A DNA stretch of 60,729 bases from an uncultured virus (IMG/VR IMGVR_UViG_3300010153_000001) (taxonomy: Duplodnaviria > Heunggongvirae > Uroviricota > Caudoviricetes), in the IMG/VR virus record IMGVR_UViG_3300010153_000001. One strand, written 5' to 3'. The translations under genes were made by a program, and so were the position numbers. The notes below the pieces were generated by a model, which saw nothing but the letters and a program-made list of their open reading frames with translations, was not told the DNA's origin and did not search any database. Below, piece by piece: positions 1 to 60,729 of this stretch (its first letter is position 1; each line of letters begins with the position of its first letter).

Positions 1-1
1 T

Positions 2-3000
2 GAAGAAGTTAATAAAACATTAAATCCACAATTAACGATTCCAAGTCTTACATCATTACCAATGAAAACTGGTACAGACTATGCAGACTATTGGATGGGT
101 AAAGGTAATCCACATAAAACTTTTTCATTCATGGCTAACAGGGAGGAGTTTACTCCAACTAATTGGGATAACATGAGTGCAGAATCTCAAAAAAAATGGA
201 TAGAAGAGAATTATCCTGATTTATCATCTACTATAGTTAAGCCTAATACAGATCCTCATGTTTTACAAACATTTATACCTAATAGTCCAGGAGTACCAAT
301 GTGGGATAGGAGTGTAGGTTCTTCTCATTTTAACCCAATGGTAAATGATTCCTATGAAGGTGGTTTAACATTAGGTCATAATAGAATATCATTTGATCCT
401 GCGTTTCCTAAGACAACAGTATCCTTGGAGAGACAGTCAGATTATGCCCAAAGATATAATGTAAAAAGTAGAAGTGGTAGTGGACTAGGAGCTTTTGATG
501 AATATATGAATACATTAAAAGATACAAAACCTCTCCAAACAGAGCTAGCCATAGAAAGGTCAAAAACTAATTTGGATAATACTACAAAATTTATTGAAGA
601 AATAGATAAAGGTGATGATGCTATTAGAAAATTATTACACTCAGAAGCTCAAGTAGAACATTGGACAGGTAGAACTTTTCATGAAGCAGTCAAAAACTTT
701 TATAATGGTAGGGATTTTAGACCTAGATTTACAGCAAGAGGTCCAGATATGCAAAGTATTGATATGAATAAAAGTAATAATTATAAAATTAATAATAACG
801 ATGTATCTTTTGATGCAACATATTTAAATTTTAATGATCTCACACATGATCAAATAATAGAGATAGTTAATTTACCTCAATTTAGAAATTACATAAAAGA
901 AAATAAGAAATATTTTAAATCAGAATATGATGAAAATATTATTAAACATAAAGAGCAAGTTGCAAAAAATGAAAAAGAAATATATGATATTGAAAATTGG
1001 AGCCCACTTAAAACAAATTTAGAGAGATATAAAAAAAATGCTCCTACAATATTATTAAATGAGTTAATAGACTATAGTACAAAAATAGGTAATACACACG
1101 TACACCTCCCATTATCATCAACAGTTGCAAAAACTCAAGGGTATGATGCAAATAAATGGGGAGCACCTAATCCTTTATTTCATCAGTTTAAATGGACAGG
1201 TCATGATTGGAATAGTTTTAATAATGATATTAATGACCTAAGAAAAATAATGAAGTTAGATTTAACTGAAGGTAATACTAAATCTATAGGACCTTTTAGT
1301 TTTAAAGTAATAAAGGGTGAACCATTATTGTCAACTCCATCCCAAAATCATCCTAATGAGATAATTACTATTTATAAAAATCCTGAGACTGGTGAAGTAA
1401 CTGAATTTCTTGGAACGGCTCAAGAACAAATGAAACAAATGGAAACTATTAGAAATGAGTTCTTAACATCTAAAGGGTATAATCCAGAAGTAGATTATAA
1501 AAATGTAGAAGGAGCATATAAACCAGAACATCAAACTATATTAAATAAATCTTCTGAAACACAACTTAAAAAAGATATTGAACAAATTTTTGGAAAGGGT
1601 TATCCATATGAAATTATTACAGATGGCCGTGGTAATCAATATATTAGATTAGATCATACGGGTACCAGGCTTCCAATTAAGAATATTCATGAATATAAAA
1701 GTGGTGGGGAATCTCTACCTAAAGCACAATGGTGGAATCCTAAAAATGCTTATAATGCATTTAAAACTATGAAGAATTCTTTCTCTCCAGGAATTAAACC
1801 TATGAATGTTAGAAAAGTTGGAGATTTTGGAAAACCACGTTCACAATATATTTTCCAAGCTCCACATGGAGATCGTGTACAATCATTGAAGAATTATTAT
1901 AATCCAGATTTTACAAAGTTTTCTGAACTTAGAACACATCCAAATGTAGGAGATTATACGTATGACAAAATGATTGATGAATTTACTTGGCTTAATGATG
2001 CTGCTAAAGTATCTGATAGAGTTATTAAACCATATAATCCTATATATGATGAAAGTGGAGATCTTATATCTTATGATATGCCTAATCTTAGAGACTATGT
2101 ATCTGCAGGATATGTAGTAAATAATAAAACTATTTTTGAATTAGATCCAATATTTGGAGAAGATCTTACTTCTGAAATTAGTAAACTTAATGCTAGTGGA
2201 TTTATTCATGGTGATCTTCATTCTGGTAATATCATGGTTAAACTAAATGCATCTAAAAATAAAGTTTTAGATTTTAAAATAATTGATCCATCAGGCTTCC
2301 CACAATTAACATCAGATATTAATTATAAGACAGCACCATTTTTACAGTCTAGACAAAAATCATGGAATATAGATAAAACTGATAATCCTTTATTTCAAAG
2401 AATGAATGTATTAAATAAAGCATCAGATATAGATAAAAAGAAATTAATAGAGTTAGAAAATAAAAAACCAATTGAGTTTGCTGATTATCAACAAGGAGGT
2501 TCATTACCAAAGGCACAGGATGGAAAAGAAGTTAAAGATTACTTTACAGCTTACTTAAATAGTGATTTATTTAAACGTAGAGCAATAGATTTACATGGTG
2601 AAGAAAATTGGGAAAAAGTAAGAGATGGTAAACTAAAAAGATTAGGAGATACAGAAGTTGATTTTAGTGGAGAAGAAGAGTGGGCAGATATATATGCTAC
2701 GGATTATAGTCAATCCAATCTACTGGCTGTAATAGGTTTAAAGGAGAAGTTTGATAGACTACAATCTAGATATATGAGACCTGGTTATGATGGTAATACA
2801 AATCCTATAGTTAAAGTAAACCCAGGACAAGCTGTAACAATGGCAGAAGATCATGAATTATCTTATAATCCATTTAATAGTATTCTTACTAATGAATATT
2901 CTCATGCATTAGGTGCTAACCATCCTAATACTAACGATACAGCAGCAATTGATTTTTTAATGACTGAGCGTGAAAGAGATATGACTAAAGAGAAAGGACG

Positions 3001-6000
3001 TGATTTTCTTTGGTCTGATAATGATTTACAAATACCTCATGATACAAAAAGCTATGAAATTAAATCTGACATAGATACAACAAGGTATGAGTTATGGAAA
3101 GCAGGTTTATATGATTTTGAAGAAGACTTTATGTTTGACCAATCACATATAGATTATATAAGAGAAAATCCAGATAAGTTTATAAAAGATAAACAATTAT
3201 TAGAGCAGTTTGATGATAATCAAGTTGTTGATATGATGAATACATTTACTGATAATTCATCAATGCCACTAGGCATGTCTAAATATGGTGGTCAACTACC
3301 AAAGGCTCAAACAGGAGTTTTATTTCCAGCAGATAATACAGGATCAGGATTTCCTGGAGGTAATTATAATTATTTTAATCCTCTAGATTTTAAGCAAACT
3401 TTTAATACTGATGTTCCAATAGCATGGGAGGATGTACCTCAAGATGTAAAAGATAAATGGGAAGGTGGTAGAGAATTTATGCAAATGTGGTATACTTCAC
3501 CTATGGGTATACAAATGATGAAGAATTCAGATCCTGAAAATTGGGAACAATTACAAGCAGCTAGATTAGAAAATATAAATAAGGATTATTCTGATATAAA
3601 CTTTTATTATAATAATATAAATGATCCTACTTTATGGGCATGGGCAGGTGGTAAACATGGAACACATAATATAGGTGTATATCCAAGGGCTTTCTATGCT
3701 GGACCTTCAGCAGCACATGAATTTACTCACATTTCTCATAATGAAAATACATGGAAGGATAGGTTCAAAGATACACATTGGGATACAGATGTCTTAGGAG
3801 AAATTCCAATAAATAAATCTTTCTTTAAATCTTATGGCCCTGAGAGTAATTGGTTTAATCCTATGCAGGAGGGATTAGCTGCTGGTAATTATCAAGGATT
3901 TGGAGACTTTGGTGGACACACATATAAATGGGATAAGGAAAAGGATGAGTTTTTATTAATACCTCAAACTGATATGAATCTTATGTATGCAAGTGATTTG
4001 AGTTATAATGATCATCGTGGACCACATTCAAGGTTAGGTAATATAGAACAATCAGATTCTGAATATTGGGGAGAAGCATCTGAACATATAGCAAGACTTA
4101 ATGCAATAAGATATAAAGCTTATCATACCAGAGATGAACATGGTTGGGATCCACTTACAATGCCACTTACTGCAGAATTATGGGAGAAGGTAAAGAAAGT
4201 AATTCCTTCAGTAGGTGGTGATGATGATTTTAATGCTATAGAACAATTAGGAAGTATAATAGGTGATAATGCTACTAGAAAACACTTAAATTTAATATCA
4301 GATGCTTCAGATCAAACAGGTAATGGAAATATGAAAACTGCTAAGTTTGGTGGGCAATTACCAAAAGCTCAACTTCAACTAATCAATGAAGGAGAAAAAT
4401 TAATAAATTATGGGGCTAATATAGTTAACAAGGGTAAACAAATAATTCCAAGACTTAAAAAGGCATATGACTTAAACAAGTATAATAAATCTACAGATAT
4501 ATTTGGTAATTCAGGTTATGATCTTGCCGCTGATCTTACACCAAGTATTCTAAAAAATAGATCATTAATAGATTTTAAATCATTAGAAAATACAACCGTT
4601 AATGAGGATAGATTACATCAGTTAATGGCTGACTATACTATTGATTCAGGACCTTTTAAATTTGGTACCTTTAAAGATATTGATGGAAATACTTTAGAAA
4701 ATTTGGTTCAACCTTTATCAGTTATCAAAGGTCCTAATGGAGAAGTAATAAATGCAACAGATAATAAATTTGCTTTAGAACTATCAGATTATATCAAGAA
4801 TAATAGATTAAACTGGAAGAACTCAACTGATGGAGAATTAAATAAATCTCTTTCATTAACAAGAATGTGGAATGAAAATGAAAGTATATCAGGAACTCAT
4901 GGAAATATAAATGATTTAAAGCTTTCGTTAGAATCAGGAGAGCCTATTCAATTAGGAGATATTACATCATGGTCAGCTGGTAAAGCTGGTTTAAATGCAT
5001 TTGGTCAACATAGGTATGTAATAAAAGATTTTGATCTTGAAACACCAGCATTATTAAATGAATATAATAAATATTTAAGTAAGAATCAACAGAATGTATG
5101 GAAGGAAAGAGAAATTCTTTTAGGGCCAGATACTAAATTTACAGTAAAGAATATAATTGACAATGCACCAAGAAAACCAGGTTGGGATTTATATACAAAC
5201 CTAAAAGAAAGTAATCCTAAATTATGGGAAGAGTTAAATTTAGATTTTGGTTCTACAAATAAAGCTGGAGGATATGGCTTTACAAATGACCCTACACTCA
5301 AAGTATGGCCAAATGGACAGACAAATCCAAACTATGATAAAATACAAACACTTATACAAAATGATCCTACATTTAAAGTAAAAGCTACACCAAATTATGG
5401 TACTGATATAGAGTTAGAATTACTTAAAAAATTATATGGGGGTTCTTTAAATTCTCTACCAAAAGCACAAATACAAGATGAGATTTTAAATGCGAATATA
5501 AAAGCAGATAAATGGAATAAAGAGTATGTGCAGTCAGAGAATTACATGAGTATGCTTAAACGTGCTAAAGAAAAAGAAAGTGTCATTAATTCAAGGATAG
5601 CTGAAGCAATGAATTTTGATCCTTATAAACATATTACATATGATGAAAATAATTATAGTTTAGGGCAATATTATAATAGTGGATCTCATTCATCAGATGG
5701 TAGTCAATACCCTATATCAACTTTCATGCATGGAGAAGCCATGTTAAACTATAATCCTACATTATTTCCAAATCATCCTGCTTATAATAATTCTGGTATA
5801 TCTACAGGGGGATGGCCAGCATTAGCAGGACATGAATTAATAGGGCATTATGGTGTAGATAAATTAAACAGAAAACAAAGAAAAGCATTAAATAGTTTAA
5901 TAAATTGGGAAGCATTGGATAACTTTGCAGGTGATTCTAATGAAGCATATGATCATGGTAAAGATCCATATGAGATGAGAGCAAACTTAGCTCAGTTAAG

Positions 6001-7564
6001 ATACCAATTAGATAACGCTGGTATTTATGATTCAAAGAAAGGATTAGCAGTAACAGCAGATGGTGAAGAAGGAGATAATCCATTCACAGAAGAACATCTT
6101 AAACAAATACTTGAGTTTGATGAAGACGGTACCTTTATAAGAATTAAACCAGAATTTAATAATGAGATCTTACAGTTTGTAGCACCACAAGATATTATAT
6201 GGATGATGAATAATATTGCACAAAATCAAGAGATTGGAGATGATTTACCTGAAGGTATAATAAGAGCTAAGATGGGGGCAGAGTTAACTAAGTTCCAGGA
6301 GAAGGGAGCAAATGATCCAAACTGGTTAGCACAAAGATTATATAATTCTGTTACTCCTATTGGTTATAATATAGATCATGCACTAAAAGAAATGTTTCAT
6401 GGTTCACGTCAACCATTTATGTGGGATGGTGTAGAAACATCATTTGATGATTTTCAAAATCATCCAAGATTTCAAGAACAAGCTATGTTTCCAGGACAAG
6501 GAGATTATATTAAAAATGCATCTCAAGATTTATGGGGAATGTATTTAGGTTTTGATCAAAAAAATAATACTGTCTCTAAGTCTAAATTTAAACCTACAAA
6601 AGGTGCTGAAGATGAAGATGCAATATATTATTCATTTAATGATGTAAGAGATATTTGGGCTGATATTATAGATGGTAAGATTACTGGTACTAATATTATA
6701 GATGACATTACAAAAGATAAATGGCAAATGCATGATTCAGGTGCAGGTGGTTTTAATTTAGCAAGTTATCAAATATCAAGAGGTGAAGATAGAGAAAAGG
6801 AACTTCCTTATTATTCTTATTATGATGAATATGATTTTGATATACCAACAGGTTTAGGATTTTCTATGCCTGGAGAAACACTTGTAGGAAATCCATTTGA
6901 AATATATGGAAGAATATATTATAATCCAGAAACTATGGAAATGATACCAGAGAATGAAGTAAAAGGTTGGTGGGTTGATTTTGAAAAATTAAAACAAGGT
7001 GTAGGTTATGCTGAAAGTCTTGATGGAGAACTAATGATTAATCCTGAATCAACAGCAACAGGAAGATATGGTCAGAGATTTAGTGAGATTAATAATGTTT
7101 ATGAGGGTACTAGAACACAGTTTGCAAATGATTTAGAAGCACAAGAAAAATATTTTGAAGATAGATATAGAGGTAGAATGGAAGGTATTCCAGGATTAAA
7201 AGAAAGTGCTATTGACTTATATCAAGAATATAATAAACAAATTGAAAGCTTCCCTTATTCTACAACAGAAGTTGCAGCATTAGTAAACTTCTTAGGTAGA
7301 CAAGGTACAAGAGAATATCTTGGATATGTATTAAGAGATGGTAATAGTTTAGAATCTGTATTCCCAGATAAATATGGACCAAATGCAGGGCAATCAAATA
7401 AAACACCTCAACAATATATTGATAAATTTAATGAGGGAATAACTAACATGAAGAAGCAACATGTAGAAGATGATCTAACAGGAAGGCTAATCAGAAAACT
7501 AGATAGAGGTGAGAAACTTACACCTGCAGGAACTAAACATCTAGAGTCTTTAGGAATGATATAA
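2..7564 (+). CDS. Giant modular (polyvalent) putative virion cargo protein, 5'-truncated; kinase-like, ADP-ribosyltransferase-like, 3x zincin-like and lysozyme-like modules separated by GGxLPKAQ linkers
   Basis: The frame of the 62..7564 ORF is open back to position 2, so the true start is probably upstream of the window. Motifs: HGDLHSGN..IIDPSG; NEYSH / HEFTH / HELIGH; R(SLTRMW)..TSWS..EREILL; YAES..STATGRYGQ. Six linker copies. Confidence 0.75.
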   Translation, partial: EEVNKTLNPQLTIPSLTSLPMKTGTDYADYWMGKGNPHKTFSFMANREEFTPTNWDNMSAESQKKWIEENYPDLSSTIVKPNTDPHVLQTFIPNSPGVPMWDRSVGSSHFNPMVNDSYEGGLTLGHNRISFDPAFPKTTVSLERQSDYAQRYNVKSRSGSGLGAFDEYMNTLKDTKPLQTELAIERSKTNLDNTTKFIEEIDKGDDAIRKLLHSEAQVEHWTGRTFHEAVKNFYNGRDFRPRFTARGPDMQSIDMNKSNNYKINNNDVSFDATYLNFNDLTHDQIIEIVNLPQFRNYIKENKKYFKSEYDENIIKHKEQVAKNEKEIYDIENWSPLKTNLERYKKNAPTILLNELIDYSTKIGNTHVHLPLSSTVAKTQGYDANKWGAPNPLFHQFKWTGHDWNSFNNDINDLRKIMKLDLTEGNTKSIGPFSFKVIKGEPLLSTPSQNHPNEIITIYKNPETGEVTEFLGTAQEQMKQMETIRNEFLTSKGYNPEVDYKNVEGAYKPEHQTILNKSSETQLKKDIEQIFGKGYPYEIITDGRGNQYIRLDHTGTRLPIKNIHEYKSGGESLPKAQWWNPKNAYNAFKTMKNSFSPGIKPMNVRKVGDFGKPRSQYIFQAPHGDRVQSLKNYYNPDFTKFSELRTHPNVGDYTYDKMIDEFTWLNDAAKVSDRVIKPYNPIYDESGDLISYDMPNLRDYVSAGYVVNNKTIFELDPIFGEDLTSEISKLNASGFIHGDLHSGNIMVKLNASKNKVLDFKIIDPSGFPQLTSDINYKTAPFLQSRQKSWNIDKTDNPLFQRMNVLNKASDIDKKKLIELENKKPIEFADYQQGGSLPKAQDGKEVKDYFTAYLNSDLFKRRAIDLHGEENWEKVRDGKLKRLGDTEVDFSGEEEWADIYATDYSQSNLLAVIGLKEKFDRLQSRYMRPGYDGNTNPIVKVNPGQAVTMAEDHELSYNPFNSILTNEYSHALGANHPNTNDTAAIDFLMTERERDMTKEKGRDFLWSDNDLQIPHDTKSYEIKSDIDTTRYELWKAGLYDFEEDFMFDQSHIDYIRENPDKFIKDKQLLEQFDDNQVVDMMNTFTDNSSMPLGMSKYGGQLPKAQTGVLFPADNTGSGFPGGNYNYFNPLDFKQTFNTDVPIAWEDVPQDVKDKWEGGREFMQMWYTSPMGIQMMKNSDPENWEQLQAARLENINKDYSDINFYYNNINDPTLWAWAGGKHGTHNIGVYPRAFYAGPSAAHEFTHISHNENTWKDRFKDTHWDTDVLGEIPINKSFFKSYGPESNWFNPMQEGLAAGNYQGFGDFGGHTYKWDKEKDEFLLIPQTDMNLMYASDLSYNDHRGPHSRLGNIEQSDSEYWGEASEHIARLNAIRYKAYHTRDEHGWDPLTMPLTAELWEKVKKVIPSVGGDDDFNAIEQLGSIIGDNATRKHLNLISDASDQTGNGNMKTAKFGGQLPKAQLQLINEGEKLINYGANIVNKGKQIIPRLKKAYDLNKYNKSTDIFGNSGYDLAADLTPSILKNRSLIDFKSLENTTVNEDRLHQLMADYTIDSGPFKFGTFKDIDGNTLENLVQPLSVIKGPNGEVINATDNKFALELSDYIKNNRLNWKNSTDGELNKSLSLTRMWNENESISGTHGNINDLKLSLESGEPIQLGDITSWSAGKAGLNAFGQHRYVIKDFDLETPALLNEYNKYLSKNQQNVWKEREILLGPDTKFTVKNIIDNAPRKPGWDLYTNLKESNPKLWEELNLDFGSTNKAGGYGFTNDPTLKVWPNGQTNPNYDKIQTLIQNDPTFKVKATPNYGTDIELELLKKLYGGSLNSLPKAQIQDEILNANIKADKWNKEYVQSENYMSMLKRAKEKESVINSRIAEAMNFDPYKHITYDENNYSLGQYYNSGSHSSDGSQYPISTFMHGEAMLNYNPTLFPNHPAYNNSGISTGGWPALAGHELIGHYGVDKLNRKQRKALNSLINWEALDNFAGDSNEAYDHGKDPYEMRANLAQLRYQLDNAGIYDSKKGLAVTADGEEGDNPFTEEHLKQILEFDEDGTFIRIKPEFNNEILQFVAPQDIIWMMNNIAQNQEIGDDLPEGIIRAKMGAELTKFQEKGANDPNWLAQRLYNSVTPIGYNIDHALKEMFHGSRQPFMWDGVETSFDDFQNHPRFQEQAMFPGQGDYIKNASQDLWGMYLGFDQKNNTVSKSKFKPTKGAEDEDAIYYSFNDVRDIWADIIDGKITGTNIIDDITKDKWQMHDSGAGGFNLASYQISRGEDREKELPYYSYYDEYDFDIPTGLGFSMPGETLVGNPFEIYGRIYYNPETMEMIPENEVKGWWVDFEKLKQGVGYAESLDGELMINPESTATGRYGQRFSEINNVYEGTRTQFANDLEAQEKYFEDRYRGRMEGIPGLKESAIDLYQEYNKQIESFPYSTTEVAALVNFLGRQGTREYLGYVLRDGNSLESVFPDKYGPNAGQSNKTPQQYIDKFNEGITNMKKQHVEDDLTGRLIRKLDRGEKLTPAGTKHLESLGMI

Positions 7565-7595
7565 GCATGAATATAATTAGACTATCTCCTAATAA

Positions 7596-7629
7596 TTTAG
7601 TATATTATAAGTGTATACTGCTAAAAGTA
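7596..7629 (+). promoter_or_regulatory. Putative phage (late) promoter motif TTTAGTATATTATA...TACTGCTAAAAGTA
   Basis: Intergenic, just upstream of ORF 7644. A near-identical motif lies at 44604-44634 and the core recurs at 48352-48365. Confidence 0.5.
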
Positions 7630-7643
7630 AATTAATTAAGTAA

Positions 7644-10600
7644 ATGGCAAAGAAATTTCCAAATATTGAAACTTTAAAAGTTTATCAGCAAGGTGGTGAT
7701 AATGAACCTGTTAGGTCATGTCCTGCTGCTACAACGGATTCAGATTTAAATTTAGATAATAGAGAACGTTCTATAACTAGATCTAATTATACTAAAGCAG
7801 ATTCAAAAAATAAATGTGGCAATTGTATATTCTTTGACATATCTAGTAGAATGAAGAAGTGTATGGATACTAAGACTGATAATACAGGTTATTGTTGGGA
7901 TCAAGAGTTTGTATGCAGTAAAGATAATGTTTGTGACATGTGGGAAGAAGGTGGTCCTATTAAATCTGATGAATCATCTTATATACAAGATAAAAATTAT
8001 AATACAGAATATGAAGAAAATAAAGCTGAGGTTGAACAAATACAAGCAGCAAACCAATCACCAATAGCTAATCAACCACCTCAACAACAAATGCCACCAC
8101 AAGGAATACAACAGATGATGGCACCACAAGGGCCTCCTCCACAAGGGCCTCCTCCACAAGCTATGGCACCTCCACAACAAGAGGTACAACCTACATATAA
8201 ATATGGAGGATCTTTAAGAAAAGCTCAACAACAAGAAGAAACACAAATTACTTTTAAAGACTGGGTATTACAAGATCCAGTAAATAGACAAGGACCTAAT
8301 GCTAAAAACGAATACATTGAATTTATAAAAAGTACTACTGTAGATCCAACATTTGGAACAGATCCATCTACACAATCATCTTCAGTTAATGAAGAATCAT
8401 CAAGTACTTCAACTGTTCTTGATAATAATACTGATATATATGATGCTAATAATCCAGATATAAAAGAAAGAGGTAACACACTAAAGGATGTATTTCCATG
8501 GATGACTAATAAGGGTATAAAAAGACGTGGTAAATATGGTCAAAATAGAGATGAAAACTTTATACCATGGGAGGCAGATCCTACAACAGATATTGGAGGA
8601 TTAGGGAGTATAGCTAATTGGTTTAAAAGTGTTGTACATGATGAAAGAAATCTTGATGTTGATCCTAATAAAATAACTAATAGAGAATTTAGAAGATATA
8701 AAAAACATTTAAGAAAACAGAATCCTAACCTATCTAGAAAAGAAATTAGAGAAATGGCTAATGAGGCTTTCCCTTCTCATGGTAATAATAGATGGGGTAA
8801 AGAACATTATCAACAATTTAAAGTAACAAACCCATTTAGTGAAACTAGATTCTTTGATCCAGAAAATCCTGATGAGTTACTTACTCATGGAGAAAAACAA
8901 GCACAACTGTATAATGAATTTTCTCAAAATAGAGTAGCAATGTATCCTGAATTATATCAGGTATCTTCAATGGATAATGATGGTAATATTACTTATACAG
9001 GAGATAAACTTTTAGGTGACATGGAAGAAACAGAGTATATGCCTAATTCAGTTCATATTGTACATACAGATGATAATAAAGGTATAAAAGGATCTTGGAT
9101 ATATAGTGGTACTAGTGATGATGGTCAAAAAGAATATGAGTTTATACCTTTTGATTTAGAAAATCCTACTAGAAAAACAACAACAAATAGTACTCAGAAA
9201 AATGCTAATGATTGTATAACACTTAAACAAAAATGTCTTGGTGCTGAACCTGCTGGAACATGGGATGCTGATAGTTGTACTTGTACCTATAATAAAGAAA
9301 GTGAACAGGAAGAACTAAATAAGAATGTAAAGAAGGATGCAAATATTGATGATATAGTATTTCCAGAAAATGAAGATTACAAAACAGGAGGAGCTGCTCC
9401 AACTTTTGCATTTATGAGAGATGGTGGTGATCTTAGAAGATTTCAAAATACAAGTGAACATAATTGGACTGATCAACAAATACTAGATTGGATTAATCTA
9501 CAAAATAAATTAGTACGTCCAAGAATGTCTTGGAAGGATGATCAAGGTTATTCCCAATATAGTGGAAGTAAGTTTAATCCACTTACAGCGCAAGAAGAAA
9601 TGATTTGGGATCCTAGAAATATAGATTTAACACAAAGATCTACATGGCCTAGTCTTAAGTATTCTGAATTTGATCCTGCTTGGTCAGGAATAAATAACTT
9701 AGAATATCCGTGGTTACCTGATTTTTCAACAGAAGAAGGAAGATCAGCAGCTTATAATTTACATAGAACAGCAGCTAAAACATATCCAGATGATTTATTA
9801 ATGCCAGATCTGTATTGGGGAACTAATCCATCAGGTGATAGAGAAGCTTATCCTTATAATATTGAATCAAGATCAGAAAAGGATAAAAGAACTGGAAAAG
9901 TAATAAGTGCTCAATTAACAGAGTTCAATGAAAAAATAAAAAATGTAAAGTCTAAAACAGAACTCAAGAAACTAATGAGTAATACAGACTTAAATCAACA
10001 AAGTATAATGTATATCTTAAATCAAGCAAATCAAAATAATGATCTTGATATTAGTGATGAAGATTATATATCTATAATGGATGAAATTACTACATTTCAA
10101 ACGGATCCAGCTAATAAATCTTTATATGAACATACTGCTTATGGTCCAGGTGAGAAAGTTGATGCAATTGTTTCCCGTGATGAATGGGGTAACACTGTAT
10201 ATAATACTGACTATCAGTATAATCCACATACGTATGAAGATTTTACTATGGCTAATCCTAATATAGGTCAAGAAACTACAACTAAAAAAACTCAGGTATG
10301 GATAGATCCTGATGATGGTAAGTGGTATTATAGACCTACATCTGATGAAGCTTGGTATAATACTCCTAATTTTTTAAATACACCTTGTCCAAATGATGAT
10401 TGTTATAGTACATATATAGATATTGAAAAAGATGTAGTAGGATCAACTATAGATGATGCTTTTAGAGATCAAACTATTTCAGAAAATAAAAAAGGAGAAA
10501 AACTTACACAACCTACACAAGTTTGGGATGAGCATGCAAACAATGGAGAAGGTGGTTGGATTTCTATTGATGGAACACTTACTAATGCAGACAACCAAGG

Positions 10601-13600
10601 GGACAGGGCAGAAAGACTACACATTGGTCAGATACTAAAGGATAAAGGTATTATTACGGATGATATGGAGATGGCAGATGTTGAAACAATAATAGATAAT
10701 TTTGCAGGTGGAGTTAATAGTAGAATTTGGGATTATAAAACTTCAGCTTTTGATAACATCGTACCCGCGTCTGGTATTAATGAGGATGGAACTACAAGAC
10801 TTAGTGGTATAAATCCTAAATACAAAGATTTTATACAAACATTTGGTAACTCAACATTTCAAGAATATAGTAATACAAATCCAAATCAACCAATACTATC
10901 TAAACAAGATGCTTTACATGCTATGACATTACGTAGCCATTATAATAATACTGAAAAGTTACCTTCTGAAATATATGGTAATAAGACAGGTACTTATAAT
11001 CCTCATATAGAAGGTATGAGTTATTTTGATGAAGAATCAGGAGAGAATGTTTGGGTAGATAATCCAGAATATAATAGTAAATTTGCTAAAGGTGTTAGAG
11101 GTGATTTTAAAGGTGGCTTTACTGATAACTATGAATCAGCTTTTGATTATTTTACTGATGCACCAGTAAGTACAACACTGGGTCATATAATGTCAAATAA
11201 GGATGTACAATATGCACTGAATAATCCTATGCATACTTTTGGACCACTTGCAATGGAAGCAGGTCCTCTACTACGTGGTGCAGGTGCTCTTGCAAATTAT
11301 ACTAGAATAGCACCTTTAATGAATACAGGAGTCTTTGGTACAAATATTACTCCATGGAATGCAATTAATACTGGATTCGGAATAGATATGGCTACTCATA
11401 TACCAGATAATCTTGAAAATGAAAATTATGGAATGGCAATTCTTAATACTTTGGGGGGTGTAAGTAGTGGTGCAAATATACTTAATAAACTTAACACAAA
11501 TCAGGCTTTGATGCCAACATCATATAATACGATGAAAAATTGGAATCCTAACCTTCCAGCTTTAAATAGTCAAGGAGCACAAAAATATACTGATTATGCT
11601 AATTATATAAATGAATTACCTGCTATTTCTTTAAGAAATAACCCATCACAATTTAGTGCTATTAAAAATTTCAGCAAGAACTTTAATCCTAATATAAAAT
11701 TAACTGCACCTAAATTAAATTATTCTGGACCTACTATTACGGTTCCACCTGGAGGTTTTATGGAAGGAGGAAGTTTACCAAAAGCACAAATTCAATTAGC
11801 TGATGATATATATTATGGTGGTTTAAAACTAGCTAATAATGCAACTAAATCTGTTAATCTAATTGATAAAACAAATCCTTGGACAGTTTTAGGTACGGGT
11901 AGTCTATACCGTAATTCTGGTATACCTAGCTTAGTAAACATTAATAATAGAGATGATTTATTAAAACAATATCAATTAAGGAATGATCAATACCGTACTG
12001 TTAATATAAATGATAAGGTATTGAACAATACATTACTAAGAGATAATGCATTTAAATATGGTTTTAATGCAGATAAGGCAGATGAACTTGCAGCATTTAT
12101 GGGAACAACACCAACATTAGGGGATGGTAGACGTGCAGGATATGAAAGTTTATTAAGATTAGATAAAGATATATTATATACTGGAGATTATCCACATATT
12201 ACAAATAGTAGATATACCACTGGAAATCCTCAAAATGCATGGACAGTTAAATCAAATATATGGGAAGATGATATTTCATTATTGGATGATCAAACACTTT
12301 TTGATAGAATAAGTTTATTGGATAACGTTAGAACACATAGTCCAAAGGATGGAATATTTAATGTAGGAGATTTAGAAAGTTGGGGAAATATTAATCAAAT
12401 ATTTGATAGGAGTACTGGACTTCGGATACCTCATGGTTCATTACTTAATACTCAAACAACAAATGTACCAGAGTTAATGCAAACTAATTTGATATATGGT
12501 GACGCATTTAAACCAGTAAGAAAACCTATTAGTATTTTTAGAGGTGATGATTTAAATCAATCACTTAAACTTAGTGGTAATAGGTTTGAAACATTTGCAA
12601 AAGGAGGTCAGTTACCAAGAGCACAGATGTCTAATGGTGCAGAGGATGTAGCAGCTTTATATCAAGTAAATCCAGAACAATTTGATTATGATACTAATAT
12701 GCCTAAAGAAGGAGCTATTAGTGCATATGGAGATGTATGGCAAGGAGGTCAATGGGTAGATGCTACTCAAGATCAACATGGTTTTAATACTCCTGATTCA
12801 GATCAGTTTGGTGTTGTAGGTAGTGCGTTCTCAGATGAGACGGGTATTATAAACCGTAATACAAATTTTGATCCTAACAATAAAGACAAGTCAAATCCTT
12901 TCTTAGGAAATGAAATGAATCAATTGATGAAATCAGCTGCTGCTGATACATATGATGTTAGAAGAAGAGATATAAATAAAGATACATGGAATCCTAAAGA
13001 AGGTTCTATAAATAAATCATATGGGGATATATGGAATGATGAAACTGGTTGGACTGATAATCAATTTACACCTCAATTTGATGTAACAGATGATTTTGCA
13101 TTTGAAGGAGATGATAATACTTTAAGTAGAGGTCAACTTAGAGATGTACGTAAATCTAATAGAAGACAAGAGAAAGCTGAGAAAAAAGGATTTAGTTCTT
13201 GGGATGAAATGCAGGAAGATAAAACAGAAAAGAGAGCAATAAGAAAAGCAAAAAGAAAAGCCAAGAGAGATAGATGGGGTGATACATTTGGACAAAGAAT
13301 GGGTAATAAGTTTAGATACATGATGGATAGCAAAGCTATGCAAAGATTTGGTAATTATAGTCAAGCAGCAGTTAAAGGAGCTGGACTTATTAATGATGGG
13401 TTTGATATATATAATGAAAATAAAGCAGCTGATGAAATTTATGCAGGTAGAACTGCTGGTTCAATGTATGGTGTAACTCCTACTAGTGCACTATCAAAAG
13501 GAGAAGAAGATGAGTTAACTGGAATTTTTCAAACAAGTGATAAGGTAATAGCTAGACAAGATGGTAGAGCTCAATCTGGAGCAGAGTTACCAAGACATCA

Positions 13601-14342
13601 ATTTCTAGGAGGAGTGTTTGGTAATACAGTAAGAGATTCTGATAAATATGATTGGTTTGGTGGAGGTATAGGTACATCTGCAGATATATCTATGGATGAT
13701 TTATCTAATTCAAATATAAATCAAGAGAGTATAATCCCTTCTCTTAATATAGATGCTGGAATGAGCTTAATGACTCCAAAAGCTGCAGCTGTAGGTAGTG
13801 CAGATTATAGAATGAGTACTGATGGAAATGTATTAGATGTTAGTGGAGGTATTCAGTTTGATCCTACTAGACAATATGAAGGACACTGGCCTTCTGATAA
13901 TATAAGTATACCATGGTTAGGTTATAATAAATGGGGATTAAATGGTCCGTATATAATTCCTACTGCAGGTTATCATCAAGGAAGACAAATATATGATCAA
14001 GGAGATGGTAGAAATTATTGGAAAGCTAATGCAGGTATTATGATGCAACAAGACCCATGGTCAGGAACATGTGGAGCAGGAGGTGCAGGATGGGGTTGTG
14101 ATATAAATGCAGATTATGGAACTCAGTATAGTGATGATCCAAGTTTATCATATGATGCAAGTTTATTTTATGGACCTCTTAGTGTAGGTTATAAAAGTAA
14201 TAATGCAGGAGATTATGCAACAGTAGGTTTAAATTGGGGATTTAAAAAAGGAGGAGAGAAAGAAAAAGAAAAAACAATAAGTATTGACACAGATATGTAT
14301 TATGAATTATTAGCTGCAGGAGCAGATATAGAAATTATATAA
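7644..14342 (+). CDS. Giant modular putative virion cargo protein (2232 aa) with N-terminal Cys-rich domain, Pro/Gln low-complexity tract, GGxL(P/R)(K/R)AQ linkers and a C-terminal beta-barrel-like module
   Basis: Long ORF in the giant-gene cluster. Linkers KYGGSLRKAQ, RDGGDLRRFQ, MEGGSLPKAQ, AKGGQLPRAQ, QSGAELPRHQ; CGNC..GYC..CDMW. Confidence 0.65.
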   Translation: MAKKFPNIETLKVYQQGGDNEPVRSCPAATTDSDLNLDNRERSITRSNYTKADSKNKCGNCIFFDISSRMKKCMDTKTDNTGYCWDQEFVCSKDNVCDMWEEGGPIKSDESSYIQDKNYNTEYEENKAEVEQIQAANQSPIANQPPQQQMPPQGIQQMMAPQGPPPQGPPPQAMAPPQQEVQPTYKYGGSLRKAQQQEETQITFKDWVLQDPVNRQGPNAKNEYIEFIKSTTVDPTFGTDPSTQSSSVNEESSSTSTVLDNNTDIYDANNPDIKERGNTLKDVFPWMTNKGIKRRGKYGQNRDENFIPWEADPTTDIGGLGSIANWFKSVVHDERNLDVDPNKITNREFRRYKKHLRKQNPNLSRKEIREMANEAFPSHGNNRWGKEHYQQFKVTNPFSETRFFDPENPDELLTHGEKQAQLYNEFSQNRVAMYPELYQVSSMDNDGNITYTGDKLLGDMEETEYMPNSVHIVHTDDNKGIKGSWIYSGTSDDGQKEYEFIPFDLENPTRKTTTNSTQKNANDCITLKQKCLGAEPAGTWDADSCTCTYNKESEQEELNKNVKKDANIDDIVFPENEDYKTGGAAPTFAFMRDGGDLRRFQNTSEHNWTDQQILDWINLQNKLVRPRMSWKDDQGYSQYSGSKFNPLTAQEEMIWDPRNIDLTQRSTWPSLKYSEFDPAWSGINNLEYPWLPDFSTEEGRSAAYNLHRTAAKTYPDDLLMPDLYWGTNPSGDREAYPYNIESRSEKDKRTGKVISAQLTEFNEKIKNVKSKTELKKLMSNTDLNQQSIMYILNQANQNNDLDISDEDYISIMDEITTFQTDPANKSLYEHTAYGPGEKVDAIVSRDEWGNTVYNTDYQYNPHTYEDFTMANPNIGQETTTKKTQVWIDPDDGKWYYRPTSDEAWYNTPNFLNTPCPNDDCYSTYIDIEKDVVGSTIDDAFRDQTISENKKGEKLTQPTQVWDEHANNGEGGWISIDGTLTNADNQGDRAERLHIGQILKDKGIITDDMEMADVETIIDNFAGGVNSRIWDYKTSAFDNIVPASGINEDGTTRLSGINPKYKDFIQTFGNSTFQEYSNTNPNQPILSKQDALHAMTLRSHYNNTEKLPSEIYGNKTGTYNPHIEGMSYFDEESGENVWVDNPEYNSKFAKGVRGDFKGGFTDNYESAFDYFTDAPVSTTLGHIMSNKDVQYALNNPMHTFGPLAMEAGPLLRGAGALANYTRIAPLMNTGVFGTNITPWNAINTGFGIDMATHIPDNLENENYGMAILNTLGGVSSGANILNKLNTNQALMPTSYNTMKNWNPNLPALNSQGAQKYTDYANYINELPAISLRNNPSQFSAIKNFSKNFNPNIKLTAPKLNYSGPTITVPPGGFMEGGSLPKAQIQLADDIYYGGLKLANNATKSVNLIDKTNPWTVLGTGSLYRNSGIPSLVNINNRDDLLKQYQLRNDQYRTVNINDKVLNNTLLRDNAFKYGFNADKADELAAFMGTTPTLGDGRRAGYESLLRLDKDILYTGDYPHITNSRYTTGNPQNAWTVKSNIWEDDISLLDDQTLFDRISLLDNVRTHSPKDGIFNVGDLESWGNINQIFDRSTGLRIPHGSLLNTQTTNVPELMQTNLIYGDAFKPVRKPISIFRGDDLNQSLKLSGNRFETFAKGGQLPRAQMSNGAEDVAALYQVNPEQFDYDTNMPKEGAISAYGDVWQGGQWVDATQDQHGFNTPDSDQFGVVGSAFSDETGIINRNTNFDPNNKDKSNPFLGNEMNQLMKSAAADTYDVRRRDINKDTWNPKEGSINKSYGDIWNDETGWTDNQFTPQFDVTDDFAFEGDDNTLSRGQLRDVRKSNRRQEKAEKKGFSSWDEMQEDKTEKRAIRKAKRKAKRDRWGDTFGQRMGNKFRYMMDSKAMQRFGNYSQAAVKGAGLINDGFDIYNENKAADEIYAGRTAGSMYGVTPTSALSKGEEDELTGIFQTSDKVIARQDGRAQSGAELPRHQFLGGVFGNTVRDSDKYDWFGGGIGTSADISMDDLSNSNINQESIIPSLNIDAGMSLMTPKAAAVGSADYRMSTDGNVLDVSGGIQFDPTRQYEGHWPSDNISIPWLGYNKWGLNGPYIIPTAGYHQGRQIYDQGDGRNYWKANAGIMMQQDPWSGTCGAGGAGWGCDINADYGTQYSDDPSLSYDASLFYGPLSVGYKSNNAGDYATVGLNWGFKKGGEKEKEKTISIDTDMYYELLAAGADIEII
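8124..8160 (+). repeat. 15-bp tandem direct repeat (CCACAAGGGCCTCCT x2.5) encoding the PQGPP low-complexity tract
   Basis: Read directly: ccacaagggcctcct ccacaagggcctcct ccacaag. Confidence 0.85.
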
Positions 14343-14344
14343 TT

Positions 14345-17300
14345 ATGGGAAAAGTAAAAGTAAAAATAGGTAATTTACCTAACGGATATAAATTTAAAAA
14401 TGGTAAGATTGTAAAAGTAATGTCTACAGGTGGTGCACCTTATAGTAATTCTTTAGGTCCTATACCAAGAACCTTTGCTAATCTAGAAGCAGAGAAAGGT
14501 GAAACAGCATTAACTGATCTAACTAATGATGGTAATTTTGAATTATATAATATTGGTGGTAAAAGACACCCAGATGGAGGAACAGCATTAAGTTTACCTC
14601 CTCAATCATTTATCTTTTCAGATACTGCAAAGATGAAACTTAATAAAGAACAACTTAAAAGATTTGATATTAATTCTACAAAGAAGATGTCTCCTGCTAA
14701 AGTATCAAAAAAGTTTCCTTTAAATAAGTACTACTCTGTTTTAAATGGAGAATTTGTAGATGATATTGCAACTAGAAGTGCTGAGATGATGTTAGAGAAA
14801 AATAAAATGAAACTATCTGAATTAGCATTTGTATCAGAAAGTAAAAAGAAATTTGAAGATGGTGTTCCATTAGCAGCTTATCCATACTTAATGTCTCAAG
14901 ATATTGATCCAATGGAATTTGTTCAAAAGGTTAATCAACTTAATGAAGAACAAGCTCAAATGCAAATGATTGATCAATTACCACCAGAACAACAACAAGA
15001 AATATTAGCATTACAAAACTTTACAGGTGGACAAGGAGGACCCCCACCACAGGGAGGTATGCCTCCAATGGGGCCACCTATGGCAGGAGGAATGCCACCT
15101 ATGCCTCCAGGAGGAGGAGGAGGAATGCCACCACAAGGTATGATGCCACCTCAACAAATGATGGCTAAATATGGAGGAGGCTTACCTAGAGCTCAGACTC
15201 AACTTACTCTAGAGCAAATTGCAGCAATAGAGGCACTTAACCATTCTAGAATGACTAATAGAGAAAATACTTATAATAAAAATATAAATTGGCAGGAAGA
15301 GTTTGCAAAACAAGGATATTGGAGACCTCCTGTTGCACCTGGATTTGATGGAACAACACCTAATCTTAATGTTACACCAGTTTCAGAATATACAGCTTCA
15401 GGTCCTTGGGATAAAACATTCACTGGTCAGAATGAATTATCAATAGAAAAATATGGTGGAGGTTTACGTAGAGCACAATTCCAAACTCCTGAGAATATAC
15501 AACCTCAAATGCACTTGCCTTCTCAAAGATTAGCAGAAGTAGCAGATATGGTTCCTTTTGATCCTTCAGAATTTAAGAGTGATTATCCAAAGATAAGTTA
15601 TGGAAAAGATATAAATCAAGGAGTTAATCAGGGATCTTTAGTTAAGTTAGCAGAAAACATATTAAATAAAACAAAAGGAACTCCAGATGGAATGTATGAT
15701 AGAAGATACAAAGAAGATCCTCAAGGAGATTATGCACAAATAGGAGGAGCATTAAATAGATTTATATATGGAGGTCAAGATTATTTAGATAGATATAGAG
15801 ATTATGATGATCTACAGAAATTTCAAAAGGATGGAGAATTACTATCTGCATATGCAACAAGAATGGGTCAAACATGGGACCCTCAATATAAAGATGCTAC
15901 ATATGATAAATCAACAAAGATGTGGGTATACAGTGATGGCACTCCTTCTGTATCTAATGCAGATATGAGAAAAAATGCATTGGATCCTAATTTTGTACCA
16001 CCAGATGAATATAGAGTTGATGGAGGACACAATGCAAATGGAGTAATAATTGATGAGAATGCAGAAGAAGGACAAGGAGGTAATTTTGTAAATGGTGTAT
16101 GGGTACCTGGACCTAATGATAATTCTAATAATGGCTCTAACAATAATGGCTCTAACAATAATGCAGTGGTGAGTAGTTATCCAGGTCAAAAAGGACATAA
16201 TAGTCTAGTAGAATTATATGGCTCTGATGATTGGGACTTAATTAATGACTATACTTATCAGACATATAAAAAGATGTATGATGGTGGAAAGTATGATATG
16301 GGTCCTGAAATGTCAGCAGAAGAATTTGAGGCTACACTATTAAGAGATCAAAAGTTTAAAGCTCTTATGCATGATCCAACAGCACTTGAAAATATAACTA
16401 TCACATTAGGTAATGGTAAGACAGTTAGTGGTGCAGATATTATTCAACATGGTGCATGGGATCACCCAACTAATCATGGATTCACAAGTAATAATGATAT
16501 GTATAGAGCAGTATATGAACAACTTGCTACAGCATATCCAGAGGCTGAGTTACCTGCTTTACCACCAAATGATGCCAATGGAAATAAATTATTAACAACA
16601 CAAGTAAGACAGCAACAAGCTACATTTAGTAGTTTTGGTGGTCTACAAAAACATGCTGATAAATTAGCAGCTGATGGGGATCCTTCATTTCAAAACTTAT
16701 TAAAGAATGTAAATTTAGATGCAACTGGACGTGCTGGAGGAGGTAGTGGTCTTATGGGAGAAGCTTCATGGTCAAAAATAGATGGAAACTATGGAGATAC
16801 ATTTAATAGTCAAAGAATTGCATTTAAAAATACACCAGGAAAAGATAAAGAAAATCCTGTAGAAACATGTTATACAGATCAAAATGGTACAGTGTTTCCA
16901 GATAAAGCAAAAGCTAAATTAGATTGTGAAATGAATGGTGGTACATATGATACGATGGTTTGTGAATGTATAGAAAAAACTACAACAAAGATTCCACAAC
17001 TTCCACCTAAAGAATTCTGGAAACAAGATAAAATAAAAATAGGTGCATTATCTGGTCTTGATCTTAATAAGTATTATCCAAGTAGACAAGCTTTCACAGG
17101 TAACTTTATGGATCCTGCATATAAAGATCCTACTAGAGAAATTGCTGCAATTGGTGAGCAAGCTCAAATTGCTGGTGATATGGCAGCAATGATGAGTAGT
17201 GGTCCAGCATTAGCATCAGTACTTTCTAAAATACAAGGAACAGCAGGATCACAAATTGCTAATGCATTAGATAAAGTTCAGAATGATAACATTAGTATTT

Positions 17301-17914
17301 ATAATAATGCTGAACAATATAATGCAGGTGTTCAAACTAATACAGATGTACTCAATCAGGATGCAGCTAAAGTTTATATGGATGCAGTTAATTTAGTAGA
17401 TCAAAATTATGATAATGCTAAGAATAAGTTAAGGGTAGAATTAGCTGATGCACATGCTAATGCTTGGACTAATAGAGCTAATACTTATAACTTAAATACA
17501 TTAACTCCTAACTATAACGTTGATCCATCAGATGGAGGAAGTATTAATATTACTAATCCTAAATCATTTTTTGCTCAGGATGCTGGTGATCCAGCTTCAT
17601 TAATGCAACAAAGAATAGCATTAGAAAATGAATACATTGCTAATAGATGTGGTAATTTAAGTACAGAAGCAGAAAAAGTTGCTTGTATGAATAATGCAAA
17701 ATCTGTAGTTGATGGCATGCTAAAGAATAGTAGTGGGCCTGCTAATACAAAGAATATTCATGGTTATCCAGGTAATAGTAATGATATTACAGTAAATGAG
17801 AATTTACCAGATGGTCAGGATAATGGAACAGAAGAAGGTAACACAAAGAAAAGTAAATATGGAAGTGAATTGAGAAATGCATTACGTATGAGAAGAGGAG
17901 GACAATGGTGGTAA
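14345..17914 (+). CDS. Putative virion cargo/structural protein (1189 aa) of crAss-like type, with Pro/Gly/Met-rich tract and KYGGGL(P/R)RAQ linkers
   Basis: N-terminal NLEAEKGE..GKRHPDGG..FIFSD resembles, from recollection, a motif common in Bacteroidota-phage virion proteins. Lies just upstream of the vRNAP cluster. Confidence 0.55.
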   Translation: MGKVKVKIGNLPNGYKFKNGKIVKVMSTGGAPYSNSLGPIPRTFANLEAEKGETALTDLTNDGNFELYNIGGKRHPDGGTALSLPPQSFIFSDTAKMKLNKEQLKRFDINSTKKMSPAKVSKKFPLNKYYSVLNGEFVDDIATRSAEMMLEKNKMKLSELAFVSESKKKFEDGVPLAAYPYLMSQDIDPMEFVQKVNQLNEEQAQMQMIDQLPPEQQQEILALQNFTGGQGGPPPQGGMPPMGPPMAGGMPPMPPGGGGGMPPQGMMPPQQMMAKYGGGLPRAQTQLTLEQIAAIEALNHSRMTNRENTYNKNINWQEEFAKQGYWRPPVAPGFDGTTPNLNVTPVSEYTASGPWDKTFTGQNELSIEKYGGGLRRAQFQTPENIQPQMHLPSQRLAEVADMVPFDPSEFKSDYPKISYGKDINQGVNQGSLVKLAENILNKTKGTPDGMYDRRYKEDPQGDYAQIGGALNRFIYGGQDYLDRYRDYDDLQKFQKDGELLSAYATRMGQTWDPQYKDATYDKSTKMWVYSDGTPSVSNADMRKNALDPNFVPPDEYRVDGGHNANGVIIDENAEEGQGGNFVNGVWVPGPNDNSNNGSNNNGSNNNAVVSSYPGQKGHNSLVELYGSDDWDLINDYTYQTYKKMYDGGKYDMGPEMSAEEFEATLLRDQKFKALMHDPTALENITITLGNGKTVSGADIIQHGAWDHPTNHGFTSNNDMYRAVYEQLATAYPEAELPALPPNDANGNKLLTTQVRQQQATFSSFGGLQKHADKLAADGDPSFQNLLKNVNLDATGRAGGGSGLMGEASWSKIDGNYGDTFNSQRIAFKNTPGKDKENPVETCYTDQNGTVFPDKAKAKLDCEMNGGTYDTMVCECIEKTTTKIPQLPPKEFWKQDKIKIGALSGLDLNKYYPSRQAFTGNFMDPAYKDPTREIAAIGEQAQIAGDMAAMMSSGPALASVLSKIQGTAGSQIANALDKVQNDNISIYNNAEQYNAGVQTNTDVLNQDAAKVYMDAVNLVDQNYDNAKNKLRVELADAHANAWTNRANTYNLNTLTPNYNVDPSDGGSINITNPKSFFAQDAGDPASLMQQRIALENEYIANRCGNLSTEAEKVACMNNAKSVVDGMLKNSSGPANTKNIHGYPGNSNDITVNENLPDGQDNGTEEGNTKKSKYGSELRNALRMRRGGQWW

Positions 17915-17956
17915 ACATTAAAGGTTTATCCAATAAATTTTAAAAACTTAATAAAT

Positions 17957-17970
17957 TTTAGTATTTTTGT
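17957..17970 (+). promoter_or_regulatory. Possible promoter element (TTTAGTATTTTTG, contains TAnnTTTG) immediately before ORF 17974
   Basis: TATTTTTG at 17962-17969 matches the Bacteroidota -7 consensus and partly matches the 7596/48352 motif. Confidence 0.3.
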
Positions 17971-17973
17971 AAC

Positions 17974-20900
17974 ATGGCAACATATATACCAGGAGTAGAA
18001 GACAGTATACCACAGAGTCAACCGTTTGTACCAGATTATAAATTCTTATCTGATGTTCTAGCGGTTAGACAAGATAGGTATGATAAAAACTATAAGCAAC
18101 TTAATGATGTTTATGGAAAAGTAGTATATGCAGATCTAACAAGGAATGAAAATAAATATGTAAGAGATCAATATGCAGAACAACTTGCTCCACAAATAAA
18201 ACAAATATCAGGATTAGATCTTTCTCTTCAAGAGAATGTAGATGCTGCTTATGCATTATTTAAACCTTTCTATAATAATGAAAGTGTAATTAAAGATTTA
18301 ACAGCAACAGCAACATTAAAAAATGAAAGACAAAAGATGGCTGCTTTTAAAGACAGCCCAATCCGTGCAGTCAGAGAAAAATATTGGGACTATGGTCAAC
18401 AAGGATTAGATATTTGGGAGGAAGACTTTAAGAATGCAGATAGACAAGAAGCGTTAACTATGGGTTTACCTCAATATATAGAGGATGTAGATTTAGTTGA
18501 ATGGGCTGAAATGTTGTTAGATGATTCTAAATTAGGTGATAAAGAAGATATAATAATATCACAAGATAATAAATGGATTATCAAAATGAAAAGTGGTTCA
18601 TTAATTACAGCAGCACCAACAGGAAGAATGGTAAAAGTTAAAGATAAAGAAGGAAAAGAAATAGAAGTTCCTGAAACTAAGAACTTAGCTCTTGAATTTA
18701 TTAAAGATAGATTAGCTGATGATCCTACTGTTCAATCTGCATATCATTTAAGAAATTATGTTGACATGAGAAATTATGTTAAGGAGAATAGTGAAAGATT
18801 AGGAGGAGATGAAGCCGCAAAGAAACAATGGGCAAATGATACTATTGAAAAATATACAAAGAATTTTGAAGATGATATTGTTGAGTTAGAGAAAATAAAA
18901 GCAACTAATAAAGTAACAGTTAGTAGTTGGGAAGCTTATGCTAAAAGAGTTGGTATAAAGCCTGGTTCACAAAAAGATATTGATTTTTTAAATTCATTAG
19001 ATGAATTAGAATTAGTAAATGAAACCATTCAAGGTAAGAAAACAAAATTAGAACAAATTACTGCACCTACCTCTGACCTAAAAGATCTACTACATAAAGC
19101 ATACACATCAGCTATGGGTACTCAAATGGGTGTAGACATGTTATCTGCAGCTACATCTTATGCTAACAAAACTATGACTAGGGATATGGAATTAAATCCT
19201 GAATGGAAATTATGGGCAGAGCATAAGTATAGAATGGCAGAGAAAAGACTTCAAGCTAGTATAGATGCAAATAAAAAAGAAAAAGAAAATGTTAAAACAA
19301 CACCACGTGTTCCAATATTAAGAAGAAAAAAGGGTGATAAAAGTAATATACAAGGAGACTTTGATATGGTTAGAGAGAATATAGATGGTGGAACTCCTGG
19401 TTATTCAGATGCTATATCATATAATACAGAAGATCAAGGAAATTATATTGAGAACTTTAATAAAAGAAGAAAAGACATAATCAAAACAGTTTATTCTAAG
19501 GTTGCAATGGATTTAAATTTAGATCCATCAACATTTACTCCTATATTTTCACCAAATCTAATGGTCTCACATGGAGAGTATGCACCAGGAACATTAATAA
19601 AAGAAGGAGATGCTCCAAAAGAAGGAGAATTTGATAATAGACCTGTTAGTGGAATGGTTGGTGATGGTACTGTTGCAGGAGATATAGCAGCGGTAAGAGG
19701 TACTATTGAAAATAGTAAAGAACCTATAGAAGAAAGAGTTACATTCTATCCTAAAAAATCATCAATGACATGGAATGAATTTGACGCCATAGATGATCCT
19801 AATGAGATTCATAATATGTATACAGAGATGATAAGATTTATTGATAATTCAGAAGAATTATTTCCCTCTTATTCAAATGTATCACAGGATATGAGAACAG
19901 AAATTAGTGGTGATATAATCAACCTAAGAGGAGATATGGCTTTCTTTACTGAAAAGAGTTTAGAACTTTCTGAAAAATATATGGAGACTCAAAGAGTATT
20001 AATGGGTTCAGATACTTACTTTAACACAGCAGCCAATGATGGTGGTTCTATATTTGATAAGGATGGTATAAGAATAAACAAAGAAGAATGGGTAGAGAGA
20101 TATGTAAATAAATGGACAGGAATAACTAATGAAGAAATGAGTAATAGTCCATATGGTTCTATAAATGATCCTCTTGTAACTGGTGATTGGAACAATTTAG
20201 ATGGAGGTCATTATGGAACAAATTATAATCCTAATGGGAATTTTGATTTACCTGATGATTTGATGGGTATGCAAAATACTCCAATTAGAAATGACATTGG
20301 TATCAATAGAGATTATTCTGCCACTAATCCTGCACCTGATTCACTTCAAACTCAAATGTTTAATGCAGGCGATCCAAATGCAAAAAGTGAGATGCAGGTA
20401 CAAAATTTAATGGGAGGTAGATACTGGCAATTTAATGCAATGGGATCTGGTATGACAGATGAATGGGGTAATCAATTATATGTATCACCTACTGCACAAA
20501 CAGGACAAATGTATGCAGATGCTGAAGCATATTATGATTATATGTATAAAGCAGTAAATCAAAAAATGACAAGTACTCCAGAAAATTCTAAAGAGTTTGG
20601 TTATAATTTCTCTTCTGCAATGGAAGGCATGCCAATGCAAGGTGATGATATGAGTATATCTCCTGTATATACATTAACCTATGATCATAATAGTGGAGAT
20701 GATCAAAATGCAGGAGCTATGGGTTTCTTTAATAACATTATTGCTGCTGTTGATGGTGATCCAACACAGGTTAGTATAGTAGCAGGAGGAGATTATATGG
20801 CTGCATCAGGAGAATCATTGGGTCAAGTTAATCCACAAATGAAGGCTCTATTTAATGAAGCATATAATTCAGTAATTGCACAATATGGTAATCCAGATTA

Positions 20901-21468
20901 TGCCCCTAAAGAAGGTGGTATTATTATGAATATATCATATTCTAAAAATGGAGCAGGTGAAAATTTAGAAGCAGCAGAATATACAATAACCTTTAATAAA
21001 GATTGGGTAGATGGTAGATTAGCAAATTATAATGCTACTAAAGGAGATTATGCAGATGTATCATCAATGGTTACTAATGAGAAGTCTCCAGATTTCTTTA
21101 AGGATTATAGTATGACTATATTAATAGAAAAGGAAATAGATAATAATATATATAAAACAGGTAATGTAAGTGAACAGAGAATTATGGCTGAGATGCGTCA
21201 AAATAATGGTATGATTAATAGAACTATACCTAATGGAGGTGCTATGACAGTTTATGAAATTTCTCCAGGTACATATATGTATAGTGATTGGTATTGGGAT
21301 ATACAAGATGGAGAACAAGTAAAAGTACCTCTTAACAATATGCAGGTTCCTAAAGAATCAATTGGAAATATATTAGCAACACAAGAAGCTAAACTTCAAC
21401 AGATTGCAACAAGTAATATAGATCTTATTAAAACTTATAACGTTACCAATAATTATAGAGTAGAATAA
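17974..21468 (+). CDS. Large hypothetical virion/ejection protein (1164 aa)
   Basis: Long ORF with helical/coiled N-terminal half, directly upstream of the vRNAP gene as in crAss-like giant-gene clusters. No catalytic motif recognised. Confidence 0.55.
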   Translation: MATYIPGVEDSIPQSQPFVPDYKFLSDVLAVRQDRYDKNYKQLNDVYGKVVYADLTRNENKYVRDQYAEQLAPQIKQISGLDLSLQENVDAAYALFKPFYNNESVIKDLTATATLKNERQKMAAFKDSPIRAVREKYWDYGQQGLDIWEEDFKNADRQEALTMGLPQYIEDVDLVEWAEMLLDDSKLGDKEDIIISQDNKWIIKMKSGSLITAAPTGRMVKVKDKEGKEIEVPETKNLALEFIKDRLADDPTVQSAYHLRNYVDMRNYVKENSERLGGDEAAKKQWANDTIEKYTKNFEDDIVELEKIKATNKVTVSSWEAYAKRVGIKPGSQKDIDFLNSLDELELVNETIQGKKTKLEQITAPTSDLKDLLHKAYTSAMGTQMGVDMLSAATSYANKTMTRDMELNPEWKLWAEHKYRMAEKRLQASIDANKKEKENVKTTPRVPILRRKKGDKSNIQGDFDMVRENIDGGTPGYSDAISYNTEDQGNYIENFNKRRKDIIKTVYSKVAMDLNLDPSTFTPIFSPNLMVSHGEYAPGTLIKEGDAPKEGEFDNRPVSGMVGDGTVAGDIAAVRGTIENSKEPIEERVTFYPKKSSMTWNEFDAIDDPNEIHNMYTEMIRFIDNSEELFPSYSNVSQDMRTEISGDIINLRGDMAFFTEKSLELSEKYMETQRVLMGSDTYFNTAANDGGSIFDKDGIRINKEEWVERYVNKWTGITNEEMSNSPYGSINDPLVTGDWNNLDGGHYGTNYNPNGNFDLPDDLMGMQNTPIRNDIGINRDYSATNPAPDSLQTQMFNAGDPNAKSEMQVQNLMGGRYWQFNAMGSGMTDEWGNQLYVSPTAQTGQMYADAEAYYDYMYKAVNQKMTSTPENSKEFGYNFSSAMEGMPMQGDDMSISPVYTLTYDHNSGDDQNAGAMGFFNNIIAAVDGDPTQVSIVAGGDYMAASGESLGQVNPQMKALFNEAYNSVIAQYGNPDYAPKEGGIIMNISYSKNGAGENLEAAEYTITFNKDWVDGRLANYNATKGDYADVSSMVTNEKSPDFFKDYSMTILIEKEIDNNIYKTGNVSEQRIMAEMRQNNGMINRTIPNGGAMTVYEISPGTYMYSDWYWDIQDGEQVKVPLNNMQVPKESIGNILATQEAKLQQIATSNIDLIKTYNVTNNYRVE

Positions 21469-21492
21469 TTATTATAAATTCAGAATATAGAA

Positions 21493-24400
21493 ATGGCAGA
21501 ATTAAATGAAACGCTTCAAGGAAATATAAATCTTCCAGAGGGACCACCAGTAGTTAATGAACAAATGCAACCACCAGTTGGTTCACCTGAACCTACTATA
21601 GATGATAATGTTCCTGCTGTTAGTGATTTTGATTTTGATGATGTAGCTGATGTATTAGGTTCTCCAGCTGGAGATCTAGCAAGTTTACAACTTGTAGATC
21701 CAGCATTTGAGTCAATGATAAAAAATGCAGCAATTACTATTAATTCTTCTCCTCCTATAACTGGTATTCATTCTATTCATGATATTTATCCAGGTAAGGC
21801 AACACAACATTACAATCCTTATGAACAAAATACACCTCCTAATTTAGGAACATCAGAAGGAAAAGCAAAACTTTTACAACAAGGTTTATATAAATCTTTA
21901 ACTACACCTAATAAACATTTGGGTCCAGAAGGTTATATGCCTGATGTAGAGTTTGGTATTAGAGAAACAAATTTTGATAGATTTTATGCGTCAAGATTAT
22001 ATGATGATTTAGGTTTTCATCCTTGGAGAAATAATGAAGAATATTATAATGATAACTCTACATTCTGGGATGAGAATCAAAGAATGAGAAAACAAATGTG
22101 GAATGTTTTTCAAACAGGATTTACCTCATCATGGGATTCTTTTATGGATTACATGTCAGGTTCTGAAAATCCTATGGCAGATCTAGATGGTGCTCAAGAA
22201 TTTCAAGATGCAATGCGTATTGGTACTTCTACTAAGACAGGTTTTGGAGGAGCTACAAATAGATTCTTATTAAATGGAGGATATACATTTGGTATTGTAG
22301 CTAATATTGCAGTAGAAGAAATAGTAATGGCAGCTGCTGTTGCTCTTACAAGAAATCCTACTACTGCTGCCGCTGCAACAGCAAGAACTGTTACTAATGT
22401 AGGTAGATTTGGAAAAGCACTTAATTGGGGTAAAGGTTTTGCAAGAGCAACTGCTCAAGAATTAAAGAATAGTTTCTTTTATTTACCTGGAGTAAGTAAA
22501 GTAAGTGCAGGTTGGTCTCTGCTAAAAGATCTTAATAAGATTGAAAATGCAAGACATTTCTTTACTGCCACAGGTAAAGGAGCTTTAAATTTTATAGCAC
22601 CAAATACAATGAGAGCATTAAGTGATCTTAATACAACTAAAGGTGTAGCACGTGGTATACATAATATAAAACAATTACAAAGAACTTTTGGAGGATTTTA
22701 TAGAGATGCAAGAGAAATAAATCTTGCTATAGCAGAATCTAAACTTGAAGCAGGTTTAGTATATAATGAAATGATAGATAATTTATATCATGAGTATATG
22801 AAGCATAATGGTGAAGCACCTCCATCTGAACATATAGATCAGATACATCAAAAAGCTACAGCTGCTGCTGCCAAAACATTTACATATAATGCTCCTTTAA
22901 TATATATATCAAATAGAATTGTATTAGGTACGATATTTAGAGGAATGCCTGGTGGTTTAGGTAGATTGATGAGGCAACAACAGAAAGGAATGGGTAAGCG
23001 TATATTCAGAAATAGTAAGGTTTCACCTGCTGCATCAAAAGCAGCTAAAGCGGGTAAAGGAAAAATATGGTATGATGGTGGAGCAACTTTCTTACAAAGA
23101 TTAAAAAATAAAGGGGTTACAGGAGGTCTTGGTTCTATGGGTGCATTTGCATTAAGATATACTGGGGCAAATTTTGCTGAAGGTTTTCAAGAACTTTCAC
23201 AAGAAGTAATTTCTAAGACAGCAAAAGATTATTATACTGGTTTATTTGTAGATCCTGCACAACCTGCATCTGCATTATTTGATACATCACTTGATGAGGC
23301 AATTAAAGCACAAATAAGCCCTCAAGGTTTTGAAGTATTTATGTCTGGATTTATGATGGGTAGATTAGTACAACCTGTACAAAGAACATTCACAGAATAT
23401 TTACCTCAATTTTTTCATTGGAGTAGAGGTAATTGGGGAAGTCAAAAACATAAGGAGGCTTGGACAAAGTACAAAGAAGGTAAAGAAAACTTCCTAGAGA
23501 GATCTATAAAGAATATGAATGAGATGGCTGAAGATCCTCATAAATATTTTGATAAAACAAGATTAAATGCTGTAGAACAAAAACAATTAAATAGAAGATT
23601 ATTAGAATCTACATATGCATCAGATATGTTATCTTTTATGGATGATAAAGATCAAGCAAGTTTTACTCAATTAGATTATTTATTTAAGACTGGAACACAA
23701 CAGGAGTTTAGAGCTATGATGCAGGATTGGATGAAATTATCTGATGAAGATTTAAAGACAGCATTTCCTGAATTTTCAAAAGATGTTAAGAATGGAAAAC
23801 TTAGAGGTAGAATAGAAAGTTATATAAGTAGAATGGATAAATTCTCTAGAGGATGGGAAGTAGTACAAGATAAATATCCAAATCCATTTGATAGTTCACA
23901 ATTTGTAAAAGGAAGTAAAGAATATACAGAGGAAGCACTTAGAGAAATAGCTTGGGATCATTCTACAAAATTAATGATGTATACTAGCGATACATTTACA
24001 AGAGCGTTAGAAAGACATAATAGTATATTCCAAAGATTATCAAATGATTCTGCTATTAGTAAAATGAATCCTAAAGATATTTCAGTATTATTAGATTTAA
24101 AATCTCTTAAAACTGAAATAGAATTATTAGAAAGTGAAATTAAATTAGGTGCTACTACACCAGCACAACAAGAGCAATTAGAAACAAAACAAAAAAGATT
24201 AGAGTTATTAAAAAATTATCTTGATGTAATAACAGATCCTGAAAACTTTGTACCAACCAACAAAGAAGAAACAGATATTGCATTATCTGCAGATATGGAA
24301 TATCAAGAGACAGAAGAAACTGGAGATGATGTATTTGAATTCAAAGGTAAGAAATTTAAAGCTTCTGTTAAACCAAAAAGAAGAGTAGGAACATTTGATA

Positions 24401-27400
24401 GAAGAAAGATAAATAAACTTAAACCTGCTTTTATGTCTTATATAAATTTTCTTGCAGAGGCAAAAGGAGAATTTATAAAAACAAATGATCTTAATGAGGT
24501 ATTAAAAGATATAGTAGACTATAAGTTTCTAAAAGGAAGATCACAAACATATTTTAGAGCTATTGAAAATATACAGAATCCAGAAAGATTATCAGATATA
24601 GCAGGTATAATAGCTCAGACATTAAAAACATTCTATGATAATAATCAGGTACATGTAGAAAAATCAGTTAAGAAATATGTTTCTGATATAGAAAAGAATG
24701 AATTAATAAATCAACTTGCAGGACAAGGTGTTTATCCAGACGGGGAACAGGTAGTATTATTTTTCCAAGAAGGTATAATACCAACTATATTTCATTCAGA
24801 AGCTGGTCAAGTCTCTCCTACATCTAATAAAGAGAAATGGGAGACTGTACAAAATATAATAAAATCATGGCAACAAGCTGATCAAAAAACTGATGTTAAA
24901 CCAGGAGAAACACTTAATGAAGAAGAGTTAACTCAAGAAGATGAGTTTGATGATATAGTAAGACAGACTGAAAATATATCTAGTGAGGTAGCAGAAGCTA
25001 CTAATAGTGTGTTGGTTACAAAATGGAGAGCTTATGTAAAAGGTAAAGTTGGTACAGAAGGTAAAGTTTTATCTTGGAAGGAGTGGCAAAATACTAAACA
25101 AGCTAAAGATATAAAAGAGATTAGATCAAATTTAAATAATTATTATTTACAGAATTTAACACAAGAACAACAACAAGAAAAATCTTTTGATAATTGGTTA
25201 ATTGAAAATCAAAGAGCACCTGAAGTATACACTATTATAAACTCTAAAGGAGGATCTCTTAGTGATATTATAATCACAGATTCTGATGTTGCACAGACTG
25301 ATAAATTAGATAGAGGTGATGAGATTGTTCAAGAAGATCCGTCAGGTATACATATTTTAAAGAAGCTTGTATCAGGACAAACACAAGAAGAAGATGAATA
25401 TTATTTTGAGATTGTAGATAATAATATGAATAATCTATATGAACAATATAAAATGATAGATCCTAATGGAAAAGTCATAAGAGATCATTATAAAACATTA
25501 GGTGAGGCAGTTGGAGCTCATGAGATGATTATAGGATTGTTACCAGATAACAGTACTTTTAATTTTCAAGGTGAAGATTTACATTGGAAAGAAGTATTAC
25601 AAGATAATAAAGATAATCAGTTTGTTGTAATAACAACACCAAAGACATTTAATAAAGGACGTAAGTTATATTTAAGACCTCTTGAAACTGCTAATGATAG
25701 AAATACAAGTTTTCAAGTTGATGATATAGGTCTATATAGAAAATTAGATACATCTAAACTTAAACCTATTACAGAAGAACAAAATCTATTGAAGCTTAGA
25801 CAATCTGAACCTATAAAGATGTATGCTCATAGAGCACCAGGTGAATCATCTCATGATGCTGAAGTTAGATTAAGTGATAGATTACAATCATTAACTCCTG
25901 AAAACACAAATAGTCTTAAATTAAAGGTTTCTAAAAATGAAAATTTTGAATCATTTAATGTAACAGCTGGTGAAGCTTTACCACAATTAGGAACTACAGA
26001 ATTTACTAATCCTAAATTAAGAGTGGGTAGTGAAGAACTTACTGTTGCTGTTATACTTGGACAAGAAACATTAGGTTATTTACAAGGACCTACAGCTGCT
26101 ATTCTTTTAGATGAATATGGTAAAACTGTTAATCCTTTAAATTTAACTGAAGATCAAGTAGATGATTATTTTCAAATTTATAAGACTACTAAAACTCAAA
26201 TTAGAACTAAAGAAGAACAACTGCAAATTATAAAAAATAATTATGCAAGTAGTATATTATTAAATGAAAAATTAAAGGAACTATTAAGTGGTGATATAGA
26301 AGTTATAGTACCTGTAAATTCCATTAAAGGTTTAGACCTTAGAGTTTCACCTGGAAAGATGTTATATTCTAGGAAGGGTGAAGGAGCTCTTTTTTCTGAA
26401 TTAGTTACAAACAAGATTGATGGTGAAAATATTTGGGTATTAGATAACCGTAGTGATGGTGAAGGTGGTGTAATCACAAATATAACTGATGATAATCTTT
26501 ATGAAAAAACAGCTGCTATAGTATCTGCTGCATCAGAAGAAACAGGTTATAATCCTGCTAATACATTAAGTAGATATGTTGCTGTAACAAGATTAGCAAA
26601 TGGAACATTTACATTTGTTGAACTAAAAGCAGATCAATTAACAGAACAAGAACAAAATGATATAGTATTAAAGATTCTTAATGCACAAGATAAAACATTA
26701 GATGAAAATATTAATGATAATGATGAAGTTATAAGTGAGACTTTAAACTTCAAACTTAATGAAGATCTTAAAAGTGAGTTCTATATATTTGGAAAGTCTG
26801 GAGAATTTATTGATATAGAAGTTACACCAAGAGGTGATGTTCAAGTAAAGTACTTCAATACAAAAAAGAAAAATGAAGTAGGTGGACCATTAAGAATAAG
26901 TTATACAATTAATGAAAACGATCTTAAAGGTGTTAAAGAAAGTAACAAACCATTTGAAGCATTCCTTACTGCAGTTAATAATAAAATTAAATTCAAAGAT
27001 GCTGGATTAGCAACACCTATTAAACTAAAATTAACAAAAGATAAATTTAGAAAAGCTATTCCTGCAGAAGCAACTCCTCAAGATCTTGGATCTGTAATTA
27101 CTAATTTTGAAAAAGAACTAAGAGGAAAGATTAGAATGGAAGCAGTTATAGCTGATTCAGCTGCAATTAATAATATTATCAATACATCAACTATTCCTTC
27201 TAATATCCAAGAAACTGTAGAAGAAAAGATCAATAAGACTGATAATGTTATGGTAAATGCTGAAATGGAATCTCCTGAGCTTACTCCAGAATATATGCAG
27301 AATTTATTTAAGAATGATTTTCAAGGTGTTGAAGATTCTACAATAAAATTAATAGCAAGAAAACTAGCCACTAATCAGGATCTTACTCCTGCTGAACGTA

Positions 27401-30400
27401 CAATATATATTAATAAAAAGAATCCATCAGTACGTGAATCAATCAACCTGTTAAAACTTACATATTTATCTGGTGTAATTGAAGAAGGTGGTATGACTGA
27501 TATTAATGTTAATGATGTAACTTCTACAACAGAAAAATCTCCATCTAGAAAAATTGCAGATGAACTTGCAGTGTTAGAAGAAGAGTATGATAAATTAGAA
27601 GATTCTATTTATAGAACTACATATGAAACTATAATCCCAGATAAAACAAAATCTACAAAAGATACTGTAAGGGAAGCTAATATTGCAGCTAATGAAGCTG
27701 TAGATAATGATCCTAAACTAAAAGAATTAGATAAACAAATTGAGGACCTTAAGAAAAAGTTAGCTCCAAAAGTTATTAATGAGAATTTTGGTCAAGAACA
27801 CATTGAACAAATAGATCAATTTATTACATGGGCTAAACAAAATCTACCAGAGTTTATTCAAATACAAGATATACAAGATCTATCAGCCAGGTTAAAAGAA
27901 AACGGTAAGACAGTTGGTATGTTTGTATTAGAATTAAATAATCTATTTTTTATTACACCCAGCATAAAGAAAAATGTTGAAGGTAGTATATATGTTGGTG
28001 CACAAACACCATTTAAATATCACGAAGCTTTTCATGGAGTATTTAGAATGTTATTGTCTGAAGCAGAGATCAAAAAATATCTTGCTATAGCTAAGAAAGA
28101 AAAAAATGCAGAATTAAGATCAGAAGGTAAAAAATTATCTGAAGCTCTTAATGAACTTAAGTCATCTCATAGTATTTATAATAACTTAACAAAAGAACAA
28201 CTAGAAGATAGATTATATGAAGAATATCTAGCAGATAAGTTTGAAGAATTTAAAATGAATCCTAAAGGAACTAACACATCCTCTGAGATTAAAAGTTTAT
28301 TTACTAGAATTTTAGAATGGATTAAAGCTGTATTTAAAGGATTTTCTAAAAATGAATTAACAACTTTATTTGAAAATATTGATGCTGGTAAATATAAAAC
28401 AACAAGTGTACAAACCAATAGATTTACTACAGAAGCAGTAGAATCTGGAGTATCATCTCAAGCTCCTAAAGTTATACCTGTTGATAGTTATACATATTCT
28501 TATAATGACCCATTCACTGGAAAAGAAATTGTATCATTAGCAAATACATATATGACTGCTAATGATCAGAGAACAATGATTGCTACTATTTCATCACTAT
28601 TTAGAAGTTATGTTGACAGAGGAGATTTATTAATAATGTCTAGGCAAAGTGTACTTGATAAAGCTATTTCAGATTATACTAAATTATTAGATCCAAGGAG
28701 AGAATATTATACTGCAGAGGATAATGGTATACCATATAGATCTATAAGAAGAAAACTAAAGAGTTTTCATAAAGCATTAAAAAAGAATAAGGATATTATT
28801 GCTCAAAATGTTACAGACTATTTATCTATCTATGATAACAAATATCAAATAGAACAAGATACTTTTGAGGAATTTGAAAATTCTGATGATACTAATGTAA
28901 GAAGGGTAGATGAATATGGTAAGAGTGCAAGTCAAATAGGAGGTATTAATTCTTTATCAACATTTTTAAGGACATTTATAGCAACAACTATAATAGAAGA
29001 ACAAGACATGTTTGGTAATAAAGAAACATTAGAGGGTGTTCCTATTGTAACTACAGTTGATTACAACTTTGCATACAGTGGATTATTAAAAGCTCTTGCT
29101 AATAAAACAACAGATTTAGAAATGTTGAGAGCATTAGTATCATTTAGTAGTTCTAATAAACATACCGCTGCTGTTGCAAGTAATATATTTAAAGAAGCAG
29201 GTATTAATGATCCTGCATCTTTATTAGAATTAGATCAGATGCCTAAAATTGCAAATACTAATTTTATACAAAAAGTTATTAAAGGATTTAATCAATTTAA
29301 AGTTGATTATATGTTTGCACATAAAGATACAAATACAGATGTTGTATTTATATATGCAGCTAATAAAAAGGATGATAGTAATATGCAACTTGATCAGTGG
29401 GCAGAACACTTTGAACAAGTATATCCTTCATTATTATCAGATGCAGGAAAGAAAAAAGCATTAACTACTCTTAATCTATTCTATTCTAAATTACAAAATC
29501 CAAAAGAAAGAAGCAGAGCTCAATTAGATAAAGAGGCAAAAGCAGTATCTGAGAATCTTTATGATTTACTTGGAATACAAATTAATGCAGAAACTATTAA
29601 GTATAGTATTTTATCTACCAAAGTTGATAGAAAAGTATGGGAAGAAGCTATAGTACAATTAGGATTATCTGCAGGTGCGGATCCAATTACTCCAGAAGAT
29701 GTTGCTCAAATAAGAAATTCAGTATCAAGAGGTGAAAATCTCTTCTTAGATAATCAAACAAATATACCTGAGAAGGCAACAGATGAAGATAATACAACTG
29801 AAGAAATAGATCATAGTACAGGAGTAGCTAGTAGATTAAGAAAATTAGCTAAAACGAATTCTTATTTTGATGAGACTGTAGGTGCTACTGTATTTAGAGA
29901 TCCTAAAGGTAATTTTATATATGCTCATCAGATGCCTACATTCCATTTAGTAAAAGTAGCTGAGATGAGTTCTAAGGATTGGGCACAAAATAAAATAAAA
30001 GAAAACTCATTCTTTAGTAAAAATTATCTATTAAATAATGAAAAATTCTTAGCTCATGCTGCTGCAGGAAAATTAAAAGTAACTAGATTTATAGGAAGTA
30101 AAGAAGGAAAACTAGATGAGAATGAACATGGCACGATAATAGAGAATAGAGGTTTAACTGTAAATCAAAAACCTGGTGTCTCATTTGGTGAGTCTACAGG
30201 TGCAGAATTTATTGCTGATGTAATTAATTCATATGTATATCATTACAATAGAAATAGTCAGAAGGTTCCATTAAATCCATATATAACTAAAGAAGGTAAA
30301 GATGATTATTATATAGAAGCCCCTATAGATTTAAAAGTAATGTCTGATGCAAGTACAAATGATTTTGTTAGTTTACCAATTGAGAAAATGATTGAACAAG

Positions 30401-33400
30401 ATGAATCTGGGGATATTAAACTTACAGATCATTCTCTTGATGCATTAATTAATAACATATTACAAACAGAATATAATAGAGTTCTAAAGGAAGTTAATCC
30501 TGAAACAGCTGAAACAGATGTAATAGAAGGATTTAATACAGATAGTATAAAGAAAGGAAAACAACTTGGTCAGAGAGGTAAAAGATTTGTAAGATCAAGA
30601 GGTTTTATTACAAGAAGAAAAAGTAAGATTAAAAGAATTGGTGGTATACAAGCACCCCTTATGTCAAAAGAAACTGCAAAAGATATTGTAGATAATAATC
30701 AAAAAATAATATTAAGAGGTGGTAAAGCTCAATCTAAAATTGGTTTAGATTCTGGACAACAGTCTGCTGTATTATTACCATATGAACAAGAAGGAGAATC
30801 TAGATATGCTGATGTAGTTGTAAAAAATAAAGGTTTAGTCTCAGTTAATAATATTAATCTTGACCAGTACATTAAAGATTTAGGGAATGCAGTAAGTACT
30901 AAACCTATTGCAGGTAAAAAGAAACAAAACACAGCTAAAATTGGTGAGATAACATATTATTTCCAAAGATTAGATGATGCTAAATTCTTTAGTGGAAAAA
31001 TAGATCAATATGTATATGAGTTTATAACATCAGATACCACGGAAGAAACAGATGTAGAAGCAGGTGTTGAAGAAGTTCAGACTCCAGAAGGTGTTGAAGA
31101 ACAAGTAGTTTTCTTTGAGTCAGACAATTTTGTGGAAGAGACTTTAATTAATGCTGCTAAAGAAGAACTATCTTTTGAAGATGCAATGAAAAGAGTAGGT
31201 GAAGATAAACTGAAAGAAATAATTGAAGAAAGAATATTAACTGACTTCTTTGACTTTAGACGTTTACTTTCTAATATACGAGCAACAGAAAAATTAAGTG
31301 TAGAAATTACATCAGGTCTAGGTGAAATGGTAAGACCTCAAAAAGGAAAACGTGGTAGACCATATTATAAAACTACTGAAGCTGGTAAAAAAGCAATGAA
31401 GTTATATAATCTAAAAGAGAATGATCTTGATTATAATCTTGCTCAAATATATATGCATCAATTTATAAATGCTAGATCTATGAATGAGGTATTATTAGGA
31501 GATCATGCAAAATTATTTACTAATTTCACTGATGAGATTAAGAGAGCTAAGATGCAAAATGCAGCAGGACCAAGTGCAGCATCAGCTCTTACAGCTCCTA
31601 AACTTGGTATTAATCATACATTCATGTCTGATAATAGTATCAGTTTATTTACTTATCATGATCCTGAAGTCATGAATAAATTCTCAACAGGAACCACTAA
31701 AGAAACTGATGCCTTCATGGTTGGAACTGTTAAAGCATTTAGACATTTTTGGTTTGGTATTGGTAATCTTACTACAGAACAAGCAAATCTCTTAGATAAA
31801 ATTCAAGCAGGTGAACAGATAACTGTTGATGATATGTGGGGTAATGTGGCATTAGGAACGGAAGGATATAAAAAATTAAATGCTCTTATAAACTCTAAGA
31901 AGTTTGTATATGGTGATGGACAAACATATCTAAAAATGTCATTCTTTGTTCTAACTCCTGAGCTTACATCATATAAAGATAGATTTGGTGAATGGAAAGC
32001 TCTACCACAAATGGAACAATTACACCATTTAAGAGTTAAGATGGAAAACTTTGAGAAAGGTAAAGAAACTGTAGCTATAGCAATTCCTACATCAGGATCT
32101 AAAATGATGAAGAAGAATGTTGTTAGTGCAGAAGAAATGTATAGTAATAAATCTATTGAAGAACTGCAAGCAAACTATGGAGAAAGAAAAATAAATACAG
32201 GACTGAATCCTAAATGGATGAGATTGCAAGTTGTAAATCCATCTAATAAGATAGAAATTGTTGATCCACGTCAGATGAAACAACTAGTTACTAGTGAACA
32301 ATCTGATAATGTAGAGGTTGTTATAGATGGAAAAGTAACCACATTAGGTGAAGTAAGAAAAACGTATCATAAATCTGTTGCAGCTCAAACTACATTAAGA
32401 TTTAAGAATAGAAGAAATCTTGTATTTGATATGAATACTGCATTAGATGAAATTGGTAAGAGTAAAGATCTAGGTAAGACAACACCTAATCTTAGATCAT
32501 TCTTACGTTATGCAATGGCAGGTTTAGAATCTTCACAAGCTAAAACTCAAATGTTAGAATTCTTCTCATTTGATGAAGTAGGTAATCCTAAATATGATTT
32601 AAACAATCCTATTACAATAGATAAATTTCAACAATTATTTTTAGCATATTTTAGTAAAGGTGTTTTAGCAGGAAGACAACCTGGAGTATCATTAGCTTTA
32701 GCATCTAGCTATGGTGTAAAACCAATGAGAAGAGTTAAAAAAGTAGATGAGAACGGCCAACCTATTGAAACTGAAATAATTAGAATGGATGAATTTAAAA
32801 AGAATCCTTCTAAATATAAACCAGTTGATAAATTTATAGATGGGAAATGGGTGGATGTTAAAAAAGGAGATATAATATTACAAGAGTTACAACATAATGT
32901 ATATGATGCTGAAAGAAAAATTTATTATAGTGAGTTTATGATGGCTCCTCATCACAGAGATGTACATAAATTTATTAAACCAGGAGATATTATACCTAAA
33001 GCTGTAGCTGAAGCACTTGGTATACGTATCCCATCTCAAGATAAACACTCTGCTATAAGTTTAAGATTAGTAGATTTCTTACCTGTATATTATGGATCAA
33101 CAGCAATGTTCTCAAAAGAACTTATTGAAATATCTGGAGCTGATTTTGACATTGATAAATTATATACAGCTCTTAAAGATTTCTATTATGAGAAAGGAGA
33201 TTTTAAAGAATATGGTAAAGCTGAGACTGAGAAAGGTAGATATACAGAATATATAAGATATATTATATCTCAAGTAAATAGAAGAGGATCAACAATAAAT
33301 GAAGCAGTTATTAATTGGAGTACAAATGATTCACAATTTTTAGATGCTGAACAAACAGAAGATCTTCAAGATGAGATAGCTAGAAAAACTGCTTCAGAAT

Positions 33401-36400
33401 TAGTAGTAAATGCAGATTTATTTAATAAATCCTATACAGCAAAGATCTTAGGATACATACTAGAGATTAATGATAATATTACTGATCAACAAATTATAAA
33501 ACTTTATAATAAGAACGAAGATCTATATGGTGCTCTTAAGAGTTTAGGTCTACCCGTTACTTTGAAAGAATATAAAGCTTATGTAGAGAAACATGGTGAA
33601 CCATATGAAGGCGCAATAAATAATAATATACTTGATCAAAGAATAGCTTTAGTTGCAAATGAAGGAGTTGTAAAACCAATTGATGGAAGAGAAATAGGTT
33701 ATGGTAATGAACCAGCTAACTTGGAACCTTTATATGAAATAAGAGATTTTCTAGAAGAAACATTCCCAGAGCTGGCTGACTTTGCTAATCCAGAAGATAT
33801 TGATCCTGACAATATGTTAGGTCTAATTGAAACTTGGAATAGTATTAAAACTGGTGAAGGTGGTATTGGTGCGGCTGTAAGACCTAATGTTGTTCTTGGT
33901 ATGCTAGGAGAAAATGGTGTTGTATTAAAGAGTAAGAAAGTAGGAGGTAAAGAACTATATCCACAAATAAGATTTAATAAAATTACATACAACAAGTTTG
34001 GAACTCCATATTCTATTGATGGAAAAACTACTAAAGATAAAGCTACAAGAACTCAATATCTTATATCTTCATTGATAACAATGATGACAGATAATGCTAA
34101 AGAGAGATTGGCTGATGTTTTAGGAGTTAATAAAAATTCACTAGCTGTTCTTACTAATCTATCATCTTTAGGTGTACCAATTCAGACTAGCATATTATTA
34201 CTTAAAAATCCTGTTATTAAATTAGGTTATGAATTTGCTATAAATAAACCTACACCAATGTCTCCTGGTATATCTAAAATATTACAAAAGAGACAGAAGT
34301 TTTTAAATAAAGAATTTGAAATTACTACTGAGCCTGTAACAACTGAAGCTCTAATAGAAGCTATAAATAATGACTGGTTAGATCCTACAATACCATTAGC
34401 TACAGGATTTGGTGATAACCTAACTGGACAAACTCCTGAAGGTTATACAGATAAACAAGCGTCTGTTGAATATGCAATAAACAGACAATTTATTACAGCA
34501 AGAAGAGTTGCAGACTATACAGGTCATTTAGGTTCTTTAGTTGATTTACTTTCTGGTTTTGGTAGAACTATGGAAGTTGTAGATAGCAGAGCAGAAAACT
34601 TTAAGAAATTAGGATTAGATCTTACTGACTCAGAATTTGCTAAGTTAAGAGATGATAATTATTTAGATTTAGATAGACCTAGTGATGCTCCGTTTGTTCC
34701 TTTTGATGCTAGACCTATAATCAAAGGGGATGATTTCCGTGCTACATATTATAAAATATTTAAAGAGTTTACAGAGGATCTTCTACCAGCAGTATTTATA
34801 ACACGTACTGATAATTTCATAAAAATGAAGAACACTGTGATAGCTAATATGGTACGTAATAATCAAATAGTTAATTCTGAAAGAAGAAACGCTATTGAAA
34901 AAGATGTACTAAGTTATCTAACTATTAAAGCATATAGACAGTTCTTACTTAACTCAGAGAATGGTATAGAGAAATTAGCATCATTACAGAATGGTATGAT
35001 CTATGATGATGTAGGAGGAAAGGATACTTTAACAATAGAAAGCATTACTAAAAGTATAAGGAATTATTTTGCTTCAAAAGGAAGAGAAAATTATTTCATA
35101 GAAAAATTTGTTAATCTAGATCTATCTACGAATGAAACAAATAAAGCTAATATAAATAGATTAAAAGGTAACAACTGGACAAAGATGTCTGATAGTAGAG
35201 CTGTTGATCTTCAAGCTAGTTTTGCTGAAATATATAGTGAACCTGCTTTAAGACCACATGCATATGATTTAGTTCATTATCTTCTTGTTAAAGATGGTAT
35301 GCAATTTGCTAATAATACTTTCTTATCTGCTATTCCAGCTTTTATGTTTGACCAAATATTAAACTCCATATCTGCTGGACACAGACTTCTAAAGTCAGAA
35401 ACAGCAACAACCAGTTCTTATGATCTTATATTTGGTATGGGTGCAAAAGAATTAGCTAATGAATTTGCTGAGGGATATTTAAAATCTAATAAGAATGGAT
35501 GGTTATTACCACAGATAACAAGTGTAACTTCTGATGAGACAAGACCTGGTCATATTGATAGTGATGGGAATTTACAACTTAATATGTTTGCTGGAGTAAA
35601 TTCTTACATGAATCAAAAGGGTGAAAAAGTTGTCAAAGGAAAGAAATTCAAATTTAAAAGGAAAGGTAAATCAATATTTATAGATACAACATCAAAAGAA
35701 TATAAAAGATTAGTAACTAACATAGGAGAATTAAGTAATATGGGTGTTATATTTACTGCAATAGATGTAGATGGAAAAACACATCTAGAAATGAATATGC
35801 CTTTATATTTTAGAAATCAATATCAAGATGCTTTTGGTAGGACATACACAAAAGATTTTCAGTTAAATCAAGCATATAAAGAATCTCAATTTTCACAAAC
35901 AGGAGATGTATTAAATATGTTAGAGGGTGAAGAACTAATAGTAAAAGGTTGGCAAGCAACATATGTTCCTGTAGAGTTAGTTGGATCTAATCAAGCTACA
36001 GCAGTTGCTTTTGCTAATGGAGAAGTTCCAACTTATAATTCTTTAAAACCTAAGAATATAGACCCTATAGATAATATATTGAAAAATCTTAATATACAAG
36101 ATATTGAAAAACAAATTGAAGGTTTAGACTTTAATCAAATACAAGAGCTCTATGATGAAGCTACTAATACAGGAAAGGAAGTATCATCTACTAATAAAGG
36201 AGTAAAAATAGATGGTAAAAAAATTGATTCAAATACCCCAGCACCTGAATTCAATTTAACAGATGCTATAATGAAGTCACTTTCAGTAAGTGAAGAAGAT
36301 ATAGTTGGTGATAATGTAGAGAATACTAATCTATTGTTAAATCAATTAGGTATATCACAAGTTGAGAAATCTAATAAATCTGATGAAGAAATAAAAGTAA

Positions 36401-36549
36401 TTAAAGAATGGTGGGCAGACCCAAAAACAAATAGGTTTGAAGCATTAAAACAAACAAAGAGGTCTAATTTAGATGGTATATTAAAAGAATTTAATAACTT
36501 TGACGGCACTGCAGAGAGGTTTATAGATCTAATAAAAAATTGTAAATAA
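21493..36549 (+). CDS. Virion-packaged DNA-dependent RNA polymerase polyprotein (crAss-like / phi14:2 gp66-type, double-psi beta-barrel) with internal zincin domain, 5018 aa
   Basis: GIRIPSQDKHS (RxP, ~33019-33051) followed by SGADFDIDK (DxDxD catalytic loop, 33142-33156); KYHEAFHGVF HExxH at 28021-28035. Size and context fit crAss-like vRNAP loci. Confidence 0.88.
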   Translation: MAELNETLQGNINLPEGPPVVNEQMQPPVGSPEPTIDDNVPAVSDFDFDDVADVLGSPAGDLASLQLVDPAFESMIKNAAITINSSPPITGIHSIHDIYPGKATQHYNPYEQNTPPNLGTSEGKAKLLQQGLYKSLTTPNKHLGPEGYMPDVEFGIRETNFDRFYASRLYDDLGFHPWRNNEEYYNDNSTFWDENQRMRKQMWNVFQTGFTSSWDSFMDYMSGSENPMADLDGAQEFQDAMRIGTSTKTGFGGATNRFLLNGGYTFGIVANIAVEEIVMAAAVALTRNPTTAAAATARTVTNVGRFGKALNWGKGFARATAQELKNSFFYLPGVSKVSAGWSLLKDLNKIENARHFFTATGKGALNFIAPNTMRALSDLNTTKGVARGIHNIKQLQRTFGGFYRDAREINLAIAESKLEAGLVYNEMIDNLYHEYMKHNGEAPPSEHIDQIHQKATAAAAKTFTYNAPLIYISNRIVLGTIFRGMPGGLGRLMRQQQKGMGKRIFRNSKVSPAASKAAKAGKGKIWYDGGATFLQRLKNKGVTGGLGSMGAFALRYTGANFAEGFQELSQEVISKTAKDYYTGLFVDPAQPASALFDTSLDEAIKAQISPQGFEVFMSGFMMGRLVQPVQRTFTEYLPQFFHWSRGNWGSQKHKEAWTKYKEGKENFLERSIKNMNEMAEDPHKYFDKTRLNAVEQKQLNRRLLESTYASDMLSFMDDKDQASFTQLDYLFKTGTQQEFRAMMQDWMKLSDEDLKTAFPEFSKDVKNGKLRGRIESYISRMDKFSRGWEVVQDKYPNPFDSSQFVKGSKEYTEEALREIAWDHSTKLMMYTSDTFTRALERHNSIFQRLSNDSAISKMNPKDISVLLDLKSLKTEIELLESEIKLGATTPAQQEQLETKQKRLELLKNYLDVITDPENFVPTNKEETDIALSADMEYQETEETGDDVFEFKGKKFKASVKPKRRVGTFDRRKINKLKPAFMSYINFLAEAKGEFIKTNDLNEVLKDIVDYKFLKGRSQTYFRAIENIQNPERLSDIAGIIAQTLKTFYDNNQVHVEKSVKKYVSDIEKNELINQLAGQGVYPDGEQVVLFFQEGIIPTIFHSEAGQVSPTSNKEKWETVQNIIKSWQQADQKTDVKPGETLNEEELTQEDEFDDIVRQTENISSEVAEATNSVLVTKWRAYVKGKVGTEGKVLSWKEWQNTKQAKDIKEIRSNLNNYYLQNLTQEQQQEKSFDNWLIENQRAPEVYTIINSKGGSLSDIIITDSDVAQTDKLDRGDEIVQEDPSGIHILKKLVSGQTQEEDEYYFEIVDNNMNNLYEQYKMIDPNGKVIRDHYKTLGEAVGAHEMIIGLLPDNSTFNFQGEDLHWKEVLQDNKDNQFVVITTPKTFNKGRKLYLRPLETANDRNTSFQVDDIGLYRKLDTSKLKPITEEQNLLKLRQSEPIKMYAHRAPGESSHDAEVRLSDRLQSLTPENTNSLKLKVSKNENFESFNVTAGEALPQLGTTEFTNPKLRVGSEELTVAVILGQETLGYLQGPTAAILLDEYGKTVNPLNLTEDQVDDYFQIYKTTKTQIRTKEEQLQIIKNNYASSILLNEKLKELLSGDIEVIVPVNSIKGLDLRVSPGKMLYSRKGEGALFSELVTNKIDGENIWVLDNRSDGEGGVITNITDDNLYEKTAAIVSAASEETGYNPANTLSRYVAVTRLANGTFTFVELKADQLTEQEQNDIVLKILNAQDKTLDENINDNDEVISETLNFKLNEDLKSEFYIFGKSGEFIDIEVTPRGDVQVKYFNTKKKNEVGGPLRISYTINENDLKGVKESNKPFEAFLTAVNNKIKFKDAGLATPIKLKLTKDKFRKAIPAEATPQDLGSVITNFEKELRGKIRMEAVIADSAAINNIINTSTIPSNIQETVEEKINKTDNVMVNAEMESPELTPEYMQNLFKNDFQGVEDSTIKLIARKLATNQDLTPAERTIYINKKNPSVRESINLLKLTYLSGVIEEGGMTDINVNDVTSTTEKSPSRKIADELAVLEEEYDKLEDSIYRTTYETIIPDKTKSTKDTVREANIAANEAVDNDPKLKELDKQIEDLKKKLAPKVINENFGQEHIEQIDQFITWAKQNLPEFIQIQDIQDLSARLKENGKTVGMFVLELNNLFFITPSIKKNVEGSIYVGAQTPFKYHEAFHGVFRMLLSEAEIKKYLAIAKKEKNAELRSEGKKLSEALNELKSSHSIYNNLTKEQLEDRLYEEYLADKFEEFKMNPKGTNTSSEIKSLFTRILEWIKAVFKGFSKNELTTLFENIDAGKYKTTSVQTNRFTTEAVESGVSSQAPKVIPVDSYTYSYNDPFTGKEIVSLANTYMTANDQRTMIATISSLFRSYVDRGDLLIMSRQSVLDKAISDYTKLLDPRREYYTAEDNGIPYRSIRRKLKSFHKALKKNKDIIAQNVTDYLSIYDNKYQIEQDTFEEFENSDDTNVRRVDEYGKSASQIGGINSLSTFLRTFIATTIIEEQDMFGNKETLEGVPIVTTVDYNFAYSGLLKALANKTTDLEMLRALVSFSSSNKHTAAVASNIFKEAGINDPASLLELDQMPKIANTNFIQKVIKGFNQFKVDYMFAHKDTNTDVVFIYAANKKDDSNMQLDQWAEHFEQVYPSLLSDAGKKKALTTLNLFYSKLQNPKERSRAQLDKEAKAVSENLYDLLGIQINAETIKYSILSTKVDRKVWEEAIVQLGLSAGADPITPEDVAQIRNSVSRGENLFLDNQTNIPEKATDEDNTTEEIDHSTGVASRLRKLAKTNSYFDETVGATVFRDPKGNFIYAHQMPTFHLVKVAEMSSKDWAQNKIKENSFFSKNYLLNNEKFLAHAAAGKLKVTRFIGSKEGKLDENEHGTIIENRGLTVNQKPGVSFGESTGAEFIADVINSYVYHYNRNSQKVPLNPYITKEGKDDYYIEAPIDLKVMSDASTNDFVSLPIEKMIEQDESGDIKLTDHSLDALINNILQTEYNRVLKEVNPETAETDVIEGFNTDSIKKGKQLGQRGKRFVRSRGFITRRKSKIKRIGGIQAPLMSKETAKDIVDNNQKIILRGGKAQSKIGLDSGQQSAVLLPYEQEGESRYADVVVKNKGLVSVNNINLDQYIKDLGNAVSTKPIAGKKKQNTAKIGEITYYFQRLDDAKFFSGKIDQYVYEFITSDTTEETDVEAGVEEVQTPEGVEEQVVFFESDNFVEETLINAAKEELSFEDAMKRVGEDKLKEIIEERILTDFFDFRRLLSNIRATEKLSVEITSGLGEMVRPQKGKRGRPYYKTTEAGKKAMKLYNLKENDLDYNLAQIYMHQFINARSMNEVLLGDHAKLFTNFTDEIKRAKMQNAAGPSAASALTAPKLGINHTFMSDNSISLFTYHDPEVMNKFSTGTTKETDAFMVGTVKAFRHFWFGIGNLTTEQANLLDKIQAGEQITVDDMWGNVALGTEGYKKLNALINSKKFVYGDGQTYLKMSFFVLTPELTSYKDRFGEWKALPQMEQLHHLRVKMENFEKGKETVAIAIPTSGSKMMKKNVVSAEEMYSNKSIEELQANYGERKINTGLNPKWMRLQVVNPSNKIEIVDPRQMKQLVTSEQSDNVEVVIDGKVTTLGEVRKTYHKSVAAQTTLRFKNRRNLVFDMNTALDEIGKSKDLGKTTPNLRSFLRYAMAGLESSQAKTQMLEFFSFDEVGNPKYDLNNPITIDKFQQLFLAYFSKGVLAGRQPGVSLALASSYGVKPMRRVKKVDENGQPIETEIIRMDEFKKNPSKYKPVDKFIDGKWVDVKKGDIILQELQHNVYDAERKIYYSEFMMAPHHRDVHKFIKPGDIIPKAVAEALGIRIPSQDKHSAISLRLVDFLPVYYGSTAMFSKELIEISGADFDIDKLYTALKDFYYEKGDFKEYGKAETEKGRYTEYIRYIISQVNRRGSTINEAVINWSTNDSQFLDAEQTEDLQDEIARKTASELVVNADLFNKSYTAKILGYILEINDNITDQQIIKLYNKNEDLYGALKSLGLPVTLKEYKAYVEKHGEPYEGAINNNILDQRIALVANEGVVKPIDGREIGYGNEPANLEPLYEIRDFLEETFPELADFANPEDIDPDNMLGLIETWNSIKTGEGGIGAAVRPNVVLGMLGENGVVLKSKKVGGKELYPQIRFNKITYNKFGTPYSIDGKTTKDKATRTQYLISSLITMMTDNAKERLADVLGVNKNSLAVLTNLSSLGVPIQTSILLLKNPVIKLGYEFAINKPTPMSPGISKILQKRQKFLNKEFEITTEPVTTEALIEAINNDWLDPTIPLATGFGDNLTGQTPEGYTDKQASVEYAINRQFITARRVADYTGHLGSLVDLLSGFGRTMEVVDSRAENFKKLGLDLTDSEFAKLRDDNYLDLDRPSDAPFVPFDARPIIKGDDFRATYYKIFKEFTEDLLPAVFITRTDNFIKMKNTVIANMVRNNQIVNSERRNAIEKDVLSYLTIKAYRQFLLNSENGIEKLASLQNGMIYDDVGGKDTLTIESITKSIRNYFASKGRENYFIEKFVNLDLSTNETNKANINRLKGNNWTKMSDSRAVDLQASFAEIYSEPALRPHAYDLVHYLLVKDGMQFANNTFLSAIPAFMFDQILNSISAGHRLLKSETATTSSYDLIFGMGAKELANEFAEGYLKSNKNGWLLPQITSVTSDETRPGHIDSDGNLQLNMFAGVNSYMNQKGEKVVKGKKFKFKRKGKSIFIDTTSKEYKRLVTNIGELSNMGVIFTAIDVDGKTHLEMNMPLYFRNQYQDAFGRTYTKDFQLNQAYKESQFSQTGDVLNMLEGEELIVKGWQATYVPVELVGSNQATAVAFANGEVPTYNSLKPKNIDPIDNILKNLNIQDIEKQIEGLDFNQIQELYDEATNTGKEVSSTNKGVKIDGKKIDSNTPAPEFNLTDAIMKSLSVSEEDIVGDNVENTNLLLNQLGISQVEKSNKSDEEIKVIKEWWADPKTNRFEALKQTKRSNLDGILKEFNNFDGTAERFIDLIKNCK

Positions 36550-36550
36550 G

Positions 36551-39500
36551 ATGGCAAATTGTTATAATAAGAATACACCACAATATAGAGCTCTTCAAAC
36601 TAAATATAAGAGTTCATTAACAGTGGATGGTTATATTGATACATATCAACGTATTACAAAATCAGAGGAAATACCTACAGTACAAAATGTAGAAGAGATG
36701 CTTACTAGAAGAAAAACTATGATGTCTCTTAAGAAAAGAAACTATAAAAAATCTATATTAGCTAACCTTAGTAGAAAAAATATTATACATAATAGATTTG
36801 GAGAATACAGAGTTAATCATAGTCATTCTGTAACTAGAGCCTTTAGTCCTGGTGTATTAAAAACTAATTACAATAAGGTTCTTACATTATTACAATTTAA
36901 TAGAATACCTACTGATGCAGTAACATTTAAGAAAATATCTAATAATGTAAGTAATACTGATCCTACATATTTTGAAACTTATATAATTGATATAAATGAA
37001 AATCTTTTATCACACTTAGATGCATTAAAAGATACAGTAGATAAAAGTAAAACTCACATTGCAGATATAATAGCACAACTAAAAAGAGTATTTCCTAATG
37101 TAGATGTTGATATAGTATCTACAAAAGAAGCAGAAGAATATTATAATACTTTACCTTTAATACAAAAAGCTAAAGTTCCTTTTAACAAAATTAATGCTTA
37201 TTACCAAGGTGGAGTTGTTAAGTTAATTAAGAATAAGATTACATCTGAAATAGCTGCTGAAGAAATATTACATCCATTTATATCTGCTATAAAACAAGAT
37301 AATAATGCTTTGTATAATGGACTATTACAAGAAGCAAAAGAAATGTTTCCTTTATTAAGACAAGAAATAAATGATAGTTATACAGACGGTAGAGGGTTTA
37401 CAGCAGTTGATAGAGATTTAGAATTAGTAACTCAAGCATTAGCCCGTCACTTTAAAAAAGAATATGAAGAAAGCCCTACAGAAAATTGGAGATCTAAGAT
37501 AGCAGACTTATTAAAATGGTTTCTAAAATTAGTACAACAAGTATCTGATTATGTTCTTGGAGATAAATTAAGATTAACTGTAGATGTAATAAAACCTAAT
37601 GCAAAATTATCTGACATTGCACAATTATTAAATACGGAGGATCTTCAGATAATGTTAGATATTAAAGCAGATCAGCAAGTAAGATATGCATTAGATCCTG
37701 AGACAAAAAGAGTAATAGATTATGCAAAAGGAAAAGCTAATGATGTTCAAAAGATGATCATAGATAACTTTTTTAATACAGCAACTAAATCTGAATTTGC
37801 TGTAAATAGCTTGAGTACAGATAATGTTATACTTGATAGAGATACACATACATACATTAATCTTTCTGACAGTAATTTAACTTATACATCTGTAACAACT
37901 GCTATTAAAGGTAAACTTAATGATGATGGAGCATATGAATTAAACAGATTACTGGGTAATGATTTTGATACTATACTAGAAAGTATTACAATGAATATAT
38001 CTTTTGAAGAAATGCCAACACTAAATATTCTAGAAGAAAGTGTTGCTAGAAAAGCTTATGAAGCTCTTCAACATTATACATTTGGTATTGAAGCTGATGG
38101 TAGTGTTCTTATTCCACAGGTTATTGTATCTGATAAGAAGTCTGGTATTGCAGGAATGATTGATCTATTAAGAGTACATCCTGATGGATCTCTTACTATT
38201 ATAGATTTGAAATCAAGTAAAAATTCATCTAAAGGATATGCCTATAATGATGTTGTATATCCTGTAAATGAAGGTAGTGTTTTTTATGATCCTTCAAACC
38301 CAGATAAAAAGGTATTTACAACTAGTCAACAACATTCTATTCAGACTAATTTGTATAAGAGGATATTAGAGAACATGGGTTATCAAGTTCATGAAGAATC
38401 TCAAACATTCCATGTGTTAGTAGGAGTTGAAGGAAAGGGTAGGAATCAAGAGTTCACAGGAACATTTCAATTAGATGGAACAACTTTTCATCCATCAACC
38501 CAAAGTAAAAGATATATAGATCAGATTGTACCTTATAATGTTAATCAAACTACAGAACAAGCTTTAGATGATGCTCTTGAATCTTCAGGTATATTTGAAC
38601 CTGCTAGTATATTAAATAACGAACCACAAGAACAAGCTCCTCAGAGTGATGCACCAACAGATGCAGCATACAGTTCAATATTTGATGCAGTAAATACTTT
38701 TAAGAAAGGAGCTATAACAAGAAAACAAGCTTGGGAATCATTAAGAAGTAGTACATTATTTAATATGTCTGAGTCAGAATATATTGAAGAATTAGAACAG
38801 ACTGTATCAGCTATTAATGTAGCAATGCTTAGAGGTACTGTAGATGTAGTATTTACAGAAATGCTACAGAAGGGTATCAAAAAGATTGAAGATATTATAG
38901 AATATTTAGGAAAGAAAGAAAACTTTACAGATCCTGCATATATTAAACATGTATTATATTGGAAAAAATTTGTTGAGGTATACCGTGGTTTAGCTAATAT
39001 ATCAAATGCAGATGGATTAAATAAATCTCAACTTATACTAAAAGAGAAATTACAAACTTTACTTAATGATCTTGTAGGTGAATCACAAAATGATAGAGGT
39101 GATAAGATACCAGGAATATTAGATAGTGCATTAGAAAACTATGTAGTTGCATGGGCACTTGATAGAACTAATAGAAATGATATAACTGAAGAAGATGTAA
39201 AAGCTATGGTTAAACATGCAGAAGATATTGGCATGGTAGGTCATTTAACAGGAGATGCGGATACATCAGGAGATATATTAATGGCTTTAATGGCAAAAGA
39301 ATTTAAGGCTAAGAAACAAGAAATGCTAGATAAAGTTCAAACTATAGGTGAAGACATTAGAAGTCATGCAGGTAGATTATTAAAATTAAGCCCAGGTAAT
39401 ACAATTGATTTTGAGTATATGATGGTAATGGATGAAAAGGGAGAATGGTCAGGGCAATATGTTAGACCAATTGGATACCAGTATTATAGTAAGTTAAATG

Positions 39501-42148
39501 AATTATATAGTAAATTGTCTGACTCAGATGGAAATAAATTAAGATATATTGAAAAAGCTAATGAGAAGGATTATACTGATACAGAAAGAGAACATAATAA
39601 AAAATTAGCTAAAGCTAAATCAGACTATTCTGATTTTATGAGACCTGAAGAGCTAACTAAAGAAGGAAGAAAAGATGGTAAGTATCATAAATTAACTAAG
39701 GAATTTATAAATGCTAGAGATAAAGTCATGGTATATAGACCTTCTATAAGACAATATGTACGAAAGGGTGGTGTATCAGATATAGAAGTTCAGAACTTTA
39801 AGAATAAGTACTATGATGAGATTACTTATTATAGAAAAATGAAAGATAGCTATGGTGACTTTACAGGTGTAGTTAAATTAGATACAATGCCTGTAATTAA
39901 AAAAGATTATGTAGAGAAAAGAGAATGGAGTGGGGATGGACAAGATATGAGAGATTCTAAATATACTGCTATTATGAATCCTACTAATGAGTTAGAGAGA
40001 GCACAGAAAGATTTCTATTTAATGTTTAGAAGAGTATATGAAGAAGAACTATTACCAATGCTTCCAAAGAATGTTGAAGGTTTAATGAGTGGAACTAGCC
40101 CAATGGTTAGAGATAGATTCATGAAAGAATTAGAAGCTAAACCAGACATTGTTAAAAGATTATGGGGTAAGATGGGAGAAGGTTGGTCAAACTTTTGGAA
40201 TACTAGTACAAGACAAGAAGTAGTAGCATTTGATGAACATGGTGATTTTGTTGAAGATACATTACCTATTTATTATGTTGGTGTTCCACAAACAGAAGCA
40301 GCTTTAGAATCTATTAATAATAAAGTTAAACTTAAAATTAAAGAAATTAAAGAAGCAAAAAATGCAAAAGAAGAAGAAGCATTAAACTTACAATTAAAAA
40401 AATTAAGATTAGAGAGATCACGATTACAAGATCAACCAACTAGAAAACAAATGAGTAAAGATCTAGCAGACAATCTATTACGGTTTGCTGGTATGGCTCA
40501 GAACTATGCAAGCATGGGTCAGATAGAAGATACTTTAAAAGCTGTTATGATAACTATGGAGAAAAGAACTTATACACCTGCTGAATATAAATTGGTAACT
40601 AAAATTAAAAGTGGATTCAAGAAAGTAGGTCTTAAAGGTACAGGAGGAACAAGAGGTGAGGCAAGATTATTACAAAGAGCACGTAAGTTTATGAGTATGA
40701 CTTTTTATGATAATGAAAAAAGGAGTCTTGAATGGTATGATAAATTAGCATCAAAGGTTATTTCTTTTTCTTCATTAGGTTATGTTGGATTTAATGTTTT
40801 TGGTAACATTAATAACTTTGTAATGGGTAGAGTTAACAATGGTATAGAAGCTGCAGGTGCTTTATACTTTGATAGAGGTGCTTATCTTAAAGCAACTGGG
40901 GAGTTTAATAAAAGAATGGGTTTTGATTATTTTAATAGATGGGCTCATAATTATCATGGTGCCTTTGGTGCAGGGAAATATGAAGAGTATAAACCTATAA
41001 GTAAGTTTGAAGCAAGTGTTGGTCTCTTTAGAATGGTAGATGATAAAACAGATATACGTGAGACAACAAAAACAGCAGGAGTAGAAGGTAGAGCTTCCAG
41101 GATGATTAATTCTGTAGCATATTCTTTGAATGATGCTTTTGAATATAATGTACAAACTAAAACTGGATTAGCTATTTTGTATAGTCTAGAAGCAGACAAT
41201 GGTAAGAAGGAAGGAGAAGGAGGTAGAAAAGTAACAAGTTTATATGATGCTCTAGAATATAATAATACCACAGGAAAGATGACAATGAAAACTGAGTTTA
41301 CTCATGTTACATTAAGGAATGGAAAAAGAAAGGTGTGGAATGATCAGGTTAGATATGAGATTAGAAATTATATACGTGAGGTAAATAAACAAATACATGG
41401 TAACTATGCTAGAGAAGATAGAATGGTTATTCAAGCTCATACAATAGGAATGCTTGCTGCACAATTTCATAAATGGATTGCCCCTGCTGTTAAAGCTAGA
41501 TTTAGAAAAGAATACTTTGATGAAAACTTAGGTTATCTAGAAGGTAGATATTTATCCTTTGTTAATTTCTTAGCTTATTCTGCTAAAAATTTAAATAGTA
41601 TAGGTAAACTTCAGAGTAATTATAAAGCATTTAATGGTGAGAAAGGTATGATGAAGTTAAAGAATGTACATAGAACAATGGGTGAATTAATGATCTTTAT
41701 GACTGTGTATACATTAAATAATTTATTAGCTGCTTGGGACGAAGATGATGATGACTCAAAAAAATCAGCTACAAGAAAAAGATTAGAGAATGCATTAATG
41801 TATCAGATGAATAGATTACAAAAAGAAATGTTATTATATATACCAGTATTTGGAGGGAATGAACAAATACAAATAGTAGAAAGTCCCATATCATCTACTA
41901 GAATAGCAGGTGAATTTAGTGGTGCTTTTTTAGAAACATTAAGATGGATTCCAAATCTACCTGCATATATGACATTAGAAGGTGCAGAATTAGAACGATG
42001 GAAAAAGGAGTCAGGATTATATTATACAAGAGGAAATAGAAAAGGTCAAGCTAAACTTGGTAAAGAATGGGGAGATTTTATACCATTATGGTATACTATA
42101 AACAGATGGTTAGCGTTTGATAATATTAAAAACTTTCACATTAAATAA
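36551..42148 (+). CDS. Giant virion/ejection protein (1865 aa) with degenerate zincin-like motif and PD-(D/E)xK nuclease domain
   Basis: AAEEILHPF (~37253-37279); GIAGMIDLLRVHPDGSLTIIDLKSS (~38144-38218) then QHSIQTNLYKRILE, typical of PD-(D/E)xK Cas4/RecB-like nucleases. Confidence 0.7.
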   Translation: MANCYNKNTPQYRALQTKYKSSLTVDGYIDTYQRITKSEEIPTVQNVEEMLTRRKTMMSLKKRNYKKSILANLSRKNIIHNRFGEYRVNHSHSVTRAFSPGVLKTNYNKVLTLLQFNRIPTDAVTFKKISNNVSNTDPTYFETYIIDINENLLSHLDALKDTVDKSKTHIADIIAQLKRVFPNVDVDIVSTKEAEEYYNTLPLIQKAKVPFNKINAYYQGGVVKLIKNKITSEIAAEEILHPFISAIKQDNNALYNGLLQEAKEMFPLLRQEINDSYTDGRGFTAVDRDLELVTQALARHFKKEYEESPTENWRSKIADLLKWFLKLVQQVSDYVLGDKLRLTVDVIKPNAKLSDIAQLLNTEDLQIMLDIKADQQVRYALDPETKRVIDYAKGKANDVQKMIIDNFFNTATKSEFAVNSLSTDNVILDRDTHTYINLSDSNLTYTSVTTAIKGKLNDDGAYELNRLLGNDFDTILESITMNISFEEMPTLNILEESVARKAYEALQHYTFGIEADGSVLIPQVIVSDKKSGIAGMIDLLRVHPDGSLTIIDLKSSKNSSKGYAYNDVVYPVNEGSVFYDPSNPDKKVFTTSQQHSIQTNLYKRILENMGYQVHEESQTFHVLVGVEGKGRNQEFTGTFQLDGTTFHPSTQSKRYIDQIVPYNVNQTTEQALDDALESSGIFEPASILNNEPQEQAPQSDAPTDAAYSSIFDAVNTFKKGAITRKQAWESLRSSTLFNMSESEYIEELEQTVSAINVAMLRGTVDVVFTEMLQKGIKKIEDIIEYLGKKENFTDPAYIKHVLYWKKFVEVYRGLANISNADGLNKSQLILKEKLQTLLNDLVGESQNDRGDKIPGILDSALENYVVAWALDRTNRNDITEEDVKAMVKHAEDIGMVGHLTGDADTSGDILMALMAKEFKAKKQEMLDKVQTIGEDIRSHAGRLLKLSPGNTIDFEYMMVMDEKGEWSGQYVRPIGYQYYSKLNELYSKLSDSDGNKLRYIEKANEKDYTDTEREHNKKLAKAKSDYSDFMRPEELTKEGRKDGKYHKLTKEFINARDKVMVYRPSIRQYVRKGGVSDIEVQNFKNKYYDEITYYRKMKDSYGDFTGVVKLDTMPVIKKDYVEKREWSGDGQDMRDSKYTAIMNPTNELERAQKDFYLMFRRVYEEELLPMLPKNVEGLMSGTSPMVRDRFMKELEAKPDIVKRLWGKMGEGWSNFWNTSTRQEVVAFDEHGDFVEDTLPIYYVGVPQTEAALESINNKVKLKIKEIKEAKNAKEEEALNLQLKKLRLERSRLQDQPTRKQMSKDLADNLLRFAGMAQNYASMGQIEDTLKAVMITMEKRTYTPAEYKLVTKIKSGFKKVGLKGTGGTRGEARLLQRARKFMSMTFYDNEKRSLEWYDKLASKVISFSSLGYVGFNVFGNINNFVMGRVNNGIEAAGALYFDRGAYLKATGEFNKRMGFDYFNRWAHNYHGAFGAGKYEEYKPISKFEASVGLFRMVDDKTDIRETTKTAGVEGRASRMINSVAYSLNDAFEYNVQTKTGLAILYSLEADNGKKEGEGGRKVTSLYDALEYNNTTGKMTMKTEFTHVTLRNGKRKVWNDQVRYEIRNYIREVNKQIHGNYAREDRMVIQAHTIGMLAAQFHKWIAPAVKARFRKEYFDENLGYLEGRYLSFVNFLAYSAKNLNSIGKLQSNYKAFNGEKGMMKLKNVHRTMGELMIFMTVYTLNNLLAAWDEDDDDSKKSATRKRLENALMYQMNRLQKEMLLYIPVFGGNEQIQIVESPISSTRIAGEFSGAFLETLRWIPNLPAYMTLEGAELERWKKESGLYYTRGNRKGQAKLGKEWGDFIPLWYTINRWLAFDNIKNFHIK

Positions 42149-42150
42149 CT

Positions 42151-42495
42151 ATGGAAAAAACAAAGAAAGATAAACAGCCTTATAAACCATTACCTGATTA
42201 TCTATCTATCGGGCCTTCAGATATTCATGGTGCTGGTATTATTGCTAATGAAGATATACCTAAAGATATTGAAATGGGAATCAGCCATGTGTATGATCCA
42301 GAATTTCAACATGATTATATTAGAACACCATTAGGAGGATTTGTAAATCATTCTGATACACCTAATTGTGAATTAGTAGATAAGGATGATGATTACCATT
42401 ATAAAACTATTAAGACTATTAAGAAGATACAAGCAGGTCAAGAGCTTACTTTAAAGTATTCTTTATATCCTTTATGTGATTATCTTAATGAATAG
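42151..42495 (+). CDS. SET-domain protein (putative protein-lysine methyltransferase)
   Basis: SDIHGAGIIANEDI (motif I), GFVNHSDTPNC (NHS motif), IQAGQELTLKY (ELxxxY). Confidence 0.85.
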   Translation: MEKTKKDKQPYKPLPDYLSIGPSDIHGAGIIANEDIPKDIEMGISHVYDPEFQHDYIRTPLGGFVNHSDTPNCELVDKDDDYHYKTIKTIKKIQAGQELTLKYSLYPLCDYLNE

Positions 42496-42544
42496 TTAAC
42501 ATTAATTTAATATAAGTAGGGATTACATTACGTATCTTATTAAT

Positions 42545-42619
42545 ATGAAACGTATAGATATAACCCCAGCTATTTACATTGTTCTTATGGTTATTGTGTT
42601 TGTTCTAGGTACTATGTAA
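42545..42619 (+). CDS. Possible 24-aa single-TM peptide MKRIDITPAIYIVLMVIVFVLGTM
   Basis: Translated by hand; below the ORF-track cutoff. Hydrophobic helix; stop overlaps the convergent nrdJ end. Confidence 0.35.
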   Translation: MKRIDITPAIYIVLMVIVFVLGTM

Positions 42620-44471
42620 TTTCACAGCTACCTCCAGCACAAGCTAACTCACCCTTAAGATCAGTATTGTCATCTATTTCAACAATCATAGATAGATCAA
42701 TATCTAACAAGGATTTCTTTAATTCATTATATCTCTCTTCTGTTATATCTTCAAAAGGAGCCTGAGTATAACTACCACCATCATAAGGTAAGACAGATAA
42801 TCCATTATATGAATCTCTATTATCCCACATCCATTTACCAGCTGCATCCCATTCATGCTCTCTTAATGATATAGTAGCAGAAACATTATGAGTATTAGAT
42901 CCAATTCTGTGACCTTTCTTCACCCATTCTGTAGCTATTCTCTTAACTCTTTCTAATAATTGAAATGGGGATTCAGTTCTTAGTATAGAACCTTCAGGAG
43001 CCTTTTGTGGTATACTAATTACAGCAGTATCATGAGCTCTAAAATAATCATCTTCAATTAATTCAGGATGGTTGATAGATAGATAATTATATATAGCTTC
43101 ATTTTTACCAACTCTTATTCTTCTGATGTAGAAATCATTATGCCAAGCATGTATACCAGAACTTGTACCTAATGTTAATGATGTTGTGCCAGCAGGTTTT
43201 ACTGTAGTACATCTAGCTGCTTTTCTAATTCCAATCTTTCTAGCAACACGGGCATTCTCACGTTTAACAATTTCAGCAGCTAAAGGTAGATCCATATCAA
43301 GAACTTTACCACTACCAATGCCTGTCATTGATATACCAATAAGAGCATCTTTTTCAGTGGTCTCTTGCCAAACTTCTCTTAGATAATGAAAGTTAGTATA
43401 ACCCGCTTGAAGTGTACCAATTAATGAAGCTGCTCTTACACGATCATCAAAATCTTTTTGGTCTTCTATATTACTAACATTAACTTCACACAGATTACAA
43501 AACTGATAAGGACGTAAGGCAATCTCACAACATGGATTAGTTCCCCAATCTTTGTCATTATTTAAATATATACCAGGTTCACCAGCTCCAGATAATTCAA
43601 CACGTTTCCATAAATCCATAAAGAAATCTTTAGTAATCTTATGTCTCATTAAAACAGCTGAATTATTTGCTCTTCCTCTCTGTGGATTTTCTTCCCACCA
43701 TTGTCCTGATTTACATGAAATCATTTCATCATCATGAGCACTAAATAAACTAATCAAAGCAGCCCTTCTAATACCACCAGCTAATACTGCATCTGCAATA
43801 TAACATATAATATCATGAGTCTCAAGACATGACAGCTTATCACCGTCTTCTTTAGAACTTAATAATCCTTCAATCTTTAATAAGCATTCTTTAAGTGGTT
43901 GAGGACCAGGAGCTTTACCACCTGATGTTACAAGTCTGGCACCTTTAGGTCTAATGTCAGAGTAATCAAATACTATTTTAGAACATCTACCATTAAGATA
44001 TGATTTCATTAATACTTTAACTGCATCAGCCCAACCTTCAATACTATCACTTATTAAGTATCTCTTAGTTCTTTTTGAATAAGGTTTATTAATATGAGGA
44101 AGTTGTTTAACGTGATGTTGTTGTACAGAATATCCAACACCTGTACCACCAAGTAACAAGAACATGGTTTCACTAAATGAATCAATACTATCTATAGGAA
44201 GATAAGCACAATTATAAACTCTATTAGGAGAAATCTCAATTGGTTTACCACCAAATTGCATTGATCTCATTGAAGGTAAAACTTTCTTATCATAAACAAA
44301 TTCATATGCTTCAGTAATCTCAGCCTTCATATCAGGATATTTCTTGATATGCATAGCTTTATTTCTGTCAACAAGTTCAGTCCATGTCTCTCTTCTATTT
44401 AATTCAGGTTTATATTTTGCATATTTCATATGGACAGTGATGTCACTCAGAATTTTGTTACTTAGATTCAT
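42612..44471 (-). CDS. nrdJ: Class II (adenosylcobalamin-dependent) ribonucleotide reductase
   Basis: RRETW, PSMRSMQ..YNCAY, GGIRRAA, GTNPCCEI (thiyl-radical Cys motif), QFCNL, VKPAGT, C-terminal CAGGSC redox pair. No adjacent small subunit. Confidence 0.9.
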   Translation of the reverse strand: MNLSNKILSDITVHMKYAKYKPELNRRETWTELVDRNKAMHIKKYPDMKAEITEAYEFVYDKKVLPSMRSMQFGGKPIEISPNRVYNCAYLPIDSIDSFSETMFLLLGGTGVGYSVQQHHVKQLPHINKPYSKRTKRYLISDSIEGWADAVKVLMKSYLNGRCSKIVFDYSDIRPKGARLVTSGGKAPGPQPLKECLLKIEGLLSSKEDGDKLSCLETHDIICYIADAVLAGGIRRAALISLFSAHDDEMISCKSGQWWEENPQRGRANNSAVLMRHKITKDFFMDLWKRVELSGAGEPGIYLNNDKDWGTNPCCEIALRPYQFCNLCEVNVSNIEDQKDFDDRVRAASLIGTLQAGYTNFHYLREVWQETTEKDALIGISMTGIGSGKVLDMDLPLAAEIVKRENARVARKIGIRKAARCTTVKPAGTTSLTLGTSSGIHAWHNDFYIRRIRVGKNEAIYNYLSINHPELIEDDYFRAHDTAVISIPQKAPEGSILRTESPFQLLERVKRIATEWVKKGHRIGSNTHNVSATISLREHEWDAAGKWMWDNRDSYNGLSVLPYDGGSYTQAPFEDITEERYNELKKSLLDIDLSMIVEIDDNTDLKGELACAGGSCEIT

Positions 44472-44603
44472 ATTTTTATAGTTTAAAAAGGGTTAATAAA
44501 AGGTTCCCATTAAAGGGTAATAACAAGATAAATAAAATATCTTAAAATGTAAAGTATATTCAAAAACAAATTCACACGTTTTTAATTTTAAATATGAGTT
44601 TCT

Positions 44604-44634
44604 TTTTGTATATTATATATGTACTGCAAAAGTA
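44604..44634 (+). promoter_or_regulatory. Putative phage (late) promoter motif TTTTGTATATTATATATGTACTGCAAAAGTA
   Basis: In the divergent intergenic region upstream of the second + strand block; near-identical to 7596-7629. Confidence 0.5.
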
Positions 44635-44667
44635 TAATAATATTTATAAATAAAAAAATTTAAACAG

Positions 44668-44988
44668 ATGAGTTATAGTGTAATTAAAAAATATAACTGG
44701 ACCTTTTTTGCTGAAAAGATTTTGAATGCATTAACAGGAACGAAAAGAACCTATATGAAAAATTTAGGTGCTGGTACTACAACAAATTTAGTTCAACCTT
44801 TTAGAACTATTTCCATAATGAATACTCATGCTACAAATACAATAGCTGTTGCTAATGTTGCAGCTGATACAATTACTATACCAGCATTAACAACAGTAAA
44901 CTTTGATGCTGTAAATGGAAATATTATGGGTGGAGATCTAACAGTAACTACAGGAACAGGTACAGCAATTGTAGCAGGAACATATTAA
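44668..44988 (+). CDS. Small Thr/Ala-rich beta-strand protein, probable virion component
   Basis: 106-aa ORF after an A-rich leader; composition typical of decoration/fibre proteins. Confidence 0.5.
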   Translation: MSYSVIKKYNWTFFAEKILNALTGTKRTYMKNLGAGTTTNLVQPFRTISIMNTHATNTIAVANVAADTITIPALTTVNFDAVNGNIMGGDLTVTTGTGTAIVAGTY

Positions 44989-44999
44989 AGAGAATTTAA

Positions 45000-45914
45000 A
45001 TGGGGACTAATATTAACAGACAACAAATTCTGTCAAGAAAAGTTTGGTCAATTCATGATGGTGTAGGTAGTGCTGGAGCAACATGTTCAGATTATAATTG
45101 TGCATCTGGTGAATTTGGTGGTACAGATTATGCAGATAATTTAAATGCATTGTGGACCAATCTAGATCCAACTGATGCATTTAGTATTTCAGTATGGGTT
45201 AAACCTGAATGGAGTCAGTCAGTAGGTGCACGAAATTTTGTAAATATAGGAGTAACAACTGGAGCTTGGAATGATAATATTTTTAGATTTTATTTTACTA
45301 ATGGGGGAAGTAATTTAAACAGAGTAATAGGAGAGTTTAGAACAGGGTCTAATAGATGTCAACAATTATGGGCTTTACATAGTTATAATTCTATAGTTGG
45401 TTTAGGTGGTAATGCTAGTGTAGGATGGTCTAGTGCTAACCCTGGTAATAGAAATGCAAATGATTTTTCATTACTGACTTTAACATATGATCCTACTGCA
45501 TCAGCTACTTTAAATTATACAAGATTTAAATTATATTGGAATGGTAATGATATGGGTGCTGGAGTTGCTAATGATAGTAATCCAGGTAGTGTTACATTTC
45601 CTAGTGGAACAACTAAAACGTTTAGATTAGGAGCAACATTAGTTACTAATGCTGCTGGTATGGAAGGTAATTTAGATGAGGTGGCTTTTTGGAGTAAAAC
45701 ATTAACAGCTGCAGATGTGTTAGAAATATGGAATGGAACACAAGCAGCTGCTAGTACAGATGGTACACCAGATAATTTATTAAGTTCTTCAGCAGGATCA
45801 GCTGGTTATTTAGCAGGTTGGTGGAGACTTGAAAATAATACATTAGATAGTTCTACAAATAGCAATACATTAGTTGCTAACGGAATGAGTTTTGATACAA
45901 CAGATAAAGCATAA
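45000..45914 (+). CDS. LamG / concanavalin A-like lectin domain protein (putative virion fibre or decoration)
   Basis: FSISVWVKP, LTLTYD..FKLYWNG, FRLGA, GNLDEVAFWSKTLTAADV, LAGWWRLE. Confidence 0.8.
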   Translation: MGTNINRQQILSRKVWSIHDGVGSAGATCSDYNCASGEFGGTDYADNLNALWTNLDPTDAFSISVWVKPEWSQSVGARNFVNIGVTTGAWNDNIFRFYFTNGGSNLNRVIGEFRTGSNRCQQLWALHSYNSIVGLGGNASVGWSSANPGNRNANDFSLLTLTYDPTASATLNYTRFKLYWNGNDMGAGVANDSNPGSVTFPSGTTKTFRLGATLVTNAAGMEGNLDEVAFWSKTLTAADVLEIWNGTQAAASTDGTPDNLLSSSAGSAGYLAGWWRLENNTLDSSTNSNTLVANGMSFDTTDKA

Positions 45915-45917
45915 GAC

Positions 45918-47027
45918 ATGGCAATAACAGGAGTATATTATATAGTTTTAAGTTCAAAAGCAGGTCTTCTTAATGCAAGTAAAACTAGAGAACCTTTAAA
46001 TTCTGATGATTTATCTAATTTAAGACGTGATAAAGATAACACTATGTTTGTTATTAATAGTCAAGAAGAGATTCCAGGTAGTACTTATGTAACAAAGTTT
46101 GCTAGTAGAGCGGCTATGATGGAGTATATTACTACTGAAACAGCTTGGATAACAGTAGATATGACAGCTACAAGAGAAGAACAAGCAAATGTAGCAATGA
46201 ATGACCTAACAGCAGTAGCAAGAGAAAATTTATTAAGAGCTTGGGTACCTAAAAATATAATGAAAGCAGGAACTACGGATGAACCAACTGTTCTTTCTGA
46301 ATCTTTTACTTCAGTTGGAGATAATGCAAATTGTGATACAGATTCAAAAGCAATAAGAATTTGGTTTGATATTAATGAACGTCATAAGGGCCATCTAGTA
46401 GCAGGGTATGTTGGAGGAGAGAATAGTATTTTTAGTGCTACAGAGATATATAATGCTCACAATATGATATATGTACCTGGTGATCAAAGGGGGATTACAA
46501 TTGACGTACCACCAGCAACAACTGGAGCATGGACTTTATTTCTTGGTTTTCAACCATTTAATGGTGGTAACATGACTATTTATTTAATGGGAGGTCCTAC
46601 TTCAACAACTTCTTTTTATATGGATGATCTTGCAGGTATACATTATTTGTTTCATAACGGGGAAGAAGCAGCATCTCTAAAAGAATTTCCATTAGGTGAG
46701 CATCAAGTAGTTGGACATAGAGGTAGTGGAGTACAAGCATATCCTGTATTCATACAATATAATGGAGATGGGAAAATTACAGTACCTGTAGGTGTTGGGT
46801 CTAGTTGGACAATTGGAGAGGAAAATCAGTATATTGCAGAAATTCCAGCCCACCGTCCTGTCTATCCAGCCAGCTTTAAAGAAGTAGTTGATGAGGAAGA
46901 TGTTTACCCTATGTTTAATGAAGTAAATAGGGTAACACACACGAATGTTGCATGCATGGCTATGTGGGATAAGGAACTAACTATAGATGAAATGAAAGCA
47001 ATAAAAGCTTATATAGCAACATTATAA
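45918..47027 (+). CDS. Hypothetical protein, possible divergent LamG-like C-terminus
   Basis: 369-aa ORF; C-terminal MAMWDKELTIDEMKAIKAY resembles the end of LamG-like folds. Confidence 0.5.
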   Translation: MAITGVYYIVLSSKAGLLNASKTREPLNSDDLSNLRRDKDNTMFVINSQEEIPGSTYVTKFASRAAMMEYITTETAWITVDMTATREEQANVAMNDLTAVARENLLRAWVPKNIMKAGTTDEPTVLSESFTSVGDNANCDTDSKAIRIWFDINERHKGHLVAGYVGGENSIFSATEIYNAHNMIYVPGDQRGITIDVPPATTGAWTLFLGFQPFNGGNMTIYLMGGPTSTTSFYMDDLAGIHYLFHNGEEAASLKEFPLGEHQVVGHRGSGVQAYPVFIQYNGDGKITVPVGVGSSWTIGEENQYIAEIPAHRPVYPASFKEVVDEEDVYPMFNEVNRVTHTNVACMAMWDKELTIDEMKAIKAYIATL

Positions 47028-47028
47028 T

Positions 47029-47316
47029 ATGGAAACTACAGCACAAGAAATAGCACTAATGAAACAAAGAATGAAATCAATGGAAGATAAAATAGATAAG
47101 CTTGAAGAAAAGCTTGATATGCTTACTGAAAAGCTATTAGATCCAGATCACGGTGTTACAGCAAGAGTGAATAAAAATACTCATTTCCGTAATGAAATGG
47201 AAGATTTAATAGGTGAGATATATGCTATGAGAAGGTGGAGAAAGACAACTGATATATTAATTAAAGCCTTAATTGTTGCTGTAACAGGAGGTTTAGTAAA
47301 AATATTTTTATTCTAA
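47029..47316 (+). CDS. Coiled-coil protein with C-terminal TM helix (holin/haemolysin XhlA-like)
   Basis: Heptad N-terminus, hydrophobic C-terminus LIKALIVAVTGGLVKIFLF. Confidence 0.5.
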   Translation: METTAQEIALMKQRMKSMEDKIDKLEEKLDMLTEKLLDPDHGVTARVNKNTHFRNEMEDLIGEIYAMRRWRKTTDILIKALIVAVTGGLVKIFLF

Positions 47317-48356
47317 TGAGACTATTAACAATACTATTTATATTATTTTCTTTTATATCTAACGCTCAAGACATAGATATAAAAAAGACATTTAAGTTTT
47401 CAACCTTTTATGCTGCAGTTAATGGAGGAAATTCTATCTCAAATGTTGATGTCTATTCAGTTACGAATGGATTAGAAACACAAATTATAGAAACACCATA
47501 TGACTACGCTATTACGTTGGGAATCAGAAAGATAGCTAGATTTGGATATGAGAATAGAGCAAATACATTTTACGATGGAACAGAAACTTCTTGGTCAGAT
47601 GCTGCCACGATAGGGAAAGCAAAGGGGTTAGAGTTTTTATTTGAGGCAGATATTAAGAGACAACAAGGAATAAATTATTTAGATCAACATCACTTTATTA
47701 GGTACGTTGATGACAGTTATATACTTAAGGGTGAGTATCTAGAAGATGGCTTTGCAGATGTAAAGTATTTTGAAACATCAGAAAGATACAGATATAAAGT
47801 GAACAACAAACTTTCTTTTAACATAGGAGCAGTTCAAAGAATTGCAGAACCTTATGGGTATGATCCCTTAGAAGAATGGGTTTTAGATAACGGGGATATA
47901 CATTATACATATCTTGCTATACAAGAAGGATATACAATAGATGTATTTAATTCAGAGTACTTTAATCCATCAGGAAACCTTGTTGCTACAAACACAGAAG
48001 TATGGGAAGCTGTAGTAATCCCACAAGTATTATCAGACTATACTGAGAAAAAAAGAGATGAACTTCCTGTAAATCTACAACACTCATTAGTAATAGGATT
48101 TGACTATTATAAGTATTCAAAAAATTTCTGGACACATGCATGGGGTAATGTAATGCCATATCACTATGATGATGGTAATGAATTCTCTTATCATAAGTAT
48201 ATTGACAACGATCAATGGTATGATTATTCAGGAGGTTTAATCTTTGGATATAAACTTAATAAAAATTTAGGATGTTTTGTAGAAGGGAAGTATAATAAAT
48301 ATTGGAATAAGAGGTGGTATGATTTTAAGTTTGGTGTTAATTATGTAATTTTTTAG
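47316..48356 (+). CDS. Putative outer-membrane beta-barrel protein with Sec signal peptide
   Basis: MRLLTILFILFSFISNA/QD signal (Gln at +1, Bacteroidota style); aromatic alternating strands; terminal FKFGVNYVIF beta-signal. Confidence 0.65.
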   Translation: MRLLTILFILFSFISNAQDIDIKKTFKFSTFYAAVNGGNSISNVDVYSVTNGLETQIIETPYDYAITLGIRKIARFGYENRANTFYDGTETSWSDAATIGKAKGLEFLFEADIKRQQGINYLDQHHFIRYVDDSYILKGEYLEDGFADVKYFETSERYRYKVNNKLSFNIGAVQRIAEPYGYDPLEEWVLDNGDIHYTYLAIQEGYTIDVFNSEYFNPSGNLVATNTEVWEAVVIPQVLSDYTEKKRDELPVNLQHSLVIGFDYYKYSKNFWTHAWGNVMPYHYDDGNEFSYHKYIDNDQWYDYSGGLIFGYKLNKNLGCFVEGKYNKYWNKRWYDFKFGVNYVIF

Positions 48357-48365
48357 TATATTATA
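48352..48365 (+). promoter_or_regulatory. Core copy of the TTTAGTATATTATA motif
   Basis: 14-bp match to 7596-7609, directly upstream of ATG 48367. Confidence 0.4.
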
Positions 48366-48366
48366 C

Positions 48367-48621
48367 ATGAGTAAGCACAGTAAATATTATTATGATACTA
48401 CGCGTAATTTATCATATGAACAAATAATAAAATTAAAAAAGATGAAAAAAATTAATTGGATAAACAGTTGGGCTAAAGGTAACAAAAAAGAAAAGTATGA
48501 AATTTCTGTACGTTTAGGTAGACTTACATTGTTAGAAATAAAAGCATGTCTATTCTGTGAAGAAGGATGTAGTGCAAAAAGATTCAGGCTAATATTATTA
48601 AATTTTGGTTTTGAAATATAA
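48367..48621 (+). CDS. Hypothetical protein
   Basis: 84-aa ORF in operon order; start could be an internal Met. Confidence 0.5.
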   Translation: MSKHSKYYYDTTRNLSYEQIIKLKKMKKINWINSWAKGNKKEKYEISVRLGRLTLLEIKACLFCEEGCSAKRFRLILLNFGFEI

Positions 48622-48800
48622 TGAGTAGAAGAAAGTTTATATCACCTAATATGCATAAAGCTTTGCAAAATGCTAAGTCTGGTATAATTCCTATGGGATC
48701 TACTAGTACTAAAAGAATAATGAAAAGAGGTGGTTGTACTTCTGCAAAACTTCCTAGGAAAAGAATAGGTGGTAGTCGTGGTTGTGGATGCGGTAAATAA
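48621..48800 (+). CDS. 59-aa basic protein (MSRRKF...MKRGGCTSAKLPRKRIGGSRGCGCGK), not in ORF track
   Basis: Translated by hand; ATG overlaps the previous TAA (TAATG coupling) and fills the gap before 48810. Confidence 0.6.
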   Translation: MSRRKFISPNMHKALQNAKSGIIPMGSTSTKRIMKRGGCTSAKLPRKRIGGSRGCGCGK

Positions 48801-48809
48801 AATTTAAAA

Positions 48810-49094
48810 ATGGCTAAAGAATTAAATGAAGACACAGGATTTAATATAAGTATTAAAACACTTATAGGTATTGCATTTGCTATAGCAACTATTGTTGGTA
48901 TGTGGTTTGCATTACAGGCTGACATAGAAGAGGCTAAAGAATTACCAGTACCTCCTCCACAAGATGTTACTAGGATGGAATATGACATGAAGGATCAGTT
49001 AATAAGACAAACAATTCAAACAACAGCAGATGATGTTGAAGAACTTAAAGAAGATCTTGATAGGATTGAAGAAAAAATAGATAAATTAAATTGA
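48810..49094 (+). CDS. Single-TM membrane protein with C-terminal coiled coil
   Basis: TLIGIAFAIATIVGMWFAL, followed by a heptad region. Confidence 0.6.
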   Translation: MAKELNEDTGFNISIKTLIGIAFAIATIVGMWFALQADIEEAKELPVPPPQDVTRMEYDMKDQLIRQTIQTTADDVEELKEDLDRIEEKIDKLN

Positions 49095-49095
49095 T

Positions 49096-49449
49096 ATGAA
49101 AGATCCAATGTGGAAAATGCTTTTAGGATATTTATTTGTTTTATTTTTTATGTGTTGGGCATCTGTATCTAATGCTCAAATAGTAGTGACTCAATACAAT
49201 GCAGAATGGAATGATGCTAATAAAGTATCATGGTTAAATAAATTAAGTGATTGTGATATAACTAAGGTTGATATAGTTAAACAACCTAAGCTTCAGACTA
49301 AACATAAAATAGTAGTTGTACCAACCATTATAGTATTCAAGGACGGAGAAGAAGTAAAAAGATTTCAAGCTGATGTAAGTTTTAAAATGGCAGCAACAAG
49401 AGAAGAAATACAAGACTATATTGATGAATTAATAATGAGTGACTTTTAA
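49096..49449 (+). CDS. Exported thioredoxin-fold protein lacking CxxC
   Basis: Signal-like N-terminus ..SVSNA/Q; YNAEWNDAN in place of WCxxC; VVPTIIVFKDGEEVKRF cis-Pro motif. Confidence 0.7.
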   Translation: MKDPMWKMLLGYLFVLFFMCWASVSNAQIVVTQYNAEWNDANKVSWLNKLSDCDITKVDIVKQPKLQTKHKIVVVPTIIVFKDGEEVKRFQADVSFKMAATREEIQDYIDELIMSDF

Positions 49450-49450
49450 C

Positions 49451-49672
49451 ATGTGGAAATTATTTCAAGATAAGAATGACATAAATGAAAAGAATATAAT
49501 TGGTTTTATATCTTTTGCTGTAATGGTGTTATTTGCTATTACAGATCTTATTACTAGCTTCATATTTGAAAACGGTACACTAGTTATCAATGATACTATA
49601 TACAATTCATTTGTTCTTGTAACGTTGGGTTGTTTTGGAATAAGTGCATTTGAAAAAATAAAAACAAAATGA
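49451..49672 (+). CDS. Small two-TM membrane protein (holin-like)
   Basis: Two hydrophobic segments. ATG at 49451 preferred to 49439 because it avoids overlap. Confidence 0.55.
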   Translation: MWKLFQDKNDINEKNIIGFISFAVMVLFAITDLITSFIFENGTLVINDTIYNSFVLVTLGCFGISAFEKIKTK

Positions 49673-52600
49673 AAAAATTATTATTATTATTACTATTAAT
49701 TCCTTTTATAGGAATAGGACAAATTAATACATTTCCTTGGACTAATGATTTTGAAAGTTATATAGCTTTAGAAGAAGATACTACAGATGATAATGATTGG
49801 GCGTTAAGGTCAGGTTCAACACCTTCTCCAAATACAGGACCACAAGGAGACCACACAACAGGAAGTGGTGTATACTATTATACAGAAGCTTCAGTTAATG
49901 GAGTTGGTTATCCTTATAAAACATTCATATCTTATACACCTACATTTGATATAACACAATCACCAGGTAAAATAGTCTCATTCTGGTACCATATGTATGG
50001 TAATAATATGGGAGACCTAGAAATAGGAGTGTTAGATAATAATGGTTATACTATTCTAAATACTATATCTGGTAATCAAGGTGATGAATGGCATCTTGCT
50101 TATTATACAATACAATCAACAGATTCTTTCAAAATACAATTTACAGGTACAACAGGACCATATTGGGATAGTGATATATGTATAGATGATCTATATGTTG
50201 GTGACCCATATGTTATTGGATGTATGGACCCATTAGCTAATAACTATGACCCATCTGCAGTAGTAGATGATGGTTCATGTACTTATCCTCCTTGCGGAGG
50301 TTTTGCTTCTTATAATGCATATCAAATGTGTTGGGGAAATCAAACAGCAATACAATTTGAATGGTTAGGTGATACAACTTACTCACAATGTGATGTTACT
50401 GGTATTCATGTTGGAGATGAAAACGGCTGGTCTATGTTCTATGGAGGTTATTGGCCAGCACAAAATGGATGGCATGGATTTGCAGCAGCAGTTGGTAATG
50501 GACAAATGCCACCTAATTGGAGTATAGAACATTATGCTGTATTAGAATTAACAGATGGAAATTTATCTGATACTATATTTTACACTCCAACATCTTGTAT
50601 TCCAGGATGTACTGACTCAACAGCAGTATCTTATAATCCGTGGGCTACAATAGATGACGGTTCATGTGGAGGGACAATTTGTGATCCTGCAACAGAACAA
50701 CAAATTACAATGTCAATCAGATTAGATAATTGGCCACAGGAAACTGGTTGGGAATTAGTTACCAATGCTGGACCTAATGTACAAACTCCTTCAGGAACAT
50801 ATACTTATAATGATATAGGTGTAACATATAATTACACTTTTTGTGTATCCGCCACAGCAGGTTTTGAACTTATTTTAACTGATACTTATGGAGATGGTAT
50901 TCAAGGTAATGGAACAGCAGGTTCTGCAGGAGAAGTAGTTATATATGATTGTAATGGAGATACTATAACTTATCTTTCATCAGGAGCTTGGGTAGATGGT
51001 AATTCAACTCCAGTAAACGTTGATTTTGGTACTGTAGCTTATTCAACTCCACAAAATGGAGTAGCTTGTGCAACAGCTCCAGATATATTTGGTTGTACAG
51101 ATCCTACATATCAAGAATATAATCCATTAGCAAACATAGATGATAGTACATGTACTAATTTACATATATACGGATGTGTAGATTCAACAGCATATAATTA
51201 TGATCCAACTGCATCAATAATGGATATAGTCCCATCATGTAATTATACTTTATGGATAGGTGATGGTGCAGCTGATGGTTGGGGTAATTCATATTTAGGA
51301 GTTAGACAGGGAAGTAATACTTGGACGTTTACAATGGGTCCTGGTTCTTATTCTCAAACATTTCCATTAACCTTAGATACAGATATACCAGTTGAAGTTT
51401 ATTATTTTGAAGTTCCTAATGCTCAAAATCCAGATCCACAACAGACAACTTTTCAAACAATGCAAAATTCATTTAAGCTAATTAATGCTGATAGTGTTGT
51501 ATTAATGCATGAAGGTGGTAATCCTTTTGCAAATAATGGTCAAGGGGCACTTCAAGGATTTGGACCTCCATTTTGGATGGTTTATGATGATATGCCTTTT
51601 TGTGGAGATTACTGTATTCCAGCAGTATTTGGATGTATTGATCCATTAGCTTTTAATTACGATCCATTAGCTAACACTGATGACGGAAATTGTATTCCAG
51701 TTATTCTTGGTTGCACAAATGATTTAGCTATTAACTATGATTCTACTGCTAATACAGATGACGGCTCTTGTATAGCAGAAGTAATTGGTTGCATGGATAC
51801 TACAGCATTTAATTACAATCCTTCTGCTAACACAATGGATTCAGCTTCATGTGTTCCTGTAATATATGGATGTATGGTTGATACAATGTTTAACTACAAT
51901 GCTGCAGCTAATACGTCAGATAATTCATGTATACCAGTAGTGTTTGGTTGTACAGATGCTCTGGCATATAATTATGATCCGTTAGCAAATACAAACAATG
52001 GATCATGTATACCATTTGTTTATGGGTGTACAAATCCAGCAGCTATTAATTTTGATCCTTTAGCAAATACAGATGACTCAACATGTATTGGTGTTATTTA
52101 TGGGTGTACTGATATTACTATGTATAACTATGATCCGCTAGCTAATACAGATAATGGTAGTTGTATTCCTTTCATGTATGGTTGTACTGACTCAACACAA
52201 TTCAACTATGATCCATTAGCCAATACTGATAACGGTACTTGTGTACCATTCATATACGGCTGTACTGATCCAAGTGCATTAAATTTTAATCCAAATGCAA
52301 ACACTGATGATTTTTCTTGTATCCTACCTATATACGGGTGTATGGATAGTACAGCCTTCAATTACGATCCTAATGCAAATGTAGATAATGGATCTTGTGT
52401 ACCTTTTATATTTGGTTGCACAAACCCTCTAGCTCTTAATTACTGTGATTCTTGTAATACTGATGATTTCAGTTGTATACTTCCTATTTATGGATGTACA
52501 GATAGCACAATGTTTAATTATAATCCTTTAGCCAATGTTGACAATAATTCTTGTATACCTTTTATCTATGGGTGCACTGACCCTAGTATGCTTAACTACA

Positions 52601-53187
52601 ATGCCCAAGCTAATACAGAAGATTTCTCTTGTATTGCTTATATTTATGGTTGCATGGATAGTACTGCTCTCAATTATGATTCAACAGCTAATACTGACAA
52701 TGGTTCGTGTGTGGCTGTGGTTGAAGGGTGCATGGACCAAAATGCTTGGAACTATAATCTCTTAGCAAATGTTAATGATTCTTTATCTTGTTTATATGAT
52801 GCAGGATGTATAGGTGATCCAGGAGATCCTTATTGGTTAAATGATGAGTGTTATGCTTGGGTAATTTCAGTAGATGATTATTGTTGTGATAATGAATGGG
52901 ATAATGTTTGTCAATTAACATATGATTATTGTTCAGGTAATTGGACAGGACCTCAACCTCCTGCTAGATGGGTTGAACAACAAATATTAATATATCCAAA
53001 TCCTACTAAAGGTGTGGTAAACTTTAATATGTTATTAGATGTAGCGGTTTATAGCAGTATAGGAGAGTTAATTATAGAAGAAAAAAATGTAAATACAGTT
53101 GATATATCAAATTTTAGTAAAGGAATTTACCATTTTGCTATTAAATATCAAAATAAAATTGTAAATTATAATATAGTGAAGAACTAA
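49669..53187 (+). CDS. Secreted adhesin-like protein: signal peptide, MAM domain, 19 GC(T/M)D..NY..AN.DDGSC repeats, C-terminal T9SS type A sorting domain
   Basis: MKKLLLLLLLIPFIGIG/Q; MAM motifs TPSPNTGPQGDHTTGSG..YTEAS, SFWYHMYG, GNQGDEW, ICIDD; CTD IYPNPTKG..VYSSIGE..DISNFSKGIY. Confidence 0.85.
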   Translation: MKKLLLLLLLIPFIGIGQINTFPWTNDFESYIALEEDTTDDNDWALRSGSTPSPNTGPQGDHTTGSGVYYYTEASVNGVGYPYKTFISYTPTFDITQSPGKIVSFWYHMYGNNMGDLEIGVLDNNGYTILNTISGNQGDEWHLAYYTIQSTDSFKIQFTGTTGPYWDSDICIDDLYVGDPYVIGCMDPLANNYDPSAVVDDGSCTYPPCGGFASYNAYQMCWGNQTAIQFEWLGDTTYSQCDVTGIHVGDENGWSMFYGGYWPAQNGWHGFAAAVGNGQMPPNWSIEHYAVLELTDGNLSDTIFYTPTSCIPGCTDSTAVSYNPWATIDDGSCGGTICDPATEQQITMSIRLDNWPQETGWELVTNAGPNVQTPSGTYTYNDIGVTYNYTFCVSATAGFELILTDTYGDGIQGNGTAGSAGEVVIYDCNGDTITYLSSGAWVDGNSTPVNVDFGTVAYSTPQNGVACATAPDIFGCTDPTYQEYNPLANIDDSTCTNLHIYGCVDSTAYNYDPTASIMDIVPSCNYTLWIGDGAADGWGNSYLGVRQGSNTWTFTMGPGSYSQTFPLTLDTDIPVEVYYFEVPNAQNPDPQQTTFQTMQNSFKLINADSVVLMHEGGNPFANNGQGALQGFGPPFWMVYDDMPFCGDYCIPAVFGCIDPLAFNYDPLANTDDGNCIPVILGCTNDLAINYDSTANTDDGSCIAEVIGCMDTTAFNYNPSANTMDSASCVPVIYGCMVDTMFNYNAAANTSDNSCIPVVFGCTDALAYNYDPLANTNNGSCIPFVYGCTNPAAINFDPLANTDDSTCIGVIYGCTDITMYNYDPLANTDNGSCIPFMYGCTDSTQFNYDPLANTDNGTCVPFIYGCTDPSALNFNPNANTDDFSCILPIYGCMDSTAFNYDPNANVDNGSCVPFIFGCTNPLALNYCDSCNTDDFSCILPIYGCTDSTMFNYNPLANVDNNSCIPFIYGCTDPSMLNYNAQANTEDFSCIAYIYGCMDSTALNYDSTANTDNGSCVAVVEGCMDQNAWNYNLLANVNDSLSCLYDAGCIGDPGDPYWLNDECYAWVISVDDYCCDNEWDNVCQLTYDYCSGNWTGPQPPARWVEQQILIYPNPTKGVVNFNMLLDVAVYSSIGELIIEEKNVNTVDISNFSKGIYHFAIKYQNKIVNYNIVKN
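51631..52791 (+). repeat. Tandem array of 15 ~78-bp (26-aa) Cys/Asp-rich coding repeats
   Basis: Consecutive GC[TMI][DN]xxAxN[YF][DN]PxANTD[DN]GSC units counted in the translation; four more dispersed copies upstream. Confidence 0.9.
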
Positions 53188-53200
53188 AAAAATAAATAAT

Positions 53201-53926
53201 ATGTCTACGTATTCAATTAATGCTGTTTTAAATTTATCTGGTGAGGGTGTAAGCTCAGATAAATTAAGTCAAAATGAGACCCAAATATTAAATATTATAC
53301 AACCTACTGTTCAGTCAGGTGCTTTTGAGGTACCTGGATCTAAAACTGCATTTAGTACATTTGATGGAGTTCTTAATCTTGGAACCCGTTTTTTATACTT
53401 AAAAAATACTGGAGGTCCTAATAATGGTGATATTACATTATCTAATCAGAACACAAGTATAGCAGTTGCTTTTGTACAATTTACAGGTTTACCTACAACT
53501 GATAAAACAATAAAAATAATTTCTACAGATGGAACAGAAAAAACATATACTGCTAAGGGATCAGAAAATACAGGAGCAAATCAGTTTATAAATACAGGTA
53601 GTGCTGCAGCAGTTGCAAATTCTTTAGAAGCTTGTATTGAAGCATCAGCTGGACATGCTGGAAAAATATCTGTAAGTAACGATGGTGCTGGTAAACTAGT
53701 ATTAACACAAGTAGTTGGAGGTACAGAAGGTAATACAACAATTACTTCAACTTTAGATAATGCTACTTTTAATAGTTTTGTAAATGGGGGTAAGCATAAT
53801 ATTACTTTTGGAAAATTGACAGTTGGTCAATGGATGGCTATTCCAATTGACCCAGGAACAATATTAAATATTCAAGCTACTGTAGCTGATACTCCTTGTG
53901 AATATGGATGGTGGACACTTGTATAA
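53201..53926 (+). CDS. Beta-rich putative virion decoration protein (paralog 1, with internal insertion)
   Basis: Shares LYLKNTG, KLxxGQWMAIP and CEYGWW blocks with the next two ORFs. Confidence 0.6.
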   Translation: MSTYSINAVLNLSGEGVSSDKLSQNETQILNIIQPTVQSGAFEVPGSKTAFSTFDGVLNLGTRFLYLKNTGGPNNGDITLSNQNTSIAVAFVQFTGLPTTDKTIKIISTDGTEKTYTAKGSENTGANQFINTGSAAAVANSLEACIEASAGHAGKISVSNDGAGKLVLTQVVGGTEGNTTITSTLDNATFNSFVNGGKHNITFGKLTVGQWMAIPIDPGTILNIQATVADTPCEYGWWTLV

Positions 53927-53946
53927 TATTATAAAAATAAAATAAA

Positions 53947-54312
53947 ATGGCAACAGTAACAACACAATTAACTTTAGTAAGCTCTACATCAACTAGTGCT
54001 ACAGTAAATCTAGAAGTAAGTGATACACTAAATACAACTAACCCAGTTGCAGGAGTATCAAGATTAACAGTTTTACATACAGGTGCAGGAACTGATGTTA
54101 TTGCTGCAGCAGGAACAGATATATTATATACTTATTTAAGAAATATGGATCCTACTAATATAGTAGATGTTAGAACAGCGGCTGGAGTAGTAATAGCAAA
54201 GTTGGGACCACATGAAGCAATGTGGCTTCCTGTTTATTCTGCAACAGGTTTAGAATTATTAGCTAATACTGCATCTTGTGTTGTTGAATATGCTTATTGG
54301 CAAAAATCATAA
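53947..54312 (+). CDS. Beta-rich putative virion decoration protein (paralog 2)
   Basis: MATVTTQLTL..YTYLRNMD..KLGPHEAMWLP..VEYAYW. Confidence 0.6.
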   Translation: MATVTTQLTLVSSTSTSATVNLEVSDTLNTTNPVAGVSRLTVLHTGAGTDVIAAAGTDILYTYLRNMDPTNIVDVRTAAGVVIAKLGPHEAMWLPVYSATGLELLANTASCVVEYAYWQKS

Positions 54313-54330
54313 TAAAAAAAGAAAAAAGAT

Positions 54331-54702
54331 ATGGCAACTATAACTTCACAATTAACTTTATCTGGTTCAGGAGTAACTTCAGATCAATTAGAAATTACAC
54401 AATCTGTAACTTTTAATGTTACATTACCTGTTGTAGAATCAGGTACATTAAATGTAACGGCTACTCCAACAGATCTTGTTCCTGCAAATCCAAGTAGAGT
54501 ATACTTATATGTAAAAAATACTGGTACACTAGGTACATCTGATAATGTTAATATACAAACAGCAGCTGCAGTTAATATTGCAGAATTAGCTCCAACAGAA
54601 TGGTTATTCTTTCCTGTTGAAGAAAATTTAAATTTAAAAGTTGATGCTGCTACTGCTAGTGGTACAAGTACAATTGAGTATTCATACTTTACTGCAGTAT
54701 AA
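54331..54702 (+). CDS. Beta-rich putative virion decoration protein (paralog 3)
   Basis: MATITSQLTL..YLYVKNTG..ELAPTEWLFFP..IEYSYF. Confidence 0.6.
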   Translation: MATITSQLTLSGSGVTSDQLEITQSVTFNVTLPVVESGTLNVTATPTDLVPANPSRVYLYVKNTGTLGTSDNVNIQTAAAVNIAELAPTEWLFFPVEENLNLKVDAATASGTSTIEYSYFTAV

Positions 54703-54899
54703 TGAGTGCTAAAAGATTTATGGGTATTAATCCTGATCATAAAGGATACTGTACTCCAATGACTAAAGCAACTTGTACTCCAAGACGTAAAGCTTTAGCA
54801 AAGAGATTGAAACCAGGAGGAGATTTATATAAAGGAAGTATGGGTGGTTCAATGATAGAAGGAATAAAGATGAGAAATAAATTTAATAAGATAAAATAA
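54702..54899 (+). CDS. Small basic protein (HKGYCTPMTKATCTPRRKALAKR)
   Basis: 65-aa ORF, TAATG-coupled to the previous gene. Confidence 0.6.
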   Translation: MSAKRFMGINPDHKGYCTPMTKATCTPRRKALAKRLKPGGDLYKGSMGGSMIEGIKMRNKFNKIK

Positions 54900-54904
54900 A
54901 TATT

Positions 54905-54979
54905 ATGGCAAAATGTAAATGTGGTAAAACTAAATCAGAGGACGGTTCTTGTGATGGTTCTCATAAAGAAAATTGTTAG
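54905..54979 (+). CDS. 24-aa CDGSH iron-sulfur-motif microprotein MAKCKCGKTKSEDGSCDGSHKENC
   Basis: Translated by hand; fills the gap between 54899 and 54980 (TAG-ATG junction); C-x-C-x2-T-x6-CDGSH. Confidence 0.65.
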   Translation: MAKCKCGKTKSEDGSCDGSHKENC

Positions 54980-55372
54980 ATGAGTATATTAAGTACAATA
55001 TTTTCAGGTGGAGCTACAGAACTTGTAAAAGGAGTGGGTGGAGTTATAGATAATCTACATACTTCTAAAGAAGAAAAGCTTGAGGCTGAACAAAAAATAA
55101 AAGAACTTATAGCAAGCTATGAGGTTCAAATGGAAAAAGAAATCTCATCAAGATGGAATGCAGATATGAAGTCTGACTCTTGGTTGAGTAAAAATGTCAG
55201 ACCATTAGTATTAATATTTTTAGTAATATCAACAGTATTATTAATTTTTATTGATGCTGGAGTTATAGATTTTGTAGTAGAAGCTAAATGGACTGACCTA
55301 CTACAATTAGTATTAATAACAGTGATAGGTGCCTATTTTGGTGGCCGTTCACTAGAAAAAACCAAAAAATAA
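54980..55372 (+). CDS. Holin (GTA_holin_3TM-like)
   Basis: RWNADMKSDSWLSKNVRPLVL..two TM segments..GAYFGGRSLEK, matching this holin family. Confidence 0.75.
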   Translation: MSILSTIFSGGATELVKGVGGVIDNLHTSKEEKLEAEQKIKELIASYEVQMEKEISSRWNADMKSDSWLSKNVRPLVLIFLVISTVLLIFIDAGVIDFVVEAKWTDLLQLVLITVIGAYFGGRSLEKTKK

Positions 55373-55377
55373 GAATT

Positions 55378-55584
55378 ATGGCAAAATATAAAATAATTAC
55401 AGAAGCTAGTGAGACAAGACATAGAGGTGTTTTATATAATTGGGAAAAACTTCCAAGAATGAAAGATTGTCAAGAAAAACTTGAACAAGCTTATAATGCT
55501 GGTTTAACTAGTTTTGTTGAGAAGATAGAAGATAAACCTAAATCTAAACCTAAAAAATCTAAAAAAGATGAAGAAAAATTATAG
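55378..55584 (+). CDS. Hypothetical protein with Lys-rich tail
   Basis: 68-aa ORF in operon order. Confidence 0.5.
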   Translation: MAKYKIITEASETRHRGVLYNWEKLPRMKDCQEKLEQAYNAGLTSFVEKIEDKPKSKPKKSKKDEEKL

Positions 55585-56152
55585 AACAGCTTTATTAAAA
55601 GCAAAGAATGGTGGTGGTATGAAACTGCCTAAAGCACAAACATCTACCATTAAACCAAGGGGTTTTAATAAGTATCAATCTGTTGGTGAAACTGAACAGG
55701 TTGAAGGGAAGACACCTCAGCAACATGTAGTTCCTCCAGTTGTTTCAAGTGGTCCAACTCCTCCAACTCCTCCATCAATCATTAATCCTGACTTAAACCT
55801 AGGTAATACAACTGCTCATCAAGGACTTGATCCAATGAGTAGAAGTGTAGTTCCAGAAAATTCTCAACTGAGACAAAGAAGTTGGCTTGGAACACTTGGT
55901 ACAAGAATTGGAAATATATTTAGACCTGATCATAGAGATTTAAATGTACATGGAACATATATAGATAAAGCAACACGTAAAAATATACCTACTTATGAGT
56001 TTGATTTAGGTAGAGACATTAATAGTGGTGCTTATGTTGATCCTACTAGTATTGCTGGATCATCCTTATATATGAAAAAAGGTGGGGGTGTAGGTAGTTC
56101 TAATTACATGAAAGCTTTAAAAACAGCTAAAAAAGGTGGGTCAAAAAGATAG
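55568..56152 (+). CDS. Hypothetical protein carrying the GG..LPKAQ tag at its N-terminus and KKGG motifs at its C-terminus
   Basis: KAKNGGGMKLPKAQ; YMKKGG; AKKGG. Confidence 0.6.
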   Translation: MKKNYRTALLKAKNGGGMKLPKAQTSTIKPRGFNKYQSVGETEQVEGKTPQQHVVPPVVSSGPTPPTPPSIINPDLNLGNTTAHQGLDPMSRSVVPENSQLRQRSWLGTLGTRIGNIFRPDHRDLNVHGTYIDKATRKNIPTYEFDLGRDINSGAYVDPTSIAGSSLYMKKGGGVGSSNYMKALKTAKKGGSKR

Positions 56153-56283
56153 AAAATATAACTATCCAATAGGTAATAATAAGTTGAATACTATTATTAG
56201 TGATAATAATAAAAAAAAACTTACTAAACATACCTCCCCTAATAAGAATATTAAGTCTACTTGTTCTTTAATAAGATAGTAGT

Positions 56284-56634
56284 ATGAGAGCATGGATAAA
56301 GTTTGAAGGGTTAAGTGGAGAAGGAAATCCTCTTGAAGTATCATGGGCCACAGAAAGATTTGTTCATATGACAGTTAATGATGCTACTACTGTAAAATTA
56401 TTTTTTGATACAGCATATCCTGATGATGGTAGAGCACCTGCTTATATTACATTAACCACTACTTCTGGTAAATCAGATGAAGTTCATGCTGCAATACTTG
56501 CATTATTAACAGGTGGAACTGCCTCTGCTACTTCTAGTAGTGGAGGAAGTAATGTTTCAGTAACTGGAACTCTATTAATTACCATTAATACTAGTACTAC
56601 AGATGTTACTGCTTTATCATATCATACTGCTTAA
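56284..56634 (+). CDS. Hypothetical Thr/Ser-rich protein, possible virion component
   Basis: 116-aa ORF, last of the + block before the terminator. Confidence 0.55.
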   Translation: MRAWIKFEGLSGEGNPLEVSWATERFVHMTVNDATTVKLFFDTAYPDDGRAPAYITLTTTSGKSDEVHAAILALLTGGTASATSSSGGSNVSVTGTLLITINTSTTDVTALSYHTA

Positions 56635-56650
56635 AATTATATAGAAGAAT

Positions 56651-56687
56651 AAAACCCAGTAGCACACACAAGACTACTGGGTTTTTT
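56651..56687. terminator. Bidirectional rho-independent terminator
   Basis: AAAACCCAGTAG (56651-56662) / CTACTGGGTTTT (56674-56685) perfect inverted repeat, with T-tracts on both strands, between convergent gene blocks. Confidence 0.85.
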
Positions 56688-56750
56688 ATATATAGGAAAG
56701 AGTTGGTTTAAGATATGGAAGGAAAACCTATATATATAATTATTCTTCTA

Positions 56751-57086
56751 CTATTGCATTCCTGTTGGAGATAAAGCTCCTGTTACAGTTTTTACATATT
56801 CTCCTTTAGGAGTAAATTCTTTTTTATTTTTATCATCAATTGCTACTTTTAATAATACTAGATAACCAATAAGATCATCAATTGTATCAAGTGTTTCAGG
56901 AGCTATACCAACATTTTCAATACGTGCTAATTTATCATCTATTCTTGCACATATATTTTCAATTGCATCTCCTTTTGCAAATATATTTCTGGGGTTTGTT
57001 GCTGAATCACCATAACTTGCATTTTTTTTAAGTAACAGTTCAGTAACTGTATTCATAGTTCTAACTATTTTTTCTTTTGTTGTCAT
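56751..57086 (-). CDS. DUF1599 / nucleotide-modification-associated domain 1-like protein
   Basis: KKNASYGDS..RIDDKLARI..DTIDDLIGYLVL helical signature. Confidence 0.7.
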   Translation of the reverse strand: MTTKEKIVRTMNTVTELLLKKNASYGDSATNPRNIFAKGDAIENICARIDDKLARIENVGIAPETLDTIDDLIGYLVLLKVAIDDKNKKEFTPKGEYVKTVTGALSPTGMQ

Positions 57087-57207
57087 AGTTTTTCATATTT
57101 TTTATAAATTTTTTTTGTTTTTCTATTCTTATACCTTCTTTTAAGGCATATCTAGCTAATAGTATTATTCCTATTATGACTGCTATAAGTATAGTTATTC
57201 CATTCAT
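57061..57207 (-). CDS. 48-aa single-TM protein (MNGITILIAVIIGIILLARY...)
   Basis: Translated by hand; ATGA overlap with the upstream small ORF. Confidence 0.5.
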   Translation of the reverse strand: MNGITILIAVIIGIILLARYALKEGIRIEKQKKFIKNMKNYDNKRKNS

Positions 57208-57368
57208 TTTTTTACTTTTTTCAAATTTGTTTTAAATTCAGGTTGTTCAAATCTTTCAGGTAAAATCCTTTCAACAAAACAATTGTCACAGACTTTACCT
57301 TTAGATTTTACAGGTCTTGGATCATGACCATAATTTTTTATAATGTTATTACATATGGAACACTTCAT
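57204..57368 (-). CDS. 54-aa CxxC..CxxC zinc-finger-like protein (MKCSIC..GHDPRP..VCDNC)
   Basis: Translated by hand; fits between neighbours in operon order. Confidence 0.55.
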   Translation of the reverse strand: MKCSICNNIIKNYGHDPRPVKSKGKVCDNCFVERILPERFEQPEFKTNLKKVKK

Positions 57369-57371
57369 AAT

Positions 57372-57545
57372 TTAATTTTTATACCATACAGCGTGCACTG
57401 CTGCTTTATCACCAGTAGGTTTACCTTGTGCATTTCTAATTACTGCATCACACATATGTATTCTTTTTAATATACCAGGTCCTTCTGTTTTAGATTTATC
57501 CCAATATTTTGGATTTTTACTATTTAATTTTCTTTTTTTTGTCAT
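57372..57545 (-). CDS. Small basic hypothetical protein
   Basis: Part of track ORF 57372..57614; the in-frame ATG at 57545 (MTKKRKL) is the more plausible start. Confidence 0.45.
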   Translation of the reverse strand: MTKKRKLNSKNPKYWDKSKTEGPGILKRIHMCDAVIRNAQGKPTGDKAAVHAVWYKN

Positions 57546-57623
57546 AAGCATTTTTTTAAAAGCTCTAGAGGAGGTTATACAGGGTAAGGATAACCCCCTC
57601 TTTAGCCCAATCATGTCAGTGAT

Positions 57624-58481
57624 TTAAATTTTAAAGTCTCCAAATGTATCAAAGTCTTGTGCTTCAAGATCAGCTAAGACTCCGTTTACATCTCCATTAT
57701 ATACACCATTAGCAGGTATACTACTTTTTAACGATGAAGAATCATAATTTTTTAAATTAACGTTACTAAGTAACTCAGTAGTCATAAATTTGTGAAACTT
57801 TTGTTGATTTGTCATCCACAATCTAGGATGTGATAACTTTAATGCATGTGTTATATGGTTATAAAATGTCCATCCACTTGTAGGACTAGTTTTGTAATCA
57901 TATGATGGTTTATCTATCTCTCTTTTAACACAAGACATTTGTGTTGCATCTAAAATCCCTTCATCAATAAATAAACGACCCAATAATTCTGCTTGTTCTT
58001 GGATTGATAGATTTGTTTGTTTGAATTGATTTTTATCTTGAATCAATTGATTAAAATGCTTATGTGCATATTTAATTTGAGATCCTATTTGTCTCTGTGC
58101 TTCAATATCTGCTGATCCTGTATGCTTTCTAGCAAATGTAGCCATATCACCGTGGATCATTCCATTATTACATACAAATACATAAGCTCCTATCCCGCAC
58201 TGGAACCGTGTACTCTTATCATATGAATTAGTCCAGGCAAACATCATTCCCATATCATCATCATGGGTGCTTACTATTTGATAAATACCTTGTACAACTT
58301 TTGCTCCTGCATTGGATCTAAAATGTTTCTTCTTTATAATGAAATTGTTTTCACTTAATAGATTCTCTGTATGATCTATAATACTTCTATGAGGAATAAC
58401 TGTATAAGTTTTTCCATGTAGAGGTAGATCTGCATTGCATAAATCTACCTCAGTAATTGTTTTTGGTTTTGTATATCCCAT
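57624..58481 (-). CDS. DUF932-family protein
   Basis: YTVIPH, NSYDKS..GAYVFVCNNGM, RKHTG, WTFYNHITHALK. Confidence 0.75.
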   Translation of the reverse strand: MGYTKPKTITEVDLCNADLPLHGKTYTVIPHRSIIDHTENLLSENNFIIKKKHFRSNAGAKVVQGIYQIVSTHDDDMGMMFAWTNSYDKSTRFQCGIGAYVFVCNNGMIHGDMATFARKHTGSADIEAQRQIGSQIKYAHKHFNQLIQDKNQFKQTNLSIQEQAELLGRLFIDEGILDATQMSCVKREIDKPSYDYKTSPTSGWTFYNHITHALKLSHPRLWMTNQQKFHKFMTTELLSNVNLKNYDSSSLKSSIPANGVYNGDVNGVLADLEAQDFDTFGDFKI

Positions 58482-58495
58482 ATTTAAATTTTTTA

Positions 58496-58525
58496 CAAAT
58501 ATATAAATTAATTTGATTGAAACAA
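58496..58525 (-). promoter_or_regulatory. Bacteroidota-type housekeeping sigma promoter TTG-N19-TATATTTG
   Basis: Minus strand reads TTG tttcaatcaaattaattta TATATTTG, 14 nt upstream of the DUF932 ATG; matches the -33/-7 consensus and spacing. Confidence 0.6.
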
Positions 58526-60418
58526 GTCTAATTGGTTTGTTTTTACTCCCAGAATGTTATTTATCTCTCTCTCAATGGCATCTAGATAATATTTCTCATT
58601 AATATTATAAGCATCCCACTCTAGGGGTTTTGCATTATTATATAATGTTTGCATCCAACGGCCTGATTCTAATTGTATTTCACGCCCATCAGTTTTGTTT
58701 ATTTTTATTATTTTTACACCTTTATTTGATATAAAATATCTATTGATTTTCTGTAATTCTTCCTCATGTGCAGTACCATCTTTAATACTCCGCGCAACTT
58801 GTTGCCAGTTACCTTTAGATTTCCCTCCTATACAATAATCTAATATGTTTCTATTATGTTTTAGTGTATATTCAGGTAAATCCCCGTTAACAAAATATGC
58901 ATAGATAGCTTTTGGTATAATAAGTTTGGATTTGTTCTTATGAAGAGCTAAATTTTCAAATTCAAACCGTCCCTTACATTTTGTTTTACCATCATTATTG
59001 ATTGCAATATAATTGTTTACATCAGCAAGAACTATTTTTTTATATTGGTCATGCTCAAGGTTAAGATTAGTTATCTCCTCCCATTTTTTGCATATTTCCA
59101 TATATAAATCAATTTTAGATCTAGGTATGATTGTCTCAACACCATCTGTATTTTGTAACAATGGTATAGCTTCAGGAATTGCTTCCATAATCATTTCATA
59201 TAACATCATTAATGTAAGCTGCCCATTCACGGTGATAAACATTGTAAACTGTGGATCATACAGAAAAGAGTTTTTATCATTAGAGAGACCATATGTACTA
59301 TTAAGTATAATTTTATATACATAATTCATAGGATTACTCTTAGGTATCTTTTTTCTTTCTGTAAAGAACCATTCATATAGTTCACAAAATGCTTTCTTAT
59401 CTAAATGTGCTGGAGCAATTTTATTCATAATTGCTAAATTAGGATAAAAGCTAGTTACATCAGAAGACATTATAACATTCTCATTATCAGACTCATACAC
59501 ACCAGGTTTTATGCACCCGTGTGCGCCACCTAAGCCAAAGTCAGTTTTTACCCCTTTATATTTAACAGAATATTTAAATCCACCTTTAGTATGAATAGGA
59601 TCTAGTTCAACTGCTTTAAATCTTTCTAAGAGATTTTTAAATTCAAGTGTCTCAAACTTAATATAGTCAAGTATAAGGTCTTTAATTTTAATCACACTTC
59701 TAAATGTTCTTAATTTTTTAAGTTCCCATTTTGGTATTTTAAGTTCTTTACTTAAGTAATAAGCAAATAATTCTTTACTTATGCGCGGCTCTGATGCACT
59801 ATAAAGATTAATATTATATTGATCTGTTAAATTTTTCCTTAATGAAATTAAGGGTTTACATCTTTCAAATATTTCTTTGGTTGCATCAACATCATTAATA
59901 CAATATTCTACTATAAGATCTAATTGATCTTGGGTATCTATACTTGTTTCATGATGAATAGGCATATCTAAAATATTATCCCAATCCATAGTGTATTCAA
60001 TCCATTTAAGACTAGAACGTTTAGCTGGATTATCCCAGTGATTTAATTTAAATACATCAATTTGTTTAATAGTCATTTCCCATTCAGGAAAATCATGAAA
60101 TTCTTTTGCATTAGACCTTTGTATAGCTCTTTGAGCATAACCGTAAATTTCTTCAGCAATAGATTCACCATCCATTAATTTTAAATTTTTATTGTCTTTT
60201 ATTATATTGTGTGTCACTTGTGCATCAAATGCTAATCCATTATAGGATATATGCCACTCATTATTTTCTATATTTTCTTTTAAGAATTCTATGAACTTAT
60301 CAAAATCATTCTGTAGTTTACATATTGAAAAGATTTTAGTCTCTTCAGTTTTGTAATGTGTAAATACTGCTACAAAACAATTTTTTAAGGTTTCATAATC
60401 CATTACCCAGTGATTCAT
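58508..60418 (-). CDS. polB: Family B DNA polymerase (crAss-like type) with 3'-5' exonuclease
   Basis: ExoI DYET, ExoII YNGLAFD, ExoIII YCINDV; polymerase SDVTSFYP, KIILNSTYG, QNTDG. Confidence 0.9.
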   Translation of the reverse strand: MNHWVMDYETLKNCFVAVFTHYKTEETKIFSICKLQNDFDKFIEFLKENIENNEWHISYNGLAFDAQVTHNIIKDNKNLKLMDGESIAEEIYGYAQRAIQRSNAKEFHDFPEWEMTIKQIDVFKLNHWDNPAKRSSLKWIEYTMDWDNILDMPIHHETSIDTQDQLDLIVEYCINDVDATKEIFERCKPLISLRKNLTDQYNINLYSASEPRISKELFAYYLSKELKIPKWELKKLRTFRSVIKIKDLILDYIKFETLEFKNLLERFKAVELDPIHTKGGFKYSVKYKGVKTDFGLGGAHGCIKPGVYESDNENVIMSSDVTSFYPNLAIMNKIAPAHLDKKAFCELYEWFFTERKKIPKSNPMNYVYKIILNSTYGLSNDKNSFLYDPQFTMFITVNGQLTLMMLYEMIMEAIPEAIPLLQNTDGVETIIPRSKIDLYMEICKKWEEITNLNLEHDQYKKIVLADVNNYIAINNDGKTKCKGRFEFENLALHKNKSKLIIPKAIYAYFVNGDLPEYTLKHNRNILDYCIGGKSKGNWQQVARSIKDGTAHEEELQKINRYFISNKGVKIIKINKTDGREIQLESGRWMQTLYNNAKPLEWDAYNINEKYYLDAIEREINNILGVKTNQLDLFQSN

Positions 60419-60420
60419 AT

Positions 60421-60609
60421 CTATTGTTTTAGTTCTTTATTTAAAAATTTAACAATTTCAGTGTGTTGTTTATCTAATTCTTGTTTAGCTTTAAAAGCGT
60501 AAACAGTTCTTGATGAAACCTTTAAGTCCCAAGCTGCTTTTTCTGCATTACCATCATTTCTTTTCAATGCTACAGTGATTGCTTTGTGTTTTAATTCATC
60601 TAATGTCAT
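60421..60609 (-). CDS. Fis-type helix-turn-helix protein
   Basis: TLDEL..AITVALKRNDGNAEKAAWDLKVSSRTVY matches the Fis/NtrC C-terminal HTH. Confidence 0.75.
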   Translation of the reverse strand: MTLDELKHKAITVALKRNDGNAEKAAWDLKVSSRTVYAFKAKQELDKQHTEIVKFLNKELKQ

Positions 60610-60615
60610 ATCTTA

Positions 60616-60702
60616 TTATTTTAGTTGGCCTCCACAGTTCATACATAATTTACCACTTTGTGTTGGTTTTGGTTGACCACAATCACATTTATAATTTTGC
60701 AT
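60616..60702 (-). CDS. Possible 28-aa Zn-ribbon microprotein MQNYKCDCGQPKPTQSGKLCMNCGGQLK
   Basis: Translated by hand; CxC..CxxC; operon position upstream of the HTH gene. Confidence 0.4.
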   Translation of the reverse strand: MQNYKCDCGQPKPTQSGKLCMNCGGQLK

Positions 60703-60729
60703 ATCAATTCTTTTAATTATTAAATCTCT

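Follow-up and report, generated by a model that had tools for sequence, protein, structure and literature searches.

The uncultured virus IMGVR_UViG_3300010153_000001 is a crAss-like phage, and the stretch of its DNA analysed here (the window, 60,729 nucleotides) opens with a succession of giant genes. ORF5 matches phi14:2 gp66 (E 7e-10) and crAss001 gp50, ORF6 matches gp49 (E 4e-23), both being small-database E-values, and the PolB of the window finds its best match in phi14:2. The crAss-type portal, major capsid protein and terminase lie outside the window and are seen in close relatives, where crAss001 gp20 is matched in eight records (E 1e-20 to 1e-25) and gp32 in four, with PHROG matches in the relative G002. 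ORF1, ORF2 and ORF3 lie downstream of a muzzle-type gene and upstream of the polymerase giants, the position held in crAss001 by the gene of cargo protein C1, gp45 (Bayfield et al. 2023, PMC10172136), and their products are probably packed into the virion. The matches of ORF5 and ORF6, together with this gene position, uphold the view of the first-pass annotation that the region is a crAss-like virion cargo locus. The genes of interest are:

2..7564, plus strand: ORF1, predicted cargo polyprotein with a cassette array; its 5' end precedes the window, the true start being some 1 kb upstream
7644..14342, plus strand: ORF2, predicted cargo polyprotein; full motifs at 8199, 9417, 11760, 12597 and 13572, bare cores at about 7683, 9378 and 14241
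14345..17914, plus strand: ORF3, counterpart of crAss001 gp45 and phi4:1 gp040; full motifs at 15167, 15449 and 15737, a degenerate copy at 17855, a bare core at about 17888
17974..21468, plus strand: ORF4, at the gp46 position, assigned by position only, without sequence match; no motif
21493..36549, plus strand: ORF5, virion RNA polymerase (DFDID at residue 3884); no motif
36551..42148, plus strand: ORF6, gp49/gp65 homologue with a zincin-type EExxH at residue 237; no motif; second candidate protease
55568..56152, plus strand: small basic protein, net charge +16; full motif N-terminal, two bare cores C-terminal

The frame of ORF1 is open from nt 2 and the window start truncates the gene; in the close relative G011 it starts about 330 residues earlier and has one additional motif. 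Searches of ORF3 and ORF4 against 50,697 phage records (tblastn) returned zero matches, and none of the whole giants gave a hit above cut-off in Pfam or PHROGs. ORF1–3 were also tried as one frame under genetic codes 15 and 4, neither of which joins them.

A recurring glycine-containing peptide had been reported at 15 places in ORF1–3, and all 15 copies are present: a six-frame pattern scan recovered 14 (six in ORF1, five in ORF2, three in ORF3), and the fifteenth, KYGSELRNA at 17855, was read directly. The strict pattern occurs 13 times in ORF1–3 against a mean of 0.0145 in shuffled sequences (maximum 1; 2000 shuffles). Beyond the earlier list, the ORF at 55568–56152 carries a further copy at its N-terminus, and short tailless cores are found towards the ends of ORF2 and ORF3. 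The reported absence of the motif from the three downstream giants is confirmed, no core motif being found in ORF4–6. Along ORF1, copies and intervening cassettes are arranged as follows:

1694..1729, plus strand: motif copy 1; by the register proposed below, a new N-terminus is predicted at nt 1697
1730..2485, plus strand: kinase-like cassette (HGDLH..N, D-P); Pfam APH E 4e-4, below cut-off
2486..2518, plus strand: motif copy 2, by pattern scan
2505..3249, plus strand: zincin-like cassette; 90.3% nucleotide identity with G005
3281..3310, plus strand: motif copy 3, by pattern scan
3311..4342, plus strand: zincin-like cassette (HEFTH), called from the motif only
4343..4372, plus strand: motif copy 4, by pattern scan
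4373..5431, plus strand: ADP-ribosyltransferase-like cassette, R..S..ExE pattern by eye
5432..5470, plus strand: motif copy 5, by pattern scan
5471..6268, plus strand: zincin-like cassette (HELIGH); PHROG 24249 (phi14:2 g070 family) E 3e-5
6269..6298, plus strand: motif copy 6, degenerate (GA for GG), by pattern scan

The conservation of these copies had been placed at the protein level, and the codons agree: of 490 same-residue pairs a fraction of 0.457 has identical codons, where codon usage predicts 0.521. Copies in two relatives behave alike (observed/expected 0.483/0.503 in G002 and 0.418/0.519 in G003), the exception being G009 (0.781/0.552, from five copies only). Selection acts on the peptide, not on the DNA.

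Comparison with relatives shows which part of the peptide matters. Within this clade conservation is highest at GG and at the tail Q, and the core that is conserved reads [FYMA]-[KRQEA]-x-G-G. The clade-specific LPKAQ tail follows only 40 of 273 cores, is absent from gp45 and phi14:2 g070, and resembles a degenerate repeat of the five-residue core. The notion of a special 11-residue tag is not supported.

The core is concentrated in cargo proteins, where it occurs 95 times against 16 after shuffling, compared with 11 against 15 in the polymerase giants, which show no enrichment. Near-confinement to cargo is likewise seen with the strict pattern (49 copies in 30 cargo proteins, one each in three other classes). 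Enrichment extends to the 150 ORF3 homologues (281 against 55 shuffled), to the gp45 orthologues of ten phages (51 against 17.6, with 1 against 3.7 in gp46), to phi4:1 gp041 (2 copies against 0.14) and gp040 (6 against 0.52), and to small basic late proteins (28 against 7.8). In crAss001 gp45 the core stands at residues 207, 261, 330, 371, 425, 560 and 826; it is also present in phi14:2 and phi4:1 homologues annotated as virion proteins detected by MS/MS. The element is therefore not special to this phage, since crAss001 gp45 and the tape measures of T5 and lambda carry it. A pure capsid-loading tag, one of the functions first proposed, becomes less likely, since two kinds of protein packaged in crAss001, phi14:2 and phi4:1, the RNA-polymerase giants and the gp46-type proteins, have no motif. 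No description of the motif was found in open-licence PMC and bioRxiv literature (subscription papers and bioRxiv supplements excluded), and the available text of 10.1101/2022.12.01.518664 and PMC10713586 holds nothing on it.

The segments between motifs in ORF1, which has at least seven of each, are indeed domain-sized (264–431 aa measured); elsewhere sizes differ, with 94 and 96 aa in ORF3 and one segment of about 780 aa in ORF2. The accompanying suggestion that each ORF1 segment is a separate enzyme holds only in part: one kinase-like and three zincin-like segments (HEFTH, HELIGH and a degenerate NEYSH) can be called, and the remainder have no match in domain libraries. Homologues of the cassette at 4373..5431, the predicted fold of which (4334–5488, from 10 sequences) has a pLDDT of 45, are flanked by GG motifs on both sides in nine of nine cases. 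As had been proposed, the motif marks module boundaries at which cassettes are swapped: content differs among relatives, and exchanges end inside motif codons. The cassette at 2505..3249 is located in a different gene in G005, with nucleotide identity starting within the motif codons. Overall, 65 of 174 alignment ends fall within 25 aa of a motif, compared with 12% at random; against the explanation preferred below, no motif lies within 25 residues of 61–63% of homology breakpoints.

A probable link to characterised cargo is offered by ORF3, which carries near its N-terminus:

14420..14434, plus strand: bare core M-S-T-G-G ahead of the portal-binding-type domain; the 11 close orthologues all have G29-G30
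14444..14869, plus strand: domain like the portal-bound domain of gp45 (PF25725 type), with invariant E50, E53 and H75; candidate processing enzyme

The domain is modelled with a pLDDT of 89.6, and the core ahead of it, modelled with low confidence, is probably exposed. It matches phi4:1 gp040 by profile (E 4e-9), an ESM feature match (0.93) points to the C1 kind, and 1,760 clusters at 50% identity carry it. Foldseek ranks gp45 (7qog_M) fourth at E 1.2; VIA aligns 97 residues at Z 5.3 and rmsd 4.7, a Z tied with helical hairpins, the gp45 row being the only listed one that includes the beta part from residue 16. In BFVD, 10 of the top 11 matches with a name or organism are mostly crAss-like cargo proteins (best E 4e-6). 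ORF3 18–192 has no Pfam match at E 10 and stays below the PF25725 cut-off; a sequence search against solved structures gave low-complexity or chance matches only; the ORF3 alignment, compared by hhalign with the single gp45 domain, scored a probability of 0.2%; and the gp45 beta part, with PF25725 left out, found no usable match in the ESM Atlas. An ExExGE element precedes the H element in ORF3, the reverse of the gp45 order, and given this permutation we regard the domain as working like the C1 domain without classing it as a PF25725 member. The cargo proteins crAss001 gp45, phi14:2 g069/g070 and phi4:1 gp040/gp041 share with this locus a GG core that fences modules and, probably, a domain of the same kind as that of ORF3. 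The locus differs from gp45, a single gene of 842 residues, in having three genes and about 6,300 residues, many enzyme-like cassettes, and the doublet motif with its LPKAQ tail.

What the core might do is suggested by proteins with a reported cut or a solved structure. T5 pb2 is processed to pb2* and pb2C, with a cut reported after R1127 (PMC10038345), and the reported site reads P-R|A-E-G-G; A-x-G-G thus follows the reported T5 cut directly, in the same sequence register as here. The T5 site is disputed, an older study having placed it at V1148 and R1127 being also a trypsin site (PMC11937520). In crAss001 gp45 the modelled portal domain starts N|AFGG at residue 425, exactly the predicted new N-terminus, and includes A425-F426 before GG; the tail-barrel piece (214–245) falls between the sites at 207 and 261. 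The gp45 start may merely mark the onset of order. Since T5 pb2 and the gp45 structure have an identical register, the cut is likely to lie two residues before GG, and the earlier placement after Q, in a tail found in few cores, is not supported. Lambda gpH is likewise cut, to gpH* and gpHC (product of about 14 kDa reported; PMC12617516), and has cores at 733, 778 and 842, of which the first lies near the expected cut; the T5 register predicts about 12.6 kDa, a point against this reading. In T5 and lambda a single cut lies near the C-terminus of a siphophage tail ruler; here a short-tailed phage has many sites in its capsid cargo. Neither the gp45-type nor the ORF3-type domain profile scored against the gpH and pb2 blocks behind the motif, a weak test because the tape-measure blocks collected were near-identical lambda copies only. 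Only by eye does the GE-containing block behind the T5 and lambda motif resemble the gp45-type domain in pattern.

Natural variants of gp45 also bear on processing. In the published model, uncut gp45 spans 420 Å as a single chain and is extruded partly unfolded (PMC10172136), and the main text of that paper, with zero occurrences of 'cleav' and of 'protease', describes neither motif nor cleavage. Among the best 120 of 1,551 gp45 homologues, 61 lack residues 265–375, a motif-to-motif deletion confirmed in the PhiCrAssBcn1 record, and a further three lack 260–329. The 67–69 residues left in the 61 could span at most 262 Å, compared with the 420 Å required; occupation of the tail and portal sites by different gp45 copies would also account for the short linkers. 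When published MALDI lists were re-analysed, the 93-kDa portal was found (10 peaks versus 1.3); gp45 was not above shuffle in 13 of 13 bands, no gp45 fragment appeared in the 15-kDa band, and gp46, which lacks the motif, was likewise undetected.

With the signal found at the reported T5 pb2 cut and at the start of a solved gp45 piece, it is most likely a cutting mark. We therefore lean, by no wide measure, towards a joint that is cut two residues before GG in virion cargo polyproteins and doubles as a cassette seam. Of the original protease-site idea the processing role is the best reading, on the indirect evidence of the T5/gp45 register and the gp45 deletions, and the Q position lacks support. 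The maturation site would be read mainly on its prime side, with the cut between a hydrophobic or small residue and [A/K/Q/R]-x-G-G, so that each freed module would begin x-x-G-G; the 11-residue form would be a tandem doublet of the core. Cutting would most likely occur in the assembling particle, and pieces of 10–50 kDa might be stored and threaded through portal and tail more easily than a 250-kDa chain. A domain placed between two sites would be packaged with the chain and then freed, so the site would also serve for the gain, loss and exchange of effector cassettes. As candidate enzymes we put the portal-binding-type domain of ORF3 first and the ORF6 zincin second; no papain-like or C39 protease was found in 47 G002 proteins compared with PHROGs or in 25 proteins of the window. 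The zincin cassettes of ORF1 were considered and rejected as a general protease: HExxH is missing from four of ten ORF1 orthologues (G002, G003, G005 and G008), so they cannot be the general enzyme.

A broader reading, which we advance tentatively and think unlikely in its entirety, holds that cutting before [A/K]-x-G-G is a shared, unrecognised code of T5 and lambda tape measures and Crassvirales cargo, with C1 domains as the protease, gp45 pieces as separate products, and any fenced domain loadable and deliverable. Twelve portal-bound C1 domains, with their invariant Glu, Glu and His, would free themselves and cut the cargo into separately ejected effectors; the head and tail pieces of crAss001 gp45 would be separate, not one chain of 420 Å.

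Two explanations leave the chain uncut. The core could be a docking or packaging handle that binds portal, scaffold or a gp45-type domain and recruits chains and small basic proteins to the head, which we judge rather improbable. Cores do occur at extreme termini, where a cut would trim few residues (within the C-terminal 40 aa in 18 of 150 ORF3 homologues), the small basic late proteins carry them, and in gp45 the core is modelled within the ordered portal-bound domain. However, the core is missing from polymerase subunits and gp46-type proteins that are packaged, a single handle would suffice for each chain where ORF1 has at least seven, and the T5 register is left unexplained; docking and cutting are not exclusive. 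Slightly less credible still is a hinge, or an unfolding and refolding joint, for a beads-on-a-string chain passing through the tail, combined with a seam for cassette exchange. Such a joint would suit the flexibility of GG, the clustering of breakpoints and the published single-chain extrusion, but it has no need of a fixed [FYMA]-[KRQEA] register across phage orders, order-promoting residues are not depleted in the flanks (0.248 and 0.281 versus 0.258), and gp45 variants with a 69-residue linker are unfit for a single chain over 420 Å.

The remaining alternatives carry little weight. Adenovirus protease, pS273R of African swine fever virus and ubiquitin-like proteases cut after GG, and the conservation of GG and the tail Q would suit a cut after either; we hold this very improbable, as the gp45 model retains the two residues before GG, most cores have no tail, and no papain-like or C39 protease was seen among the G002 and window proteins scanned. 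A recombination scar in the DNA, without function in the protein, would fit the exchange and deletion end-points inside motif codons and the codon-alike copies of G009; it is scarcely believable given codon identity at or below expectation in three of four genomes and a peptide that distant phages retain although their DNA differs.

In adenovirus and African swine fever virus glycines direct virion polyprotein maturation, and T4 uses a capsid-targeting sequence; in each case a virion protease reads a short signal repeated in internal or core proteins. Their known proteases cut after glycines or after Glu, whereas the evidence here points to a cut before the glycines. Polyvalent proteins (Iyer et al. 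2017, PMC5512222) are similarly large and mosaic chains, packaged in virions and built of zincin-like peptidases, kinases and ADP-ribosyltransferase-like domains, for which autoproteolytic release was proposed; the available text of that paper has no word beginning with 'crAss', no 'glycine', and names no recurring boundary motif. Such proteins hold 2–15 unrelated effector-type domains in a single polypeptide, mosaic between relatives, and ORF1 resembles them with its at least seven segments, kinase-like and zincin-like ones included, and a content that differs among relatives; LPD, MuF and PBECR had no Pfam match in whole ORFs or in 18 segments, a search that could miss divergent members.

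For lambda gpH, whose cut site was described as unknown in 2025 (PMC12617516), the register would predict an exact site, and it would add a sequence-based argument to the T5 dispute. Should the joint prove to be cut, the ejection model published for the commonest phage order of the human gut would need revision, its key observation of one gp45 chain in both head and tail becoming two products. The joint would also offer a guide for dividing into domains the thousands of giant phage proteins that lack annotation, and would explain how crAss-like phages can shuffle their injected effectors quickly.

The window encodes six giant ORFs on the plus strand, the first three of which were described in the first-pass annotation as divided into cassettes by a recurring 11-residue linker. 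A further copy was found by six-frame scan outside the giants.

2-7564, plus strand: ORF1, candidate cargo polyprotein
7644-14342, plus strand: ORF2, candidate cargo polyprotein
14345-17914, plus strand: ORF3, candidate cargo polyprotein
17974-21468, plus strand: ORF4
21493-36549, plus strand: ORF5, virion RNA polymerase
36551-42148, plus strand: ORF6, gp49/gp65 homologue
55568-56152: ORF with the additional motif copy at its start

The scan placed 14 of the 15 copies listed by that annotation where it had put them, and the fifteenth was confirmed by direct reading. A strict pattern finds 13 copies in ORF1-3 against a mean of 0.0145 over 2000 shuffles and, in keeping with that annotation, no core motif occurs in ORF4-6. 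Conservation does lie at the protein rather than the codon level: codon identity among the window's copies is 0.457 versus 0.521 predicted by codon usage, and the copies in relatives G002 and G003 likewise have codons no more alike than usage predicts; G009, with 5 copies, is an exception above prediction (0.781 versus 0.552 expected). The start of ORF1 is missing from the window; in the close record G011 (2314 of 2858 positions identical in an ungapped comparison) it begins about 330 residues earlier, with one further motif in the extra N-terminal stretch.

The N-terminus of ORF3 matched fourteen IMG/VR loci, and ten of the matching records (36-123 kb) were examined whole. Portal and capsid proteins of these relatives match gp20 and gp32 of phage crAss001, ORF6 matches crAss001 gp49, ORF5 contains DFDID and matches phi14:2 gp66, and the window's PolB is nearest to phi14:2. 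ORF1-3 are flanked on one side by a muzzle-type gene and on the other by the polymerase/gp49-type giants, a position held in crAss001 by the cargo genes gp45 and gp46, and in phi14:2 and phi4:1 by genes annotated as MS/MS-detected virion proteins. From this position and these counterparts we infer that ORF1-3 are packaged in the virion. The ORF1 orthologue of relative G005 (110077-115446) lies ~40 kb away from ORF2-3, its usual place being occupied by a gene (L007 4815-6554) whose 579-aa product includes the shared zincin cassette. Elsewhere in the window, a B12-type ribonucleotide reductase and a family B DNA polymerase are encoded on the minus strand (42612-44471 and 58508-60418), and in most relatives the reductase gene faces the end of the polymerase cluster head-on; G002 carries GroEL-like and GroES-like genes (6871-8505 and 19265-19540). 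A 1172-aa protein (49669-53187), possibly a phage-encoded host-surface protein, has a signal-peptide-like start, a MAM domain, 15 Cys-rich repeats and a terminal type IX secretion C-terminal sorting domain, with shorter versions in relatives.

What relatives share is the core [FYMA]-[KRQEA]-x-G-G, the tail x-L-P-K-A-Q being optional. Across eleven records, 30 cargo proteins hold 95 cores (16.0 in shuffled sequences), 31 downstream giants hold 11 (15.0), 535 small ORFs hold 28 (7.8) and 335 other proteins hold 45 (31.8), the last being a class that includes the G010 cargo genes and one stand-alone G005 cassette gene. A profile search with the ORF3 domain (14444-14869) returned 1,760 clusters at 50% identity; the best 150 hold 281 cores versus 55 shuffled, 127 of these 150 have xxGG within their first 40 residues, and the tail accompanies only 40 of 273 scored cores. 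The tail acts like another copy of the core: in G005 the tail-like half by itself stands before a cassette. The linker recurs as first described; its 11-mer form is thus a clade-specific doublet of the shared core. K-K-G-G-type cores also occur in small proteins with a strongly basic character (net charge +9 to +24), at 55568-56152 and in small late ORFs of G001-G009; these could be DNA-condensing core proteins under the same signal.

The segments between motifs in ORF1 are indeed domain-sized (264-431 residues), but of the separate enzymes suggested one looks kinase-like and three zincin-like, and the ADP-ribosyltransferase-like and lysozyme-like readings are by-eye motifs only. Cassette content varies, as predicted, between close relatives. 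Where cargo proteins align over 80 residues or more at an identity of 40% or more, 65 of 174 internal alignment ends fall no further than 25 residues from a motif, versus 12% at random; with motifs masked the count is 72 of 185, although masking itself can terminate alignments. At the DNA level the cassette at 2505-3249 and a G005 gene at another locus share 90.3% identity, which begins within motif codons and stops ~30 nt short of the next motif; the ORF3 domains of the two phages share only 56% protein identity. GG motifs flank the cassette at 4373-5431 on both sides in all nine homologues found. A stand-alone SET-domain gene (42151-42495; Pfam E 5e-10), with stand-alone copies in G003, G005 and G006, is related to the N-termini of six motif-bearing cargo-type proteins of other phages.

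The same element is present in studied phages. Cores lie at residues 207, 261, 330, 371, 425, 560 and 826 of crAss001 gp45, and in phi14:2 g070 ahead of the PF25725 domain and of each of two zincins. Gp45 orthologues from 10 phages contain 51 x[AK]xGG versus 17.6 shuffled, some being glycine-rich membrane segments, and gp46 orthologues 1 versus 3.7. In phi4:1, gp041 has 2 copies (0.14 shuffled) and gp040 has 6 (0.52), while gp039 has none in the same count. In phage cr112_1 (L086 2451-5500) an inserted endonuclease gene divides the gp45 orthologue into two genes, the second part beginning 22 residues ahead of the motif at the start of the portal domain; the chain need not be continuous.

A possible cut register comes from T5 pb2, in which Linares et al. 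(PMC10038345) place a cut after R1127, within P-R|A-E-G-G; the site is disputed in PMC11937520, which cites an older site, V1148, and R1127 as also a trypsin site. In the structure of Bayfield et al. (PMC10172136) two pieces of gp45 are resolved, 214-245 in the tail and 425-552 at the portal, with 420 A between them; a tether of 179 residues was proposed. The portal piece begins with the A of N|A-F-G-G (residue 425), the same register as in pb2, and the tail piece sits between two motifs. For lambda gpH, the first core predicts a fragment of about 12.6 kDa; one of ~14 kDa is reported, its site and enzyme being stated as unknown in that account (PMC12617516).

The tether was weighed against natural variation in the best-listed 120 of 1,551 gp45 homologues, which are 98-100% identical in the portal domain and hence not independent. 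Residues 265-375 are missing in 61 and 260-329 in 3, in each case from motif to motif. The 61 variants, among them PhiCrAssBcn1, which has a named host, leave 67-69 residues between the resolved pieces, spanning at most 262 A; in these variants a single uncut chain is too short to occupy both sites, but two different copies could. Published MALDI peak lists for 13 crAss001 gel bands (PMC6235969, supplementary file 8, parts 70-74) were matched to 31 proteins. Gp20, 22, 23, 25, 26, 32, 36, 44, 47, 49 and 50 were clear; gp45 did not stand out in any of the 13 bands (band 10 has just 7 peaks), motif-less gp46 was likewise undetected, and the smallest band yielded no gp45 fragment. Contaminant masses in this matching were assumed values. 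The lists lend weak support to gp45 cleavage. The joint itself is real and conserved; on balance, its most likely role is that of a maturation site.

The ORF3 domain, preceded by a core, is a plausible candidate protease; its gp45 counterpart is present in 12 copies on the portal. E50, E53 and H75 are invariant in 117 sequences. The predicted fold has pLDDT 89.6 (the motif itself, <50), its best viral structure matches are crAss-like cargo proteins, its features match a PF25725 cluster at 0.93 and its profile matches phi4:1 gp040; it scores only weakly against the solved gp45 domain (Foldseek E 1.2, VIA Z 5.3), and Pfam gives no PF25725 call. A comparison of 14444-14869 with L071 32260-32640 suggests that the portal-binding domain may be permuted: ORF3 and phi4:1 gp040 carry ExExGE and G-x-H-x-x-G in one order, gp45 and phi14:2 g070 in the reverse. 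Among other enzymes, a processing role was suggested for phi14:2 gp65 (10.1101/2020.03.07.982082), which has HExxH at the zincin site of ORF6 (37259-37273, residue 237); nine of nine orthologues examined and crAss001 gp49 have EExxH. ORF1-type zincins are absent from 4 of 10 ORF1 orthologues. Profile comparison found no link between the gp45-type domain and the block that follows the motif in T5 and lambda.

That virion polyproteins are cleaved is, as a type of process, already known; ORF1-3 fit the theme of polyvalent proteins as set out in PMC5512222, and they share the position of the gp45-type cargo protein; searches of open-licence literature turned up no account of the motif. New here are the register at A425, the natural variants with 69 residues, the comparison with the MALDI lists and the reading of the 11-mer as a doublet.
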